Below, piece after piece: positions 1 through 64,000 of a DNA stretch of 64,000 nucleotides. Numbering within the stretch: the first letter of the stretch is position 1; the number at the start of each line of letters is the position of its first letter. Below the pieces are notes generated by a model. It did no database searches, was not told where the DNA came from, and worked only from the letters and a program-made list of their open reading frames with translations. The stretch is from an uncultured Bacteroidales bacterium. GTDB taxonomy: Bacteria; Bacteroidota; Bacteroidia; Bacteroidales; Bacteroidaceae. The DNA is taken from the NCBI GenBank assembly GCA_902788865.1, contig CADALZ010000006.1:6376-70375 (forward strand). Reading direction: 5' to 3'. The translations under genes and the position numbers were made by a program.

Positions 1-309
1 ACGTTAGCGCGTATGATGCTTTCTAATCTAATTAAAAATGCTTTTACGCATAACCATGTTGGAGGTACTATCACTATAATGAGTGATACTCGGCAATTTA
101 GCATAATCAATGATGGAAAGTCCCAACCGCTTGACTCTACTCGGATCTTTGAACTTTTCTATCGTGACAATCAGAATGTGTCAGAATATAATGGTAAGCA
201 TTCATCCACAGGCATTGGTCTGGCTCTGGTACGTGCTATTTGTTTGCAGAGTGGACTGAAGATAACCTATCATTTTGAGGAGGGTAGGCACTCTTTCTCT
301 ATAAGTTAA
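1..309 (+). CDS. Sensor histidine kinase, C-terminal HATPase domain (5' partial)
   Basis: N box LSNLIKNAFTH, F box IFELFYR, G2 box STGIGLALV; frame is open from base 1. Confidence 0.85.
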   Translation, partial: TLARMMLSNLIKNAFTHNHVGGTITIMSDTRQFSIINDGKSQPLDSTRIFELFYRDNQNVSEYNGKHSSTGIGLALVRAICLQSGLKITYHFEEGRHSFSIS

Positions 310-420
310 TAAATATTAATTTACTGTCGTTTTTCTTTTTCTACAGAATCTTTTCAGAATTGGTTCAGAATTTTGCTCTCGAAAACAACGAATGTATTAA
401 CTTTTATAAGAAGCAAAATT

Positions 421-864
421 ATGAAACTGAGAGAAAAAATCATGTTGGCACTCTTCGCACTTACTGCTCAGACTGCTGCATTTGCCAGTATAGACAAGCC
501 TGTGACCCTTGAGCAACTACCTGCAACAGCTCAGCAGACTATTAAACAATCTTTCGGAGGCAATAAGATAGCCTTGGCCAAAATGGAATATGAATTATTC
601 GGAAGATCCTATGATATCATTTTCACAAATGGTGACAAAATAGAGTTTGACCGTAAAGGGCAATGGACCAGCGTGCAGTGCAAATCTTCGCAGATACCTT
701 CAGAACTTGTTCCCGAAGCTATCGCTGCTTACGTGAAAAATAATTATCCTGATTTGATTATTAAATCTATTGAACGTGATAGGAAAAACTACGACGTGGA
801 TCTTTCTAATGGATTGGAACTGTCATTTGACAAGACGTTCCACCTTATAGATATAGATGATTGA
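421..864 (+). CDS. PepSY-like / BLIP-like periplasmic protein
   Basis: Signal peptide; repeats LPATAQQTIK..EFDRKGQW and VPEAIAAYVKNNYP..LSFDK; start taken at ATG 421. Confidence 0.85.
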   Translation: MKLREKIMLALFALTAQTAAFASIDKPVTLEQLPATAQQTIKQSFGGNKIALAKMEYELFGRSYDIIFTNGDKIEFDRKGQWTSVQCKSSQIPSELVPEAIAAYVKNNYPDLIIKSIERDRKNYDVDLSNGLELSFDKTFHLIDIDD

Positions 865-888
865 AATATTATTAACTATTAAACCAAA

Positions 889-1341
889 ATGAGTATGAAG
901 AAACAGTTTCTTTTGATGTCTGCGCTTGTTTGCGCTCTTACTTTAACTTTCACTGCTTGTGACAATAATGATGACGATATTCGCTTTAGCGATGTGCCGG
1001 CTAGCGTACAAAGCAGTTTCCAAAATTTGTATGCAGAAACATCAGTGAAGTGGGAAGTTGAGAATGGCTTATATAAGGCCGAGTTGTGGGTTAAAGGAAA
1101 GGAAGTAGATGTGTACTTCAAACCGGATGGTACTTGGGTACGTACAGACAGTGATTTCTCACCTATGGGACTCCCGACAGCAGTCGTTAGCTATGTAGAG
1201 ACAAATTATCCGGATTATCGTATTGATGATGCAGATTATGTAGAAACTCCTACAGGCAACTATTATGAGATTGAGCTGGAAAAGAATGGCACGCGTGATG
1301 TCTATCTAAAGATTACAGAAGAAGGGGCACTTGCAGAATGA
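889..1341 (+). CDS. PepSY-like lipoprotein
   Basis: Lipobox FTAC followed by acidic residues; VPASVQSSF..YFKPDGTW and LPTAVVSYV..YEIELE repeats. Confidence 0.85.
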   Translation: MSMKKQFLLMSALVCALTLTFTACDNNDDDIRFSDVPASVQSSFQNLYAETSVKWEVENGLYKAELWVKGKEVDVYFKPDGTWVRTDSDFSPMGLPTAVVSYVETNYPDYRIDDADYVETPTGNYYEIELEKNGTRDVYLKITEEGALAE

Positions 1342-1367
1342 GTCTCGAAAGTGTTTTGAAACAGAAA

Positions 1368-1404
1368 ACTAAGGCTGGGTCCTAGTAAAGGACTCAGCCT
1401 TAGT
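1368..1404. terminator. Hairpin between convergent genes
   Basis: ACTAAGGCTGGGTCCT / AGGACTCAGCCTTAGT inverted repeat. Confidence 0.65.
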
Positions 1405-1452
1405 CTATAATAATGTAAGTATCTACAATGTTTATGTAGTGCTAGCAAGAAT

Positions 1453-2283
1453 TCATTTCACTTGCCTTGTGATAAACTCCACAGCGATGTCTGTGGCACG
1501 CTCGAGGTCCTTGTTGAAGCCATGGTCTTCACCGGGGAGGATGTAGAGCTCGGCATTGGGGGACTGCTCGGCGTAGCGGATGCCGTAGGTGTAGGGAACG
1601 GTACGGTCGCCAGTGCCATGAATCACGCAGAGCGCACCCTTGAAGTTGGCTGCTGTCTCATAGATAGGCAGGGAGAAGGCGGTGCGGATGTACTCAGTAC
1701 CCAACTTAGCCCGACCACCGAACATCTCGATATACTCACCTTCCAGATTCAGGGGATCGTAATGCGCGCCCATCGTACTGCCACGGATGGCATCATCGCG
1801 CAGCACAGCCGCAGGAGCCATCAGTACTGCGCTCTTGATTTCGGCACCCAACTTACCTGCTACCATACTGGCTACCACGCCACCCTGTGAGTGACCCAGC
1901 ACGCTGACGGTGCTCACGTAACGCAGATCGCGTACATACTCGTACACCTTCAGAGCATCTTCAATCTCCAATGGCACGGTATGACGCCAGAACTCACCTT
2001 CGCTCTCGCCATGTCCGTAGAAGTCGAAACGGATGCTGGCGATGCCCTGAGCCTCCAGCTTATTAGCTATCATGGCCAGGTGATTCTCTGTCTTACGACC
2101 ACCGAAGCCGTGCATGATGATGACCATAGGCACTTTTTCTCCCTGTACCAATTGAGGGGTTTGGATGATGGCGGCCAGCTTACCTTTAGTGCCGTCGATC
2201 GTCAAGGTCTGGGTTTCTGCCTGAGCAGAGAAGCTTGCCAACAACATTGCGGCTGACAAAGCGAAAACGTTGATCAATTTCAT
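1453..2283 (-). CDS. Secreted alpha/beta hydrolase (feruloyl/cinnamoyl esterase-like)
   Basis: Signal peptide, HGFGG, RFDFYGHGESEG, nucleophile GHSQGG, HGTGD and EDHGF. Confidence 0.85.
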   Translation of the reverse strand: MKLINVFALSAAMLLASFSAQAETQTLTIDGTKGKLAAIIQTPQLVQGEKVPMVIIMHGFGGRKTENHLAMIANKLEAQGIASIRFDFYGHGESEGEFWRHTVPLEIEDALKVYEYVRDLRYVSTVSVLGHSQGGVVASMVAGKLGAEIKSAVLMAPAAVLRDDAIRGSTMGAHYDPLNLEGEYIEMFGGRAKLGTEYIRTAFSLPIYETAANFKGALCVIHGTGDRTVPYTYGIRYAEQSPNAELYILPGEDHGFNKDLERATDIAVEFITRQVK

Positions 2284-2368
2284 TCTTTTACCTTTTATTA
2301 GTTATTTATTGAGAATTATTTATCAATGTTTACTCAAGTTTCGCATATATGCAAGTCCACCCTAATAA

Positions 2369-2472
2369 TCCCTCCCCCTCTGGGGGAGGTTAGGAGAGGG
2401 AACGCCTCCTGCATAGGATGAGTGCGAAGCTATGTGTAAGCCCTCACCTTACCTCTCCCAGGGGGAGAGGGA
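2369..2472 (+). repeat. 104-bp palindromic REP-like element, copy A
   Basis: TCCCTCCCCCTCTGGGGGAGGTTAGGAGAGGG...GGGAGAGGGA; similar to 8656-8759 (reverse) and 16980-17083. Confidence 0.85.
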
Positions 2473-2491
2473 CAGAAGTTATTCTTTTTAT

Positions 2492-2584
2492 AACCACAAA
2501 TTTACCGAATTTACCTAATTACCATGCGGCTTGCTTTGGAGGATTGCGCAGCAAAAATTAGTTTAATTCGGTAAATTCGTGGTT
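2492..2584. repeat. Inverted pair AACCACRAATTTACCGAATT
   Basis: Left arm 2492-2511, right arm AATTCGGTAAATTCGTGGTT 2565-2584. Confidence 0.8.
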
Positions 2585-2592
2585 TATTATTA

Positions 2593-5217
2593 TCAATGTT
2601 TATAAATCTTCACGCCACTGAGGTAAGCATCGCCATGGACAGGATCGAAGCAGACCTCGACGTGGTCGGTGTTGTTCTGCACGATGTACTTGCGTACCAT
2701 AGCCGTGCTGGCACCACTCTGAGCCACAGGAGAGAGGGTGTCGAACGTCTGGCCATTGATAGTCACGCTGAAGGTGGTAGGAGTGCTGGCTGCACCACTG
2801 TCTGCACCCAGTAGGTAAGCGGATGCACGGCCACCACCACCGAACTCAGCGAAGTGGAGCTCCACCTCATACGTGCCCTTAGGCACATCGAAGCGATAGC
2901 CCTCGATGCCAGAGCGCTGTGACTGGTAGAGCGGACCGTCGTGCGTAGCGAATATCTCACTGGTGGACGTCTTCTCCGTGCCACCCAGATAGCCCCAGCT
3001 GCCCTCGGTATAAGGCTGGTCGGGCACCCATGTGAAGCCAGTGACATCGCTGGTGAAGAAGCAGTTGCTTCCCACATTGACACCCAGCTCCAGACCTTCG
3101 ACATTCTCTGCCGTGATCTTTGCTGGCACAGCAGTGAACTGGAGGCGCAGCGCATCTTCTACCTGACGGCCCTGCCAAGTGCCACGAGCCACCAAAACAG
3201 GCTCACCAGCCTGGAATGGTACCTGGAAGATAGCGATATGGTCGTTTGCACGCTGGGTACCCAAGGACTTACCATCCATGAACAACTCTACAGAAGGCAG
3301 GTTGGTGTAGATCTTCACAGGCTGCGTCATGGCCTGATTGCCCTGCTGGACACCTGCACGGATGTTCCAGTCGCGGCTGGCGATGTGCAGCACTGGGATA
3401 TCACTGCGCCAGTAAGCCTGGAAGTAGTAATAGACATCCTTCGGTGTGCGGTCGTTGTAAGTGATACCCTTGTTGTTGATACGTGGGGTGGACTCAGCAC
3501 GAGAGGCCGAAGAGAAGTCGATGAAGTTCCAGTAGGTACCACCCATGATATAAGGAGCCTTCTCGATGGCAGGCACATAGTGCTCGATGTAGAGCTGCTG
3601 GTACTCACTGCTGAAGTCGAAACGGATAGGAGCGAGGGAGTGCAGACGCTTATCGGAACCAGCGCCATACTCACTGACAATCATCGGGTGGGTAGGGTGG
3701 TCACGGTGCTGATCGGCCATCCACTTGTCGAAGTCGTTGAAATCGGCTCCGTACCAGCCGTTGTAGATGTTCCAACCCACCACGTCGGTCACCTCACTGA
3801 TACCTATCTCATTATACGCATCGCTGCCATGGAACGCCATGGTGCTGAGGCGGGTAGGATCCTCGGTCTTGACGATATTCTCCATGCTGTTGGCCAGCGC
3901 CATGATGCGGTCGTGGTTGACCTTCTTCTCAGCTTCGGAAGCGCGGGAGTAGCCATCGAGCAGCAGGATCTCGTTCATATAACCCCACAGGATGACGCTG
4001 GGGTGATTGTAGTGCTGGCGAATCATCTCGCGCAGGTTGTTCTCTGCATACTCATTATGATGAGGCAGGTCGGGCACGGAGTTCACGGTAGGCACCTCTT
4101 CCCACACCAAGATGCCCAGCTTGTCGCACATCTCCAGGATGGCCTCGTCTTGTGGGTAGTGACTGATGCGGATAAAGTTAGTACCCATAGCCTTCATGAG
4201 CAGCATGTCGCGGCGGTGCATCTCATCGGTGAGCGCTGAACCTACAGGATACTGGTCCTGATGACGGCACATGCCATGCAGTTTATACGCCTTGCCGTTG
4301 AGGAAGAATCCCTTGTCGGCATCGAAGCTGAACCAACGGAAAGCGGTGTTCACGGTACGCTCATCGAGCACACGGCCCGACTTGCGGTCCTTCACGGTGG
4401 CCTTCATCGTGTAGAGGGCTGGTGTCTCAGGGGTCCAGAGCTGTGGATTCATCACAGGCTTGGTCAGCGCCTGGAACTGGTAGTCCTCACCAGCTTTCAC
4501 TTGGATGCGTTGCTTGAGGCTTTGTACCAGCGTACCTGCAGGACTGTAGAGCGCGTATTCCAGTTCGAGGTTCTGCTTGGCAGCGGTCTCGTTCTTCAGC
4601 GTACCACGGATGCTCACGGTAGCCTGTGCCTCAGACACCTCAGGCGTGTTCACGAAGATACCGTCGGAAGCCATGTTGGTCATGTCGAAGTGAACCTGCT
4701 CAGAGGCCATCAGCCACACGTCACGGTTGATGCCACCGAAGAAGGTGAAGTCGGCCGAGTTAGGAATAATCTCCGGACGGTTGTTGTCCACCTTCACTGC
4801 CAGTACGTTGTCGCCAGCAGCGTTGAGGTAGTCGGTGATGTCATAGCAGAAAGCCGTGTAGCCTCCTTGATGCTCAGGAAGTGCACGTCCGTTGATAAAA
4901 GGCGTGGCAGCCTTGCCAGCGCTCTCGAAGTAGAGGTAGATGCGCTTACCCTGCCAACGCTGCGGCACCTGCAGCACCTTGCGGTACCAGCCAATGCCCT
5001 GATGGTAGTTGCGCACGGTATAAGCATCGGTATTCCACGTATGAGGGAGGTTGATGTGGTCCCAGTCTTTGTCCTGAGCCTCCGTTGAAGCAGCATCAGT
5101 GACATCGCCCAAGTGGAAACGCCAGCTGTCATTGATACTCATTTTCTCTGTCTGTGCCTGCACCATGGTGGCCATGAGCAGGGCGACGATTGCGGTAAAT
5201 AGTCTGTTGCTTTTCAT
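2593..5217 (-). CDS. GH2 glycoside hydrolase with C-terminal malectin/CBM57-like domain (probable beta-glucuronidase)
   Basis: Signal peptide from ATG 5217; FIRISHYPQ, WGYMNE, VSEYGAG, NNKG; C-terminal PLYQSQR..YEVELHFAE. Confidence 0.9.
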   Translation of the reverse strand: MKSNRLFTAIVALLMATMVQAQTEKMSINDSWRFHLGDVTDAASTEAQDKDWDHINLPHTWNTDAYTVRNYHQGIGWYRKVLQVPQRWQGKRIYLYFESAGKAATPFINGRALPEHQGGYTAFCYDITDYLNAAGDNVLAVKVDNNRPEIIPNSADFTFFGGINRDVWLMASEQVHFDMTNMASDGIFVNTPEVSEAQATVSIRGTLKNETAAKQNLELEYALYSPAGTLVQSLKQRIQVKAGEDYQFQALTKPVMNPQLWTPETPALYTMKATVKDRKSGRVLDERTVNTAFRWFSFDADKGFFLNGKAYKLHGMCRHQDQYPVGSALTDEMHRRDMLLMKAMGTNFIRISHYPQDEAILEMCDKLGILVWEEVPTVNSVPDLPHHNEYAENNLREMIRQHYNHPSVILWGYMNEILLLDGYSRASEAEKKVNHDRIMALANSMENIVKTEDPTRLSTMAFHGSDAYNEIGISEVTDVVGWNIYNGWYGADFNDFDKWMADQHRDHPTHPMIVSEYGAGSDKRLHSLAPIRFDFSSEYQQLYIEHYVPAIEKAPYIMGGTYWNFIDFSSASRAESTPRINNKGITYNDRTPKDVYYYFQAYWRSDIPVLHIASRDWNIRAGVQQGNQAMTQPVKIYTNLPSVELFMDGKSLGTQRANDHIAIFQVPFQAGEPVLVARGTWQGRQVEDALRLQFTAVPAKITAENVEGLELGVNVGSNCFFTSDVTGFTWVPDQPYTEGSWGYLGGTEKTSTSEIFATHDGPLYQSQRSGIEGYRFDVPKGTYEVELHFAEFGGGGRASAYLLGADSGAASTPTTFSVTINGQTFDTLSPVAQSGASTAMVRKYIVQNNTDHVEVCFDPVHGDAYLSGVKIYKH

Positions 5218-5237
5218 AGTTTGACATTTATTTGAAG

Positions 5238-5313
5238 CAAAGGTAAATAAATAATGTGAAATGACCAAATATTGTGTCTTTATTGGTGGATTAGGAAATT
5301 ATTTCTACTTTTG
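5238..5313. promoter_or_regulatory. Divergent Bacteroidetes -7 boxes
   Basis: TACCTTTG on minus (5245-5238) and TACTTTTG on plus (5306-5313) between GH2 and GH92. Confidence 0.6.
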
Positions 5314-5350
5314 TAAAAAGATAGTGGAAAAATTATACCTTATTAATAGT

Positions 5351-7558
5351 ATGAGAAACATCAAACTGGCTTTCATTATGTGTCTGTCTGTGGGTTTGGC
5401 GGCCTGCGGGACAGCTCCTGTTTCAGAGAGATATACCGACTATGTGAACCCGCTGATAGGTACGGGCGGGCATGGTCATGTGTTTGTTGGGGCCAATGTG
5501 CCCTTCGGACTGGTACAGCTGGGACCCACCAGCATCCCACAGGAGTGGGACTGGTGCAGCGGCTACCACGAGAGCGACAGCACCGTGATAGGTTACTCGC
5601 ATACCCACCTCAGTGGAACGGGTATCGGTGACCTGTTTGATGTGACGGTGATGCCTGTGACAGGGAAGGTGACCTATGCCCGTGGTACGGAGGAAGACCC
5701 TCAGAGCGGACTGTGGAGCTATAGCGACCGCAGTCGTGAGCAGGTACGTCCGGGCTATTACAAAGGCTATCTGACACGCTATGGTGTGCAGGCTGAACTG
5801 ACTGCCACGAAGCGTGTAGGGTTGCATCGCTATACGTTCGATAAGTCCGAGGAGGGAGCCATCGTAATCGACCTTCAGAATGGTGGATGTTGGGACACGG
5901 CCACGGAGGGTTATATCCGTCAGATAGACGATCATTCGTTTGAAGGGTATCGCTATTCGAAGGGGTGGGCCAACGATCAGCGCATCTTCTTCTATGCCGA
6001 GTTTGCGGAGCCTATCAAGAGTCTGCGACTGGTGGCCGATGGTCTGGAGACACGTGGACAGGTGGCTAAGGCACGTACGGTCTATGCCCGGGCAGAGGTG
6101 GATGCCAGCAAGCCTGTGATGCTGAAGGTGGCCTTGTCGCCTACCAGCATGGAAGCTGCTCGTGCCAATATGGAAGCAGAGCTGAGCGGTTGGGATTTCG
6201 AGGCTGTCTGCGCAGAGGCCGACAAGGCTTGGAATGCGGAGCTGGGGAAGGTCTATGTCAGTACGAAGGATGCCTCGGCCCGTACCACCTTCTATACCGC
6301 CCTCTATCATACCATGATAGCTCCCAGTGAGTTCTGCGACGTGGATGGCAGCTACTATGGAGCCGACCATGAGATGCATGCAGATGCCAGTGGTGTAACC
6401 AACTATACTACCTTCAGCCTGTGGGATACCTACAGGGCTGCCCATCCGTTGCTTACTATCCTGCAGCCTGCACGAGTGCCTGACATGGTGAACACCATGC
6501 TGCGCATCTTCAAGGAGCAAGGGAAGTTGCCTGTGTGGCACCTGATGGGGTGTGAGACCGATTGTATGGTGGGCTATCCTGCTATTCCTGTGGTGGCTGA
6601 CGCGGTGTTGAAAGGTTTTGCTGGCATAGACCCAGAGGAAGCCTATGAAGCCATGAAGCAGACAGCCATGCTGGAGGAGCGAGGCAATGGGGCACGCATG
6701 ACGTATGGCTATATCCCCTGGGATACGATGAAGGAGTCTGTGGCCTATGAATTGGAATATGATTTGGCCGACTGGGCTTTGGCTCAGGTGGCTCAGATGC
6801 TCGGTAAGTCAGAGGATTACGAGTATTTCTTAAAGCGAAGCAAGCTGTATCAGAATCTTTTCGACCCAGCCACACGCTTCCTGCGTGGCAAGGGGACGGA
6901 TGGGACGTTCCATGAGCCTTTTGACCCCTTCGGGTCTTCGCATCAGAACGATGACTATACCGAGGGTACGGCCTGGCAGTACACCTGGCTGGTGCCTCAC
7001 GATGTAGAGGGATTGGTGGACTTGATGGGCGGTAAGCAGCCTTTCTTGCAGAAGTTGGATTCACTCTTCGTGGTAGAGGGTGACATGGGGGAAGATGCTT
7101 CGCCAGACATCAGCGGACTGATAGGGCAGTATGCGCATGGCAATGAGCCCAGCCATCATGTGGTGTATATGTACGCCATGGTGGGAGAGCCCGACAAGAC
7201 AGCTGAGAAGGTACGCCTGGTGCTGAAGGAGATGTATTTCGACCAGCCCGACGGACTGTCGGGCAACGAGGACGTAGGTCAGATGTCGGCTTGGTATATC
7301 CTTTCTTCCATGGGCTTCTACCAGCCGGAGCCTGCAGGCGGACGCTATTATTTCGGCTCGCCACTCTTCGATGAGGTGGTGATCAAGTTGCCTGCCGGTA
7401 GCTTCACCGTGCGGGCGGTGGACAACAGTGCCGAGAATATCTACATCCAGTCGGTCACCCTGAATGGTGAGCCCTATAGTTTGCCTTACATTGATTATCA
7501 AGCCATCATGCGGGGTGGGGTGCTGGAATTCCAGATGGGGAGCACACCGAGACACTAA
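5351..7558 (+). CDS. GH92 alpha-1,2-mannosidase-family lipoprotein
   Basis: Lipobox LAAC; YVNPLIGTGGHGH, HTHLSGTG, FSLWDTYRA, HGNEPSHH, GNEDVGQMSAW. Confidence 0.93.
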   Translation: MRNIKLAFIMCLSVGLAACGTAPVSERYTDYVNPLIGTGGHGHVFVGANVPFGLVQLGPTSIPQEWDWCSGYHESDSTVIGYSHTHLSGTGIGDLFDVTVMPVTGKVTYARGTEEDPQSGLWSYSDRSREQVRPGYYKGYLTRYGVQAELTATKRVGLHRYTFDKSEEGAIVIDLQNGGCWDTATEGYIRQIDDHSFEGYRYSKGWANDQRIFFYAEFAEPIKSLRLVADGLETRGQVAKARTVYARAEVDASKPVMLKVALSPTSMEAARANMEAELSGWDFEAVCAEADKAWNAELGKVYVSTKDASARTTFYTALYHTMIAPSEFCDVDGSYYGADHEMHADASGVTNYTTFSLWDTYRAAHPLLTILQPARVPDMVNTMLRIFKEQGKLPVWHLMGCETDCMVGYPAIPVVADAVLKGFAGIDPEEAYEAMKQTAMLEERGNGARMTYGYIPWDTMKESVAYELEYDLADWALAQVAQMLGKSEDYEYFLKRSKLYQNLFDPATRFLRGKGTDGTFHEPFDPFGSSHQNDDYTEGTAWQYTWLVPHDVEGLVDLMGGKQPFLQKLDSLFVVEGDMGEDASPDISGLIGQYAHGNEPSHHVVYMYAMVGEPDKTAEKVRLVLKEMYFDQPDGLSGNEDVGQMSAWYILSSMGFYQPEPAGGRYYFGSPLFDEVVIKLPAGSFTVRAVDNSAENIYIQSVTLNGEPYSLPYIDYQAIMRGGVLEFQMGSTPRH

Positions 7559-7640
7559 ATGCACTTTTTTGTTGGATTATTTGTTATTTTTTTAGCTTTG
7601 CACTACTTTTGTGCCAATATATTATAAAATTTGATAAACT

Positions 7641-8504
7641 ATGAGACTTGACGGAAGACGAGAAAGCTCGAATGTGGACGACCGCAGAAGTTTGAGCGGC
7701 GGTGCGAAAGCAGGTATGGGTATCGGTGGCCTGGTAGTGGTGGCACTGATTACTTGGTTTATGGGTGGAAACCCTCTGAGCGTGCTGCAGAATGCAGATA
7801 TGGGTAGCTTGATTACTACCGGTGATGGTACACAGCGTGAGATGACTGCCGAGGAAGAAGAACTCGCTAAGTTCTCTCGCCAGATACTTGCCAGTACCGA
7901 AGATGTATGGACCAAAGTGTTCCAGCAGTATGGTCGGACGTATCAGGCACCTACCATGGTGCTCTTCACCAACTCCGTGCGTTCGGGTTGTGGACAGGCC
8001 ACAGCCTCTGTAGGTCCGTTCTACTGTTCTGCCGACCAGTGCCTGTATATCGACCTTTCTTTCTTCAGCTCTATGCGACAGCAGCTGGGGGCCGATGGAG
8101 ACTTTGCCTACGCCTATGTGATAGCGCATGAGGTGGGACACCATGTGCAGTACCTTCTGGGTACGCTCGACAGTGCGCACGACCAGATGGCTCGTGTGTC
8201 TGAAACGCAGAGCAACCGCATCAGTGTGCGTATAGAGTTGCAGGCCGACTACTATGCCGGTGTATGGGGCTACTATGAGAACCAGTTGTTCAGATCGCTG
8301 GAGCAGGGTGATGTGGAAGAAGCCATCAACTGTTCACTGGTGATCGGTGACGACTACCTGCAGAAGAAGGCACAGGGCTACGCCGTGCCAGAGAGCTTCA
8401 ATCATGGTACGTCAGAGCAGCGCAGACGTTGGCTGACCAAGGGTCTCACCACTGGTGATATGACCAAGGCTAATACCTTTGAGCTGAGCGATAGCCAGCT
8501 TTAA
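7641..8504 (+). CDS. Neutral zinc metallopeptidase (YpfJ-like)
   Basis: RESSNVDDRR N-terminus, GPFYC, AHEVGHHVQ, ELQADYYAG, HGTSEQR. Confidence 0.9.
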   Translation: MRLDGRRESSNVDDRRSLSGGAKAGMGIGGLVVVALITWFMGGNPLSVLQNADMGSLITTGDGTQREMTAEEEELAKFSRQILASTEDVWTKVFQQYGRTYQAPTMVLFTNSVRSGCGQATASVGPFYCSADQCLYIDLSFFSSMRQQLGADGDFAYAYVIAHEVGHHVQYLLGTLDSAHDQMARVSETQSNRISVRIELQADYYAGVWGYYENQLFRSLEQGDVEEAINCSLVIGDDYLQKKAQGYAVPESFNHGTSEQRRRWLTKGLTTGDMTKANTFELSDSQL

Positions 8505-8587
8505 TCTTTAGCTTAAAGATTAAAATTAAAAAATTATAAGATTAAAAGATTATAAAATTATAGCTTCGCAAGCCTTTTATTAATCAT

Positions 8588-8759
8588 TCCCTCTCCCTCT
8601 GGGAGAGGTTCCTCAAATGTATCCCTCTCCCTCTGGAAGAGGTCTTCAAACCCTATCCCTCTCCCTCTGGGAGAGGTCAGGAGAGGGCTTTCATACAGCA
8701 TTGCGTTCATTCTATGCAGGTGGCGTTCCCTCTCCTGACCTCCCCCAGAGGGGGAGGGA
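8588..8759 (-). repeat. REP-like element copy B plus two partial units
   Basis: 8656-8759 is the reverse complement of the 104-bp unit; extra CCCTCTCCCTCTGG units to its left. Confidence 0.85.
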
Positions 8760-8824
8760 AAATAAGTAGGTCTCTGTCGCTCCTTCGGAGCTATCATGCA
8801 AAAACTTGAATTAAAAGATTAAAT

Positions 8825-8863
8825 AAAAAAATGTCCCGAGTCGTATGACCCGGGACATTTTTT
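8825..8863. terminator. Bidirectional intrinsic terminator
   Basis: AAAAAATGTCCCGAGTC-GTAT-GACCCGGGACATTTTTT between convergent genes. Confidence 0.8.
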
Positions 8864-8865
8864 AT

Positions 8866-8900
8866 TCTCTAGACTCTAGACTCTAAACTCTAAACCCTAA
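8866..8900. repeat. Heptamer tandem repeat (ACTCTAR x5, degenerate)
   Basis: TCTCTAG ACTCTAG ACTCTAA ACTCTAA ACCCTAA next to a stop codon. Confidence 0.8.
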
Positions 8901-8901
8901 A

Positions 8902-9231
8902 CTAGTAAGACATTACAGGAGGCAGAGCCTTAGCCTGATCAATCATCTTCTTCACTTCCTTTAATACAGGAACACGACGGGTGAGGTGCTTCACCTCATT
9001 GGTCTCTTCCAGTTTCTTCTGCAAATTTTCTGGAACGCGCTTTGAGAGTTCTTTCACGGTGTCAACGCCAGCAGCTTCGAGCAATTCTGCAAACTGTGGG
9101 CCGATGCCCTTGATACGGAACAGGTCTGCATGGTTGGTCCATGTCAGAATCAAGTCACTGCTGATACCAGTCTCTGCTGCCAGAGCCTTGCGGCCTGCAG
9201 GGGCTGCACATTTTTCCAATAACTCACCAGG
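8902..9231 (-). pseudogene. DUF4332 helix-hairpin-helix protein, apparently 5'-truncated
   Basis: ADLFRIKGIGPQFAELLEAAGVDTVKEL motif; upstream reads stop-P-G-E-L-L-E-K-C with no ATG and no first HhH motif. Confidence 0.65.
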
Positions 9232-9298
9232 TTAAATAATACTTGGAATCAAAAGTAATATATCTAAAAATAAAATCAAAATAATTTTCGATTAAAAA

Positions 9299-10474
9299 TT
9301 AAAATTTTTTGCGAATGGCTGCTTTGAGCTGTTCCAGAGCCTGACAAAGGACGGCTTTAGGGCATCCTACATTGAGTCGCATGAAGCCTTTTCCTTCCTT
9401 GCCGAACATGGTGCCATCGTTCAGTGCGAGGCGTGCCTCGTCCACGAAGAGGTGAACCAACTCATCTTGAGGAAGTTGGAGCTTCCGGCAGTCTAAGTAG
9501 ATAAGGTAGGAGGCCTGCGGACGGATCATGCGCAGCTCTGGGAGATTCTGCTCTAGGAATTGTGCCGTGAAGTCGATGTTCTCCTGCAGGTAGGCCTTGA
9601 GCTGGTAGAGCCATTCAGCCCCTTCACTGAAAGCAGCGGCAGTAGCAGAATAGGAGAAAACATTACCCATCTCCAGTTCGCTGGCTTCAAGGAAGGTATG
9701 GAAACGCTCACGCAGTGCATCATCCTGCACGATGCAGAAAGAACTGGAAATGCCAGGCATGTTGAAAGTCTTGCTGGGTGCCATGAACGTGAGGGTATGG
9801 TGGCTGGTCCACTCATTGACCGATGCGAAGGGGATGTGCTTGTAGGGCGGCAGGGTGAGGTCGCAGTGGATTTCATCAGAGAAGACCAGCACCTGGTGCT
9901 TCTGGCAGATATCAGCCATGCGGGTGAGCTCTGTCCGTGTCCAGACACGTCCGCTCGGATTCTGAGGATTACAGAGAATCAGGACCTTACAGCCCTCGAT
10001 GTCACGTTCGAACTGTTCGAAGTCGATGACCACTTCATTGTCGTCATTGAGATGCAGCGGTGAATAGACCACTTCGCGGTGATTCTTCTCGGTCACCAAG
10101 AAGAAAGGATGATAGACTGGAGGCATCACCATGACACGGTCATGCACCTTTGTGAAACACTGCAGGGCAAACGCCAGTCCTCTGACAATGCCCGGCATGT
10201 GGATAATCTCTTCCGCTTTCACACCCCACTGATGTTGGGTATCTACCCAGCGGATGATGGCATTATACCACTGGTCGCTGGGAAGCGTATAACCTAAAAC
10301 GCCGGCTTCAAGACGTTCCTGAATAGCTCTGATGACGCATGGTGGGGTGCGGAAATCCATATCTGCTACCCACATGGAGATCAGGTCCTCACGACCGAAC
10401 TGCTCTTTCATGCCATCCCATTTCACACTGTCGGTTCCCCGGCGATTCAAAATCTCATCAAAATTGTAAACCAT
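9299..10474 (-). CDS. patB: MalY/PatB family PLP-dependent C-S lyase
   Basis: RRGTDSVKWD, MWVADMDF, CNPQNPSGR, SDEIHCD, APSKTFN. Confidence 0.9.
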   Translation of the reverse strand: MVYNFDEILNRRGTDSVKWDGMKEQFGREDLISMWVADMDFRTPPCVIRAIQERLEAGVLGYTLPSDQWYNAIIRWVDTQHQWGVKAEEIIHMPGIVRGLAFALQCFTKVHDRVMVMPPVYHPFFLVTEKNHREVVYSPLHLNDDNEVVIDFEQFERDIEGCKVLILCNPQNPSGRVWTRTELTRMADICQKHQVLVFSDEIHCDLTLPPYKHIPFASVNEWTSHHTLTFMAPSKTFNMPGISSSFCIVQDDALRERFHTFLEASELEMGNVFSYSATAAAFSEGAEWLYQLKAYLQENIDFTAQFLEQNLPELRMIRPQASYLIYLDCRKLQLPQDELVHLFVDEARLALNDGTMFGKEGKGFMRLNVGCPKAVLCQALEQLKAAIRKKF

Positions 10475-10622
10475 GATGTTTATTGGTTAAAATTGTTCAT
10501 TTGTTCTTGCCACTTCGTGGCATATTCACTGATAACTAAAGCAAAGATAGCAATAATGATTCATAAAAGTGGAGTATTTTAAAGAAAATAGTTAAATTTG
10601 CATGTTTTTAGATGGAATAGAC

Positions 10623-11333
10623 ATGAAATTCGGACTTATAGCAGCAGGATTGGGGTCACGCTTAGTGTCTGAAGGCGTGGCAGCCCCGAAACCTTTGGTG
10701 AAGGTAGGTGGTGAACCGTTGTTGGGAAGACTCTTCCGTATCTTCCTCGACAATGGGGCAGAGAGTATCTCCGTCATTACCAACGAGGAGATGACAGAGG
10801 TGCATCAGTTCATCCAGGCACAGCAGTTGCCTGTGCCTCTGAACGTGGTGATCAAATCCACCCCCAGCTCGTTCCATAGTTTCTACGAGCTGAAGCCCTT
10901 CTTAGAGGGCAGTAAGTTCTGTCTCACCACCGTGGATCCTATCTTCCGCGAGCAGGAGTTTGCCGACTATATCCAAGCCTTTGCCACCGATGAACAAGAC
11001 GATGCCCTGATGGGTGTGACCAGCTACATCGATGACGAGAAGCCCCTCTACGTGAAGGTGGAGGAACCCAGTATGCGCATCACGGGCTATGCCAATCAGG
11101 CCTATGAGGGCTGTAAGTACGTCTCAGGCGGCATCTATTGTCTGAATGCCAGAGCACTAGATTTGCTGCCAGCAGCCATGCAGCAAGGTGTGAGCAGGAT
11201 GCGTGGGTTCCAGCAGTACCTCGTGGATGCAGGCATGGGTGTGCGAGCCTTCAATTTCAGTAAGGTGATAGACATAGACCATGCGGAAGACATACAGAAA
11301 GCAGAAAGTTTTATTAAAGATACCAGACGATAA
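10623..11333 (+). CDS. Nucleotidyltransferase (NTP_transferase family)
   Basis: LIAAGLGSRL..PKPLVKV signature; C-terminal DIDHAED. Confidence 0.88.
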   Translation: MKFGLIAAGLGSRLVSEGVAAPKPLVKVGGEPLLGRLFRIFLDNGAESISVITNEEMTEVHQFIQAQQLPVPLNVVIKSTPSSFHSFYELKPFLEGSKFCLTTVDPIFREQEFADYIQAFATDEQDDALMGVTSYIDDEKPLYVKVEEPSMRITGYANQAYEGCKYVSGGIYCLNARALDLLPAAMQQGVSRMRGFQQYLVDAGMGVRAFNFSKVIDIDHAEDIQKAESFIKDTRR

Positions 11334-11335
11334 CT

Positions 11336-12175
11336 ATGAAGTTGACATTTGCCGCCATACAGCGTGGTACGCTCTTTTCTCCGAATCATATAGGGAATGA
11401 TGCGGCTATCTTTCAGGCAGTGGCCGACAGGCTCTTGCTTCAAGGCCATGACGTGAATTTCTACACGGAGGAGGAATTTCTTTCCCGTGAGCTCAGTGAA
11501 CGCTTTTTTTTCTCGATGATTCGCAGCAAGGATGCTGTGAAGCGTCAGCAGCAATATGAGGATGCGGGCGTGATAGCCGTGAACTCGGCCTATGGCATAG
11601 AGAACTGTACCCGTGAACGGATGACTCACCTCCTGCTGGAGGCTGGGGTGCCCCATCCACGGAGCCTGTTCCTCAATGTGGGCGACGAGGTGCCTACGGA
11701 TGCGCCTATGCCTTGCTGGGTGAAGCGAGCCGACTTCCACGCCATCCACAAGGAGGATGTGAGCTACGTGCGTCATGCCGAGGAGTTGAAGGGCTTGCTG
11801 GCAGAGTATGCCCATCGGGACATAGCGCGTGTGGTGGTGAATGAGCACCTCACAGGCGACCTGATAAAATTCTATGGAGTACATGGTTCCGATTTCTTCT
11901 ATTGGTTCTACCCGTTTGAGATGCAGCACTCTAAGTTCGGTTTAGAGAAGATCAACGGAGCGCCTACGGGTATCTCCTTCAAGGAAGATCAGCTGCGTGA
12001 GATCTGTTGCCAAGCGGCTGAGGCCCTGAAGGTGGACGTTTATGGTGGTGATGCCATCGTGGCTCCAGACGGTACCATGCGAATCATTGACTTTAACGAT
12101 TGGCCCAGCTTTGCGCCCTGCAGGGAAGCAGCTGCCGATGCCATCAGTGAGATAATATTGAAAAAAGTGAAGTAA
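11336..12175 (+). CDS. ATP-grasp-like protein
   Basis: PCWVKR, NEHLTGDLIKFYGV, YGGDAIV, IIDFNDWPSF. Confidence 0.75.
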   Translation: MKLTFAAIQRGTLFSPNHIGNDAAIFQAVADRLLLQGHDVNFYTEEEFLSRELSERFFFSMIRSKDAVKRQQQYEDAGVIAVNSAYGIENCTRERMTHLLLEAGVPHPRSLFLNVGDEVPTDAPMPCWVKRADFHAIHKEDVSYVRHAEELKGLLAEYAHRDIARVVVNEHLTGDLIKFYGVHGSDFFYWFYPFEMQHSKFGLEKINGAPTGISFKEDQLREICCQAAEALKVDVYGGDAIVAPDGTMRIIDFNDWPSFAPCREAAADAISEIILKKVK

Positions 12176-12180
12176 GCGCT

Positions 12181-13089
12181 ATGGATCAGAAAGACATCAA
12201 TATGCAAGCATCCCTCAAGTCGGCTGACACAGAGGAATGGATTGACTTGGTTTTCTATCGCCCGCTGGGCTACCAGTGGGCCCTGTTCTTCAATAAGCTG
12301 GGTGTAACGCCCAATGCCATCACCATCGCCTCGATATTCCTGGGCGTGGCAGCAGGTGTCATGTTCTATTTCGACAACCTGTGGCTCAACGTGATAGGCA
12401 TGCTCTTGCTGGTATGGGCCAATCAGTACGACAGTGCCGACGGTCAGCTGGCCCGACTCACTGGACAGAAGTCGGAACTGGGACGCATCCTCGATGGAGC
12501 CTCGGGCGACTGCTGGTTCATCTCCATCTACCTGGCCATCGTGCTTAGGCTCACCCCTACGTGGGGCATCTGGATCTGGATTCTGGCGCTGGCGACAGGC
12601 TTCTGCCACAGCAAGCAGGCAGCCATGGCCGACTATTACCGAAACATTCACCTCTTCTTCCTGAAGGGGAAGCAGGGTAGTGAGCATGATCGTTCCGATC
12701 AGCAGGAAGCGCTCTACAAGCAGCTTACGTGGAAAGACGACTTCATACGCAAGCTCTTCCAGTGGTTCTACAAGGACTACTGCAAGAAGCAGGAGCAGCT
12801 GTCACCGAAGTTCCAGCGTTTCTTCGACAAGTATCTGGAGGCCTATGGAGGTGCAGAAGCGCCACAAGCCTTGCGCGACAAGTTCCGTGCAGGCAGCCTG
12901 CCATTGATGAAATACACCAACATCCTCTCGTTCAACACCCGTGTCATTGCCCTATTCATCGCTCTCTTCCTGCGCATGCCGTGGCTCTACTTCGTGTTTG
13001 AAATCACCGTGCTGAATGTCCTGCTGGTCTATATGATCTACAAGCATGAACAGCATAGCGAGAAAATGTTGAAAGAAATTGAGAATTGA
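12181..13089 (+). CDS. CDP-alcohol phosphatidyltransferase
   Basis: TPNAIT and DSADGQLARLTGQKSELGRILD signature; multiple TM segments. Confidence 0.92.
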   Translation: MDQKDINMQASLKSADTEEWIDLVFYRPLGYQWALFFNKLGVTPNAITIASIFLGVAAGVMFYFDNLWLNVIGMLLLVWANQYDSADGQLARLTGQKSELGRILDGASGDCWFISIYLAIVLRLTPTWGIWIWILALATGFCHSKQAAMADYYRNIHLFFLKGKQGSEHDRSDQQEALYKQLTWKDDFIRKLFQWFYKDYCKKQEQLSPKFQRFFDKYLEAYGGAEAPQALRDKFRAGSLPLMKYTNILSFNTRVIALFIALFLRMPWLYFVFEITVLNVLLVYMIYKHEQHSEKMLKEIEN

Positions 13090-13125
13090 GAATTGAGGAT
13101 TGAGGATTGAGAATTGAGAATTGAG
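13077..13125. repeat. Heptamer tandem repeat (RATTGAG x7)
   Basis: Seven units overlapping the stop codon and filling the intergenic gap. Confidence 0.9.
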
Positions 13126-13130
13126 AGAAT

Positions 13131-14837
13131 ATGAAGAGTAAGTATCGTAACATATTCCTGACATTTGGCATCGTGGTGGTGATCATCATGCTGCTCACGA
13201 TGAATATGAGCTATGAGGAGCTGTGGCAGAATCTGCTGAGGGCAGGCTACTATCTGCCTCTCATCATCCTGCTGTGGCTGGTGGTGTATGTCATCAACAC
13301 CTGCTCATGGTATGTGATACTGCATAGCTCCGGACCAGTGAACATTCCGTTCTGGAGGCTCTATAAGTATTCTGTTTCGGGCTTTGCCCTCAACTATGTG
13401 ACACCCGTCGGACTGATGGGTGGTGAGCCTTACCGCATCATGGAGCTGACTCCCTATGTGGGCGTAGAGCGAGCCACCTCCTCGGTGATACTCTTTGTGA
13501 TGATGCACATCTTCAGCCATTTCTGCTTCTGGATGAGTTCGGTACTGATCTATGTGTTCTTCTATCCCGTAAACTGGAGCATGGGCGTGCTGATGGGCTT
13601 TATCACGCTGTTCTGCCTCTCTTTGGGATTGCTCTTCATCAAGGGTTACCGTCATGGCATGGCGGTGGCTTGTATGAATCTGGCCAGTCGTATCCCTTTC
13701 ATTAAGAAGTATGCCCTGGCCTTTACGGAGAAGAACAAAGCAAAGCTGGAGAATATCGACAAGCAGATAGCTTTGGTCCACAAGCAGGATAAGCGTTCGT
13801 TCTACGGATCGTTGTTCTTGGAGTATCTGGCACGCATCGTGAGCTGTGGGGAAGTATGGCTCATCCTGAATGTGCTCACCACCAATGTGAGCTTCGTAGA
13901 TTGCATCTTGATTCTGGCCTTCTCTTCCCTGATGGCCAATCTGCTCTTCTTTATGCCGATGCAGCTTGGTGGGCGTGAAGGTGGTTTTGCCTTGGCGGTG
14001 AATGGTATTGCGGTGCCTGGAGCCTATGGGGTGTATGCTGCCTTGATTACCCGTATCCGCGAACTGGTATGGATTGTGATAGGCTTGGCACTGATGAAGA
14101 TAGGAAATAAAAACATGAAGGATATGGTAAGTGATAGCAAAGTGAAGGCCTTGGCCTTCGATTTCGGCGGAACGCTGGATTCTCCGTTCCTGCATTGGGC
14201 ACAGGTATATATTAAGGTGTATAACGAGCAGCTGGGCCTCTCGCTCACCCGTGAGAGCTTCTGGGACTCCTATGTCTTTGCCGAGCGGGAGATGGAGCGT
14301 CTGAACCCTGTGAAGACCACCGACACCTTGCTTGATGTGCAGACCTACAAGACTCGTTTCCAGTTCGACGACCTTATCCGTCGTGGTCTGGTGGAGGATA
14401 CGGAGTACAACCGTAACACCTTGCCAGCTGAGGCAGCCCGACTGGTGACTGAGTTTTCTACCGACTATGTGAAGCAGGCTAAGCCTGTGCTTGCGAAGCT
14501 GAAAGAGAAATATACCCTTTTCGTGGTGTCCAACTACTACGGAAATTTGAAAGCTGTGTTGCAGAGCATGGGAGTGGCCGATTTGTTCCACTCCATCACC
14601 GACTCCACGATTGCAGGCATACGCAAGCCCGATCCAGCCCTGTGGAAGTTGGCCATCGACCAAGAAGGTTTCCTGCCCGAAGAGGTGATTGTGGTGGGCG
14701 ACTCCCAGAAGAATGATGTCAATCCAGCCCTCTCGCTGGGCTGCCATGTAGTGAAGTGCTGTCCTGATGAGGCCGCTGTGGTTCCGGGACTTACGTGTAT
14801 CAGGTCGCTTACGGAGTTAGAAGGTCTGCTGTTATGA
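13131..14837 (+). CDS. Lysylphosphatidylglycerol-synthase-TM (flippase-like) domain fused to HAD hydrolase
   Basis: NYVTPVGLMGGEPYR and QLGGREGG in TM half; HAD motifs FDFGGTLD, VVSN, RKPDP, VGDSQKND in C-terminal half. Confidence 0.88.
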   Translation: MKSKYRNIFLTFGIVVVIIMLLTMNMSYEELWQNLLRAGYYLPLIILLWLVVYVINTCSWYVILHSSGPVNIPFWRLYKYSVSGFALNYVTPVGLMGGEPYRIMELTPYVGVERATSSVILFVMMHIFSHFCFWMSSVLIYVFFYPVNWSMGVLMGFITLFCLSLGLLFIKGYRHGMAVACMNLASRIPFIKKYALAFTEKNKAKLENIDKQIALVHKQDKRSFYGSLFLEYLARIVSCGEVWLILNVLTTNVSFVDCILILAFSSLMANLLFFMPMQLGGREGGFALAVNGIAVPGAYGVYAALITRIRELVWIVIGLALMKIGNKNMKDMVSDSKVKALAFDFGGTLDSPFLHWAQVYIKVYNEQLGLSLTRESFWDSYVFAEREMERLNPVKTTDTLLDVQTYKTRFQFDDLIRRGLVEDTEYNRNTLPAEAARLVTEFSTDYVKQAKPVLAKLKEKYTLFVVSNYYGNLKAVLQSMGVADLFHSITDSTIAGIRKPDPALWKLAIDQEGFLPEEVIVVGDSQKNDVNPALSLGCHVVKCCPDEAAVVPGLTCIRSLTELEGLLL

Positions 14838-16147
14838 AACTCAGGAGTAGTGTGTTGATAGCCTTGCTGGGGGTGGCGTTTATCGTGGCCCTGCAGGTCT
14901 TGTGGCTGTCCAATACCTACCAACTGCTGAGGGAAGACTTCCAGAAAGAGCTGACCGACCTGGTGGAGGAGGCTCTGCTGAAGGAGCGCGACCTGCGTTT
15001 GGATAAGTTCTATGCCGACAGTACGTCCACCGACTTGGCATTCGACCAGCGGGCAGATGAGCTGACACGCTTCAACGAAGCCCTCAATGAAGAAGGTCTG
15101 CCAGTCTCACTGGTGGCTGTGGATTCCATCGCCAAGGAGATGCTTTCCGAGCGGCGTATCACCAATGAAATCACCATCGACCTCATAGATGCATCTACGG
15201 GGAGGGTGCTGGCTACCAGCAATCCACGTTTCCACGTACATTTCGGTGGGTTCGTAGCCTCTCAGGCGGTGGCGGTGAACTATGAGCGCACCCATGGTGT
15301 GCGTGTGCTGGTGGACAATCCCTACAGTATCATCTTCAGTCGCATGATCGTGCTGCTCATCGCCTCACTCATCCTGTTGGCACTGGTTGTCTGGAGCATC
15401 CTGCAGCAGATGCGTTTCATCCGTCAGCAGGATAAGATAGCCAGCCTACGCCAGGACTTCACCTATGCCATGGTACACGACATGAAGACACCTCTCAGCA
15501 GCATCATCATGAGCCTGCGCAGCCTGAGGAGCGGTAAGCTCGATGGCAAGGAAGAGCTGAAGCAGAAGTACATGGGCATAGCGCAGGATGAGGCCTCGCA
15601 GCTGCTCGACCTTACCAATAAGATTCTCACCCTCTCCAGACTGGAGAACCATAAGCTGGAGCTGCATGTAGATAGGGTAGAGCTGAAGCCTCTGCTCGAC
15701 GACCTGGTGCAGCGGTTCACGGTCAAGGCCACGAAGAAGGTGTCCTTCGATGTACAACTGTCGGTGCCCAGCATGCTGGCAGACCCACAGTATCTCTCTG
15801 AAGCCTTAAGCAACCTGCTGGACAATTCTATCAAGTACTCGGGAGAGATGGTACATATCGAGGTAGCCTCGCATGAGACTTTTGGGCACGTCATCCTCAG
15901 TGTGAAGGACGACGGACTGGGCATACCTCCGCAAGACCTGAAGGCCATCTTCGAGAAGTTCGAGCGTGGTGAGGCAGCCAAGCGTAGCAGGCAGGGTGGA
16001 GCCTCTGGCTTCGGCCTGGGACTGAATCTGGTGTATCAGATTATGGATGCCCATGGAGGGCGTGTAGAAGTAGATAGCGTAGAAGGATCCTACAGCAAGT
16101 TCTCGCTGTGGTTCCCCAAGGATATAAAAACAGACGACCATGAATAA
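14834..16147 (+). CDS. Membrane sensor histidine kinase
   Basis: Two TM segments, H box HDMKTPL, NLLDNSIKYS, DDGLGI, GFGLGL; ATGA overlap with upstream stop. Confidence 0.93.
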   Translation: MKLRSSVLIALLGVAFIVALQVLWLSNTYQLLREDFQKELTDLVEEALLKERDLRLDKFYADSTSTDLAFDQRADELTRFNEALNEEGLPVSLVAVDSIAKEMLSERRITNEITIDLIDASTGRVLATSNPRFHVHFGGFVASQAVAVNYERTHGVRVLVDNPYSIIFSRMIVLLIASLILLALVVWSILQQMRFIRQQDKIASLRQDFTYAMVHDMKTPLSSIIMSLRSLRSGKLDGKEELKQKYMGIAQDEASQLLDLTNKILTLSRLENHKLELHVDRVELKPLLDDLVQRFTVKATKKVSFDVQLSVPSMLADPQYLSEALSNLLDNSIKYSGEMVHIEVASHETFGHVILSVKDDGLGIPPQDLKAIFEKFERGEAAKRSRQGGASGFGLGLNLVYQIMDAHGGRVEVDSVEGSYSKFSLWFPKDIKTDDHE

Positions 16148-16841
16148 CATCCGATTATTATTGGTAGAAGATGATGCCAACCTGAGCTACATCATCAGCA
16201 GCAGCCTGCAAGAACTGATAGGAGGCTACGAGATTATCACGGCCAGCAATGGGGCAGAGGGATTGGAGGCATGGAACCAGCATCATCCCGATGTGATCAT
16301 TGCCGACATCGACATGCCTGTGATGAACGGATTCCAGATGGTGGAGAAAATCCGTGAGACCGATGGTGACACGCTCATCTTCTTCACATCGGCCCTCACT
16401 TCGCCAGAAGATGTGAGTCATGGCTATCGTCTGGGGGTGAACAACTACCTCAAGAAACCCTTTGTTCCCGAGGAGCTGGATGCCAGCATCAAAGCCCTGC
16501 TGAAGCTGAAGCGGGGAGAGCGGGCCTACAACGAAACGCAGGTGATGCACATAGGCAGCTATGCCTTCGATGCACGTACCAATACGTTGCAAGCAGCCGA
16601 TGGCAGCGAGGAGCATCTCACGGAGACGGAGGGTAAGATCTTGCGCCTGCTGATAGAGAATCAGGGGGAGATTGTGAGTCGTGATGCCCTCATGTATCGC
16701 ATCTGGGGCAATACCGATTACTATGTCTCCCGCAGTCTGGATGTCTTCGTACGCAAGCTGCGTATCCATCTGTCGGCAGCCCCAACTATCGAACTGGCCA
16801 CGGTAAGAGGGCAGGGACTGAAGCTGGAGGTGAAACGTTGA
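16140..16841 (+). CDS. OmpR-family response regulator
   Basis: LLVEDD, ADIDMP, KPF, RSLDVFVRKLR, TVRGQG. Confidence 0.93.
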   Translation: MNNIRLLLVEDDANLSYIISSSLQELIGGYEIITASNGAEGLEAWNQHHPDVIIADIDMPVMNGFQMVEKIRETDGDTLIFFTSALTSPEDVSHGYRLGVNNYLKKPFVPEELDASIKALLKLKRGERAYNETQVMHIGSYAFDARTNTLQAADGSEEHLTETEGKILRLLIENQGEIVSRDALMYRIWGNTDYYVSRSLDVFVRKLRIHLSAAPTIELATVRGQGLKLEVKR

Positions 16842-16931
16842 ACGTTAAACATTAAACATTAAACATTAAACGTTAAACGTTAAACGTTAAACATTAAACA
16901 TTAAACATTAAACGTTGAACATTGAACATTT
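16834..16931. repeat. Heptamer tandem repeat (AACRTTR x14)
   Basis: Fourteen consecutive AACATTA/AACGTTA/AACGTTG-type units starting at the stop codon. Confidence 0.9.
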
Positions 16932-16938
16932 AATCTTA

Positions 16939-17239
16939 AACCACGAATTTACCGAATTAAACGAATATCTCATTTATAATCCCTCCCCCTCTGGGGGAGG
17001 TTAGGAGAGGGAACGCCTCCTGCATAGTATGAGTGCAAGGCTATGTGAAAGCCCTCACCTGACCTCTCCCAGAGGGAGAGGGATAGGCTTGGAAACCTCT
17101 CCCAAAGGGATGGTGTTTGGGGACCTTTTCCCAAGGGATAGGCTTGGAAACCTCTCCCGAAGGGAGAGGAACTGAATAATATGAGCATCAACATATATTC
17201 AGCCTAGAAAAATTCGATAAATTCGGTAAATTCGTGGTT
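16939..17239. repeat. Composite repeat: 20-bp inverted pair enclosing REP-like copy C
   Basis: AACCACGAATTTACCGAATT 16939-16958 and its exact reverse complement 17220-17239 flank the 104-bp unit 16980-17083 plus partial units. Confidence 0.85.
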
Positions 17240-17262
17240 TATAAAACTCTAAACATAATAAT

Positions 17263-19065
17263 ATGAAACGAACAACCTTATTTCTTTTACTGCTGTTGGC
17301 TATGCTCAGCCTTAGGGCAGAAGTGCGTGAAGTACCTTTGTTACAGAATGTCTTTGCACGTCAGGCCACCTCACTGAACGGAAAGTGGAACTACATCGTT
17401 GATCCGTTTGACAACGGATATTATGACTACCGTCTGCGCCCCATGAATCGGGGTGGCTTTGGCGATAATCGTAAGCCAAACAATCCGCAGGAGCTGGTGG
17501 AGTATAATTTCGACACCTCTCCCGTGATGGATATTCCTTCCGATTGGAATACCAAGGACGACCAGCTCTTCTATTACGAGGGTTCTGTGTGGTTCAAGCG
17601 CAGCTTTACCTATCATCAGGAAGAAGGGAAGCGGGCCATCCTGTATTTCGGTGCCGTGAACTATCTCTCCATGGTGTGGGTAAACGGTCAGAAAGTGGGA
17701 GAGCATGTGGGTGGATTCACACCCTTCAATTTCGATGTCACCGATGTGCTGAAGGAAGGTGACAACTTCGTGGTGGTGCGTGTGAATAACCAGCGCCATC
17801 AGGACAATGTGCCTACGCTCAACTTCGACTGGTGGAACTATGGCGGCATCACGCGCGATGTGATGCTGGTGCAGGTGCCAGAGACCTATATCGAGGATTA
17901 CTACGTGCAGCTGGCCAAGGGCGATGCCACAAAGATAGTGGGGTGGGTGAAGCTGAACCGTCCTATCTTAGGAGGTCGTGTTACGGTGGAAATACCCGAG
18001 TTGAAAATCAAGCAGACGGTCACTACCGATGCCGAGGGACGTGGATCGTTCGAGGTGAAGGCAAAGCCCCAGCTGTGGACTCCTGAGCAGCCTAAGCTCT
18101 ATCAGGTCACCGTAGATATGGGAACGGAGCGCCTGACCGATGAAATTGGTTTCCGTACCATAGAGACACGTGGCAAGGAAATCCTCCTCAACGGACAGCC
18201 TGTCTTCCTGCGTGGTGTGAGCATCCATGAGGAAGCACCTTTCCGTCAGGGACGTGCCTGGACCACCGAAGATGCTCATACCTTGCTCTCATGGGCCAAG
18301 GAACTGGGCTGTAACTACGTGCGTCTGGCACACTATCCACACAACGAGCGCATGGTGCGTGAGGCAGAGCGCATGGGTATCATGGTGTGGAGTGAGATTC
18401 CTGTCTATTGGACCATCTCATGGGAGAATCAAGCCACCTACGATAATGCGCAGCGTCAGTTGACGGATATGATCACACGTGATAAGAACCGCTGTGCCAT
18501 CATCATCTGGAGCATCGCCAACGAGACTCCCCACAGCGATGCCCGTGACAAGTTCCTGAGCAGCCTCTCTAAGCATGCCCGTACGTTGGACAACGTACGT
18601 CTGATCAGCATGGCGATGGAAGTCACATCAGCACGTAACTATGTCAATCGTTTGAACGACAATATGAATGAGTATGTCGATGTGGTGAGCTTCAACGAGT
18701 ACATCGGTTGGTATCGAGACGTGAACGATGCCCCCAAGATGACGTGGGAGATCCCATACAACAAGCCAGTGATCATCAGTGAGTTTGGCGGTGGAGCCTT
18801 GGCAGGCTATCACGGAGACGTCAATCAGCGTTTCACGGAGGAGTTTCAGGAGAATGTCTATAAGAACAACATTGTGATGTTCGAGAAGATCGAAGGCCTT
18901 GCAGGCACCTCCCCATGGATCTTGATGGACTTCCGTTCCCCTCGTCGCCAGCTCCCCGGCATCCAGGACTTCTTCAACCGCAAAGGTCTCATCTCCAGTT
19001 GGGGTGAGAAAAAGAAAGCCTTCTACGTGATGCAGGAATGGTATCGGAAGAAAGCAGCGAAATAA
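17263..19065 (+). CDS. GH2 beta-glucuronidase, secreted
   Basis: Signal peptide, DWWNYGGI, RLAHYPH, WSIANE, ISEFGG, NRKG glucuronide-recognition motif. Confidence 0.9.
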   Translation: MKRTTLFLLLLLAMLSLRAEVREVPLLQNVFARQATSLNGKWNYIVDPFDNGYYDYRLRPMNRGGFGDNRKPNNPQELVEYNFDTSPVMDIPSDWNTKDDQLFYYEGSVWFKRSFTYHQEEGKRAILYFGAVNYLSMVWVNGQKVGEHVGGFTPFNFDVTDVLKEGDNFVVVRVNNQRHQDNVPTLNFDWWNYGGITRDVMLVQVPETYIEDYYVQLAKGDATKIVGWVKLNRPILGGRVTVEIPELKIKQTVTTDAEGRGSFEVKAKPQLWTPEQPKLYQVTVDMGTERLTDEIGFRTIETRGKEILLNGQPVFLRGVSIHEEAPFRQGRAWTTEDAHTLLSWAKELGCNYVRLAHYPHNERMVREAERMGIMVWSEIPVYWTISWENQATYDNAQRQLTDMITRDKNRCAIIIWSIANETPHSDARDKFLSSLSKHARTLDNVRLISMAMEVTSARNYVNRLNDNMNEYVDVVSFNEYIGWYRDVNDAPKMTWEIPYNKPVIISEFGGGALAGYHGDVNQRFTEEFQENVYKNNIVMFEKIEGLAGTSPWILMDFRSPRRQLPGIQDFFNRKGLISSWGEKKKAFYVMQEWYRKKAAK

Positions 19066-19068
19066 CAG

Positions 19069-19115
19069 AAAAAAGAACTCCCCGTGCACTGATCTGCACG
19101 GGGATTCTCTTTTTT
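19069..19115. terminator. Bidirectional terminator
   Basis: CCCGTGCA-CTGATC-TGCACGGG flanked by A and T runs. Confidence 0.75.
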
Positions 19116-19527
19116 ACTTCCACCCATGTTTTGTCAGCACTTTCTTGAACACTGGGTCATCAGAAACCGAAGCGAACAAAAGCATGCAAGAGCGAAACTT
19201 CACTACATCACTGCCAAATATCTCATAAGCAGTTTTTTCATTGTTGAGTACAGCCTCTGTGGCTTCTACCAATCGTTGAGCAAGAATAGAATCCTCCATA
19301 TAAGCATAGGCTTCCTCTCTGCCATTGATGCCATAGAAGTCAGACAATTTCGAGTGGCCCAATCCTTTCATCTGCGGAAAGACATACCAGATCCAGTGCG
19401 TCTTCTTTCTGCCACTCTTGATTTCTGCAAGAGCAGTAGCATAAGTTTCTGTACCATATTCCACATTTCCCAAATCTTGGGCGTTTATAAACCTTTGCAA
19501 ATAGAATGTTTGCTTCTTTTCCATCAT
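19114..19527 (-). CDS. DUF1810 family protein
   Basis: LQRFINAQ, ALAEIKSGRKKTHWIWYVFPQ, KFRSCMLLF. Confidence 0.9.
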   Translation of the reverse strand: MMEKKQTFYLQRFINAQDLGNVEYGTETYATALAEIKSGRKKTHWIWYVFPQMKGLGHSKLSDFYGINGREEAYAYMEDSILAQRLVEATEAVLNNEKTAYEIFGSDVVKFRSCMLLFASVSDDPVFKKVLTKHGWK

Positions 19528-19672
19528 ACTGTTTCCTTCCTTAATTTCTTATAGCAAAGATAATTAAACAATTGTATTAAAACAAAAGCTACGACATAGA
19601 TTAAGATGTTAAGTAACTCATAGCTTGTTCCGACATATTTTGCTATTGAATCAAGATCTATCATCTATTTGT

Positions 19673-20203
19673 TTATAAAAATATTATAGCATTTCCAGTA
19701 AATTCACAATGAGTAGCATCAACATAAAATACATTACTATCGTATATTATTTCTACAAAATCATGATCTTTTACAAAATTTTTATATTTAGTTGGAACAA
19801 TATTTTGTAGCAGTTTGCACAAATTAATATTATAATCATTTGTAACATATCCTCTGACGTGGTTGACAGTAATATTCATATTATTAACCTTATAGGCATA
19901 ATCACATATAGATTTACATACTGTCGCATATCCGACACAGTTAGCTTTGTTATTATTAAGATCATTATGCTCAGAGAAGTCTAAAATTTCTGAGGTTAAT
20001 TCTACACAGTATTTAGCAATAGAAACTTCAGTCATTCCCTGAGTACCTGTCTTAATAATATTTTGAATACTATCAGATAAAGTGTAATTTCTAGGAGATA
20101 CAATTTGTTCCTTTACCAAACCTAAATGAGTAAATCCTGCTATAGAGAATCCAATAAATAGGATTACTACTATTAACAATACTTTTTTCATTTTTTTATG
20201 CAT
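19673..20203 (-). CDS. Exported protein, possible transglutaminase-like fold
   Basis: N-terminal hydrophobic segment; NCVGYA, HDFVEI, YVDAT in Cys-His-Asp order. Confidence 0.55.
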   Translation of the reverse strand: MHKKMKKVLLIVVILFIGFSIAGFTHLGLVKEQIVSPRNYTLSDSIQNIIKTGTQGMTEVSIAKYCVELTSEILDFSEHNDLNNNKANCVGYATVCKSICDYAYKVNNMNITVNHVRGYVTNDYNINLCKLLQNIVPTKYKNFVKDHDFVEIIYDSNVFYVDATHCEFTGNAIIFL

Positions 20204-20207
20204 AGTC

Positions 20208-20819
20208 CTATCGTTTATAGATTATTTCTTCCTGATTCTTAAGCCTATCCATCTCAATCTCCACATAGCGACGCACTACGAAGAACTCGTTCAGCACGGC
20301 ACTCAGATAGCCATCGATGTTGGGTATCTGACGGATGAAGAGGAAATGCTTCTTGGTGTGCAAGTAGAACATGCCATCCTCCTCATTGATGCCATAGAGT
20401 ACATTCATGTTATAATTGATATTTGCTTGATTAATGACTTTTCGAGCCCTCGACAACGCATCCACGTCACTTAGTTCAATGCTTTCCCAACCAGTAAACC
20501 AGATGATAGCAAACGGAGCTTCATTTGAAACTTCAGCTATGAAATAGCCTCCCTGCCAATGAAACTCTATTCTGTCATGATCATCCATCTCGTACGTGCA
20601 TCCTATCTTCGTTAGTGTTTCGAAGAATAAATCCCTGGCCTCATAATTCAGCACCTGATTGTCTTCAGTGCCGTTTACTGGCACTGGTTCAGATTTTTCT
20701 TCTACCGCCTTTACAGATTCTACAGAAACTTGATGTTTCTTGCTCATCCACCATGCCACTGCACACAGAGCTGCAGTAATCACTGCAGTCAAAATAATGC
20801 TTACTACCATATTCATCAT
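20208..20819 (-). CDS. Membrane-anchored hypothetical protein (YbjN/T3S-chaperone-like fold possible)
   Basis: N-terminal TM; start placed downstream of promoter at 20850-20843; fold guess from helix-strand pattern only. Confidence 0.7.
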   Translation of the reverse strand: MMNMVVSIILTAVITAALCAVAWWMSKKHQVSVESVKAVEEKSEPVPVNGTEDNQVLNYEARDLFFETLTKIGCTYEMDDHDRIEFHWQGGYFIAEVSNEAPFAIIWFTGWESIELSDVDALSRARKVINQANINYNMNVLYGINEEDGMFYLHTKKHFLFIRQIPNIDGYLSAVLNEFFVVRRYVEIEMDRLKNQEEIIYKR

Positions 20820-20842
20820 ATTAACAAATAATTTAGCTGATT

Positions 20843-20921
20843 CAAAAATAAGAAAAGAAATCAATAATCCGGAAACCATTTCGTGGCTGATGTACGAAAT
20901 GGTCTGATTATTGTATGAAAT
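20843..20921 (-). promoter_or_regulatory. LytTR-type direct-repeat promoter, copy 1
   Basis: Minus strand ATTTCATACA (20921-20912), ATTTCGTACA (20900-20891), 40 nt, TATTTTTG (20850-20843). Confidence 0.8.
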
Positions 20922-20962
20922 TGCAGAATGCCTACTAATTCATACTAAGTAGGCAGAGAGAA

Positions 20963-21511
20963 TTATTCAGGATAGTTGCCTTCGATATACGCCTTGATTA
21001 GCGAGGCATGCGAGAGAGGTTTCTTGGGATTGTTCACATCGGCATTGGTATCATAGTCCAGCAGCACCACAGGCTTATTCTTCGCTATGATCCTGACAGC
21101 TGTGACTAGCTTCTGGAGCTTATTGTCCAGCACCCACTTATAGGCTGGCAGATAGATTTCTTTCCTAGCGTCGATATACTCCAGCAGTTCCTCACCACGT
21201 ACACCCTTGCGATGACCCAAGCAAGCTCCGAACTTGCGGGAAGTACGCTTGATGTTCTTCATGTCCGTGATCTTGAACGAATGAATATCTACACCTACAT
21301 TCTCAAACACCTTCAGACCCTGCCAGATGCCCTCCACGCTTTGTGAAGTGACGCCATCTGTGAAGGGAACAGGAATACCACCATGTGGATAAAAAGGACT
21401 GAACTTGACGAACTCATCATCGGCATGACTGGTCACGTCAATGATCATAGCACCAGGATACTCCTTTTCCAGAGTTTCCATTTTCTTTTTCTTAGATTCT
21501 ACAATAATCAT
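20963..21511 (-). CDS. DUF6939 family protein (NADAR-like motif)
   Basis: IIDVTS, FSPFYPHGGIPVPF, SVEGIWQGLKVFE, PLSHASLIK. Confidence 0.75.
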   Translation of the reverse strand: MIIVESKKKKMETLEKEYPGAMIIDVTSHADDEFVKFSPFYPHGGIPVPFTDGVTSQSVEGIWQGLKVFENVGVDIHSFKITDMKNIKRTSRKFGACLGHRKGVRGEELLEYIDARKEIYLPAYKWVLDNKLQKLVTAVRIIAKNKPVVLLDYDTNADVNNPKKPLSHASLIKAYIEGNYPE

Positions 21512-21700
21512 CACAGGCTTTGGATTTTCGTTACGAACAAAGTTAGATAAATTCTCAGACATTTTAAAATCACTTACCTTAATTTTAACTATCATAAACC
21601 TCCATTTTTTTTAATTTTACCCAATGGCGGGCATATATGATTGCCAAAAAAGTGCCAAATAGTACCACCCCTAAATCAAAAAAATTTTATTTTTAACATT

Positions 21701-21774
21701 TGCGTAAAATTTACGCAGTCTTTTTTGGAAGTTCGGAATTAATCCTCTACCTTTGTTGCGTCAGAATAACGCAA
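21701..21774 (+). promoter_or_regulatory. Promoter with two candidate NrtR operators
   Basis: TGCGT-N7-ACGCA at 21701-21717 and TTGCGT-N7-ACGCAA at 21756-21774 flanking -7 box TACCTTTG (21748-21755). Confidence 0.7.
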
Positions 21775-21792
21775 TAATTAAAATAAGAGGTA

Positions 21793-22431
21793 ATGGGAAG
21801 AAAAATCATTGTTAAAGGTTTTGAAGAAGGAGATAAGTTGTCTTTTGAGGAAGAAAAAAGAGAACTTGTCAAAGTTCGTAAGAGATTATTTAATAAGGTG
21901 GTAGATGGTGAGAGAGATAGGACGTTGATGGCCTTGGTAAGTAAGTTTCAGACTCTGAGGTATGAAGATCTGGAAGAAGTGTATAATGATGGCTGTTTGG
22001 TGTTGTGGGATAAGTTCATGGATGAAGAGTTTGAGTTGATAGAGAAGAGTATTGTATGGTATTTGTGGAAGATATGTGATAATATAGGGAACCATTATCT
22101 GAGAAAGGTGAATGATAATATAGAGAGCCTGGATGTGATTTTGGAGAGGGATAGTGAGAGGGTATATGATGATGCTGATGGTTTGGTGAGAGTGTTTGAT
22201 GTGTTTGATGAAGAGATAGATGATGAAGCGAAGTTGAGCAGGCTAGATGAGATTTGGGAGCAGTTGAGTAATATAGATAAGATGATCTTGGAGAGTTATT
22301 ATGTAGAAAAATGTAAGTTGGAAGAGATTGCTAAGAGGGTAGGATATAAGAACGCCAATACGGTGAAGAGTAAGAAAGATAAGGTGTTGAAGCGAATGTT
22401 GAAGATGATGAAGGAAAAAGAAAAAGAATAA
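21793..22431 (+). CDS. ECF-type sigma-70 family factor (divergent)
   Basis: Region-2-like EDLEEVYNDGCLVLWDK; region-4-like LEEIAKRVGYKNANTVKSKK. Confidence 0.75.
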   Translation: MGRKIIVKGFEEGDKLSFEEEKRELVKVRKRLFNKVVDGERDRTLMALVSKFQTLRYEDLEEVYNDGCLVLWDKFMDEEFELIEKSIVWYLWKICDNIGNHYLRKVNDNIESLDVILERDSERVYDDADGLVRVFDVFDEEIDDEAKLSRLDEIWEQLSNIDKMILESYYVEKCKLEEIAKRVGYKNANTVKSKKDKVLKRMLKMMKEKEKE

Positions 22432-22436
22432 AAATT

Positions 22437-23129
22437 ATGGAAGAATTTAAGTATCATTATAAATACCCGCATCCGAGTGTCACCACCGACTGTGTGATAT
22501 TCGGATTCGACGGAGCATGTCTGAAGGTGCTTCTGGTAGAAAGGGGCATCAATCCTTACAAAGGTCGCTGGGCATTTCCTGGCGGCTTCCTGAAGATGGA
22601 TGAGTCGGCTCTGCAAGGTGCCAAGCGTGAGTTGTTCGAGGAAACAGGACTGAAGGATGCCTACATCCACCAGTTCCATGCCTTTTCCGATCCCCAGCGA
22701 GATCCACGTGAGCGAGTCATCACCATTGCCTACTATGCGCTGGTACGCATCAGTGAGGTCAAGGCAGGTGATGATGCAGCCAAGGCACAGTGGTTCCCTC
22801 TCGATAAGGTGCCTTCATTGGCGTTCGACCACGACCAGATTCTCCGCGAGGCCACCATCGCCTTGCGGCGTCAGATCCACTTCGAGCCCATCGGCTTTGA
22901 GCTGCTTCCAGAGAAATTCACCATGACCCAGCTTCAGCATCTCTATGAAGCCATCCTTGATGTCAAGTTCGACCGTCGAAACTTCTCCAACAAGATGCTG
23001 CATCTGGGCATTCTCACCCAGCTGGAGGAGACGGTGATCCTACCCAACAAGAAAGAAGCCTTCCTCTATAACTTCAATGCCGAGAACTATCAGGTGCTGA
23101 AGCAAAAAGGCTTTCGTCTGGAATTTTGA
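22437..23129 (+). CDS. nrtR: NrtR-family NUDIX-wHTH regulator
   Basis: SVTTDCVIFG, WAFPGGF, AKRELFEETGL, RDPRERVITIAY, LAFDH, FTMTQLQHLYE, DRRNF. Confidence 0.9.
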   Translation: MEEFKYHYKYPHPSVTTDCVIFGFDGACLKVLLVERGINPYKGRWAFPGGFLKMDESALQGAKRELFEETGLKDAYIHQFHAFSDPQRDPRERVITIAYYALVRISEVKAGDDAAKAQWFPLDKVPSLAFDHDQILREATIALRRQIHFEPIGFELLPEKFTMTQLQHLYEAILDVKFDRRNFSNKMLHLGILTQLEETVILPNKKEAFLYNFNAENYQVLKQKGFRLEF

Positions 23130-23220
23130 AAAAATTGGAGATTAGTTGGTGACCTTTTCACCATAAGTGGTAATAATAAACGGGAACGAAACAATCATTA
23201 AGGACCAAAAATGATTATCT

Positions 23221-23619
23221 ATGGATAACTTACAACGATTTCTGACAGCACAAGATGGCAAGACCATCCATGGAAACACGCTCTATGAGCAAGCTCTGAT
23301 AGAAATTCAGGAAGGATCACTTGGATTTGAATGTTGGATGAGGTATGTATATCCTCAGTTAAAAATGTCAGGGACTAGTAAACTGACTGAGTTTTATGGC
23401 CTTAATGGAAGGGAAGAAGCAGAGCAGTATATAAATCATCCTTTTCTCAAAGAAAGATTGATTAAGGCTACTCAAATTCTATTGGACATAGACAAGCCAA
23501 TCTATGAAATCTTCAGCCATCTCGGTATCTTAAAGATCCGTTCCTGCATGAAACTATTTGCCTCTGTTTCTGACGAGCCAATCTTCAAAAAAGTGCTGGC
23601 AAAATATGGATGGAAGTGA
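23221..23619 (+). CDS. DUF1810 family protein, diverged second copy
   Basis: LQRFLTAQ, YVYPQL, KIRSCMKLF; paralogous to 19114-19527. Confidence 0.85.
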   Translation: MDNLQRFLTAQDGKTIHGNTLYEQALIEIQEGSLGFECWMRYVYPQLKMSGTSKLTEFYGLNGREEAEQYINHPFLKERLIKATQILLDIDKPIYEIFSHLGILKIRSCMKLFASVSDEPIFKKVLAKYGWK

Positions 23620-23642
23620 AATATATATAATAACAATAATGT

Positions 23643-24311
23643 ATGGAAATTAAAATCACAGCAGTCAAATTTGAAATTGTTAATGGTAAAAAGACTGGAA
23701 AGTCTTTCTCTTTCCGTTTGGATCCTAAAAAGATGGCTGTCTATAAGACAGAAGCTACACTAAGAAAAAAGATCGACGAATATGTGGCCAAAAGCGGGGT
23801 GTTTAAGAGAGAGGAACTGACTGAACTAAAATATAGCATGAAAGAATTTTTGGAGGAGTGGAAGAAACAAATACCAATAGTGGAAGCCGAAGAACTGGCT
23901 AAGGCAGAGGCGTCTCCCAATAACCCTGAAAGCAGAATCACTCCCGATCATATCACTAGGCTCGGGGCCAATGAAGTGTTCGTCTTTGGTTCCAATGAAC
24001 AGGGCCTTCATTATGGTGGCGCAGCCAAAGCGGCTTACGAGAGTTTTGGCGCAGTCATGGGAATAGGCAATGGATTGCAAGGAAAGAGTTATGCCATCCC
24101 CTCCATGAGCGGATTGGGCATCATGGGTGAATACGTGAAAGAATTCTGTGAGTTTGCTAAAGCCCACCCAGAAAAGCGTTTCCTTGTCACTCCTATTGGC
24201 TGTGGTATAGCTGGATACCATGAAGTTGATGTGGCACCATTATTTGCTGATTGTGTAGAACTGCCAAATGTCACTCTTCCTGCTTCTTTCTGGGATGTCC
24301 TAGGAGATTGA
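23643..24311 (+). CDS. Macro-domain-like protein with extra N-terminal domain
   Basis: EVFVFGSN..HYGGAAKAA, GLQGKSYAIP, FLVTPIGCGIAG. Confidence 0.75.
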   Translation: MEIKITAVKFEIVNGKKTGKSFSFRLDPKKMAVYKTEATLRKKIDEYVAKSGVFKREELTELKYSMKEFLEEWKKQIPIVEAEELAKAEASPNNPESRITPDHITRLGANEVFVFGSNEQGLHYGGAAKAAYESFGAVMGIGNGLQGKSYAIPSMSGLGIMGEYVKEFCEFAKAHPEKRFLVTPIGCGIAGYHEVDVAPLFADCVELPNVTLPASFWDVLGD

Positions 24312-24320
24312 AACAATCTG

Positions 24321-24356
24321 ATTTTCCAGAAGATGCTGGCTAGATATGGGTGGAAT
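24321..24356 (+). pseudogene. Relic 3' end of a third DUF1810 copy
   Basis: Reads IFQKMLARYGWN versus IFKKVLAKYGWK at the end of 23221-23619. Confidence 0.55.
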
Positions 24357-24513
24357 TATAATAGAATAATTGCATTTGCAATAAAATGAGCTATCAGGTA
24401 TTATTTGTTTGAAGTTCTTGGCATAATTATATTGCAGATTGAAACTATTATGTTATATTTGTATTTAGATTTTGGCAAATCTAGATAAGTTAGTTTTATA
24501 AAGAGCATCAGAT

Positions 24514-24924
24514 ATGAAGAACCCATATATATCCCAAATCCTTTCTATTAAGGAAGAAGTCAGGAAGCAGCTTCCCTATGGTCTTGAGACTACAGGAAAT
24601 TTGATGTTGGAGTTTATGAGTAAGAGCAAGGATGAACAGCAGAGAGAAACTGCTGCCTTCATCAAGGCATCTAAGAAAATGCCAGAAATGGTAATGGTTT
24701 TCGATTTCGCCATGTCTTTGCTACAACACGATGTCATTCCTATTCGCGAATCCATTTATGACACAGGCATTGATGGGATAAAAGAAATGAACGATCATTG
24801 GGCAGATAAGTATGGAATAGATGAAAGCAATAAAGGCAATACTAAAGCATACAATTTCTTCAATTGGCTGGTTCTAAGATTGCCGGCGAAAGAGGAAATG
24901 AAGAAGTACGGACTAATCTATTAA
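24514..24924 (+). CDS. Hypothetical protein
   Basis: 136-aa ATG ORF heading a same-strand run of genes. Confidence 0.65.
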   Translation: MKNPYISQILSIKEEVRKQLPYGLETTGNLMLEFMSKSKDEQQRETAAFIKASKKMPEMVMVFDFAMSLLQHDVIPIRESIYDTGIDGIKEMNDHWADKYGIDESNKGNTKAYNFFNWLVLRLPAKEEMKKYGLIY

Positions 24925-24935
24925 ATCTTGAAATA

Positions 24936-26033
24936 ATGATAGAACATTATTCACATAAAATACAAAATGCTATTCAGAAAGAACTATTTAAGGCCAATAG
25001 TTCTATAAAGATAGCTGTCGCATGGTTTACTAATGACTTGCTTTTCCAGCCTTTGTTGCTGAAACTTGGTGCTGGCGTTAGTGTTGAACTTATACTGAAC
25101 AAAGATGATATAAATAATTCGGATGATAATGAAGTGGACTTTGACGAATTTGTCAAAGCAGGAGGAGTGCTAAGGTGGAATGACACCAAGCAACTTATGC
25201 ATGAGAAGTTTTGCATTATAGATGAAAAGATTGTTATTTATGGTTCATATAATTGGACAAATAAGGCAGAATATAATGAGGAATCAATTGCTATTGCAAG
25301 ACAAGAAAAGGGTACTATAGATTTCTATAGTGATAAGTTTGAAAAGTTATCTGAAAAATATAGCGCGGTAACATACACAGGAAAGTCTTATGTTGATGAT
25401 TCATACGAAGCCACAGAAGACTTTCTTGAAAATCAAACTGATATTTCAACTATAAATTCTATCAATCAATCTTTTATTGATACAGTCTACAATAAGGGGA
25501 AATTTCCTTCTCATATGTATAATATTAGTAAAGCAAGATTATACCCTACTATTTATTTAGAATTTCCCAAATTGTATTTTTATGATGAGTTGACAACTCA
25601 TCCTTATAGTGACGACTATAATACAGCTTGTAATTTCGTAGGTAAAAACGGCGATGTACTTTTTTTGCTTGAAGCACAAAACTTTACGCCTATCAATGAT
25701 TTTTTCTTTACCGACTATAGATGTGTGGGTGACAACCTGAGAGGGGGATATCCAGATGGGATTATATGGTTGAAAGTAGATAGAAAATGGGGACTTTTTG
25801 ACAAAGAAAAAAGAATTTTTAGCATACCCCCAATATGTGATGATTTCATGTATTCCACACAAGACTTTACACAATTTGTTATTATTATTAAAGGCAAATA
25901 TGGTGTGGCAGATATAGATGGAAATATTGTATTAGATTGGGTGTTTGATGATATAAATATTGATGGCCATGACATATTTCGGGTAAAGATCGATAACAAA
26001 AGAGCAATAATAGAAAATGGTCACTTGAAATAG
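24936..26033 (+). CDS. Single PLD-domain (Nuc-like) protein with WG-type repeats
   Basis: IKIAVAWFTN, MHEKFCIID..GSYNWT; C-terminal KWGLFD and KYGVADIDG. Confidence 0.85.
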   Translation: MIEHYSHKIQNAIQKELFKANSSIKIAVAWFTNDLLFQPLLLKLGAGVSVELILNKDDINNSDDNEVDFDEFVKAGGVLRWNDTKQLMHEKFCIIDEKIVIYGSYNWTNKAEYNEESIAIARQEKGTIDFYSDKFEKLSEKYSAVTYTGKSYVDDSYEATEDFLENQTDISTINSINQSFIDTVYNKGKFPSHMYNISKARLYPTIYLEFPKLYFYDELTTHPYSDDYNTACNFVGKNGDVLFLLEAQNFTPINDFFFTDYRCVGDNLRGGYPDGIIWLKVDRKWGLFDKEKRIFSIPPICDDFMYSTQDFTQFVIIIKGKYGVADIDGNIVLDWVFDDINIDGHDIFRVKIDNKRAIIENGHLK

Positions 26034-26056
26034 AAATTCCTTTATATAATTGAATT

Positions 26057-26980
26057 ATGAAAAGAGAATACATAGAACCTACAACACCTAGCTTAGACGA
26101 GCAGATTTCTGAAAGAAAAAAGCTTCTTGAGCATTATAAATTGGACATGGTATATGGACAAGAAGCTCTCTGTCTTCTTGCAAATAGAAGAAGAATCGAG
26201 ATAGGTGATAGTATTCATGGTAATGTTGGAACTGAACAATACAAAGAAGGTGTAATTAACTACCTAGTTGAAATAAAAAATCATTTGTTGAGATTAACAA
26301 ATTTGGCGGGTTCGCAAATTATTACCATAGGAACAGAAATATTTATAGACGATAATATCAATAATATTTTTGCGAGCAAAGTAGATAATACACTTTCTGG
26401 TGTTTTTGCTTTTTATTATAATCATCTTGGTGATAAGCAATTGGTGACCTTTACATTTGAATATATTAATTTGGCTCTTCCTGAATATAGTGTTAAAACT
26501 TTAGCCCCAACAGGAAAATTTGTCTATCCTTATAATGAGGAGTTTCATGATGTGTACGATAAGGCAAAGAAATGCGATACGCACCTTGACTTATGGAATA
26601 CATTAAAAAATTCGTGTATTAAGGTATGCGAAGTAAAACAATACCGTGATTGTTATTTTTGGAAAGATGAAGTATCAAAGCGTAGTTCAACCCCCTCTCT
26701 ACGGAGTAAACGCTCAGTTCCGTTGTTTGTGTTTTGCTTTGCTCATAAGGAATGTCAATCAATAGCCCATTATATGAATAATCCACGCTTATATCACGGG
26801 AATTATAGGGCATATAAAGGTGAAAAAGGGAAATGGGGTATTTGTATTGATAAAACGGGAGAGGAAATTGTAGATTGCTTTTTCGATAATATTATATGGG
26901 GTGAGAACCATGTTCGCTTTTACAAAGACGGGAAGGTGGCGATATGTAGAATTGAGCAAATAGAACATCTTAAGGGATGA
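26057..26980 (+). CDS. Hypothetical protein with C-terminal WG-type repeat
   Basis: 307-aa ORF; GKWGICIDKTGEEIVDCFFD. Confidence 0.7.
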   Translation: MKREYIEPTTPSLDEQISERKKLLEHYKLDMVYGQEALCLLANRRRIEIGDSIHGNVGTEQYKEGVINYLVEIKNHLLRLTNLAGSQIITIGTEIFIDDNINNIFASKVDNTLSGVFAFYYNHLGDKQLVTFTFEYINLALPEYSVKTLAPTGKFVYPYNEEFHDVYDKAKKCDTHLDLWNTLKNSCIKVCEVKQYRDCYFWKDEVSKRSSTPSLRSKRSVPLFVFCFAHKECQSIAHYMNNPRLYHGNYRAYKGEKGKWGICIDKTGEEIVDCFFDNIIWGENHVRFYKDGKVAICRIEQIEHLKG

Positions 26981-27148
26981 ATTATGAATGCTATATTGGA
27001 GAACAAAGAATTACTAAAAAGAACTTTGCTAGCTTCATGACGAGACGGGGTAGGTGGAGTTTAAGCATAACAGTGATGAGCCGCACATGATTAGTGAGGA
27101 CATCAGCGCATAGGATAATAACTGATAAAAACAAAACGTTATAGAGAT

Positions 27149-28681
27149 ATGAACAAGAACGACATAAAGAAACTGTTGCAAGAGGGTGAACGGCTGACGT
27201 TGGAGGCAAAGCAGGCCAAAACGGAGGTGCCCAAGTCGGTTTGGATGAGCTATTCTGCTTTCGCTAATACGATGGGCGGAATCATCTTATTAGGTGTTTC
27301 TGAGAACTTGAAAGAGAAAGACCTTGCAAAGAGATTTCGAATAGAAGGGGTGGATGATGCAGAAAGAATCCAGAAAGATTTCTGGAATACCATCAATAGT
27401 AATAAGGTGAGTGCCAACATCCTAACGGATAATGACGTGGAAGTGACGGATGTGGATGGTAATCATGTTGTATGTATTCATGTACCGATGGCAGATTGGC
27501 ATGTAAAACCTGTCTATCTGAATGAGAATGTCTATAAGAATACGTACAAACGTAACCACGAGGGAGACTACCATTGCACGGAACAACAGGTGAGGGCAAT
27601 GATTCGTGACTCCTACGAGGGAGGAAACGACGGAGCATTGATGGAGCATTACGACATGGATGATGTTGATCCAGACACGCTGCATCGATACCGCACACTG
27701 TTTCAGTTCCGAAATGAAGGACATGTATGGAACGATGTGGACGACAAGACTTTTTTGAAGAATCTTGGTGGCTATATCGTTGAACGTGAGACAGGCAAAG
27801 AGGGATTGACAATGGCAGGCCTGATGATGTTTGGCAAGGGACTGTCGATACAAGAGCGATTTGCCAACTTCAGGATGGACTATATTGACTTCTGCAATCT
27901 GATAGGTGAAGAGCGTTATAGCGACCGACTGACCTACGATGGACGCTGGGAGAACAATTTGTATCAGTTCTTTAGCCGTGTGATTCCCAAAGTGACCTTC
28001 GACCTTCCACGTCCATTCCGGATGGAAGGTATTCAGCGAGTGGATGACACACCCCTGCATAAAGCAGTGCGCGAGGCATTTACGAACGCCATTATCCATG
28101 CTGATATTATGCTGGAGGCGGGGGTGCTGCGGATTGCGAAGCATGAAGACCGTCTGGTTTTCCGCAATCCTGGGTTGCTGATGCTGCCTCTGAAGGACAT
28201 CTATGAAGGCGGTGTATCAAAAGCCCGTAACCCCAAGATTCAGAATATGCTAAGGATGATTGGCTATGGTGAGAACCTTGGATCTGGCTTCCCAATGATA
28301 CTTAGTGCTTGGAAAGAGGCTGGTTGGGGTAAGCCTATATTGGAGAACCGCTTGGATGTGGATGAGGTCGCCTTGGTGCTCCCAATTAGGCGTATTGAGG
28401 GCAGCGCTCCTAAAAGTGACCCCAAAAGTGACCCCAAAAGTGACCCCAAAAGTGACCCCAAAAACAGGAAAAGTGCCCCCAAAAAGTTATCTCCGCAAGA
28501 ACGGCTTGACATGATTATTGCTCATATCAAAGGAAATCCGTCGATTACTCGCGAAGAAATCGCAGATATGATTGGTGTTGGTCGTACTACTATATTGAAG
28601 GATCTTCGAATCCTGAGAGAACAATATGGCGTACACTATGAGGGGCCGAGCAAAACCGGCAAATGGGTAATTGACAAATGA
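27149..28681 (+). CDS. AlbA_2 (Schlafen-like) + RecG-C/HATPase_c_4 + HTH protein
   Basis: EGERLTLEAK, YSAFANTMGGIILLGV, REAFTNAIIHAD, RNPKIQ, GSG, C-terminal HTH. Confidence 0.88.
   Translation: MNKNDIKKLLQEGERLTLEAKQAKTEVPKSVWMSYSAFANTMGGIILLGVSENLKEKDLAKRFRIEGVDDAERIQKDFWNTINSNKVSANILTDNDVEVTDVDGNHVVCIHVPMADWHVKPVYLNENVYKNTYKRNHEGDYHCTEQQVRAMIRDSYEGGNDGALMEHYDMDDVDPDTLHRYRTLFQFRNEGHVWNDVDDKTFLKNLGGYIVERETGKEGLTMAGLMMFGKGLSIQERFANFRMDYIDFCNLIGEERYSDRLTYDGRWENNLYQFFSRVIPKVTFDLPRPFRMEGIQRVDDTPLHKAVREAFTNAIIHADIMLEAGVLRIAKHEDRLVFRNPGLLMLPLKDIYEGGVSKARNPKIQNMLRMIGYGENLGSGFPMILSAWKEAGWGKPILENRLDVDEVALVLPIRRIEGSAPKSDPKSDPKSDPKSDPKNRKSAPKKLSPQERLDMIIAHIKGNPSITREEIADMIGVGRTTILKDLRILREQYGVHYEGPSKTGKWVIDK
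28412..28459 (+). repeat. Coding 12-bp tandem repeat x4 (KSDP)
   Basis: AAAAGTGACCCC x4, perfect. Confidence 0.9.
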
Positions 28682-28749
28682 AAATTGCTTGTAATTTGCC
28701 CAAGTATGATGAACTTGAACATTTGGATGATGATTATTGTTTCCTTTCG

Positions 28750-29175
28750 CTACCTGTGTCTAGGCTGCAGGGCAGCGTATGCACTGGAAGCATCAAAGCA
28801 GGGGCAGGCTTTGGCTACGTGTGGCAGCTCTCTGTGGCCTATGATGCGGGCGGATGGATAGCGTTCCTTCAGTGCCTGTAGCAGAGTCAGCAGGGCGGCT
28901 TTCTGTGCCTCTGTACGGGTGTCGGCTGGGTGGCCCTGGGCGTCTAGGCCTCCTTCGTAGCAGATGCCTATGGATATGCTGTTGTAGCCTTTGGCGTGGG
29001 CACCGCGTACGTGTTCTGGGAGCAGTTGCACCACTTCTCCACTTTGCCTCACATAGTAGTGGTAGGAGGGTTGGCCGAATCTCTGACGGCCTGTGGCGAT
29101 CAGAGCTTCGGTACTGAAGGGACGGTTTGCTCTCGTCGCTGAACAGTGGATTATTAGTAATTTTATTTCTTTCAT
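28750..29175 (-). CDS. N-acetylmuramoyl-L-alanine amidase (T7 lysozyme-like)
   Basis: IIHCSAT, YHYYV, GAHAKGYN, IGICYEGG, GHRE, KACPCFD. Confidence 0.92.
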   Translation of the reverse strand: MKEIKLLIIHCSATRANRPFSTEALIATGRQRFGQPSYHYYVRQSGEVVQLLPEHVRGAHAKGYNSISIGICYEGGLDAQGHPADTRTEAQKAALLTLLQALKERYPSARIIGHRELPHVAKACPCFDASSAYAALQPRHR

Positions 29176-29194
29176 CTTTCGTTTTTTTCTTTGT

Positions 29195-29390
29195 TTGTTC
29201 GTTCGTTCATTCTTTCCCGCAGGGGAAAGAACGAACCAAGAAAGGCTGCCCGACTGCATTTTCTCCGCTAAAAATCGTTCACGTTTTCCTAAGCGCTGCA
29301 AGACGAGCCCCTTCGGGTCCCTAATTGGTGCAGCGCTTTTAACGGAAAACGCTCACGATTTTCTTAACGCTCCAAAAATGAGGTCGGGGT
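29195..29390. repeat. Structured palindromic intergenic element
   Basis: Short hairpin 29210-29231 plus nested stems CCCGAC/GTCGGG, AAAATCGT/ACGATTTT, CGTTTTCC/GGAAAACG, AAGCGCTGCA/TGCAGCGCTT around a CTTCGG loop. Confidence 0.65.
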
Positions 29391-29492
29391 GGGGGGTACA
29401 ACATCGCTTCGCTCGTTGTACGTTTTATGGTGAGGGTTTGAGTGTGGAACCAAGCTTGCTTGAGACGCTCGATAGATCTGATGCAAGTATCG

Positions 29493-29527
29493 CTCAATTC
29501 TCAATTCTCAATCCTCAATCCTCAATG
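29493..29527. repeat. Heptamer tandem repeat (CTCAATY x5)
   Basis: Reverse complement of the 13077-13125 unit, just after the smalltalk stop. Confidence 0.85.
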
Positions 29528-29530
29528 ACC

Positions 29531-29629
29531 TTACATGCAGCTCTGCACAGCCAGGGAGCCCAGGATGGCGGTGATCACAGTGGCCACTACCTGAAGAATC
29601 TGTTTGATGGTGTTCCATTTGAAGTTCAT
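29531..29629 (-). CDS. Smalltalk-family small membrane protein
   Basis: MNFKWNTIKQILQVVATVITAILGSLAVQSCM; typical position between HU-like and amidase genes. Confidence 0.85.
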   Translation of the reverse strand: MNFKWNTIKQILQVVATVITAILGSLAVQSCM

Positions 29630-29662
29630 AACTCTGAATGTTTTAATTTTTGAATGATTTAT

Positions 29663-29702
29663 TTTTTGCATTTTTGCATTTTTGCATTTTTGCATTTTTG
29701 CA
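29663..29702. repeat. Octamer tandem repeat (TTTTTGCA x5)
   Basis: Five perfect units upstream of smalltalk. Confidence 0.9.
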
Positions 29703-29855
29703 TTTAAAAAAAGCTGGGGACAGTGAGCGCAAGGCGCGTACAGGACAGTTTTGCGTGTGTTATGGAGTGTTTGTAATGTCGTGTACAGAAAGTCTCCCAT
29801 TGGTGTCCTCGCTGATCCCCCCGGACACTCACTGCCAGCCCAGAACCTCAGGGGC

Positions 29856-30428
29856 TTAGCCTATGCCGCCATCGCCTCCGGTGTTATCACCTCCACCAGT
29901 GTTGTCTCCACCTGTTTCAGTGGAACCAGTGTCGGTGCCTGATGGGTTAGTACCCGATGGGTTGGTGCCAGTGCTGTCCTCATCGTCAGTTCCGTCGGTT
30001 TTCTTCTTCTTGCCTTCGACGAGATCCTTCACGTTCATGAACGTAGCCTTCTCCTTCAGCATCTTCGAAGAGAGGTTGCTCACATCCGTGCGAGAGGGGG
30101 CAAAGCAGAGGAACAGTCCCTTGATGTTCACGCCCAGGTTGTAGTCCTCGGCATTATCCACGCTGGAACTCTTTACCGAGAGGTAGAATGTACCCAGCTC
30201 ACCGAACTGTACCTTCTTGCCCTCCAGCAGTTGCTCCAGGATACAGGCCTGTAGCTTGTTGGCCACACCCAGACAGACATCCGGTCCATACACCGAGTTG
30301 TGTTCCGACACATGCTTACAGAGCTCCTGATAGGTCATGGTCTTGGTAGAAACCACACGACCGAAGTGACGGCCATAAGCCGCAGAGTTCTTGATCTTGT
30401 TTTCGTAAACCTTGATTAGAATAGGCAT
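29856..30428 (-). CDS. Bacteroidetes HU-related DNA-binding protein
   Basis: LLEGKKVQFGELGTFYLS; Gly/Asp/Thr-rich tail; start at ATG 30428. Confidence 0.88.
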   Translation of the reverse strand: MPILIKVYENKIKNSAAYGRHFGRVVSTKTMTYQELCKHVSEHNSVYGPDVCLGVANKLQACILEQLLEGKKVQFGELGTFYLSVKSSSVDNAEDYNLGVNIKGLFLCFAPSRTDVSNLSSKMLKEKATFMNVKDLVEGKKKKTDGTDDEDSTGTNPSGTNPSGTDTGSTETGGDNTGGGDNTGGDGGIG

Positions 30429-30433
30429 AACTA

Positions 30434-30468
30434 AACATTGAACATTAAACATTGAACATTGAGCATTA
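30434..30468. repeat. Heptamer tandem repeat (AACATTR x5, degenerate)
   Basis: Same unit as 16834-16931, just upstream of the HU start. Confidence 0.85.
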
Positions 30469-30524
30469 TTGCTGCGCGCTTCACAATAATCGCTAATCTT
30501 CATCAATGATTTTCATTGACAATG

Positions 30525-30601
30525 CAAAGTTACGACATACCAAAAAGGCACTTTCCTGTTAATGTAGGTTAGGGTAGGTTATTGCAAGTTAATGTGGGTT
30601 A
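30525..30601 (-). promoter_or_regulatory. HU-gene promoter with phased TAAC repeats
   Basis: TAACTTTG at 30532-30525; plus-strand GTTA at 30558, 30568, 30578, 30588, 30598. Confidence 0.65.
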
Positions 30602-30612
30602 GTTTTGTGCAT

Positions 30613-30692
30613 CGTTGTGATATCTATGCAGAAGTATTCGCAGAGCCAGCGGACCACGTGGGGAGGGATGCTTCTGGCTCCAGGAGGGTAGC
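30613..30692 (+). repeat. 80-bp direct repeat, copy 1
   Basis: 79/80 identical to 32001-32080. Confidence 0.95.
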
Positions 30693-30694
30693 TC

Positions 30695-31861
30695 TCAAGA
30701 TAAATCCGTAGTGACTTCTTCCTCTTCTTCGGCTACATCCTCTATCAAAGATGCATTATACTCCTCCACCAGGCTTTTGAATAATTCGGCATCACTTTCA
30801 TTTTCAAACCTATGCTTAACAATTGACTTGATATTTTGGTTCTTTATTTTCTTCCCCATCATTCTAAACCATGATATATAGTCCATTATATCATCCTCAT
30901 TAGTAAGGTCGTAAATCTTACTGAACGGATTTGCTATTTTATCATGAACCCCCTTAACAATATGTTTGTATTTTTTTACCTTAGCCTTATATTCTTGAAG
31001 TTTTCCTTTCAGGTCTCCCTGATTTTGTTGTCGTTTGAGTTCTGCTAGAGTTTCCTGATATTTCTTTTTCAATTCCATCAGTTCTTTCTGATATTCCTTT
31101 TTCAATTCCATCAATTCATTCCTATGTTTCTTTTTCAGCTCCTTCATATCTTTTTTATAGTTTAGGAAGTCATTATGCTCTAATTTATCCTTAAGGAAAC
31201 GGTTATAAAATTGATGATAAGATAAAAGATAATCTGCTGCTTCTTCATTAACAGTAATTGATAGGATTGCTTTCTTCATTGATCTATTGATGGGAATCCT
31301 CCATAAACAAAAGATCCAAAACAACTGCATCATTGCATAAACACTGGATATTTGCTGATAACCCATTATACTTAAGGTCTTGACATCTTCTTCGTTTACA
31401 GTAAGGCCTATTGACAGCTCTCCTTTCTCCAATTCTGGTTCAGGGTTCACTTCCAGGAATGGTTTGATCTCTTCTCCATCATAATAGGGAAATGTGCTTT
31501 GAAGCCATTCCTGTTTATATTCAATCCAAGCGTTTACGGAATCAACAAATTCTTCTTTTTGTGGATCACTTTGACAGAACTCCTCAATATATGCAGTTTC
31601 TAATTCAAAAACAGCCTTATGGAAGACGATACACAACTCAATATCATCTATATTATAATTAATGATCTTACTGGTTCTTTGTTTGGTCTCACTATATGGA
31701 AACGATATGCCAACACAGGTGAGTTGGTGTTTCACAAAGGTTAATGCCATTACCTCTACCACTTCTCTATTTTCTCGTATTTTCACAACGATATGTCTGT
31801 GTCCATAAGCACGCAAGAGCTCAATGAGATACAATTTAGCATTTTCGAATCTATTTTCCAT
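30695..31861 (-). CDS. AT-rich hypothetical protein with 11-residue coiled-coil repeat
   Basis: 388-aa ORF, own TATCTTTG box (31900-31893); ELMELKKEYQK ELMELKKKYQE repeat. Confidence 0.8.
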   Translation of the reverse strand: MENRFENAKLYLIELLRAYGHRHIVVKIRENREVVEVMALTFVKHQLTCVGISFPYSETKQRTSKIINYNIDDIELCIVFHKAVFELETAYIEEFCQSDPQKEEFVDSVNAWIEYKQEWLQSTFPYYDGEEIKPFLEVNPEPELEKGELSIGLTVNEEDVKTLSIMGYQQISSVYAMMQLFWIFCLWRIPINRSMKKAILSITVNEEAADYLLSYHQFYNRFLKDKLEHNDFLNYKKDMKELKKKHRNELMELKKEYQKELMELKKKYQETLAELKRQQNQGDLKGKLQEYKAKVKKYKHIVKGVHDKIANPFSKIYDLTNEDDIMDYISWFRMMGKKIKNQNIKSIVKHRFENESDAELFKSLVEEYNASLIEDVAEEEEEVTTDLS

Positions 31862-31976
31862 AACCTAATTTTAAATTATACTATTAGATTTGCAAAGATA
31901 AGGAACAAAACAAATATTTCAAGAATCTCTATCGTTCTTGTTGTAACTTTATTTGTTATGCCATAAGTTTATAAAC

Positions 31977-32183
31977 CTAATATGTCTTTATTTTCCCTCG
32001 CGTTGTGACATCTATGCAGAAGTATTCGCAGAGCCAGCGGACCACGTGGGGAGGGATGCTTCTGGCTCCAGGAGGGTAGCCCATTTGGGTGAGCTGTGGC
32101 TCCAAGGGGCGGAGCCAGTTGTTGAACGTGCGGAGTGATACGCCGGCATGATCGGCCATCTGGGTTCTTGTCATTGATTTCAT
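31977..32183 (-). CDS. Small HTH protein (DUF4248/excisionase-like)
   Basis: MTRTQMADHAGVSLRTFNNWL..GYPPGARSIPPHVVRWLCE; position downstream of VapE. Confidence 0.75.
   Translation of the reverse strand: MKSMTRTQMADHAGVSLRTFNNWLRPLEPQLTQMGYPPGARSIPPHVVRWLCEYFCIDVTTRGKIKTY
32001..32080 (+). repeat. 80-bp direct repeat, copy 2
   Basis: Lies inside the 3' half of the small HTH gene. Confidence 0.95.
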
Positions 32184-32186
32184 CTT

Positions 32187-32220
32187 GAATTATGAATTAT
32201 AAATTATGAATTATGAATTT
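32187..32220. repeat. Heptamer tandem repeat (RAATTAT)
   Basis: GAATTAT GAATTAT AAATTAT GAATTAT; similar array at 34966-34994. Confidence 0.8.
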
Positions 32221-32252
32221 CAAGTTTCGCAAGCTGATGCCGTAGGCATCTT

Positions 32253-32403
32253 ATAGGGTAGCCAGCCATGCAATGGCTGGATAAATAGCGGCCATTGAAT
32301 GCGTGCCTTTAGGTACGCCACCCACAATTTGTTGCATACCTACGGCACGCTGTCTCTCTGTAGCATCCATATTACCAGCCATTGACATGGCTGGCTACCC
32401 TAT
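32253..32403. repeat. REP/MITE-like palindrome
   Basis: ATAGGGTAGCCAGCCATGCAATGGCTGG at the left end and CCAGCCATTGACATGGCTGGCTACCCTAT at the right end. Confidence 0.75.
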
Positions 32404-32627
32404 TAAGCCCCTCTGGGGCTTTGTCTCACAGAATGCTAGCATCACTTGCTATACTTGAGCAGATTTTTTTATTCTGCATGGAATTTCGTTTAATTCGGTA
32501 AATTCGTGGTTTATAATTTCAGCCTTTATCCGTTGGGCTTGCAGGCTCTATTCGGTGCGTTTAGAGGCTTTAAACGGAACGTTTGCAGGCTTTATTCTAT
32601 TTGATTTTAGGGTTCATTTATTCAACT

Positions 32628-32738
32628 TGTGACGGATGTGACGGATAAAATACGACTTTTTATATAGAAATATATTTGGTTCGAACCAAATGTATTTCCT
32701 ATACGAAAGTTACATATATAAGCGTCACATCCGTCACA
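32628..32738. other. Dyad-symmetric ori-like site
   Basis: Perfect 16-bp IR TGTGACGGATGTGACG / CGTCACATCCGTCACA around an AT-rich core centred on ATTTGGTTCGAACCAAAT. Confidence 0.6.
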
Positions 32739-32745
32739 TAAGATT

Positions 32746-34959
32746 TTAAAAAGACAATTTGTTTTGAGTAGGATTACCATTATCGTCCTTTTTATCAGAC
32801 ACTTGCGAATATCCTTCAGCTGAAATCAAGGCCTGAAGTTCATTATTGGGAATCTCAAATACTTGATAGAACATTCCATCTCGATAATGCTTATAGGTAA
32901 ATCCCAGCCGTTTCATTATTCCTCCTATCAGCTTCGAAGAAAACCCACGACCATTGCCGCCTCCTATCTGCTGTGCGATGTTGGCAGCTGTGAGCCACTT
33001 CACGGGAGTGTCCGTGAGCTTGGGCTTGCGATAGCGCTGCAGGATGAGCTGCTCCTCATCACTCATCACGCTGAAGGCACGGTTTTGCTCCTCCACGCGC
33101 TCCTTCTCCTCCAGGTCGAAGTAGTAGCGGAAGCCATCGCGATGCTGGTCGCGCAGCTGGGCATAGAGCTGGTCGTAGTTCATCTGCCAGTTGTGAGGAT
33201 CGTCTATCCTGCTCACCTTGAAGCAGAGCCAACGGCGGTTGCCCGTCTCATCCGTGAGGAACTCCTCCGTGTTGCCCGTGGCACAGAACGAGGCCAGCCT
33301 GTGGCGCACCTCAGGGAACCGTCCGTAGGGCTTGCGCTCCTTCACCTTGACGCTGGTAGCCAGCGACTTCAGTTCCGAGAGCTCCCGCTCACGGCTCACC
33401 CCCACCTCCTCTATCTCCACGAAGCAGTTCTCTGCCAGGGCTATGTGGTCGTCCTTCGAGGCGAAGGAGTTGTGCGCATTCTCCCAGAAGTAAGGCCGCA
33501 GTACGGGAGGGAGCAGGTAGCGGAAGAAAGTGGTCTTGTAGATGCCCTGCGGACCTATGAGCGTGAAGATGGTCTGGTTGGCTTGCTCGTCGCTCATCCA
33601 TGTGGCCACACTCGCTACCAGCCACTTGTGCAGCGCCCACTGCATCAGCTCCTGCGCCTCCTTCGCACTCTGCCGCTCACTCACAGGCTCCGCCGTGACA
33701 TGAGCCGCCAGCTCCGCCACACGGTCAATCCCGTCCCAGCTTTGCAGTCCGTTGATATAGTCACGCACAGGATGCACCAGTCGGGCAAAGTCGCTCTGTA
33801 TCACGTCCATCACATCCGCCTTCAGCACACGCTTCCCCGTATCCTTGGCGATGGTGCAGCGCAGCGAGGCCACCGCCCTGCCATCCATCTGCTGCCACTC
33901 GTCACCCTTGTTTCGGTTGCAGAAGAACGTCTGATCAGTCACCTGGTTGTACATCAGCTCTATGTGATGCTGTATGAGCCAGGAGCATATCTCCTCCATG
34001 GTGATCATAGACACCTCACCACGGCTACGCCCCTGCTTGTTCAGTCGCCAGGTGCCATGCAGGCTCTCATACTTTTTGTACAGCCAGTCTATGGTGCGCC
34101 TGCGCTCCTTCCCGTCATACTCTGCCCACTCCTGTTCAGCCCACGTCTGCAGGTCATCCTTGTCACATCCCAGACGGTTGAACGCATAGGCCGCATGCAG
34201 CACATAGTCATGATGCGTGCCCGCCCCGAACTCTATGTCGCGCCTTGTCATCATCTGCTTCACCACAGGCCATGCCAGCTCAGGCTCCGCACTGTGCGTG
34301 CCCTTGGCATACTCCTTGCGAGGCTTGCCAGACTCCCTGCCCTCAGAGAAGTTCTCCTGCAGCATCTCTTCCTCCGTCACCTGGAAAGGCACCGCCTCGG
34401 GGTTGAAGTATACCTCCGGATCATGCGCCAGGCCCGAGAGCCTGTTCACGTTGCCGCACTGCCTGTCGTAGGGAGTCCCCGCCAGCTCCGCATAGAGCTC
34501 GTTGGCCTTCTTGTAGGCTGCTGCATAAGGGATGGCGTTGAGGTGAGCATTCCCATCAGCCCGCTCGAAGATGCTAATGGCCCTGAGTCCGTCGCCCACT
34601 GTGCGATAGAGCAGGAACGTGTGAGGATCCGCCTTGCACCGCTGGAACGCCTCCTCCCGATGCTCCACATGGTCTATGTCACAATACACCAGCCCCGTGA
34701 ACGAGGTGATGTGTGTGACCTGCTTCCCCATGCCGTTGAAGAGCACCGCCACCGAGAACGATGGCATCTTCTGCTCCTTGATTTCCCGCTTCGCCACCTG
34801 TGGGCTCACGTTATGCTCCAGCCTGTGATAATCCTCTGTAAGTTGTTTCACCCAACTGTCGTGTTTGATCAGTCTCACCACCTCATAGATGTCGATGGCC
34901 CTGCTTTGGTAAGCCGTGTTATTCTGAAACAGGCTGACGCGTAAATTCTTGATGTCCAT
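32746..34959 (-). CDS. VapE/VirE-family ATPase with BT4734-like N-terminal (primase-like) domain
   Basis: FTGLVYCDIDHV, HPVRDYI, WDGIDR, Walker A GPQGIYKT, SFCATGN, FLTDETGNRRW. Confidence 0.9.
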   Translation of the reverse strand: MDIKNLRVSLFQNNTAYQSRAIDIYEVVRLIKHDSWVKQLTEDYHRLEHNVSPQVAKREIKEQKMPSFSVAVLFNGMGKQVTHITSFTGLVYCDIDHVEHREEAFQRCKADPHTFLLYRTVGDGLRAISIFERADGNAHLNAIPYAAAYKKANELYAELAGTPYDRQCGNVNRLSGLAHDPEVYFNPEAVPFQVTEEEMLQENFSEGRESGKPRKEYAKGTHSAEPELAWPVVKQMMTRRDIEFGAGTHHDYVLHAAYAFNRLGCDKDDLQTWAEQEWAEYDGKERRRTIDWLYKKYESLHGTWRLNKQGRSRGEVSMITMEEICSWLIQHHIELMYNQVTDQTFFCNRNKGDEWQQMDGRAVASLRCTIAKDTGKRVLKADVMDVIQSDFARLVHPVRDYINGLQSWDGIDRVAELAAHVTAEPVSERQSAKEAQELMQWALHKWLVASVATWMSDEQANQTIFTLIGPQGIYKTTFFRYLLPPVLRPYFWENAHNSFASKDDHIALAENCFVEIEEVGVSRERELSELKSLATSVKVKERKPYGRFPEVRHRLASFCATGNTEEFLTDETGNRRWLCFKVSRIDDPHNWQMNYDQLYAQLRDQHRDGFRYYFDLEEKERVEEQNRAFSVMSDEEQLILQRYRKPKLTDTPVKWLTAANIAQQIGGGNGRGFSSKLIGGIMKRLGFTYKHYRDGMFYQVFEIPNNELQALISAEGYSQVSDKKDDNGNPTQNKLSF

Positions 34960-34990
34960 TAGATTGAATTATAAAATTGTAAATTATGAA

Positions 34991-35305
34991 TTATTTCTTC
35001 ATTTTTTCATTCGTCGTGTTTTGGTCTATTATCACCTGAATTTCCTCGGAGTTGCCATATTCCCAGAGAGACTTGCCAAGGTCATTCCAGATGGTGTCAA
35101 AACTTTTTTCATCCATCACTGCTGCCAGCAATAAGAAAAAACGTGTCAATGTATCCCCTTTATGCGTGAACATCTTTTCTGGATTGAATATGTCACCGTT
35201 GAAATACCCAGCTTTCAATACAAACCACCTAAAGCCCCGATACTGTTTGTTCACCACTCCTAATACACACTCTGCGAGAGATACCAAAACTTCTTTTCCT
35301 ATCAT
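34991..35305 (-). CDS. Hypothetical protein
   Basis: 104-aa ATG ORF directly upstream of VapE on the same strand. Confidence 0.55.
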   Translation of the reverse strand: MIGKEVLVSLAECVLGVVNKQYRGFRWFVLKAGYFNGDIFNPEKMFTHKGDTLTRFFLLLAAVMDEKSFDTIWNDLGKSLWEYGNSEEIQVIIDQNTTNEKMKK

Positions 35306-35538
35306 AACTTGTTGTTATTTAAAAAGTTAATAATTGCTGCGAAGTAGCCAGAAGCTTAATTTCGCTCAGCGAAATTATAGCTTCTGAAATTGGCATTTTG
35401 AGAGAACTCTCAAGGTTGGTGATACTATCTTAAGTTAGATGTGCTCCGTTAAGGTTTTTTATGATTTCAGGGCTGTAGGAGTGTAATCCATTACTCGCAA
35501 ACTGAAAATGCGTATTTACGCAAAAATAGTAAATAGAT

Positions 35539-35756
35539 ATGGTGATAAATCGTGATATCCATCTCCAGAAACTTATTGAGAGTAAGCACAGTTGGCCAAC
35601 CCGACTAAGTTGGAAAACACTTTTCTAACCGTGAAACATAGCAATATCTCGTATGTGATTACAGAAGACTTAATCACTCGCTATGTGGATAATGATGGAA
35701 TCACTTATATGAATATCTATGAGTTTTTGCTTGACGAAAATAGTTTAAGGGTGTAA
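35539..35756 (+). pseudogene. Collapsed relic of an AAA_14/DUF4143 ATPase gene
   Basis: MVINRDIHLQKLIESKH, then frameshift to ANPTKLENTF..KHSNIS joined to DGITYMNIYEFLLDENSL-stop. Confidence 0.6.
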
Positions 35757-35774
35757 AACAATCTTATTTCCTTC

Positions 35775-35853
35775 ATTTCATACACCGAAACCAACATTTC
35801 ATACATTTTTCATAGCCTGATATTTGATTTTTCAAATCAAGTTTTTATCTTTG
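35775..35853 (+). promoter_or_regulatory. LytTR-type direct-repeat promoter, copy 2 (srf operon)
   Basis: ATTTCATACA at 35775 and 35796, 40 nt, TATCTTTG 35846-35853; -33 TTTG at 35823-35826. Confidence 0.82.
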
Positions 35854-35859
35854 TGGTGT

Positions 35860-36188
35860 CCTCACGCTGGTACTTCTTCTTAGGTGGGAGTGAAGGGTGG
35901 GACGATTACATATTGGAAAGGCGTATATCATGCGCTTTGTTCTTGGCATTCTGTAACCTAGGAAATTACATTCACAGTCATGAACATAGCAGCGATAGAC
36001 GCCCACTTGGGTATGATTTTGTTATGCCTTAACTATACCTTATATATATTAAGATATAGATTCCACTGAGGCATATACTTTCATATCAGCGTGGGGTCTT
36101 AGTTGCTCGTTCTACTGTGATGGGCAATCCTAGGGCCTCAGAATGCGTGAGCGAGCACTGGTACAGGCTCTCACGCTTTTCTTTTTTA
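35860..36188 (+). ncRNA. Long structured 5' leader with terminator (candidate attenuator/cis-regulatory RNA)
   Basis: About 200-nt rod of nested stems 35946-36146, then GCGTGA..TCACGC hairpin and T tract. Confidence 0.55.
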
Positions 36189-36218
36189 TTAATAATGTAA
36201 GGACAGATTGTTTATATT

Positions 36219-39200
36219 ATGGATTATACGTTAATTGCAAACTCTGGGATTCATATAACTACTCTTGACGTTGAAATTAATACAAGAGAGAGGTTTGCTT
36301 TATGCTTCCATGAGTGGTATGACACCACAGATGGGTTATGGATACTTGACCTAGCGCAAGAAGTTAATACTGAGACAAATCGATACTATTACAAAAAGAG
36401 GGATCTGTTCGAAAATGGTTATCTAAAAAATGCAACTGGTAATGGAGATATTGACGTCAGTGCCTTAAATGATGATGGTATCAAACCCTTAAAGATTGAC
36501 GAAGATATGTGTGCTGGTGTGAGCGGTGAAATATTCAAAATGAATTTTACTGATCGTAACAACACACTCTCAGCCTTTGAAAACAAGTGGCTTCCAGTCC
36601 CATATTTCTTGAAACGAGGTGTAACACGTTTCAATTTTGGTCCTCTAAATTGGTCTCGTTTTAAACTTGTACCTCGTAAGCGAAAAGATGAAAGCGTTAA
36701 ATCTTACAGAGTGCTTTTAGCATTTGATACACGAACATCCAATACATCAAATGAATACGAAGAGTGTCCTGTATTCTCTGATTTCAATAATGAGAAGAAA
36801 TTCGAAGTATGTAAAAATGAATATCTTCTTATGGACTTTTGTTCGCCCAAAAAGGAAACAGAATATATTAACAAGTATCTTTTTGAGTTGGTACATCCAG
36901 ATTTGCGAGGTGTAGGCCAAGTACATTCAAATCCAAAACTTAGCTACATCGCGACTTATTTCCTTTTGGTAGACTACATAGCTCAAAAAGAACTTTTCCC
37001 CAAAATTACTCTATATAAGGATGCTAATGTCGTAGTCAAAGATGTTGACATGGTGGTTGATATTGGCAATTCTCGTACGACTGCTCTTCTTGTTGAAGAC
37101 AATTCCAATTTTAACCAAGTTAATCAATTAGAACTTATTGATTATACTTCCTTGCTTGATGATACTTCAACTAAAGTAAACATCTATAAGGAACCATTCG
37201 ATATGCGCCTTGCGTTCCGCAAAGTGGAATTTGGCAACATTGGGATTAAGGGTAGCAAACAATTTGTATACCCAAGTTTGGTAAGACTTGGAAAAGAGGC
37301 AAACTTCCTTATGCATCGTGCATCTGAGTCTGACTCTGTCAAGGAAAGCCTTTCGACAATGTCCAGCCCTAAGAGATACCTTTGGGATGGCAAAAGGAGT
37401 AAAGAAGAGTGGAAATTTATGGTATTGGATGGAGAGACAACGAATAACATTCTTGACATTCCTGGTATTTCTGAACATCTTCAAAGTGATGGACGTATTG
37501 CACCAAATGCATCTGGTGGCCAGTCGTATCATTATTCTAAGAGGTCACTAATGACATTGGCATTTCTTGAGATGCTTACTCAGGCACAAACCCAAATCAA
37601 CAGCGACAAATATCGCACCGATAGAGGCGAAAAGACTATGCCTCGAAGAGTTCGTCGAATTGTTGTGACATGTCCAACTGCTATGTCAAAACTTGAGCGT
37701 GAGGCATTAGTAAAATGTGCAAGCGATGCTGTTAAGTTACTCAATCTGTTTAAGGAAGTGGATTATAAGGTTGACGTTATTCCTTCCGCTCCTTCTTTTA
37801 AGGATACAGAAAGCAAGTGGTATTATGATGAGGCGACCTGTTCTCAACTTGTCTATGTCTATGGCGAAGTTGGCTATAAGTATAAAGGTTCATGTCAAGA
37901 ATTCTTCAATTTATATGGAAAAACACCTAAGGCAGGTGCACAGCCAGAACTTACAATTGGCTCTCTTGACATTGGAGCTGGTACTTCTGACCTTATGATC
38001 AGCCGCTATTCATATACAAAAGGTGATGTAACTACGATTACACCAGACCCTTTGTTTTATGATAGTTTCTATTACGCAGGTGATGAGATGCTGAATGAGC
38101 TTATTAAGAAAATTATGTTCTTTTCTCAAAACAGCGCTTTTAGAAAGAAAATGAAAGGTCTCAACGAAGTGGAGTATCGTCAGATGCTTCGAGATTTTTT
38201 TGGACCTGATCATGCCGGAGAAACCATTTCAGACAGAAAGCGTCGTCGCGATTTCAACATGCAGTATTCTGTGCCATTGATGTACCATTTCTTGGATTTG
38301 GTGTCAAAGGATTCAAAAGATTGTGTGGTTCGTTATACAGATGTTTTCGATGAATGCCCTCCAAATGAACGTGTGAAAGATGGATTTTACAAATTCTTTG
38401 GTTTTTCTGTTGAAGACCTCGAATGGAGTTATAATGTCTCGGAGGTTGCAGATGTTATATCCCGAGCTTTTGAACCATTACTAAAAAAGATAGCGACAAT
38501 CATGTATGCTTATAATTGCGACATAGTTTTGCTATCTGGTAGACCTGCTTCATTAAGTCCGATACGAGATATATTCTTGAAGTACTATTCTGTTTCACCT
38601 AATAGGCTTATTCTCTTGAATAATTACTATGTAGGTCATTGGTACCCCTTTGGTAACAATACAGGATATATTGCTAATGCAAAGACAATTGTTGCCATGG
38701 GAGCTCTTGTAGGGTATTATGCATCTTCATTAAGCGTTCTCGATAGATTTATTATTGACAAATCAAAACTTGATACAAACTTAAAATCTGTAATTAATTA
38801 TATCGAAGCTTCTCGTGAAGGACAACCAATAGAATATTTTATCACTCCAGAAAAGAACGTCGGAGAGTTAATGGTAAGTTCTTTGCCGACCACATTGAAT
38901 GTTCGTCAGATTGGATTTGATTCATACCCAGCGAGAAAACTGTATGTCATTGACTTCAATCAATATCGCATGGCAGATAGAATACGCAACAAAGCTATAA
39001 GTGAAGGTAATCCGATTAGTGACGCTCAAGTTCTTGCAAAGGTGAAAGATATGGTTGATGACTTACGCCTTCGAATGCCTTTCCGATTAACTATTGAACG
39101 TGATGTAGAAGACAAAGAAAAATTGTCTATTACCTCAATAACTGATAGAAATGGTAATGACCTTGCAGACAAAATGATTGAGATAAATATCCAAAGTTTG

Positions 39201-39251
39201 GGCGCAGATGAGCGCTACTGGCTAGACACAGGTGCATTTGAAATTCAATAA
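36219..39251 (+). CDS. srfB: SrfB family protein (Hsp70/actin-like ATPase fold)
   Basis: KWLPVPY, LLAFDT, VDIGNSRT, SSPKRYLWD, DEATCSQL, DIGAGTSDL, LLSGRPASL. Confidence 0.88.
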   Translation: MDYTLIANSGIHITTLDVEINTRERFALCFHEWYDTTDGLWILDLAQEVNTETNRYYYKKRDLFENGYLKNATGNGDIDVSALNDDGIKPLKIDEDMCAGVSGEIFKMNFTDRNNTLSAFENKWLPVPYFLKRGVTRFNFGPLNWSRFKLVPRKRKDESVKSYRVLLAFDTRTSNTSNEYEECPVFSDFNNEKKFEVCKNEYLLMDFCSPKKETEYINKYLFELVHPDLRGVGQVHSNPKLSYIATYFLLVDYIAQKELFPKITLYKDANVVVKDVDMVVDIGNSRTTALLVEDNSNFNQVNQLELIDYTSLLDDTSTKVNIYKEPFDMRLAFRKVEFGNIGIKGSKQFVYPSLVRLGKEANFLMHRASESDSVKESLSTMSSPKRYLWDGKRSKEEWKFMVLDGETTNNILDIPGISEHLQSDGRIAPNASGGQSYHYSKRSLMTLAFLEMLTQAQTQINSDKYRTDRGEKTMPRRVRRIVVTCPTAMSKLEREALVKCASDAVKLLNLFKEVDYKVDVIPSAPSFKDTESKWYYDEATCSQLVYVYGEVGYKYKGSCQEFFNLYGKTPKAGAQPELTIGSLDIGAGTSDLMISRYSYTKGDVTTITPDPLFYDSFYYAGDEMLNELIKKIMFFSQNSAFRKKMKGLNEVEYRQMLRDFFGPDHAGETISDRKRRRDFNMQYSVPLMYHFLDLVSKDSKDCVVRYTDVFDECPPNERVKDGFYKFFGFSVEDLEWSYNVSEVADVISRAFEPLLKKIATIMYAYNCDIVLLSGRPASLSPIRDIFLKYYSVSPNRLILLNNYYVGHWYPFGNNTGYIANAKTIVAMGALVGYYASSLSVLDRFIIDKSKLDTNLKSVINYIEASREGQPIEYFITPEKNVGELMVSSLPTTLNVRQIGFDSYPARKLYVIDFNQYRMADRIRNKAISEGNPISDAQVLAKVKDMVDDLRLRMPFRLTIERDVEDKEKLSITSITDRNGNDLADKMIEINIQSLGADERYWLDTGAFEIQ

Positions 39252-39260
39252 AGAATAGTT

Positions 39261-42068
39261 ATGAAACAAGATATCAATTTACAGATAGAAGTAATTGAAC
39301 GCTCAATTGCATGGGCTAAGAAATTCACGAAGGATTCGTTTCCTATTGAAGAACTCAAGGAATATCGCCGAACCCTTAGAAGAATAGCAAATTCTCTTGA
39401 AGAGAATTGTTCTGCAGCAGCATATGGAGAAAGTCAAGTAGGTAAATCATATTTGATGAGCAGTTTGTTGTCTACTGCAGATTCTCCATTTGTGATAACC
39501 AATGATGGCAAAGAGTATAGTTTCATTGATGCATTGAATCCTAGTGGTGGTAATACCTCTCAAACAGAATCTACTGGTGTTATTACCCGATTTACCATAA
39601 ACAATGACAATGAAACGATGAAGGATTTTGTTAAGATTAAGAATCTTTCCGTTTCAGATTTGATCATGTTGCTTGTTGATTCATATTATAATGATCTCAA
39701 ACTAGACAGCAGTAAAGTGCTGCTACATGATGCAATAAATGATGAACTTACAAAAGTTCAATACCTGTGGTCTACGAAGAGCACACCTGTTCAAGATGCT
39801 CTGACTGAGGATGATGTCAAAGACATTAGTGATTATATAGAAGACGTACTGGGAAGTAACACCGTAAATATTACACGTTCTGATTTTCGTAAGATAGTCG
39901 CCCCAAAGATACAGTTCGTTTCTAGTGAGAATTGGGTCAAGGTTTTCAGTATTTTATGGAATAAAAATGAGGAATTAAGCCATTTGTTCAGTCTTTTGGT
40001 AAACGAGTATAAGAAAATCAATTTTGAAACGGAGGTTTATGTGCCATTTGAAGCAGTTCTTAGAGATAAGGGCACATTGTTGAAAATAGAGTGGCTTAAC
40101 TCGGTTTGTGGAATACCTCATGTAAGTGATACTGATGTATTAACAACAGATGTTTATAATGCAAAAGGAGAATTATTAGCAACATCTTTCAGTAAATCAT
40201 CTCTCTCTGCATTGATTGCCGAACTTACTTTTGTTTTGCCTAAACAAATAGCCAATGAGCGCAAATTCCTTAATAAGATAGACCTTCTGGATTTCCCAGG
40301 AGCTCGCTCTAGAGAAAAGTTTAAGGAACAGGAAATTTCAGATGTGCTCCCTACCATTCTTCGTCGTGGAAAGGTAGCATATTTGTTCAATAAGTATTCG
40401 CGTTCACTTCGTATAAGTTCGGTTCTATTCTGCCATCATAATGATCAAAAGTCCGAACCGTCTCTTGGGGATACTATTAACGGGTGGATAGAAAAAAATA
40501 TCGGAAATACTCCAGAACAACGTGCAGAGGATTTGGCACGCACAAATGGCATCTCTCCGTTATTCTTGATAGCAACAAAATTCAATAAAGAATTAAAGCG
40601 TACAAGCAATGATTTGCCAAACAATACAGAAATGTTAGCAGAACATTGGAAACGTTTTAAAACGGTACTACCAGAAATCATTAGACCAGCTACGTGGTTC
40701 GATAATTGGGTTACGAAAGGTGGTATGTTCCGTTCCGAAGCATTCCAAAGTATCTATATGCTTCGAGACTTTTACTGGTCTATGGAGACTCGTGTTTTTG
40801 ATGGTTATGACAGTAGAACAAAATCCCCAGAGACTAATCGCCATATAGATCCGGATTATCCAGATTTTTTTGAAAATTTGGAGCATAGTTTTTTGACAAA
40901 TGATTTTGTTAAACGGCATTTTGCTGATCCAAAGAAATCATGGGATGAGGTGTCTTCATTGAACAGTGATGGTTCAAAGGCTATCATACGTGATTTGGAT
41001 TCCATATCAGGTGTGTTGGATGCTGCTCGACGAGAAAAGTATTTAAAGGAACTTAAGACTATTCGTGATGAGATTATTAACAAACTCACCACTTACTATG
41101 AACCAGAAGACAAAGAGGAGAATAACATCAAAACGCGAACAATAGCAGGAGATATTCGTCTATCGCTTGATTTGTGTATCGGTACCAAACCTGAGACATT
41201 TGGTCGTATCATTGATCAATTAATGATTCCTGTAAGCGATATTCGTAAGATTGCTTATGACATAGTTGTTTTGAAAACAGAAATGCCAGTCGATTTCAAT
41301 GAGATATTGCTTATAAGGACGCTGGCAAGAATTAATCCATCAGATGATAAGGGAATCAACATTCAGAAATTGTGCAATTATTATGCTAGAGGAGTTGAAG
41401 ATCTTGAGAGTTCATTCTCAAAGAAGGGATTCTCCATTGAAGATGTCGTTTCCACAGAGTGTGATGTTGCAGCTACTGTTGCTGATGTTGTGTCAAATAG
41501 AATACTTGAGTATTGGGGCAATTTTATAAACAAACAAGTTACAGGACTTGATAAGTACTTGCCTCATTCAGACGAGGTCGCATTTATGCTTCAAAATCTT
41601 TGCAAAAGATTAGGTTTACAGCGCACTATCGCAGAAAGGATAGATGCCTATTCAAGAGTATTTCCAAATACGGATTTGCCAAATGCGATTGCAGATTATG
41701 CTTCCCTAACGCTTAATAACTTTGTAAGTTCAATTGGGCGTTCCTACATGAGTGAGAAAGACATTGAAACTATTCGCAAAAAGGCAAACTCTTGTAAGCT
41801 AGAGATAGATTTATCTCCGGATGCCTGTGATTTGAATCGTAGGGAAATTAGTGTATTTGATGCATTGGAAGCTTTTGATGACGCAGAAGATCCTGCAAAT
41901 GTATCATTACAGACCCTTAAGAAGTTACCGTTCTGGGATAATTTCCAGCGTTGGGAAAACTTATTGGTTATTGGACTTCTATATTCTGCAGACGTGTCAC
42001 ACTGTGATCCTGTAGCAAATGCTGAAATTAAAAAGATTATAGATAGCTGTAGGACTCTTTATCAATAA
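39261..42068 (+). CDS. srfC: SrfC family protein (P-loop GTPase-like)
   Basis: YGESQVGKSYL, INP-like LNPSGG..ESTGVITRF, DLLDFPGARSR, RGKVAYLF, ATKFN. Confidence 0.88.
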   Translation: MKQDINLQIEVIERSIAWAKKFTKDSFPIEELKEYRRTLRRIANSLEENCSAAAYGESQVGKSYLMSSLLSTADSPFVITNDGKEYSFIDALNPSGGNTSQTESTGVITRFTINNDNETMKDFVKIKNLSVSDLIMLLVDSYYNDLKLDSSKVLLHDAINDELTKVQYLWSTKSTPVQDALTEDDVKDISDYIEDVLGSNTVNITRSDFRKIVAPKIQFVSSENWVKVFSILWNKNEELSHLFSLLVNEYKKINFETEVYVPFEAVLRDKGTLLKIEWLNSVCGIPHVSDTDVLTTDVYNAKGELLATSFSKSSLSALIAELTFVLPKQIANERKFLNKIDLLDFPGARSREKFKEQEISDVLPTILRRGKVAYLFNKYSRSLRISSVLFCHHNDQKSEPSLGDTINGWIEKNIGNTPEQRAEDLARTNGISPLFLIATKFNKELKRTSNDLPNNTEMLAEHWKRFKTVLPEIIRPATWFDNWVTKGGMFRSEAFQSIYMLRDFYWSMETRVFDGYDSRTKSPETNRHIDPDYPDFFENLEHSFLTNDFVKRHFADPKKSWDEVSSLNSDGSKAIIRDLDSISGVLDAARREKYLKELKTIRDEIINKLTTYYEPEDKEENNIKTRTIAGDIRLSLDLCIGTKPETFGRIIDQLMIPVSDIRKIAYDIVVLKTEMPVDFNEILLIRTLARINPSDDKGINIQKLCNYYARGVEDLESSFSKKGFSIEDVVSTECDVAATVADVVSNRILEYWGNFINKQVTGLDKYLPHSDEVAFMLQNLCKRLGLQRTIAERIDAYSRVFPNTDLPNAIADYASLTLNNFVSSIGRSYMSEKDIETIRKKANSCKLEIDLSPDACDLNRREISVFDALEAFDDAEDPANVSLQTLKKLPFWDNFQRWENLLVIGLLYSADVSHCDPVANAEIKKIIDSCRTLYQ

Positions 42069-42076
42069 TAAAAACT

Positions 42077-44947
42077 ATGCCAGGAGCTATTTTTTATAAT
42101 AAGAAACTGCTGGGACAAATTGACGAAACAGACTTTGTAGACCAGCAAGGTATTGGGAACGACCCTCTTTACAATCGTTTCAAGAGTGTAGAGGCCGTTG
42201 TCAAGGAACATATAGCACCACAGTATCAGTCTTTCCTTTCTTGCCCTTATTATGAGGATGGAGATATTTATTGGTATGGTGATGCATGGAATGAGAAACC
42301 ACGCATTTTATCCGAGCTTTCAGGTTCGGATAAGGATAAATATGATAGAATAAAATCAGAAACAGTCGATCACTACCAAAAAGTTTTGGCTGGTTTAAAT
42401 GGATTGGAATTTCAAATGATGTTCGGTGCGTTAATCCATATCAGTGATGATTTTATTTATTGCTATGACGACAAGGTTGTTATGGTAGCTTGGGGTATGC
42501 GTCCTGATCCTTATAAACATGATATTAAAGGCTCTTTCTTTAAACAAGCGACCTATTTTGATAAAAAGAAAATAACTTTTGACGTTGGAGAATATGGAAC
42601 TATAGATACTTCAAAGTCAGAGCGTTACCAACCTTGTATTAATAGGGAAGAGGGCGACCGCTTAAGTGCAGTCGACATTCCGGTTATTAAGGCAAAAGAC
42701 GGATATGAGTTTGTTGGTTGGGAACCTGAGCCTATTGGTTTTGAGGTATCTGACGATTTTGTCTTCAAGGCAAAATACAACAAATTACCTGCTCCTGAAC
42801 AAACGGAAGAAACTGTATGGGTAACATTCCAATCTGGTGAAGGTGGCACTCTTGAAGGTGAAACTTCAATTGACGTTATTAAAGGTTCCACTCTTGAGGA
42901 ATTTGACATTCCCATCCCCATTGCCTCCGATGGTTTCCGCTTCTGTCGATGGACTCCAACTATAAATTTGCCGGTAAACCAAGATACTACTTTTACGGCA
43001 GAGTTTGAGTCCAATGTCGCACACTGCATATTTGATGCTGGTGAGCATGGAACTATACAGGGTACTGCTGATATAGTAAAGCCTCTTGGGAGCTCTATTG
43101 ATAATAGTGAGATTCCGAAAGTCACCCCACATAAAGGATATAAGTTTATAGGGTGGAACTTATCTCCATTGGCACCCCTCACAGCAGACAGAGTTTGTGT
43201 TGCGCAGTATGAAGTAAAATTACCTTGGTATAAGAGATGGTGGATATGGCTGACAGGTTTGTTTGCAGGTAAAGGATGCCTAAAATGGCTATTATGGTTG
43301 ATATTTATCATATTATTGATTTATCTTCTGTCCTGGCTACTTGGAAGTTGTGTTGGTTGTACTGGACACAGTGCAGTAAATGGCATTGTTCCAATTGACA
43401 CGATAGAGGGAAGTGATGGTAACTATGTTGAAGATAATGGCCATGCTCACCCGATTACTGATGGCACAGGCGCATTACCTGGCACCGACAGAGTTGTTGC
43501 TCCTGCTATGGGAGAAGGTGGTGTACTGCCACCTGTCGTTGAACAACCTGGGTTGCCTAATATTATGGCAAATCGTTTGTTCTTATTCATGGAGAATGAA
43601 AACGATGATGTAGAGGCATTGGCTAAAGATTTCAAACAAGCATACCCTGGTGATCAATATAGTATAATTGGTTATGATAAGGAAGTTAAACTTCTTGTTA
43701 TTCAGATACCAGAAGCCGAAAGAGAGCAAATTCGCCAAACCATTAACAGTAAGATACCGAATCATAAGTTTATAGTTTTTGATGAAGAGGTATACGAGAT
43801 TAGAGGTAGTATTAGTCAGTCTGCAGAAGACCTTGGTTGGCATCTTGATGCAATTCATTTGAAACAAGGATGGACCATAACGCAAGGTTCTCCTAGTGTT
43901 AAGATTGCTATTATTGATGATGGTATTCAAGCCGATCATCCGATGTTCAAAGGACGAATTGTTGATGCATATAACGTGTTCACTCAAAACAACACATTGA
44001 GTCTTGGCGAAGGTCATGGAACCCATATAGCAGGCTTAGCTGCAGGTTCTGCAGATTTTTACGATAAAGGAGCTGCAGGTGTTGCTCCGAATTGTTTATT
44101 AATGCCGATACAAGTTTTCGACAATAAGATGTGTCCACTTTCTGCCATAATTGCAGGCGTGATGTATGCGGTACACCATGACGCAGATGTGGTTAACATG
44201 TCTATTGGTCCATCTTTCCCTGGTCTAAATGTATTACCTGTAGAACAACAAGGAGAAATTGCTCAGACTCAATTTCACAATGTTGCAGCACTTTGGACCA
44301 GAGTCTGTAAACTTGCTGCAAAGAAGAATACAATCCTTGTTTTTGCTGCAGGAAATGATGACATTCTTACAAGTATTCCACCTGAAAATCGAAATGAATC
44401 GTCAATTGTAGTGACTTCTGTTGATAAGCGTATGTATCCAACTGTTTTTACGAATTATGGTCCATGTTCAGATGTTTCAGCTCCAGGAAAAAACATCTAC
44501 AGTTCATTTCCTAACAATAGTTTTCAGTCTTGTGATGGGACTAGCATGTCTGCTCCGATAGTTACTGGTACTATTGCATTAATGAAATCCATAAGAAAGA
44601 ACATAACGGTTGCTCAAGCTCGTGATGTGTTGTTCAGTACAGGTGCCGATGTATATGGTTGGATTCCTCCTATGGTCCTTGTTGACAAGGCGCTTGACGC
44701 AACCCAAAAAGGCAATTTTGAACGTATAGAACGCGAAAGCCGTTCTGTCCCTGATGGCGTGGATGTTCATTTGCATTCTGGAAGCGTACCTGTTGAAGGT
44801 GATAGAATGATTGAGATAACTGCACCTATAATAAATCCAGTTCCAAACCCACAACAAGGTGAAGGGACTGATTATGATGCTATTCGTCGTAAAATCGCAG
44901 AGTACAAAAAGAAAATTGAAGAACTGGAAAGTTTACTTCCGAAATAA
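42077..44947 (+). CDS. SrfA-like N-domain + InlB B-repeat-like domains + TM + S8 subtilase
   Basis: FIYCYDDKVVMVAWG; three GY.F.GW-type repeats; TM near residues 385-425; triad IIDDG, HGTH, GTSMSAP and AAGN. Confidence 0.88.
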   Translation: MPGAIFYNKKLLGQIDETDFVDQQGIGNDPLYNRFKSVEAVVKEHIAPQYQSFLSCPYYEDGDIYWYGDAWNEKPRILSELSGSDKDKYDRIKSETVDHYQKVLAGLNGLEFQMMFGALIHISDDFIYCYDDKVVMVAWGMRPDPYKHDIKGSFFKQATYFDKKKITFDVGEYGTIDTSKSERYQPCINREEGDRLSAVDIPVIKAKDGYEFVGWEPEPIGFEVSDDFVFKAKYNKLPAPEQTEETVWVTFQSGEGGTLEGETSIDVIKGSTLEEFDIPIPIASDGFRFCRWTPTINLPVNQDTTFTAEFESNVAHCIFDAGEHGTIQGTADIVKPLGSSIDNSEIPKVTPHKGYKFIGWNLSPLAPLTADRVCVAQYEVKLPWYKRWWIWLTGLFAGKGCLKWLLWLIFIILLIYLLSWLLGSCVGCTGHSAVNGIVPIDTIEGSDGNYVEDNGHAHPITDGTGALPGTDRVVAPAMGEGGVLPPVVEQPGLPNIMANRLFLFMENENDDVEALAKDFKQAYPGDQYSIIGYDKEVKLLVIQIPEAEREQIRQTINSKIPNHKFIVFDEEVYEIRGSISQSAEDLGWHLDAIHLKQGWTITQGSPSVKIAIIDDGIQADHPMFKGRIVDAYNVFTQNNTLSLGEGHGTHIAGLAAGSADFYDKGAAGVAPNCLLMPIQVFDNKMCPLSAIIAGVMYAVHHDADVVNMSIGPSFPGLNVLPVEQQGEIAQTQFHNVAALWTRVCKLAAKKNTILVFAAGNDDILTSIPPENRNESSIVVTSVDKRMYPTVFTNYGPCSDVSAPGKNIYSSFPNNSFQSCDGTSMSAPIVTGTIALMKSIRKNITVAQARDVLFSTGADVYGWIPPMVLVDKALDATQKGNFERIERESRSVPDGVDVHLHSGSVPVEGDRMIEITAPIINPVPNPQQGEGTDYDAIRRKIAEYKKKIEELESLLPK

Positions 44948-44958
44948 CAAAAATTATT

Positions 44959-46008
44959 ATGAATGAAAAGTTGCGTTTTTCATGGGGGCATATCTTAGCT
45001 TTTTTGGCTTTGATCTTTATAGCCTACGTGACATTTATGGGGATTACCTATCTTATGTTAGGTAATTTCTTGTATGCAGGCATAGGGGCTTTGCTTTGTG
45101 TTTTTATGTTGGCTTTATGTTTGTTAGGGGCTCAAGTAAAAAAAGGGTCTTCGACAAAGTTCTATAAGTCAATAATATGGGAACGCATCCTTCTGTTAAT
45201 GTCCCCCGTGGTGTTAGTCCTTGCTTTTTATCCTTACAATCATTTTTGGTCTGTGCTAGATCAGGAGGACGAAATTGTCAAAGATTTTAGTTCTTCTATT
45301 TCACATGCGCATGGCATTTTTGATGAATATGAATCTTACACTAAAAAGCGAATAGATACTCTTTCGGATAGAATCTCTAATTTATCATTTGAACAGCAAC
45401 AGAATAGAATTAATGAATTAAAATTAGTATTATTATCCTCAAACTATGACAAGTTAAAATCAGAAGCCAATTCTTGGATTGACAACGCATCCCAAAGTTC
45501 TACCGTTTGGAATGTATTTCTTTTGGGGAATGTTGATGTTATTGCTGAAGCTGTAGAAAAATGGGCAAAAGATTTATCTTTAGTTTCTTCTAAGCATCTT
45601 ACATGTGAAAATTATGGTGTAATAGATTTTAGTTCAGAATGTGTCGCCAAGCAGAATGCAATCCAAGGTCTTAAGGTTCTAAAAGAGAAGTATTCTAATA
45701 CAGAATTCAAGTTCAATTTATTGTCAATAATAACAATGGTAATTTGTTTCTTGCTACTGCTTTGCCCATATTTCATTCAAGAACGAAATGCTGCCAACTG
45801 TGAGAGATTTTGGGATTTTTGGATATTTTCCAGATTCTTTAATTCAAGCAACGATGAAGGTTCAAATTTAAATCCTGAGCTTGAACCGATACCCGTTCAG
45901 AATAAAAGACCTTTAGGTAAGGGTAGCCCAGAACCATTCGACAATGAAACCGAAGAAATAAATAAACCGATTCATAAACCAAAAACGAGCAAAGGAGCTC
46001 CAGTATAA
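44959..46008 (+). CDS. Multi-pass membrane protein
   Basis: Three N-terminal and one later hydrophobic segment; 11-nt gap from upstream gene. Confidence 0.8.
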   Translation: MNEKLRFSWGHILAFLALIFIAYVTFMGITYLMLGNFLYAGIGALLCVFMLALCLLGAQVKKGSSTKFYKSIIWERILLLMSPVVLVLAFYPYNHFWSVLDQEDEIVKDFSSSISHAHGIFDEYESYTKKRIDTLSDRISNLSFEQQQNRINELKLVLLSSNYDKLKSEANSWIDNASQSSTVWNVFLLGNVDVIAEAVEKWAKDLSLVSSKHLTCENYGVIDFSSECVAKQNAIQGLKVLKEKYSNTEFKFNLLSIITMVICFLLLLCPYFIQERNAANCERFWDFWIFSRFFNSSNDEGSNLNPELEPIPVQNKRPLGKGSPEPFDNETEEINKPIHKPKTSKGAPV

Positions 46009-46010
46009 TT

Positions 46011-47636
46011 ATGCACGATAGTATTATAGATAATTTAGATCAATACACAGCCGATCAACTTGCTAATTACATTAGGCAAGGTGTTGTTACACTTGAAGAA
46101 TTACGCAAGGAAGGATTAGATGTTAACATACGTCATGAGATTGAGGACCTTCTCGAAAACAATCCAGACGAAGAAGACTGGCAACACGCTTGTGACTTGA
46201 ATACAATAGAAGCTTATCAAGATTATCTTGACAAGTATCCTGAAGGAGAACATCGTTCTGATGCAAGACACAAACTTCAATCTCTTCAAGCTGCTCAAAC
46301 TACCCAAAAAAAAGAAGAAGATGATGGTGAGGTGTATTCACGTATTGATAAGAATGACATTAAAGCTTTGGAAGAATTTATTAAAAATAATCCAAAGAAT
46401 AAATATCGTTTTGAGGCCCGAAAGCTAATAAATAGATTGGCAACCCGAAACAGGTTATCTGGTGTAGAACTTATTCAACGTATTATCCAGCAATTTGACC
46501 CTGACGAAATATCAGAGAAAATAGAAGAGCTGATTTCTAGTCAAGAAGCATCAGAAGATGATTTAATAAAAGTCTTCCAGAATGACCATAATATTTTACC
46601 TGCAGATGTTGTCTGTGAGCTAGATCGTGTTCTTGATTTTCGCGCATTGCCAAATATAGGCATTGATGATGCTTTTATTGCACAGTTAGAGGAAATAGCA
46701 TCTTTCTCACGTCCCGAAGAAAAGGAGAGAAAATTAAAGTCCCCACTGAGTGATATAGATTATGAAAAGATTCCTCCATTAAAAAGTATTCCTGATGGAT
46801 TTACTGAGATTTACTTTTGGGGTGTGCCTGCATCAGGTAAGACTTGTGCGGTTGGATCAATTATGTCAACAATGACAAATGGACGTGGCGTTAAGTCTGT
46901 AATGCCTTTTACGGATAGTCAGGGGTCTTCTTATATGATGCCTTTGGCATCCTCTTTTAGAGAGGATAAGGTATGTATTTTACCCCCTAGAACTAAAGTA
47001 GAAGAAACTTTCGAAATGAGGTATCAAATTACAGACGATGATAATAAAGAACATGGTTTAGCTTTTATTGATTTGTCAGGAGAGTTATTTGAATGTATGC
47101 ATCTAAGTAGGGCTCAGGGAAAAGAAAACCTTACACCTAAGCAACAAAAAGCTTTAACAGTTCTTGAAGATATACTCGTAAATAATCGTTCTAAAAATCC
47201 CAAAATTCATTTTTTTGTGATAGAATATGGAAGTGAAAATAATAGATATAAGGGACTTTCTCAGAATGAACTTCTATTAAGTTGCCTTAATTACCTAGAT
47301 GATAAATCCATCCTTAAGGACAATACTATTGGTGCATACTTAATAATTACTAAAGCAGATAAGGCTGGTGATGCTGACATAGGTAAATATATTGATAAAC
47401 ACTATAGTGGATTCTATAGTGGATTGACTCAGCGTATGACAAAATGGGGTATCAATACGAGAAAGGGAAGATCTCAAGTTAAGAGATTTCCATTTTCTAT
47501 CGGAGATGTATGTTTCCAGAAATGGTGTTTATATGATTCAGAATGGACGCAATACATAATTGAAGAGATTAAAACACGTTCATATGGCATGGAAACTGGT
47601 TTTATTGGTAAATTTAAATCCGTTGCAAGAAAATGA
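46011..47636 (+). CDS. TRAFAC-class GTPase-domain protein with N-terminal helical repeats
   Basis: G1 GVPASGKT, G3 DLSGE, G4 ITKAD; repeat EAYQDYLDKYPEGEHRSDA. Confidence 0.82.
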   Translation: MHDSIIDNLDQYTADQLANYIRQGVVTLEELRKEGLDVNIRHEIEDLLENNPDEEDWQHACDLNTIEAYQDYLDKYPEGEHRSDARHKLQSLQAAQTTQKKEEDDGEVYSRIDKNDIKALEEFIKNNPKNKYRFEARKLINRLATRNRLSGVELIQRIIQQFDPDEISEKIEELISSQEASEDDLIKVFQNDHNILPADVVCELDRVLDFRALPNIGIDDAFIAQLEEIASFSRPEEKERKLKSPLSDIDYEKIPPLKSIPDGFTEIYFWGVPASGKTCAVGSIMSTMTNGRGVKSVMPFTDSQGSSYMMPLASSFREDKVCILPPRTKVEETFEMRYQITDDDNKEHGLAFIDLSGELFECMHLSRAQGKENLTPKQQKALTVLEDILVNNRSKNPKIHFFVIEYGSENNRYKGLSQNELLLSCLNYLDDKSILKDNTIGAYLIITKADKAGDADIGKYIDKHYSGFYSGLTQRMTKWGINTRKGRSQVKRFPFSIGDVCFQKWCLYDSEWTQYIIEEIKTRSYGMETGFIGKFKSVARK

Positions 47637-49531
47637 TAACAGAAGCAAAAATAGGAATTGGCATTGTTCATTGCCAATCAAAAGGTTCGACCGTCATAGG
47701 TTATAATAAAGTGTATACATCAGACTATGGAAAATGGTCTTCCATAATTGACGATACTGGTAATGTTTTTAATTACGTAAAGATTGACCATGATACTATT
47801 TTGAGAATGATTCATTTCTCGAAAGATGGTGATGGCTGGTATATGTGTTCTATGAAACCCATCTCTGGAAGAGATGAAGAATATAGAGCATCATGGGTCT
47901 ATTTCCCATCTTCATTAGATCTTTCACAAAAGGATATTAAGGCTGTAATTGAAGTTGCTGAAAGTCAAATTAAACAAAAAGAATTTGATACTAATGAGCT
48001 TCAAAATGTAATTCAATCATATACAAAAATCATAGAAGATAGTCCATTATATGAAGTACCTACTGAGCAACGTGGTTTTGCATTTAGAGATACGAGTAGT
48101 GGCAATTATAATCTGTACGATTTGTATGCCTATATGTATCAGAAGGAGTTTACGAAATATGAATGGGTCTTTTTAATGGATAAGTCTCAATTATCTTTCA
48201 AGGGAAATAGTGTTGATGATATTTCAAATAGAAAGATTCTTGAATCATATATTATCAAACCGGCAACTAATGAATTTGGTTTTATTCCATATCTTAATGG
48301 CGTTGAATTCCGTTCTCCAGTTCGTATCATGGAAGGAGAATCACTTTCTATAGAATTTAAGAAAGAAGGTTATGTAGATATTCCTAAAACAATCAAAACA
48401 CAAAGTGATTTTTCTATTTCTATAAATGATTGCAAAAAGTATTTTAAAGAAAGTCAGTTTGTGGCAAAAGATTCAAAAAATAATAAAAGGATTATTGCTA
48501 TCATCAAGCCATTAAATGCTACTGAAGATAAAATTGAGAAGCGTTGGATCTTTAATGAGGCAGAGCTGAAAACTGTTAAATTAAATGTAATGGCAGAAGG
48601 TTATATTGCAGATAGTTTTGAACTTGATCTTCATGATAAATCTTTGAATGATGAAATTTCTTTGCCTTTAGAACCAGAAGATCATAAATATTTGTTCGTT
48701 TTGCCATTGGACAGGTCTGTTGTTAAAGATAGTGCTTCTATAGAGGTTAGTATTCATTCTCAGTTTAAAATCAACGGTTCTCCGTTTGAAGGTTATAAAT
48801 GCTCTGGAACACCTCGTGAAGGTGGCACTCCTAATATGCTTACCGCCGTGAAACCTTTGCCTGGTACGTCTCCATCAAACAGTAATGGGGTTAGCCATAC
48901 AGAATACAATGGAAAAAAGAAAAAACACTTTGAGGACCGAGATAAACCGACAAATCTTCCAATAGGCCCTACTTTTGATGATTCCGAGATAGAAGAGTAT
49001 AATCCTATATGGAAATATGTAAAACTTGCCGTGATGGGCATTGTTGCATTAGCATTGGCAGCAATTGTGGGTTATTTCGTATATGATAAATTCTTTAGGT
49101 TACCTGCGCCGGATGATGTTTCTGCTGACGGAGATGTTATTATTGATGATTCTGAGGGCGGTGGTTTGCCTAAAGATAAATGGGATGCTGCCTATAATTA
49201 TCTGATTAATAATGATAATCAAATTTATAAAAAAGATATGGAGCATTTCGATGACCTTAAAGGCCTTTTTGAAATACTTAATAAATATGACTTTAAGACA
49301 TTTGTTGAATCTATTGATAAACACCCTCATGGTGAAAGCATTCTTTCTATTAAGGTGTGGAAACGTCTTTACGATAAAGCTAAAGAAATTGGTTTTAATA
49401 AGAAAGGAATATATGACGATTTAGAAGAACCATCAATAACGTTTGATCGTTTTATTGATAACGACTTTTCGAAGATGGAGAATGAGGGGGATATTATAGA
49501 TGGACAAACTAATTTTGAAGGGCAGCAATAA
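47633..49531 (+). CDS. Single-pass membrane hypothetical protein
   Basis: 632-aa ORF, ATGA overlap with GTPase gene, TM LAVMGIVALALAAIVGYFVY. Confidence 0.8.
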   Translation: MITEAKIGIGIVHCQSKGSTVIGYNKVYTSDYGKWSSIIDDTGNVFNYVKIDHDTILRMIHFSKDGDGWYMCSMKPISGRDEEYRASWVYFPSSLDLSQKDIKAVIEVAESQIKQKEFDTNELQNVIQSYTKIIEDSPLYEVPTEQRGFAFRDTSSGNYNLYDLYAYMYQKEFTKYEWVFLMDKSQLSFKGNSVDDISNRKILESYIIKPATNEFGFIPYLNGVEFRSPVRIMEGESLSIEFKKEGYVDIPKTIKTQSDFSISINDCKKYFKESQFVAKDSKNNKRIIAIIKPLNATEDKIEKRWIFNEAELKTVKLNVMAEGYIADSFELDLHDKSLNDEISLPLEPEDHKYLFVLPLDRSVVKDSASIEVSIHSQFKINGSPFEGYKCSGTPREGGTPNMLTAVKPLPGTSPSNSNGVSHTEYNGKKKKHFEDRDKPTNLPIGPTFDDSEIEEYNPIWKYVKLAVMGIVALALAAIVGYFVYDKFFRLPAPDDVSADGDVIIDDSEGGGLPKDKWDAAYNYLINNDNQIYKKDMEHFDDLKGLFEILNKYDFKTFVESIDKHPHGESILSIKVWKRLYDKAKEIGFNKKGIYDDLEEPSITFDRFIDNDFSKMENEGDIIDGQTNFEGQQ

Positions 49532-49594
49532 TATTTCTCAACAGGATGGGTATAATTTAGATGATTAACTAGATAATCTTCAAGACGATATTAT

Positions 49595-50500
49595 ATGATG
49601 AAAAATGTAGTTTCAAAAATCTTTATTTTGGCAGTTGCAGTTGCAGGTGCCATTGGAAGTGTCCTTTTTTTTATCAAATATGTAGTGAATCCGCCAGAAG
49701 ATATCTCTGCTATAGCTACAGTTGAGGAGGTTTTTAATCCTTGCATTAAAAATACAGTTGCTTCATTCAATCCAGATTCCCATAATTTAAAAGAAGCTGA
49801 GGTTTTATATGATGCACTTGTTGACCTTGTAAACATCTTTAATGAGGATGGGCTCATTATAGATAAAAATATTTACAACGATGCAATCGAAGAGTCCTCA
49901 GATAAGTTCGCTAGGTATTTTACAAGTTGGTCTTCTGATGAATTTAAGAAATCTATTTGGAATACTGGAAACCACGATGTAATGCTTAGACTTATTTCAA
50001 AACTACGAAATGTTAGCATAAATGACGGATCTATGAAAGCATTATCTTCTGGTGCACTTTCGTCACTAACAGAAATTGAATCCATAATAAAAGGTTATAG
50101 GGAAGCGATGAGTGTCGTTAATAGTGCCTCCCGATGTACAAGTGTCAGTGAGATTAAAACTATTGTGGAAAAGGCCAACAAATATAAGCATGAACCATAT
50201 ACAAATAATACCAGATTGATTAATGCATTAAATAGGGTGGGAGATGATGCTAAAGAAGCTGTTGTCTCTTATATTGTAAGAACGGGTTCCAATGTTGTCT
50301 ATAACCGAAGGTCATATAAAGATTATACAGAATGGACCAGTTATTATTATAATGTTGAAAAACTTATTGAAGAATTTAGGAATGCTGGATATGGCTATCC
50401 TACAGATTTATCATATATCCATAATTCGTTGATTGAAGCAGATAAGGAAATGCTAGCTTTTTATTCCGAGCGAGAAAGAATTCGGGGTAGGAGTCATTGA
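49595..50500 (+). CDS. Membrane-anchored helical hypothetical protein
   Basis: 301-aa ORF with N-terminal TM. Confidence 0.75.
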   Translation: MMKNVVSKIFILAVAVAGAIGSVLFFIKYVVNPPEDISAIATVEEVFNPCIKNTVASFNPDSHNLKEAEVLYDALVDLVNIFNEDGLIIDKNIYNDAIEESSDKFARYFTSWSSDEFKKSIWNTGNHDVMLRLISKLRNVSINDGSMKALSSGALSSLTEIESIIKGYREAMSVVNSASRCTSVSEIKTIVEKANKYKHEPYTNNTRLINALNRVGDDAKEAVVSYIVRTGSNVVYNRRSYKDYTEWTSYYYNVEKLIEEFRNAGYGYPTDLSYIHNSLIEADKEMLAFYSERERIRGRSH

Positions 50501-50583
50501 ATGGGTTGTTTTTTTTATTGTTTTTGTTTATATTATTCACTATAATGCTACCTTTTGAAGGGATATACTAAGAAGGAGGAAGA

Positions 50584-52122
50584 ATGATGAAAAAATTTTT
50601 TTTGTTTACATTTCTGTTATTAGAGGCTTTCTTCGCTAGTTCTTATTTGTCTGCAAGGAATGAGGCTGCTTGGACTATCAATCAAGTTATTGATCGAAGG
50701 GTTGAGATTCTTTCAAATTTACGACAAGCTAAATATTATATAGAACAGAAAGACTATGTAAGTGCAAAATCTAAACTTGATCGTGTTCTTCAATTGGATT
50801 CTTCAAATGAAGAGGCTAAGGAGTTGTTAAGCCAATGTAATGCAAGAATTGCGGAAGCCCAGAGAGCTGAAAAGAATGCTTACGATGTGGCATGTAGAAA
50901 TGGCTCTGTCAAAGCCTTGCAGGATTTTATTTAAAAGTATCCCAATAGCACATATAAGGAAGAAGCCTTGAACCGAATCTCAGACTTTGGACTGTGGGAA
51001 AAGGCTAGAGCAGCAAATACTATAGATTCATATCAAAAGTATCTGGCAGAATCTTCAAATAAAAGTTTTCAAAAAGAAGCTAATGAGCAAATAGTTAAGA
51101 TAAATGCTATGTCTGAATGGGATAGTATAATAGATACAAATTCTATCCCTCTTCTGAAGGAGTATATTACAAAATACCCATCGTCTCCATATATTAATTC
51201 TGCACAATATCGGTACCATGTCTTAACTGCAGAGTCGTATTATGAAAGCAAGAATGATGTGATAGCTTTACAATGGTACAATGCAGCCGAGGATTATGCT
51301 CCGTTGTCTGGTATTTATAAGGCACATTATAATGAATTAAATGAAAAGAGTGAATTTGAAAAGATTAAAAAGAGTGCAGATATTGAGACAGTTAGAGCAT
51401 ATTTAAATGGACTTTCTGGGGATAGCCCATATTATACAGAGGTATCTAATTATTTAGCTTTACTTCTTGGTGCCCAATTAAGTATATGGTCATCTGAGTA
51501 TGACATGAATCAGGCATTGTTCTATGCAAAGGATAAGGCAACAGAAACTAAAGTTAAAGCCTATGTAGATGAAGCTAAAAGATTGCAAAGATTAAGGAAT
51601 GCTAGTATTAGGAGAACCAACGGTCTAACGCGCTTTACCTTTGGGTGGAACCTATTCCATGCGGATTACTTTGACTCTATATTGTCTTTTGGGTCAGGTA
51701 TTAGATTCAGAATTGGCAGTTGGGATGATACTTTGAATCTCATTTTTGGAGCCGAATACTCATATATTGCATACTGGGATATTGATGATGATTATTATTG
51801 GAGAGATTCTTCTTTCTTCTCAATAGGGCATGTAATAGATGTTCCGGTAGGCCTGCGTTTGAATTTTGCGAATACAGGGGCTAAAAGTAAGTTTTATATC
51901 GGTTGTAATGCAATCCTGGGTTATCAGGTAGGCGAAGCAAATGATTATAAAGGTGACCTTAGGTCATCTTCAATAGCAATTGAACCACAAATTGGTATTG
52001 CTGGTCGGTATATGGATTTTGGCATTTATTATAGGAAATATTTCAATGGGAAGAGTATTTTTTATAATAAGCTAAATTATTCTGATCAGAAAATTGGATT
52101 ATTTTTAACGTGGTATATGTAA
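50584..52122 (+). pseudogene. Exported TPR/helical-repeat protein with C-terminal beta-barrel-like domain, split by in-frame TAA
   Basis: ORFs 50584-50934 and 50968-52122 share a frame; read-through gives LQDFI*KYPNSTYKEEALNRI, completing a repeat unit. Confidence 0.8.
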
Positions 52123-52128
52123 ATAATT

Positions 52129-52536
52129 ATGGAAAACAACAATCACACTCAGCAGAAGCCTACTCTTTCTATGAGTCAGGCAGTTTCAAATGTGTTTGAT
52201 AAGTACGCAACCTTTAGTGGTAGAGCCAGGCGATCAGAATATTGGTGGTATTGGCTTTTCTATTTGATTGTGCTATTCATGGCAGTTTTTTTTGATAACT
52301 TCTTTGGTATTACATTCGACTACTTAACTTATGGACCTATTTATGTGCTCGCGGCATTGGGGTTGATTCTGCCAACATGGGCTGTGGCGGTGAGACGGCT
52401 TCATGACATAAACAAGAGTGGTTGGAATCTGTTATGGAGTTTAGTTCCTATCATTGGAGCTATCTTATTGCTTATCTGGGCTTGTACAGATTCTGACAGA
52501 ACAACCAATGAGTATGGAGAATCACCAAAGTATTAA
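52129..52536 (+). CDS. DUF805 (YhaH-like) membrane protein
   Basis: KYATFSGRARRSEYWW, VRRLHDINKSGW, NEYG. Confidence 0.92.
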   Translation: MENNNHTQQKPTLSMSQAVSNVFDKYATFSGRARRSEYWWYWLFYLIVLFMAVFFDNFFGITFDYLTYGPIYVLAALGLILPTWAVAVRRLHDINKSGWNLLWSLVPIIGAILLLIWACTDSDRTTNEYGESPKY

Positions 52537-52614
52537 TATTTTAGCCTAATAATTTATTATTGTTCTAGCACCTCTGAGAAATCCTACTCAATGTGAACTG
52601 TAGGGTTAGTCAGT

Positions 52615-52692
52615 ATTTCATACTTAAATCTGGGCATTTCATACATTGGGGGTGAAATGCTTTGGTCATGAGTAGCCGATGGATTAACTTTG
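52615..52692 (+). promoter_or_regulatory. LytTR-type direct-repeat promoter, copy 3
   Basis: ATTTCATACT at 52615, ATTTCATACA at 52636, 39 nt, TAACTTTG 52685-52692. Confidence 0.78.
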
Positions 52693-52734
52693 TGTTGAAA
52701 CATTATTTTGTCATTTATTAAAAGGTAAGTATTT

Positions 52735-54786
52735 ATGAAAAAGAGTTTTATTCTTTTAGCGTTATTGTTGTTTTGCGTAGTGGGAATGCTGAATGCCCAG
52801 AAAGTAAAGCGTCCAGACACTTATAATTATAGCAGAGGTGTGGAGGCTGCAGATAATAATGAAGATGAAGAGGCTCTGGAATACTTTAACAAGGAATTGC
52901 AGGATAATCCTAAAAATGGTTATGCCTTTGCTTGGATAGCCTTGCTGAGATATGATAACGAAGAGTATGGACGTGCCTTGACTGCCGTGGAGAATGCCTT
53001 GAAATACCTGCCTAAGAAGGATGGGGATTATATGGCTATTGCTTATGGAACCAGAGCACGCATATATCATATGCTGGATGAGGAAGAAAAGGCGATAGAG
53101 GATATGACCACTTCGATATCTTATAGGGATGATGACCCTGACTTATACAAGGAGAGAGCTGAACTCTATTACTATATGGGGGAATATGCACTGTCTGACA
53201 AGGATTTTGAGAAGATTAAATCTATGGACTCTGGCTCAACACTAGGGTATATGGGGGTAGGCAGAAATGCCAATGCTCAAGGAAGGTATGAGGATGCCCT
53301 CAAGGAATTTGATTATGCCTTAAAGTTGGCACCTACTTATGGACAGGGATATGCATTCAGGGCTGAGAGTCTTCTGGGGTTGAAAAGGTATGCTGAGGCT
53401 ATGGATGATGTGATTGCTGCCTTGAACAACGAGGAAACTAATGAAAAGGCGTATCGCCTTATCGGGGAAATTGCCAAGGAAGCGCAAGAGGTGGCTATAG
53501 CAAAGCTAAGAGTACAGGCTGTAAAAGAGAAGGCCAATATCCTGTGGCCCTATGCAATCGGTGATATTTATAGAAATGACAATCAGTATGAAAGGGCAAT
53601 AGATTATTATAAGCAGTCGAATGAAATCAGCCCTATAGACCAAGCTTGCTATTACATAGCAATGGCATACAAAGAGCTGGGTGATTATCAAAATGCACTG
53701 GCATATATTGACGAGGCTCTTGAAATGGATCCAAGTGATGGAAATTACATGACGCTTAAGGCTGATATCTTCTATAATAATGGACAGAACGAGGAGGCTA
53801 TCAGGGCTGTGGGGGATTTTATAGATGCTTATCCAGATCATTACTTTGGCTACTATCAGCGTGGCTGGTATCGTGATATGAGTGGGGATAGCAAAGGGGC
53901 ACTAGAGGATTATGACATGAGCATTGCCCTAGAACCGTCTAATGCTTTTACCTATATCTGTAGAGGAAGACTTAATGTACAGCAGGGAAATCAAGAGAAA
54001 GCTAAGAATGATCTGGAAAAGGCTATAGAGCTTGACTCTATCCCAAACTCTAATTGCGCTGCTGCATTCGGTTATCTGTATTTAGGGCAGAATGATAAGG
54101 CCATAGACTGGCTGAACAGGGCGTTGGAGGCTGATGACGGAGATGGCACTTACTACAATGCTGCATGCATCTATTCTATCATGGGTGAAACGGATAAAGC
54201 CATAGAGAATCTGAGAAAGGCTTTTGAGAAAGGACATCGGAGCCTGAGTCATATAGAGAATGATAAGGATCTGGACAATATTCGCAACTTACCAGCCTTC
54301 AAGGCTTTGAGAGAGGAATATCGACAGAAACATGAGAGTGAAAAAGATAGCAACACAGATAGTCCTGTGTTATTTGAGGAGCGTGTGGCAGAGATTCCTT
54401 TTACTAAAGAAGGTGGTGTCTATAAGGTAAAATGTGAAATCAACGATTTGCCCCTGTACTTCATATTTGATACAGGAGCAAGTGATGTGACAATGTCAAC
54501 CGTAGAGGCTACTTTCATGCTGAAGAATAGCTATCTGTCTTCAAAGGATGTCATAGGAAAGCAAAACTATATGACAGCCAATGGAGAAATCAGTGAGGGG
54601 ACAGTAATCAACTTGAAGAATGTGAACTTTGGCGGACTGGACTTAAAGGACGTGAGGGCTTCTGTGGTGAAGAGCCAGGTGGCTCCATTGTTGCTTGGCC
54701 AGTCTGTACTTAATAGATTGGGCAAGATAGAGATCGACTATGGCCGATCCGTCTTGAAAGTGACGTATAAAGAAAAGGTAAAATGA
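52735..54786 (+). CDS. Exported TPR protein with C-terminal retropepsin-like aspartyl protease
   Basis: Signal peptide, many TPRs, FIFDTGASDV, PLLLGQSVL. Confidence 0.9.
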   Translation: MKKSFILLALLLFCVVGMLNAQKVKRPDTYNYSRGVEAADNNEDEEALEYFNKELQDNPKNGYAFAWIALLRYDNEEYGRALTAVENALKYLPKKDGDYMAIAYGTRARIYHMLDEEEKAIEDMTTSISYRDDDPDLYKERAELYYYMGEYALSDKDFEKIKSMDSGSTLGYMGVGRNANAQGRYEDALKEFDYALKLAPTYGQGYAFRAESLLGLKRYAEAMDDVIAALNNEETNEKAYRLIGEIAKEAQEVAIAKLRVQAVKEKANILWPYAIGDIYRNDNQYERAIDYYKQSNEISPIDQACYYIAMAYKELGDYQNALAYIDEALEMDPSDGNYMTLKADIFYNNGQNEEAIRAVGDFIDAYPDHYFGYYQRGWYRDMSGDSKGALEDYDMSIALEPSNAFTYICRGRLNVQQGNQEKAKNDLEKAIELDSIPNSNCAAAFGYLYLGQNDKAIDWLNRALEADDGDGTYYNAACIYSIMGETDKAIENLRKAFEKGHRSLSHIENDKDLDNIRNLPAFKALREEYRQKHESEKDSNTDSPVLFEERVAEIPFTKEGGVYKVKCEINDLPLYFIFDTGASDVTMSTVEATFMLKNSYLSSKDVIGKQNYMTANGEISEGTVINLKNVNFGGLDLKDVRASVVKSQVAPLLLGQSVLNRLGKIEIDYGRSVLKVTYKEKVK

Positions 54787-54838
54787 AACGATAAGCAATG
54801 ATTATTTTCCAAGAAGCAATCAATTAAGAACAATTAAT

Positions 54839-55888
54839 ATGAATAGAAAGAGAATGTCTATTGATAGTTTGCTTTCGTTTTCAACTAATTACATAGTTGA
54901 AGAACTACAAAAAGCAAATATGACGATTATAAAAACGGATTCTGGAGAGCCGCAAGTTTGGTTTAAGGATGAACATGGCGAAAAGCAGTATGTTATTATA
55001 CATACTGTATGTGCTAATATACCAAATTCAACAGACTTCAATTTTGATGTGTCATTAATGAAGAGTTTGTATCCATCCAAAGGTTATTATGCAAAGGTTG
55101 GTTTGTTCTCTGGAGATGCTATTATGTATGATGAAGAGGGAGAAATTATTCCATTGGGTGAAAGAGATGATATTAACAATCCTAAGGATATTATTTTCGA
55201 GGATACAGAAATCTATGTTATATGTGACGGATTTCATCCTGTAGAATATCCTCGTTCTATAAAAGAGGATAAGATGAAATCACAGTCCCCAATAGTAATT
55301 ATCGCCCACTCTGTGCTTGATGGTACGATGGGCATAGAAGATGTGTGGGAGAAATATGCAGATGAGATACGTTCTACCACAGAAGTGAATAGTTATGATG
55401 AGACAATGTCATTGTCTTCTCTTTACTATCGTCAGGGAGTTTATCTGTCGAATGCTGGTTACATCAAAGATTCTCTACCATATTTTAATGGGGCTTTATA
55501 TTATCTGGAACAAGGGAAGTCTTTTGTCCCAGAAAAGCAATATGAAGATTTCAAAGAAGCTATCTTGTACCAAAGAGTACAGGTGGCTTATAAGTCGGAA
55601 GATTATACTGCTGCCATAAAGGATCTGAAAATTCTTATTAACAAGTATCCAGGCAAGGATGAGTATAGACAAGCCTATATAGGTTGTCTTGGGGCATATC
55701 TGATGAAGAAGACAAATCCAATTTATATAGTTCTTGCACTTATCGTATTATTAAAGATTGCAGAGAATTTTATTTTCAATACAGATTTCATTCCAATATG
55801 GCTAGTAAACATAGCATGGATATTGTGGCTGGTGATAGCAATAGCTCAAATTGCACTTCCTTGGGTGTTGAAGAAATTGGTTAAATAA
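54839..55888 (+). CDS. Hypothetical protein with TPR-like helices and two C-terminal TMs
   Basis: 349-aa ORF; hydrophobic C-terminus. Confidence 0.7.
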   Translation: MNRKRMSIDSLLSFSTNYIVEELQKANMTIIKTDSGEPQVWFKDEHGEKQYVIIHTVCANIPNSTDFNFDVSLMKSLYPSKGYYAKVGLFSGDAIMYDEEGEIIPLGERDDINNPKDIIFEDTEIYVICDGFHPVEYPRSIKEDKMKSQSPIVIIAHSVLDGTMGIEDVWEKYADEIRSTTEVNSYDETMSLSSLYYRQGVYLSNAGYIKDSLPYFNGALYYLEQGKSFVPEKQYEDFKEAILYQRVQVAYKSEDYTAAIKDLKILINKYPGKDEYRQAYIGCLGAYLMKKTNPIYIVLALIVLLKIAENFIFNTDFIPIWLVNIAWILWLVIAIAQIALPWVLKKLVK

Positions 55889-55914
55889 GAGACTTAACAG
55901 GCGAGGAGTTGTAA

Positions 55915-56658
55915 ATGAGGGTGACAGGTCTTATATTGTTCTGGCTTCTATTATCACTCGTTTTTTCTTCATGCAAAAGCAATGAACCTCTGGCTGTGAA
56001 AGGGGCTAAGGGTGGCATCGTCGTAGAGCATATTGGCTACACCGTTTCTTTCAACTCTGACACGAGGAATCCAAACTGGGTGGCTTATGAGCTGACTGCC
56101 GAAGAGGTGGATGGAACGGTGAAACGGGATAATGGGTATTATCCTGATCCTGACATCAAGGCTCCGCAGGCGGATAATAATGACTACCGAAACTCGGGTT
56201 GGGATAGGGGGCACATGGCTCCTGCAGGGGATATGAAGTGGAGCAAGGAGGCGATGCATGAGTCTTGCTACTTCACGAATATCTGCCCTCAGAACCGTAA
56301 CCTGAATGCTGGGGACTGGAATACGCTGGAGAATAAATGTCGCACTTGGGCGCAGCGCTATGGCAGTGTGCAAATAGTATGTGGGCCGATAATGGGGGAG
56401 ATGAAACATGGTATGCTGGGGGATAATCGTGTGGCTATCCCAGATGCTTTCTATAAGGTGCTGATGGTGAAGGTTGGTGAAGGGTATGAGGGCATTGGCT
56501 TCGTATTCGAGAATAAGGCTGGGCATCGGGCACTGAATACGTATGCGATGAGCATTGATGAGGTGGAGGCATTGACTGGCTATGATTTCTTCCACTCGCT
56601 GCCTGACAGGATAGAGCGTATAGTGGAGGCTGAGTTTCATCAGGAGGTTTGGTATTGA
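55915..56658 (+). CDS. DNA/RNA non-specific endonuclease (NucA-like) lipoprotein
   Basis: Lipobox FSSC, PNWVAY, WDRGHMAP, TNICPQ..LN.G.W..LE. Confidence 0.93.
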   Translation: MRVTGLILFWLLLSLVFSSCKSNEPLAVKGAKGGIVVEHIGYTVSFNSDTRNPNWVAYELTAEEVDGTVKRDNGYYPDPDIKAPQADNNDYRNSGWDRGHMAPAGDMKWSKEAMHESCYFTNICPQNRNLNAGDWNTLENKCRTWAQRYGSVQIVCGPIMGEMKHGMLGDNRVAIPDAFYKVLMVKVGEGYEGIGFVFENKAGHRALNTYAMSIDEVEALTGYDFFHSLPDRIERIVEAEFHQEVWY

Positions 56659-56670
56659 TAGGCTGAAGTG

Positions 56671-56749
56671 ATTTCGTACAGCCAAAGGGGTATTTCGTAC
56701 AAGAGCATGCTGAATGGTGCCGATATCTCAATGATAAGTGCTAAGTTTG
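56671..56749 (+). promoter_or_regulatory. LytTR-type direct-repeat promoter, copy 4 (autoregulatory position)
   Basis: ATTTCGTACA at 56671 and 56692, 40 nt, TAAGTTTG 56742-56749. Confidence 0.82.
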
Positions 56750-56772
56750 TGTGGAAATCATAATAAAGAACT

Positions 56773-57153
56773 GTGGGTAAGATACTAATCATATCGAATG
56801 CTAACGAGCTGGTGCGAGTGAAACCAGAGCGGATAGTTTACATAGAGTCGGATGGCAACTACTCTACGATGGTGCTGCATGACAAGACGGAGCATGTGTT
56901 TACTATGAACTTGGCTCACTGCCAGCAGCTGATAGAGGATCAGCTGGGCAAGGAGGCTGACAGGTTTATCCGTATTGGCAAGCAGGTGATAATCAATCGT
57001 GAATACATTTTCAAGATCAACGTGAACAAACAGACGTTGATGATGTCGGACATGGCTCTGAATCATGCCTTCACGCTGTCTGCCTCTAAGGAGGCTCTGA
57101 GGCAGCTGAAGGTGTATCTGGAGTCTGTAGCAGGAAAGGAGGAAAAACTATGA
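56773..57153 (+). CDS. Stand-alone LytTR DNA-binding protein
   Basis: IVYIESDGNYS, FIRIGKQVIIN; no receiver domain; GTG start. Confidence 0.88.
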   Translation: MGKILIISNANELVRVKPERIVYIESDGNYSTMVLHDKTEHVFTMNLAHCQQLIEDQLGKEADRFIRIGKQVIINREYIFKINVNKQTLMMSDMALNHAFTLSASKEALRQLKVYLESVAGKEEKL

Positions 57154-58352
57154 GGGATGACGAATTGCAGGTGCTTGGACAGGGTGGCCAACGAAAGGAT
57201 AATAGGGGCTGGTTTTTTGCTGCCGTGTGTGTGGCTATGGCTTGCCTTTTGGGCCTGATAGGATACTTGCTCATGCCTAGGGGGGAGAAGGTGGTGAGTC
57301 CTGAAGGTCTGGGAGAAACGATAGATACTGACTTGCAGCAGGTGGCTGATTCTCTGCTGTCAGAGGAACTGACAACACTGAATGGCCTGCAGGGACAGGT
57401 GATAGTGATGGAGGTACAGACAGGGGCCATCAAGGCTCTGGTGGGGCTGGAACGTGGTTTCGACGGGAGATATCAGCCTTGTAGGAACTTTGGATATCAG
57501 CAGGAACCTGGCTCTACCGTAGAGACTGCCGTCTTGATGGCTTTGCTTGAAACAGGTGAAGTGAAGATGACGGATGAGGTGGATGTGGACAATGGCATCT
57601 GGGCACTGGATGAGCTTAATATTATCAAGGATCACAACTGGCACAGAGGGGGCTATGGAGTGATAAACATGGAACAGGCTTTGGAGGTGAGTTCGAATAT
57701 TGCCTTCAGCAAGATGGTGAATGAGGTGTTTAGGGGTAAGGAGCTGGAGTTTTTTGACTCACTGGACCGAATGAACTTCGGTGATCCTAACAACGTTGAA
57801 GGTATTGAGGAACTAAGACCAATGAGGTATAGCTCGCCCAAAGACAGCACGTGGGCAAGGAAGCAGTTGCTCTGGAGCTCTATCGGGTATGACAGATTCA
57901 TGGCACCTATCCAGACGCTCACATATTATAATGCCATAGCCAATGATGGCAAGATGGTGAAGCCTACACTAAGGGTAGGTGAGCCAGAGGTAATCAATGT
58001 GCAGATTGCCAGCAAGGAGAATATAGCTGCCATGCAGGGGGCGCTGTATCATGTGGTGTCTGAGGGGCTGGCCAAACCAGCTGGTACGCCGTTGGTAGAG
58101 GTGGCTGGTAAGACTGGTACGGCTCAGGTAAGGAGTATCTATGGCGAAGGTGATAGTGAGGTGAGTGAGTATCACATCTCTTTCTGTGGCTACTTCCCAG
58201 CCTTCTCACCAAAGTATAGCATCATAGTAAGTCTGAATAAGCAGGGACTGCCTGCCAGTGGTGGCACTATGGCTGGATCTGTTTTCAGTCAGATAACTGA
58301 ATGGATGGTGAAGCATGGAATGGGATCATCGGATGAAGAGAATCCATTCTAG
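57150..58352 (+). CDS. Membrane-anchored PBP transpeptidase-domain protein, SxxK Lys replaced
   Basis: TM, EPGSTVE, SSN, KTGT; no class B dimerisation domain. Confidence 0.85.
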   Translation: MRDDELQVLGQGGQRKDNRGWFFAAVCVAMACLLGLIGYLLMPRGEKVVSPEGLGETIDTDLQQVADSLLSEELTTLNGLQGQVIVMEVQTGAIKALVGLERGFDGRYQPCRNFGYQQEPGSTVETAVLMALLETGEVKMTDEVDVDNGIWALDELNIIKDHNWHRGGYGVINMEQALEVSSNIAFSKMVNEVFRGKELEFFDSLDRMNFGDPNNVEGIEELRPMRYSSPKDSTWARKQLLWSSIGYDRFMAPIQTLTYYNAIANDGKMVKPTLRVGEPEVINVQIASKENIAAMQGALYHVVSEGLAKPAGTPLVEVAGKTGTAQVRSIYGEGDSEVSEYHISFCGYFPAFSPKYSIIVSLNKQGLPASGGTMAGSVFSQITEWMVKHGMGSSDEENPF

Positions 58353-58403
58353 GATAAATAGGTTGGGTTCAGCTGGAAGATGCCAAGAGGAAGAATGTTA
58401 GTG

Positions 58404-58814
58404 TTACTGGTGTTTCAACTGCTCCAAAAACTCTTTCAGGGAGATAACGTCGATAATAGGGAACTTTATCTGACGTAGTACGTCGAAATGTCTGTCGTTG
58501 GTGACTACATATCGGGCATTGGCAGCTATAGCACAATCAACAAACTTGTTGTCGTCAGGGTCGGTAGTAATCAGATTAAAGTTGTAGTAAGGGGTAATCA
58601 ATTCTACATGCTCACTTTCGAGAATGGCATCAATTACATATCGAGCTGTGTCTTTTCCTGCAAGCTTTTGCAGAACTTCTTCGTATTCCTCCAAGATCTC
58701 GTTTGAGACGCACAAAGTATTCTCTCCAGAAAGAATAGACTGCCATACTAAAAAGAATGGACTTCTTTCTGGAATACTTTGAATAAGGCTATTCGTGTCA
58801 AGTACTATACGCAT
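58404..58814 (-). CDS. PIN-domain toxin
   Basis: IVLDTN, ILEEYEEV, DPDDNKFVDCA, VTNDRHF. Confidence 0.9.
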   Translation of the reverse strand: MRIVLDTNSLIQSIPERSPFFLVWQSILSGENTLCVSNEILEEYEEVLQKLAGKDTARYVIDAILESEHVELITPYYNFNLITTDPDDNKFVDCAIAANARYVVTNDRHFDVLRQIKFPIIDVISLKEFLEQLKHQ

Positions 58815-58818
58815 CAGA

Positions 58819-59046
58819 TTACTTATTCTTCCTCAAAAATTCATGAAGATCCATCTCGTTGATTTCATCAAGTCGTTTCTGGTCAAGAATGCCTTCATCC
58901 CAGAGTTTGTTAAGATGGTCATTCAGTTTCTTTGCATAATAGTCACTAAGGACCTTCTTGACTTCCAAAAGGTCTGCCTCGCTTTTTTTGCGTTGGAACA
59001 TCTTAAGGAGATGTATCTGAACAGGATTAAAAACAGTTGGTTCCAT
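58819..59046 (-). CDS. Probable antitoxin
   Basis: 75-aa ORF 4 nt upstream of the PIN gene. Confidence 0.7.
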   Translation of the reverse strand: MEPTVFNPVQIHLLKMFQRKKSEADLLEVKKVLSDYYAKKLNDHLNKLWDEGILDQKRLDEINEMDLHEFLRKNK

Positions 59047-59176
59047 ACTTCTTTGTATTTATTTTCGGTGTAAAGTTACTTATTTTTCCTTAATAGACAA
59101 GAAGGAGTACAAAAAGATTAACATAAAAGCTGGAGTTATACGAAATTGCACCCATGGACGGAAGCTCTAAACCCTT

Positions 59177-59902
59177 TTATTTCTTCAAATCAAACAAATA
59201 GGTGATCTTGATGCCGATGCCACCATTGGCTGAGCGGGAGAAGTAGTCGCGCTTGGTGTTGCCGAAGACATCGCCAAGGCCGAGGTAGTAGCGACCTTCT
59301 GCCGTGAAGTTGCCAATGCCTGTGTGGAACTCAAAGCCTGCGCCGGCGATGATGCCGTAGTCGAGCTTATGCTCTACGTCAAGCTCATGCTGCTCCTGGT
59401 GGTAGCGATAGTTCTCCCAGTCGCCATCGATGCTGCTGCTGTCGCTGATGAAGTAGCTGAACTGTGGGCCGGCATGAATGAAGAACTTCATGAATCCGTT
59501 TTCCTTGCCGAAGGCTACGTGGGCCATCAGGGGCACCTCCACGTAGGTGAGCTTGCGAGTGTACTTCAGCTGTGGGTAGTCCTCGTAGAACTCGTCCCAA
59601 CCGCGCTGGGAGAGGTTGATCTCGCCTTGCAGACCGCAGAGCATGCCAAACCATCGCTCTGAGATGTAGCGTGCCGTGAGACCAAACGTGGGGGCCATGA
59701 GGTTCTTCTGCTTGATCTTGGGAGAGAAGGTCACGCTGCTCATGTTGACACCGCCATTCACACCGATGGACAGATTGTGCCGAGGCTCTCCCGTCTGTGC
59801 ATGGAGAGGCAGTGACAGCCAGAGAGCCAACAGGGTGAGGCTCAGCAGGCGCAGGGTGAGGGTGTGTCTATGATCAGTCAAAGTCAAGCTTGATAAGTTC
59901 AT
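59177..59902 (-). CDS. Outer-membrane beta-barrel (PorT/porin-family) protein
   Basis: Signal peptide, GVNGGVN, SQRGW, YVEVPL, EGRYYLGL, near-terminal YLF; start codon uncertain. Confidence 0.85.
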   Translation of the reverse strand: MNLSSLTLTDHRHTLTLRLLSLTLLALWLSLPLHAQTGEPRHNLSIGVNGGVNMSSVTFSPKIKQKNLMAPTFGLTARYISERWFGMLCGLQGEINLSQRGWDEFYEDYPQLKYTRKLTYVEVPLMAHVAFGKENGFMKFFIHAGPQFSYFISDSSSIDGDWENYRYHQEQHELDVEHKLDYGIIAGAGFEFHTGIGNFTAEGRYYLGLGDVFGNTKRDYFSRSANGGIGIKITYLFDLKK

Positions 59903-61661
59903 GGTTGCGATTGAAGTGTACGAAGAATACTTTCTTATTGATGAATCCGCCCCAGTTGTTCACACGCTCGTACTTGAAGCCCGTCTGTATGGGGCGGGTG
60001 AGTAACTGACTCTGGTTCTGATCGAACGCCGTGCCGTAGAGCCACAAGCCCTTGAGGAAGAAGTAGCCTGTGTCGAAGCCCAGCATGCCGTACTTAGGAT
60101 AACGGTCTTCCATCTCTCTGCCGTACCAACGACGGAACTTGGCAATGAATGCCTTAGGCTCGTCCATGAGGTTGTTGGTATAGAAGGAGCTATAGAAATA
60201 GGTGTCGAGCTCGAAGAACGACTCCAAGAAATCATTGGTGTAGGTCTGCCACTCTGGATAGCCGAAGAGGTGGATGTTCTCGGTGCCCTGTGTGACATTG
60301 AGCAGAGAGTCACGTACCACCAGCGTGAGCTGTGGGAGCGACTTGATGAGTGCTGTATTGGAACCACTGGTAGGCACGAAGATGTTCTCCTTGTCGGAAC
60401 GCAAAGCCCCCTTCATGGCCGTGTAGCCTTCAGACTCGTTGAGGGTGGTGATAGGGATGTTCCGGCGTCTCAGATCCTCACGGAAGCCTTTGATAAAGTC
60501 GGCCTTATCGGTCTCTGTGGATTCGATGAAGATGACGTGTGCATTGGGGAACTGACGTCCGAAGTGGTCGTACACCTCAGAATAGAAATAACTCTGTGGG
60601 GTGTTCACCTGATAGACCTGTGGATTGTTGTACACCGTATTGTCACGTGAGGTAAACGGAATCACCAGACGGATGTCATTGCTCTCTGCAAACTTAGCTA
60701 AGGGAGCTATCTGCTCCGTGTGCATAGGGCCGAAGATGATGTTCATGTCCTTCATCTCAGGCTTGGTGAGCAGCTGGTCCATCTCTGCCACCGTGCTGCC
60801 AGAGTTGTAGGTGTAGAGGTCCACATTAGCCCCGCTCGTCTTCAGACTGTCGATGGCCAGCAAGAAGCCCTGGTAATACTCCAGCATACGTCTTGTCTCT
60901 GAAGTGGCGCTGCCATTCTTGAGGAATGGCAGGATAATGGCTGCCTTGATGGAATTCAGTTTTTTGCCAGTCTCTGCATTGGCTTGGAACAGCTCCTTAT
61001 CGGTAGGTTCTTTCTCTTCCTTCACCGCTGGAGTCTCTGTGTGATAAGGGATGGCCAAGAATGAATTCTTCTTCAGCTTACGGGCATCTTTCAGATCGGA
61101 GTTGGCAGAAAGCAACTCTTCCTCCGTGACGCCATATTTCTTAGCGATGCTGTAGATGGTCTCACCGCTCTTCACCTTGTGCATCTCCCTCACTTTAGGC
61201 TTCACAGCCTGTGGGATAGCCTGCTCCTCTGGTTGCTGCTGGGAGGGCTGAAGCGCAGTCTTCTCGTTGGCCTCTGGGATACGAATCACCTGACCAGCCT
61301 TGAAGTTGGTGGCACTCAGTCCGGGGTTGGCATCCATGATGGCACGCACAGACACCTTGTAGTTCTGTGACAGACGATAGAGGGTCTCACCGCTCACGAT
61401 GGTGTGGAACGAACCTCCCTGCTGATTAGAAGGACGACGAGGGATGCGCAGCTGCTTCCCCTCGATGATGGTGGTATCGCTGCCAGGGTTGAGCTTCACG
61501 ATATCGTCTATAGAAACGCCGTACATGCTGGAGATGGAAGTCAAGGTCTGACCCTTCTCGATGGTATGCATGATATACGACTGGTTTTCCTGTGCATAGG
61601 CTCCCATGCTCAAGGCAAAGGTGAGCAGCAAGGTGCCGAGTATGTTTTTTAATGTCTTCAT
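59874..61661 (-). CDS. LysM x3 + periplasmic-binding-protein-like domain protein
   Basis: Signal peptide; HTIEKGQTL, HTIVSGETL, HKVKSGETI; AIILPF, EYYQGFLLA, IFGP. Confidence 0.9.
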   Translation of the reverse strand: MKTLKNILGTLLLTFALSMGAYAQENQSYIMHTIEKGQTLTSISSMYGVSIDDIVKLNPGSDTTIIEGKQLRIPRRPSNQQGGSFHTIVSGETLYRLSQNYKVSVRAIMDANPGLSATNFKAGQVIRIPEANEKTALQPSQQQPEEQAIPQAVKPKVREMHKVKSGETIYSIAKKYGVTEEELLSANSDLKDARKLKKNSFLAIPYHTETPAVKEEKEPTDKELFQANAETGKKLNSIKAAIILPFLKNGSATSETRRMLEYYQGFLLAIDSLKTSGANVDLYTYNSGSTVAEMDQLLTKPEMKDMNIIFGPMHTEQIAPLAKFAESNDIRLVIPFTSRDNTVYNNPQVYQVNTPQSYFYSEVYDHFGRQFPNAHVIFIESTETDKADFIKGFREDLRRRNIPITTLNESEGYTAMKGALRSDKENIFVPTSGSNTALIKSLPQLTLVVRDSLLNVTQGTENIHLFGYPEWQTYTNDFLESFFELDTYFYSSFYTNNLMDEPKAFIAKFRRWYGREMEDRYPKYGMLGFDTGYFFLKGLWLYGTAFDQNQSQLLTRPIQTGFKYERVNNWGGFINKKVFFVHFNRNHELIKLDFD

Positions 61662-61797
61662 CTTCTTTATGTATTATCAAGATGCAAAATTACGTCTTTA
61701 TTTCCAAACTTTCAATTATCAACCTTAGTTTTTTGCTTAAGCATTGTTTACAAAGAAGAAAAACACTAAATTTGCAGTTTCCAAACGATAACTATCT

Positions 61798-64000
61798 ATG
61801 CAAGACGAGGCAGAATATATAAATGTGTATGGTGCACGTGTACACAACCTGAAGAACATAGACGTGCAGATACCCCGTGGAAGTCTGACGGTGATCACTG
61901 GCTTGAGTGGCAGTGGAAAGTCGTCGTTGGCTTTCGACACCATCTTTGCCGAAGGACAGCGAAGGTACATAGAGACATTCTCTGCCTATGCCCGCAACTT
62001 CCTCGGCAATCTGGAACGCCCCGATGTGGATAAGATCACAGGTCTGAGCCCTGTGATATCCATAGACCAGAAGACCACCAATAAGAATCCACGCTCTACC
62101 GTGGGCACCACGACAGAGATAAGCGACTATCTGCGTCTGCTCTTTGCCAGGGCAGGGGAGGCCTATTCCTACCTGTCGGGCCAAAAGATGGTGAAATATA
62201 CCGAGGAGCAGATATTGCAGCTCATCCTGACCGCCTATGCCGATAAGCGCATCTACATCTTGGCTCCACTGGTGCAGCACCGCAAGGGACACTACCGTGA
62301 GCTCTTTGAGAATGTGCGCAAGAAAGGCTATCTGAACGTGCGTGTGGATGGAGAGCTGTGCGAGGCTTTGCCAGGCATGAAGCTGGACCGTTACAAGAAC
62401 CACGACATAGAGTTGGTGATAGACCGATTGGTGGTGAATGCCAAGGATGAAGCCCGACTGAAGAACAGCGTGAGCGTGGCCATGAAGCAGGGTGAGGGAC
62501 TGCTGATGGTGCTCGATGCCGATACGAAGGAGGTGAGACACTACAGCAAGACGTTGATGGATCCTGTGACGGGCCTGTCGTACCGTGATCCTGCTCCGCA
62601 CAACTTCTCCTTCAACTCTCCACAGGGAGCCTGTCCGCATTGCCGTGGTTTGGGCGTGGTGAGTCAGATAGACGAGCATCTGGTGATTCCCGACAAGGAA
62701 CGCTCTATCCGCGAGGGTGCCATCGTGCCACTGGGCAAATATAAGAACAGTCTGATGTTCTGGCAGATAGCTGCCTTATTAGAGAAGCATGATGCCAATC
62801 TGGATATGCCTGTGAAGGATTTGCCCCATGAGGTGATAGAGGAGATTCTCTATGGCACTGAGGAACGTGTGCGTATCAGTAAGGAACTGATAGGAGCTTC
62901 GTCTGACTACTTCGTGCACTACGAAGGACTGGTGAAATATATCCAGACCCTGCAGGACAACGATGACTCTGCCACTGAGCAGAAATGGGCAGAGCAGTTT
63001 GCCACTACCGTGGAGTGTCCTGAGTGTCATGGGGCTAAGCTCAACAAAGAAGCTCTTTCCTACCGCATTTATGAGAAGAACATCCACGAGCTCTCCTGCA
63101 TGGACATCAGTGAGCTCTACGAGTGGATGCAGCAAGTGGAACCTCATCTCAGCCCTAAACAGCAGCAAATCGCCGCTGAGATTCTGAAGGAGATTCGCAC
63201 TCGATTGAAGTTCCTGCTCGATGTGGGCTTGGACTACATCTCCTTGAATCGTGGTTCTGCCACCCTGTCGGGTGGTGAGAGCCAACGCATCCGTCTGGCT
63301 ACACAGATAGGTTCGCAACTGGTGAATGTGCTCTATATCCTCGATGAGCCCAGCATAGGACTTCACCAACGAGACAACCAGCGCCTGATAAACTCACTGA
63401 AGGAACTTCGTGACCTGGGAAATACGGTGATCGTGGTGGAGCATGATAAAGACATGATGCTGGCAGCCGACTATGTGGTAGATATGGGACCGAAAGCCGG
63501 AAGGCTGGGAGGGGAGGTGATGTTTGAGGGCAATCCTAAGCGGATGCTCCACACGCATACGCTCACCTCGCAATACCTCAACGGAGAGAAGAAGATCGAG
63601 ATACCTGCCAAGCGCAGGGAGGGCAATGGGCACTGCCTGAAACTGATAGGTGCCAGAGGGAACAATCTGAAGCAGGTCGATGTGGAGTTTCCACTGGGGA
63701 AACTCATCTGTGTGACAGGTGTTTCGGGCAGTGGAAAGTCCACCTTGGTGAATGATACCCTGCAGCCCATCCTCTCGCAGAAGCTTTATCGTTCGCTGCA
63801 AGACCCGCTGCCCTACGATGCCATCGAAGGACTGGAATATATAGATAAGGTGGTGAATGTGGACCAGTCGCCGCTGGGACGCACGCCACGCTCTAATCCT
63901 GCCACCTATACAGGGGTGTTTTCAGACATCCGCAACCTGTTTGTAGGGCTGCCAGAAGCCAAGATACGAGGCTACAAGCCTGGTCGCTTCTCCTTCAATG
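61798..64000 (+). CDS. uvrA: Excinuclease ABC subunit A (3' partial; absent from the ORF track)
   Basis: [51 protein letters not shown], second Walker [10 protein letters not shown]; runs off the window. Confidence 0.97.

Follow-up and report, generated by a model that had tools for sequence, protein, structure and literature searches.

A 21-bp-period direct repeat as the probable operator of a receiver-less LytTR regulator with a membrane partner in Bacteroidales

Results

Repeat units and genes of the locus

The window, the whole 64,000-nt stretch of an uncultured Bacteroidales genome analyzed here, contains four repeat-plus-box units (Table 1). Each is built from a 10-N11-10 direct repeat with a 21-bp period and is followed, after 40, 40, 39 and 40 nt, by a TAnnTTTG box, which the available text of PMC9723704 identifies as the sigma-A −7 box. 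The original prediction had named these units, and its coordinates and spacings proved exact. They are the sole matches in the window even when 3 mismatches are allowed, with a mean of 0.11 and a maximum of 1 in shuffled-sequence controls, and a chance origin is ruled out by the shuffles, the genome-wide count and an independent matrix. Two gene starts needed correction: that of the first target gene is placed at 20819 instead of 20879, as the longer ORF would contain the promoter box, and srfB starts 365 nt past its box, behind a structured leader.

Table 1. Features of the window and of contig C15 of the same genome
Feature	Position	Strand	Basis or remark
176-aa exported protein	19673..20203	-	no convincing Pfam or NCBIfam match
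203-aa protein, N-terminal hydrophobic segment	20208..20819	-	YbjN-like domain (lead only)
TAnnTTTG sigma-A −7 box	20843..20850	-	pattern match; 40 nt past pair 1
Repeat pair 1	20891..20921	-	pattern match and matrix
Repeat pair 2	35775..35805	+	pattern match and matrix
−7 box	35846..35853	+	40 nt past pair 2
Structured leader RNA	35855..36190	+	between promoter and srfB
SrfB	36219..39251	+	PF07520, E 7e-213
SrfC-type protein	39261..42068	+	PF10139, E 2e-98
956-aa protein in SrfA position	42077..44947	+	one membrane segment, C-terminal S8 subtilase
Remaining srf-operon genes	44959..52536	+	membrane protein, Double-GTPase 2-like, two unknowns, TPR, DUF805
Repeat pair 3	52615..52645	+	pattern match and matrix
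−7 box	52685..52692	+	39 nt past pair 3
Exported TPR protein	52735..54786	+	C-terminal clan AA aspartic protease
349-aa TPR-like protein	54839..55888	+	C-terminal hydrophobic segments
Non-specific endonuclease	55915..56658	+	PF01223; lipoprotein-type N-terminus
Repeat pair 4, autoregulatory position	56671..56701	+	pattern match and comparison of lytTR loci
−7 box	56742..56749	+	40 nt past pair 4
Receiver-less LytTR protein, 126 aa	56773..57153	+	PF04397 only
Single-pass membrane partner	57150..58352	+	outer PBP transpeptidase-like domain
Conserved cytoplasmic peptide DDELQVLG	57156..57179	+	predicted LytTR-docking strand; family consensus DDEIRIIG
C15 repeat pair	6723		box at 40 nt
C15 repeat pair	9312		box at 30 nt, ahead of second receiver-less lytTR

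The YbjN-like lead for the 203-aa protein comes from Atlas (0.91) and from PF10722 on 22-27% of neighboring clusters. We take the Cys/His/Asp spacing of the 176-aa protein to resemble that of transglutaminase-like enzymes, and that label was set aside for lack of HMM support in Pfam and NCBIfam. In the srf operon, the 956-aa protein gave no match to the SrfA model, the Double-GTPase 2 match is weak (E 0.004), and the TPR gene and the next ORF share one frame split by a stop (50584-52122). TPR genes related to the one behind pair 3 come after the repeat in other genomes. PADLOC returned nothing telling for the window targets past generic subtilase and TPR matches.

A repeat linked to one LytTR subfamily

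The whole genome holds 6 perfect pairs at period 21, 4 in the window and 2 on contig C15, and no perfect pair at periods 18-20 or 22-24. A weight matrix trained on other genomes only and then applied to the source genome recovered the identical 6 sites, with 0 at periods 19, 20, 22 and 23. Other periods stay at background level both in the genome and at lytTR loci. The 30-nt spacing on C15 is the one shorter case, one helical turn less, and is kept in a relative. C15 carries a second cassette, in which another receiver-less lytTR, coding for 119 aa, is accompanied by a partner with a different outer domain, and its repeat-headed operon encodes a 43% paralogue of the 203-aa window protein.

Among orthologous loci, many of them close kin, a 21-bp pair lies ≤260 nt upstream of lytTR in 47 of 79 (other periods, 0-4), and in 42 of those 47 the box matches exactly, at a distance of 39 or 40 nt. 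Autoregulation is not universal, since 32 of the 79 lytTR genes lack an upstream pair; the repeat is not ahead of lytTR in many Parabacteroides and Bacteroides loci. Of 33 loci left out of training, 25 contain a matrix site at another place, in most cases directly 3′ of the partner gene. LytTR-bearing genomes contain the pair in 43 of 50 cases, against 0 of 50 for a reversed control. Among 350 genomes of the order drawn without selection, the pair was found in 10 of 13 carriers (absent from 3) vs 40 of 337 non-carriers, and perfect pairs in 6 of 13 vs 2 of 337; the loose pattern is commoner in non-carriers than the reversed control (21 of 350 genomes). One genome has a site where an FHA-linked sister LytTR is the only one found (G385).

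Of 141 distinct sites, 63 have no exact box. Matches to a TTTG-like −33 element are most frequent 19-20 nt ahead of the box, which leaves about 15-17 nt between the end of the repeat and the −33 TTTG. Because of the 47 upstream pairs and the contrast between carriers and non-carriers, the repeat is very probably the operator of this receiver-less subfamily, and the predicted autoregulated LytTR operator is supported at the level of sequence comparison. Viral contigs contributed one locus only; members occur in cultured species, with Dysgonomonas, Parabacteroides and Alistipes records.

Genes behind the repeat and the srf operon

Elsewhere the repeat heads alpha-2-macroglobulin/PBP1C, MliC, NlpE/lipocalin, GDSL-LysM-MBOAT, CreD, M23 and TPR operons, which argues for the envelope-associated regulon originally proposed. 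By a crude rule, with duplicates included, 59 of 70 first genes other than lytTR look exported, vs 663 of 1616 background ORFs. Cytoplasmic or defense-like products also occur among the targets (DarT/DUF6939/ZorAB-like, an Hhe-like helicase, Sir2, a kinase), and the conserved core is not made up of the window targets.

The srf/GTPase/nuclease set had been put forward as defining the system, and this was not supported. SrfB is present in 20 of the 350 genomes, this LytTR in only 1 of those 20, and the repeat is absent from all 22 srfB loci of those 20 genomes. Among 55 LytTR-bearing genomes SrfB was found in 2, both without a repeat ahead of srfB, and not in the other 53; this search included no separate positive control, and the same query matched in the 350-genome search. 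A conserved srf regulon is rejected on these counts: srf is not conserved cargo of the repeat. Two other genomes have srf genes immediately 5′ of lytTR.

Between promoter and srfB, a long hairpin in the leader RNA competes with a terminator-shaped hairpin (36145-36176) plus a U run, the two folds scoring −128.2 vs −125.8 kcal/mol. Structure is indicated by a z of −7.45 and by two-sided changes at 23 of 54 pairs. The leader belongs to a multi-copy family and matched no Rfam covariance model; a sigma-70 and terminator scan did not call its hairpin and was uninformative. A close relative has this promoter and leader ahead of another gene.

The LytTR protein and its membrane partner

The 126-aa protein has no receiver domain, no kinase gene adjoins it, and the fold of a relative matches the LytTR domains of AgrA and ComE. 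Its gene overlaps that of the partner by 4 nt. The partner has one membrane segment, and STVE replaces SxxK in its outer domain while SxN and KTG are kept; another locus, L004, retains SxxK (STVK). The cytoplasmic peptide was found in 73 of 76 genes downstream of lytTR and is kept where outer domains are swapped between PBP-like and NAGPA-like. A scan of 42 of the 76 partners gave matches to PF00905 or PF09992 and none to DUF3021/DUF2154. Three elements found here are missing from the original account: this partner with its peptide, the C15 cassette and the leader RNA.

In one clade of LytTR proteins this peptide is part of the protein itself, as a fusion at the C-terminal tail. The best peptide-matrix match lies within the last 20 residues in 120 of 120 long LytTRs (median 18.2 bits), and short LytTRs reach at most 2.2 bits. 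A peptide-bearing gene lies directly downstream at none of the 13 loci of the long type, although at 3 of them the sequence ends shortly after the gene; one copy has no tail. Fused-tail genes sit within repeat-headed operons (L100, L172); they count as one event, since all fall in one clade. Seven matches to still longer fusions were set aside as chimeric or frameshifted frames.

In the AlphaFold2 model of the fused-tail protein, a disordered linker leads to the tail, which forms a strand at 153-157 (pLDDT about 70); a single-sequence fold gave pLDDT 36. The predicted LytTR-partner complex scored 0.45, vs 0.02 for the best control, with at least 86% of contacts shared between runs and a partner pLDDT of 51-52. 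This offers weak support: of the pairs used for calibration, 116 of 157 solved ones and 2 of 215 mismatched ones attained the mark, and values ≤0.60 include only 18 of the 157 solved pairs but both mismatches. A PDB sequence search returned nothing with the LytTR profile; the partner profile gave a single weak match, to Slr0280 (E 0.006).

Discussion

ECF sigma factors with single-pass anti-sigma partners, and BlaR1-type sensors, share a cytoplasmic tether, one span and a swappable outer sensor, for which the PBP fold can serve; in BlaR1 and MecR1, a PBP-fold sensor with intact SxxK is joined to a membrane zinc protease. Here, in contrast, the output would be a LytTR activator working with sigma-A, and the partner has PF00905 but STVE in the window copy and no protease match in domain searches. 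The two-component regulators AgrA and ComE have a receiver domain and a cognate kinase, both absent from this locus.

The system is best read, from its gene order and repeats, as a variant of the LytTR Regulatory Systems (LRS; Zou et al. 2018), with binding, inhibition and signal predicted. In LRS of Streptococcus mutans such as HdrRM and BrsRM, the membrane protein has DUF3021/DUF2154 but no enzyme-like domain and inhibits the regulator, in a manner that the available text of PMC6193735 does not explain; the circuit includes positive feedback, and repeats with an 11-13 bp spacer lie ahead of the operon promoter, about 10 bp before −35; the same paper also draws the comparison with ECF sigma/anti-sigma pairs and BlaR1-type sensors. 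Shared features are a receiver-less soluble LytTR gene with a membrane-protein gene directly downstream, and direct repeats about 21 bp apart ahead of the operon promoter (here 10-N11-10). The present system differs in its single-pass partner, which has a large outer domain of enzyme fold and a conserved putative docking peptide in place of DUF3021/DUF2154, in the greater distance of the repeat from −33, in repeat sequence and in its envelope-defense targets. Bacteroides 'LRS-like' operons described there (Btheta7330_RS19920/19915, Bovatus_RS21370/21375) are alike in a promoter with a TATCTTTG box and in direct repeats with an 11-bp spacer, but their LytTR is membrane-embedded with an NfeD/DUF2154 gene upstream, and their TCCGGTATTCA-type repeat, different from ours, stops 34 nt short of the box. 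DanRI of uropathogenic E. coli likewise pairs a 122-aa LytTR-only regulator with a co-encoded inhibitor; DanI is, however, a predicted zinc-finger protein, and the portion of bioRxiv 10.1101/2025.06.10.658900 available reports no autoregulation. As in SrfABC of Salmonella and Xenorhabdus, where SrfA has a kinase-like N-domain, a membrane helix and a lipocalin-like C-domain (bioRxiv 10.64898/2026.09.18.752743, available part), SrfB and SrfC-type genes occur here in order with a membrane-anchored third product, which differs in carrying a subtilase, and GTPase-like and TPR genes are added. A literature search with subscription journals mostly outside its reach found no paper on this LytTR-partner-repeat system, and S3 Table of PMC6193735 could list members.

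We think it reasonably likely that LytTR is an activator held by the partner's cytoplasmic peptide until the outer domain senses cell-wall damage, with the repeat as its operator. The same operator and contact could work with opposite sign, a signal leading to cleavage of the partner and the N-terminal peptide set free in this way turning LytTR on, much as pro-sigma fragments act as activators in FecR-type systems. The fusion and fold data bear on contact, not on sign, and would fit this, as would the fused-tail genes in repeat-headed operons; fused-tail LytTRs would therefore be constitutively active, but such a member, placed within the positive loop that it drives, would keep the regulon permanently switched on, and the characterized LRS membrane proteins (PMC6193735, as far as available) and DanI are inhibitors. 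We consider the opposite sign unlikely.

That LytTR represses, or that the partner is merely a co-regulated envelope enzyme whose peptide has another client, would suit the enzyme folds of the outer domains, the SxxK of L004 and the many Parabacteroides and Bacteroides loci lacking an upstream repeat. It is made improbable by the position of the site, 5′ of the −33 element and spaced to fit one face of the helix, and by a peptide that outlasts domain swaps and, in one clade, forms part of LytTR itself. Slightly less credit still goes to a dedicated activator of a srf/GTPase/protease/nuclease conflict system: the repeat ahead of srfB in the source genome, the srf genes upstream of lytTR in two others and some targets elsewhere that resemble anti-phage genes speak for it, against the srfB counts above, including the two linked genomes, and the relative with another gene behind the same promoter and leader. 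The source genome has five other LytTR-domain genes (frames 249-291 aa), one of which might read the repeat; this is very improbable, as the repeat tracks the short subfamily across Bacteroidales families and sits ahead of its genes.

With LytTR as a peptide-held activator, two monomers would occupy the two repeats along the same face of the DNA, 5′ of the −33 element, and bring in sigma-A polymerase. The partner peptide would add a beta-strand to LytTR and so tether it, the outer domain sensing what is likely to be cell-wall damage; partner loss or cleavage would free LytTR, leading to self-amplification and induction of envelope-protection operons. The two cassettes of the source genome, with different outer domains, would share one operator, and either signal would therefore fire all six promoters. 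The srf operon would be a cargo set behind a promoter-plus-leader module and would therefore need both LytTR activation and leader read-through.

More tentatively, and at somewhat less than even chances, the family may represent a third LytTR architecture, a Bacteroidales wall-breach alarm with an anti-sigma-like sensor, an eight-residue strand, interchangeable outer domains and lineage-specific cargo. If so, that cargo would include lysozyme and protease shields, srf and anti-phage genes, some of it double-locked by a two-state leader RNA, and peptide-fused LytTR would be a built-in brake. The family offers an eight-residue contact open to test, a precisely defined operator and two naturally occurring exchanges of the sensor. 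In addition, it provides a candidate envelope-damage regulon of gut and rumen Bacteroidales, in which alpha-2-macroglobulin, lysozyme inhibitors and acyltransferase operons may be placed on one switch.

The repeat and box in the window and its genome

Four promoters had been predicted to share ATTTCRTACW-N11-ATTTCRTACA followed by TAnnTTTG, and all four repeat-plus-box units were found where proposed, the box following the second repeat after 40, 40, 39 and 40 nt. PMC9723704 identifies TAnnTTTG as the -7 box recognised by sigma-A in Bacteroidota. With up to 3 mismatches allowed, only these four units occur in the window, against a mean of 0.11 in 100 shuffles. A period of 21 gives six perfect pairs across the 2.69-Mb own genome; periods of 18-20 and 22-24 give none. 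Both additional sites lie on contig C15, one upstream of a lipoprotein gene and a paralogue (43%) of window gene 20208-20819, the other upstream of a second receiver-less LytTR with 52% identity to that of the window; the G+C of both regions is below the own-genome value. This second cassette is preceded by DUF1848 and two WYL genes.

Paralogues of several genes in the cluster at 20963-28681 are grouped on contig C32, and the repeat is absent before the cluster genes. The BT4734-like/VapE-like gene, which has four paralogues in the own genome, suggests a mobile-element context.

Coordinates of features in the window and at related loci
Feature	Location	Strand	Content
Repeat unit	20921-20843	-	
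Repeat unit	35775-35853	+	
Repeat unit	52615-52692	+	
Repeat unit	56671-56749	+	
Leader	35855-36190	+	RNA between box and srfB
srfB	36219-39251	+	
lytTR	56773-57153	+	receiver-less, 126 aa
Partner	57150-58352	+	single-pass membrane protein
Gene cluster	20963-28681		DUF6939, sigma-region-4-like, NUDIX/NrtR, DUF1810, PLD, Schlafen/AlbA
BT4734-like/VapE-like gene	32746-34959		divergent from second repeat
ORF pair	50584-52122		116 and 384 aa, same reading frame, stop codon between
Second cassette	L001:6723-10722 (own-genome contig C15)		two repeat sites, lipoprotein, 20208-20819 paralogue, 185-aa protein, receiver-less LytTR, NAGPA-like partner
Fused-tail clade locus	L100:6438-6917		

Association with a LytTR subfamily

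The window LytTR has at least 1,280 relatives. Among the best 80 of 212 confirmed genomic matches, 79 of which had enough upstream DNA, a period-21 pair (≤3 mismatches) lay within 260 nt upstream of lytTR at 47 of 79 loci (0-4 at other periods) and was absent from the other 32; the exact box followed 39 or 40 nt after the pair in 42 of the 47. Whole genomes for 50 of the 80 loci contained the pair in 43 cases and the reversed control in none. A weight matrix, trained on lytTR loci of other genomes with the closest relative left out, recovered exactly the six own-genome sites and found a site in 25 of 33 homologous loci outside training, mostly directly behind the partner gene.

In an unselected draw of 350 genomes of the order, which included 13 subfamily carriers (E 1e-12 or better), the pair occurred in 10 of 13 carriers versus 40 of 337 non-carriers, and perfect pairs in 6 of 13 versus 2 of 337, counts that include kin, related loci not being independent. 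Two of the three carriers without a pair hold only an FHA/PP2C-linked sister LytTR, and the third has a stop inside the match. One genome (G385) has a repeat site with only a sister-type LytTR found. Since the pair occurred in just 6 of a separate draw of 100 relatives, about the same as the control, the system is accessory. We regard the repeat as very probably the site of this LytTR subfamily.

At loci of the stand-alone sister subfamily (L131-L134, L136, L137, L047) an FHA gene lies directly behind lytTR and the peptide partner is absent; zinc-finger-like, PP2C and kinase-like genes follow at several. This is a possible phosphorylation-controlled variant.

Promoter geometry and DNA recognition

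Across 141 distinct sites, the exact box lay at 39 nt in 60, 40 nt in 15, 30 nt in 2, and 23, 27 and 38 nt in one each, and 63 sites were without it. In the same set, TTTG-like -33 matches were most frequent 19-20 nt ahead of the box. This leaves about 15-17 nt between the end of the repeat and the -33 element downstream of it, a placement that would suit an activator. The 30-nt spacing, one helical turn shorter, is retained in a close relative. At five loci (L049, L053, L056, L082, L145) the repeat is directed away from lytTR or occurs in both orientations between divergent genes, with one pair per strand at L145.

AgrA and ComE LytTR structures match the model of a LytTR relative. The family carries FIRIGKS at the position of VirR's FxRxHrS, a motif named in the title of a reference, and FIRIGKS may be the basis of the new specificity.

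A conserved peptide in the membrane partner

The gene directly 3′ of lytTR encodes a single-pass membrane protein. Of 42 such partners scanned, 31 have a NAGPA-like outer domain, mostly under the curated cut-off, and so does the one in the C15 cassette; in the window, L004 and L007 the outer domain has a PBP transpeptidase fold, whose SxxK reads STVE in the window partner and retains the lysine in L004. Whichever outer domain is present, an N-terminal cytoplasmic peptide, consensus DDEIRIIG, occurs in 73 of 76 downstream genes; of the other three, one encodes an FHA protein, one an unrelated lipoprotein, and one was read in a wrong frame.

A clade of ~159-aa LytTRs ends in DD(N/D)DIRVIC. The best match to a peptide matrix fell within the last 20 residues in 120 of 120 long LytTRs examined (median 18.2 bits), and the maximum among 120 short LytTRs was 2.2. 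No peptide-bearing gene lay directly downstream of the fused-tail lytTR in 13 loci, 3 of which end close behind the gene; one copy among them is without the tail. AlphaFold2, run with 73 sequences, gave a disordered linker and a strand at tail residues 153-157. The fusion counts as a single evolutionary event. Genes of this clade (L100, L167-L178) usually follow one for an Hhe-like DUF4011 helicase-nuclease, within an operon headed by the repeat.

Complex prediction for the window LytTR with partner residues 1-36 scored 0.45, against 0.02 for the best control, with runs sharing at least 86% of contacts and a partner pLDDT of 51-52, lending weak support. Among solved pairs 116 of 157 pass the mark, as do 2 of 215 mismatched ones; passes at 0.60 or under comprise 18 of the 157 and both mismatches. 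Taken together, these results make contact likely, and we predict that the peptide probably binds LytTR.

Genes behind the repeat

Repeat-headed genes elsewhere encode alpha-2-macroglobulin with PBP1C, MliC, NlpE/lipocalin lipoproteins, GDSL-GDSL/LysM-MBOAT operons, CreD and M23, together with Sel1, WG and LRR repeat proteins and TPR proteins related to 52735-54786. The envelope genes presumably protect the cell wall against proteases and lysozyme. The most frequent target is an unannotated lipoprotein of ~350 aa with a ~720-aa partner, for which DUF3142 likeness (score 0.83) is a lead only. A rough rule based on hydrophobicity predicts export for 59 of 70 non-lytTR first genes (19 of 26 families), versus 663 of 1,616 background ORFs; among the 70 are sites that were retrieved twice and some wrongly called starts. 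Cytoplasmic or defence-like targets form a minority and comprise DarT with DUF6939 and ZorAB-like genes, Hhe-like helicase, Sir2 and kinase.

On one contig (G141 C34; L084, L085), five sites in 18 kb precede a DarT/DUF6939/ZorAB-like operon as well as several genes for exported proteins. A 103-kb contig from a viral collection (L179) carries a lytTR-partner cassette and a repeat-headed lipoprotein operon.

The srf operon and its leader

The original prediction counted the srf operon in the regulon; as a member of a conserved LytTR regulon it did not survive comparison. A search of the 350 genomes found SrfB in 20, of which one carries this LytTR, and no repeat-matrix site was found at the 22 srfB loci of these 20, a few with short upstream DNA. 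Among 55 LytTR carriers SrfB was found in two; in both the operon lies directly upstream of lytTR and the repeat before srfB is absent. The srf operon is cargo.

In the window, 365 nt separate box and srfB. The predicted fold of the leader is much more stable than that of shuffled sequences (z -7.45), and the own genome has at least 2 further full copies. Alignment with 14 other copies reveals changes on both sides in 23 of the 54 pairs; Rfam gave no match. A forced terminator-shaped hairpin costs just 2.4 kcal/mol. Three of 16 leader copies listed have a matrix score ≥20 upstream. A close relative has the same promoter and leader ahead of another gene, and the search for SrfB in it gave no hit. 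In this multi-copy leader (also L152, L153) a long hairpin competes with the terminator; a weak fourth copy lies on contig C22.

Relation to known systems

The present system works like the LytTR Regulatory Systems (LRS) as described in PMC6193735, but departs from that description in partner family and repeat-to-promoter distance, and differs from the Bacteroides LRS-like operons presented there. Literature searches, supplements aside, found other systems only and no publication on this repeat/LytTR/partner system. Given the LRS and DanRI precedents, we favour inhibition as the predicted effect of peptide contact on LytTR. The whole would form a tether-and-release envelope alarm, a prediction we hold with modest confidence.
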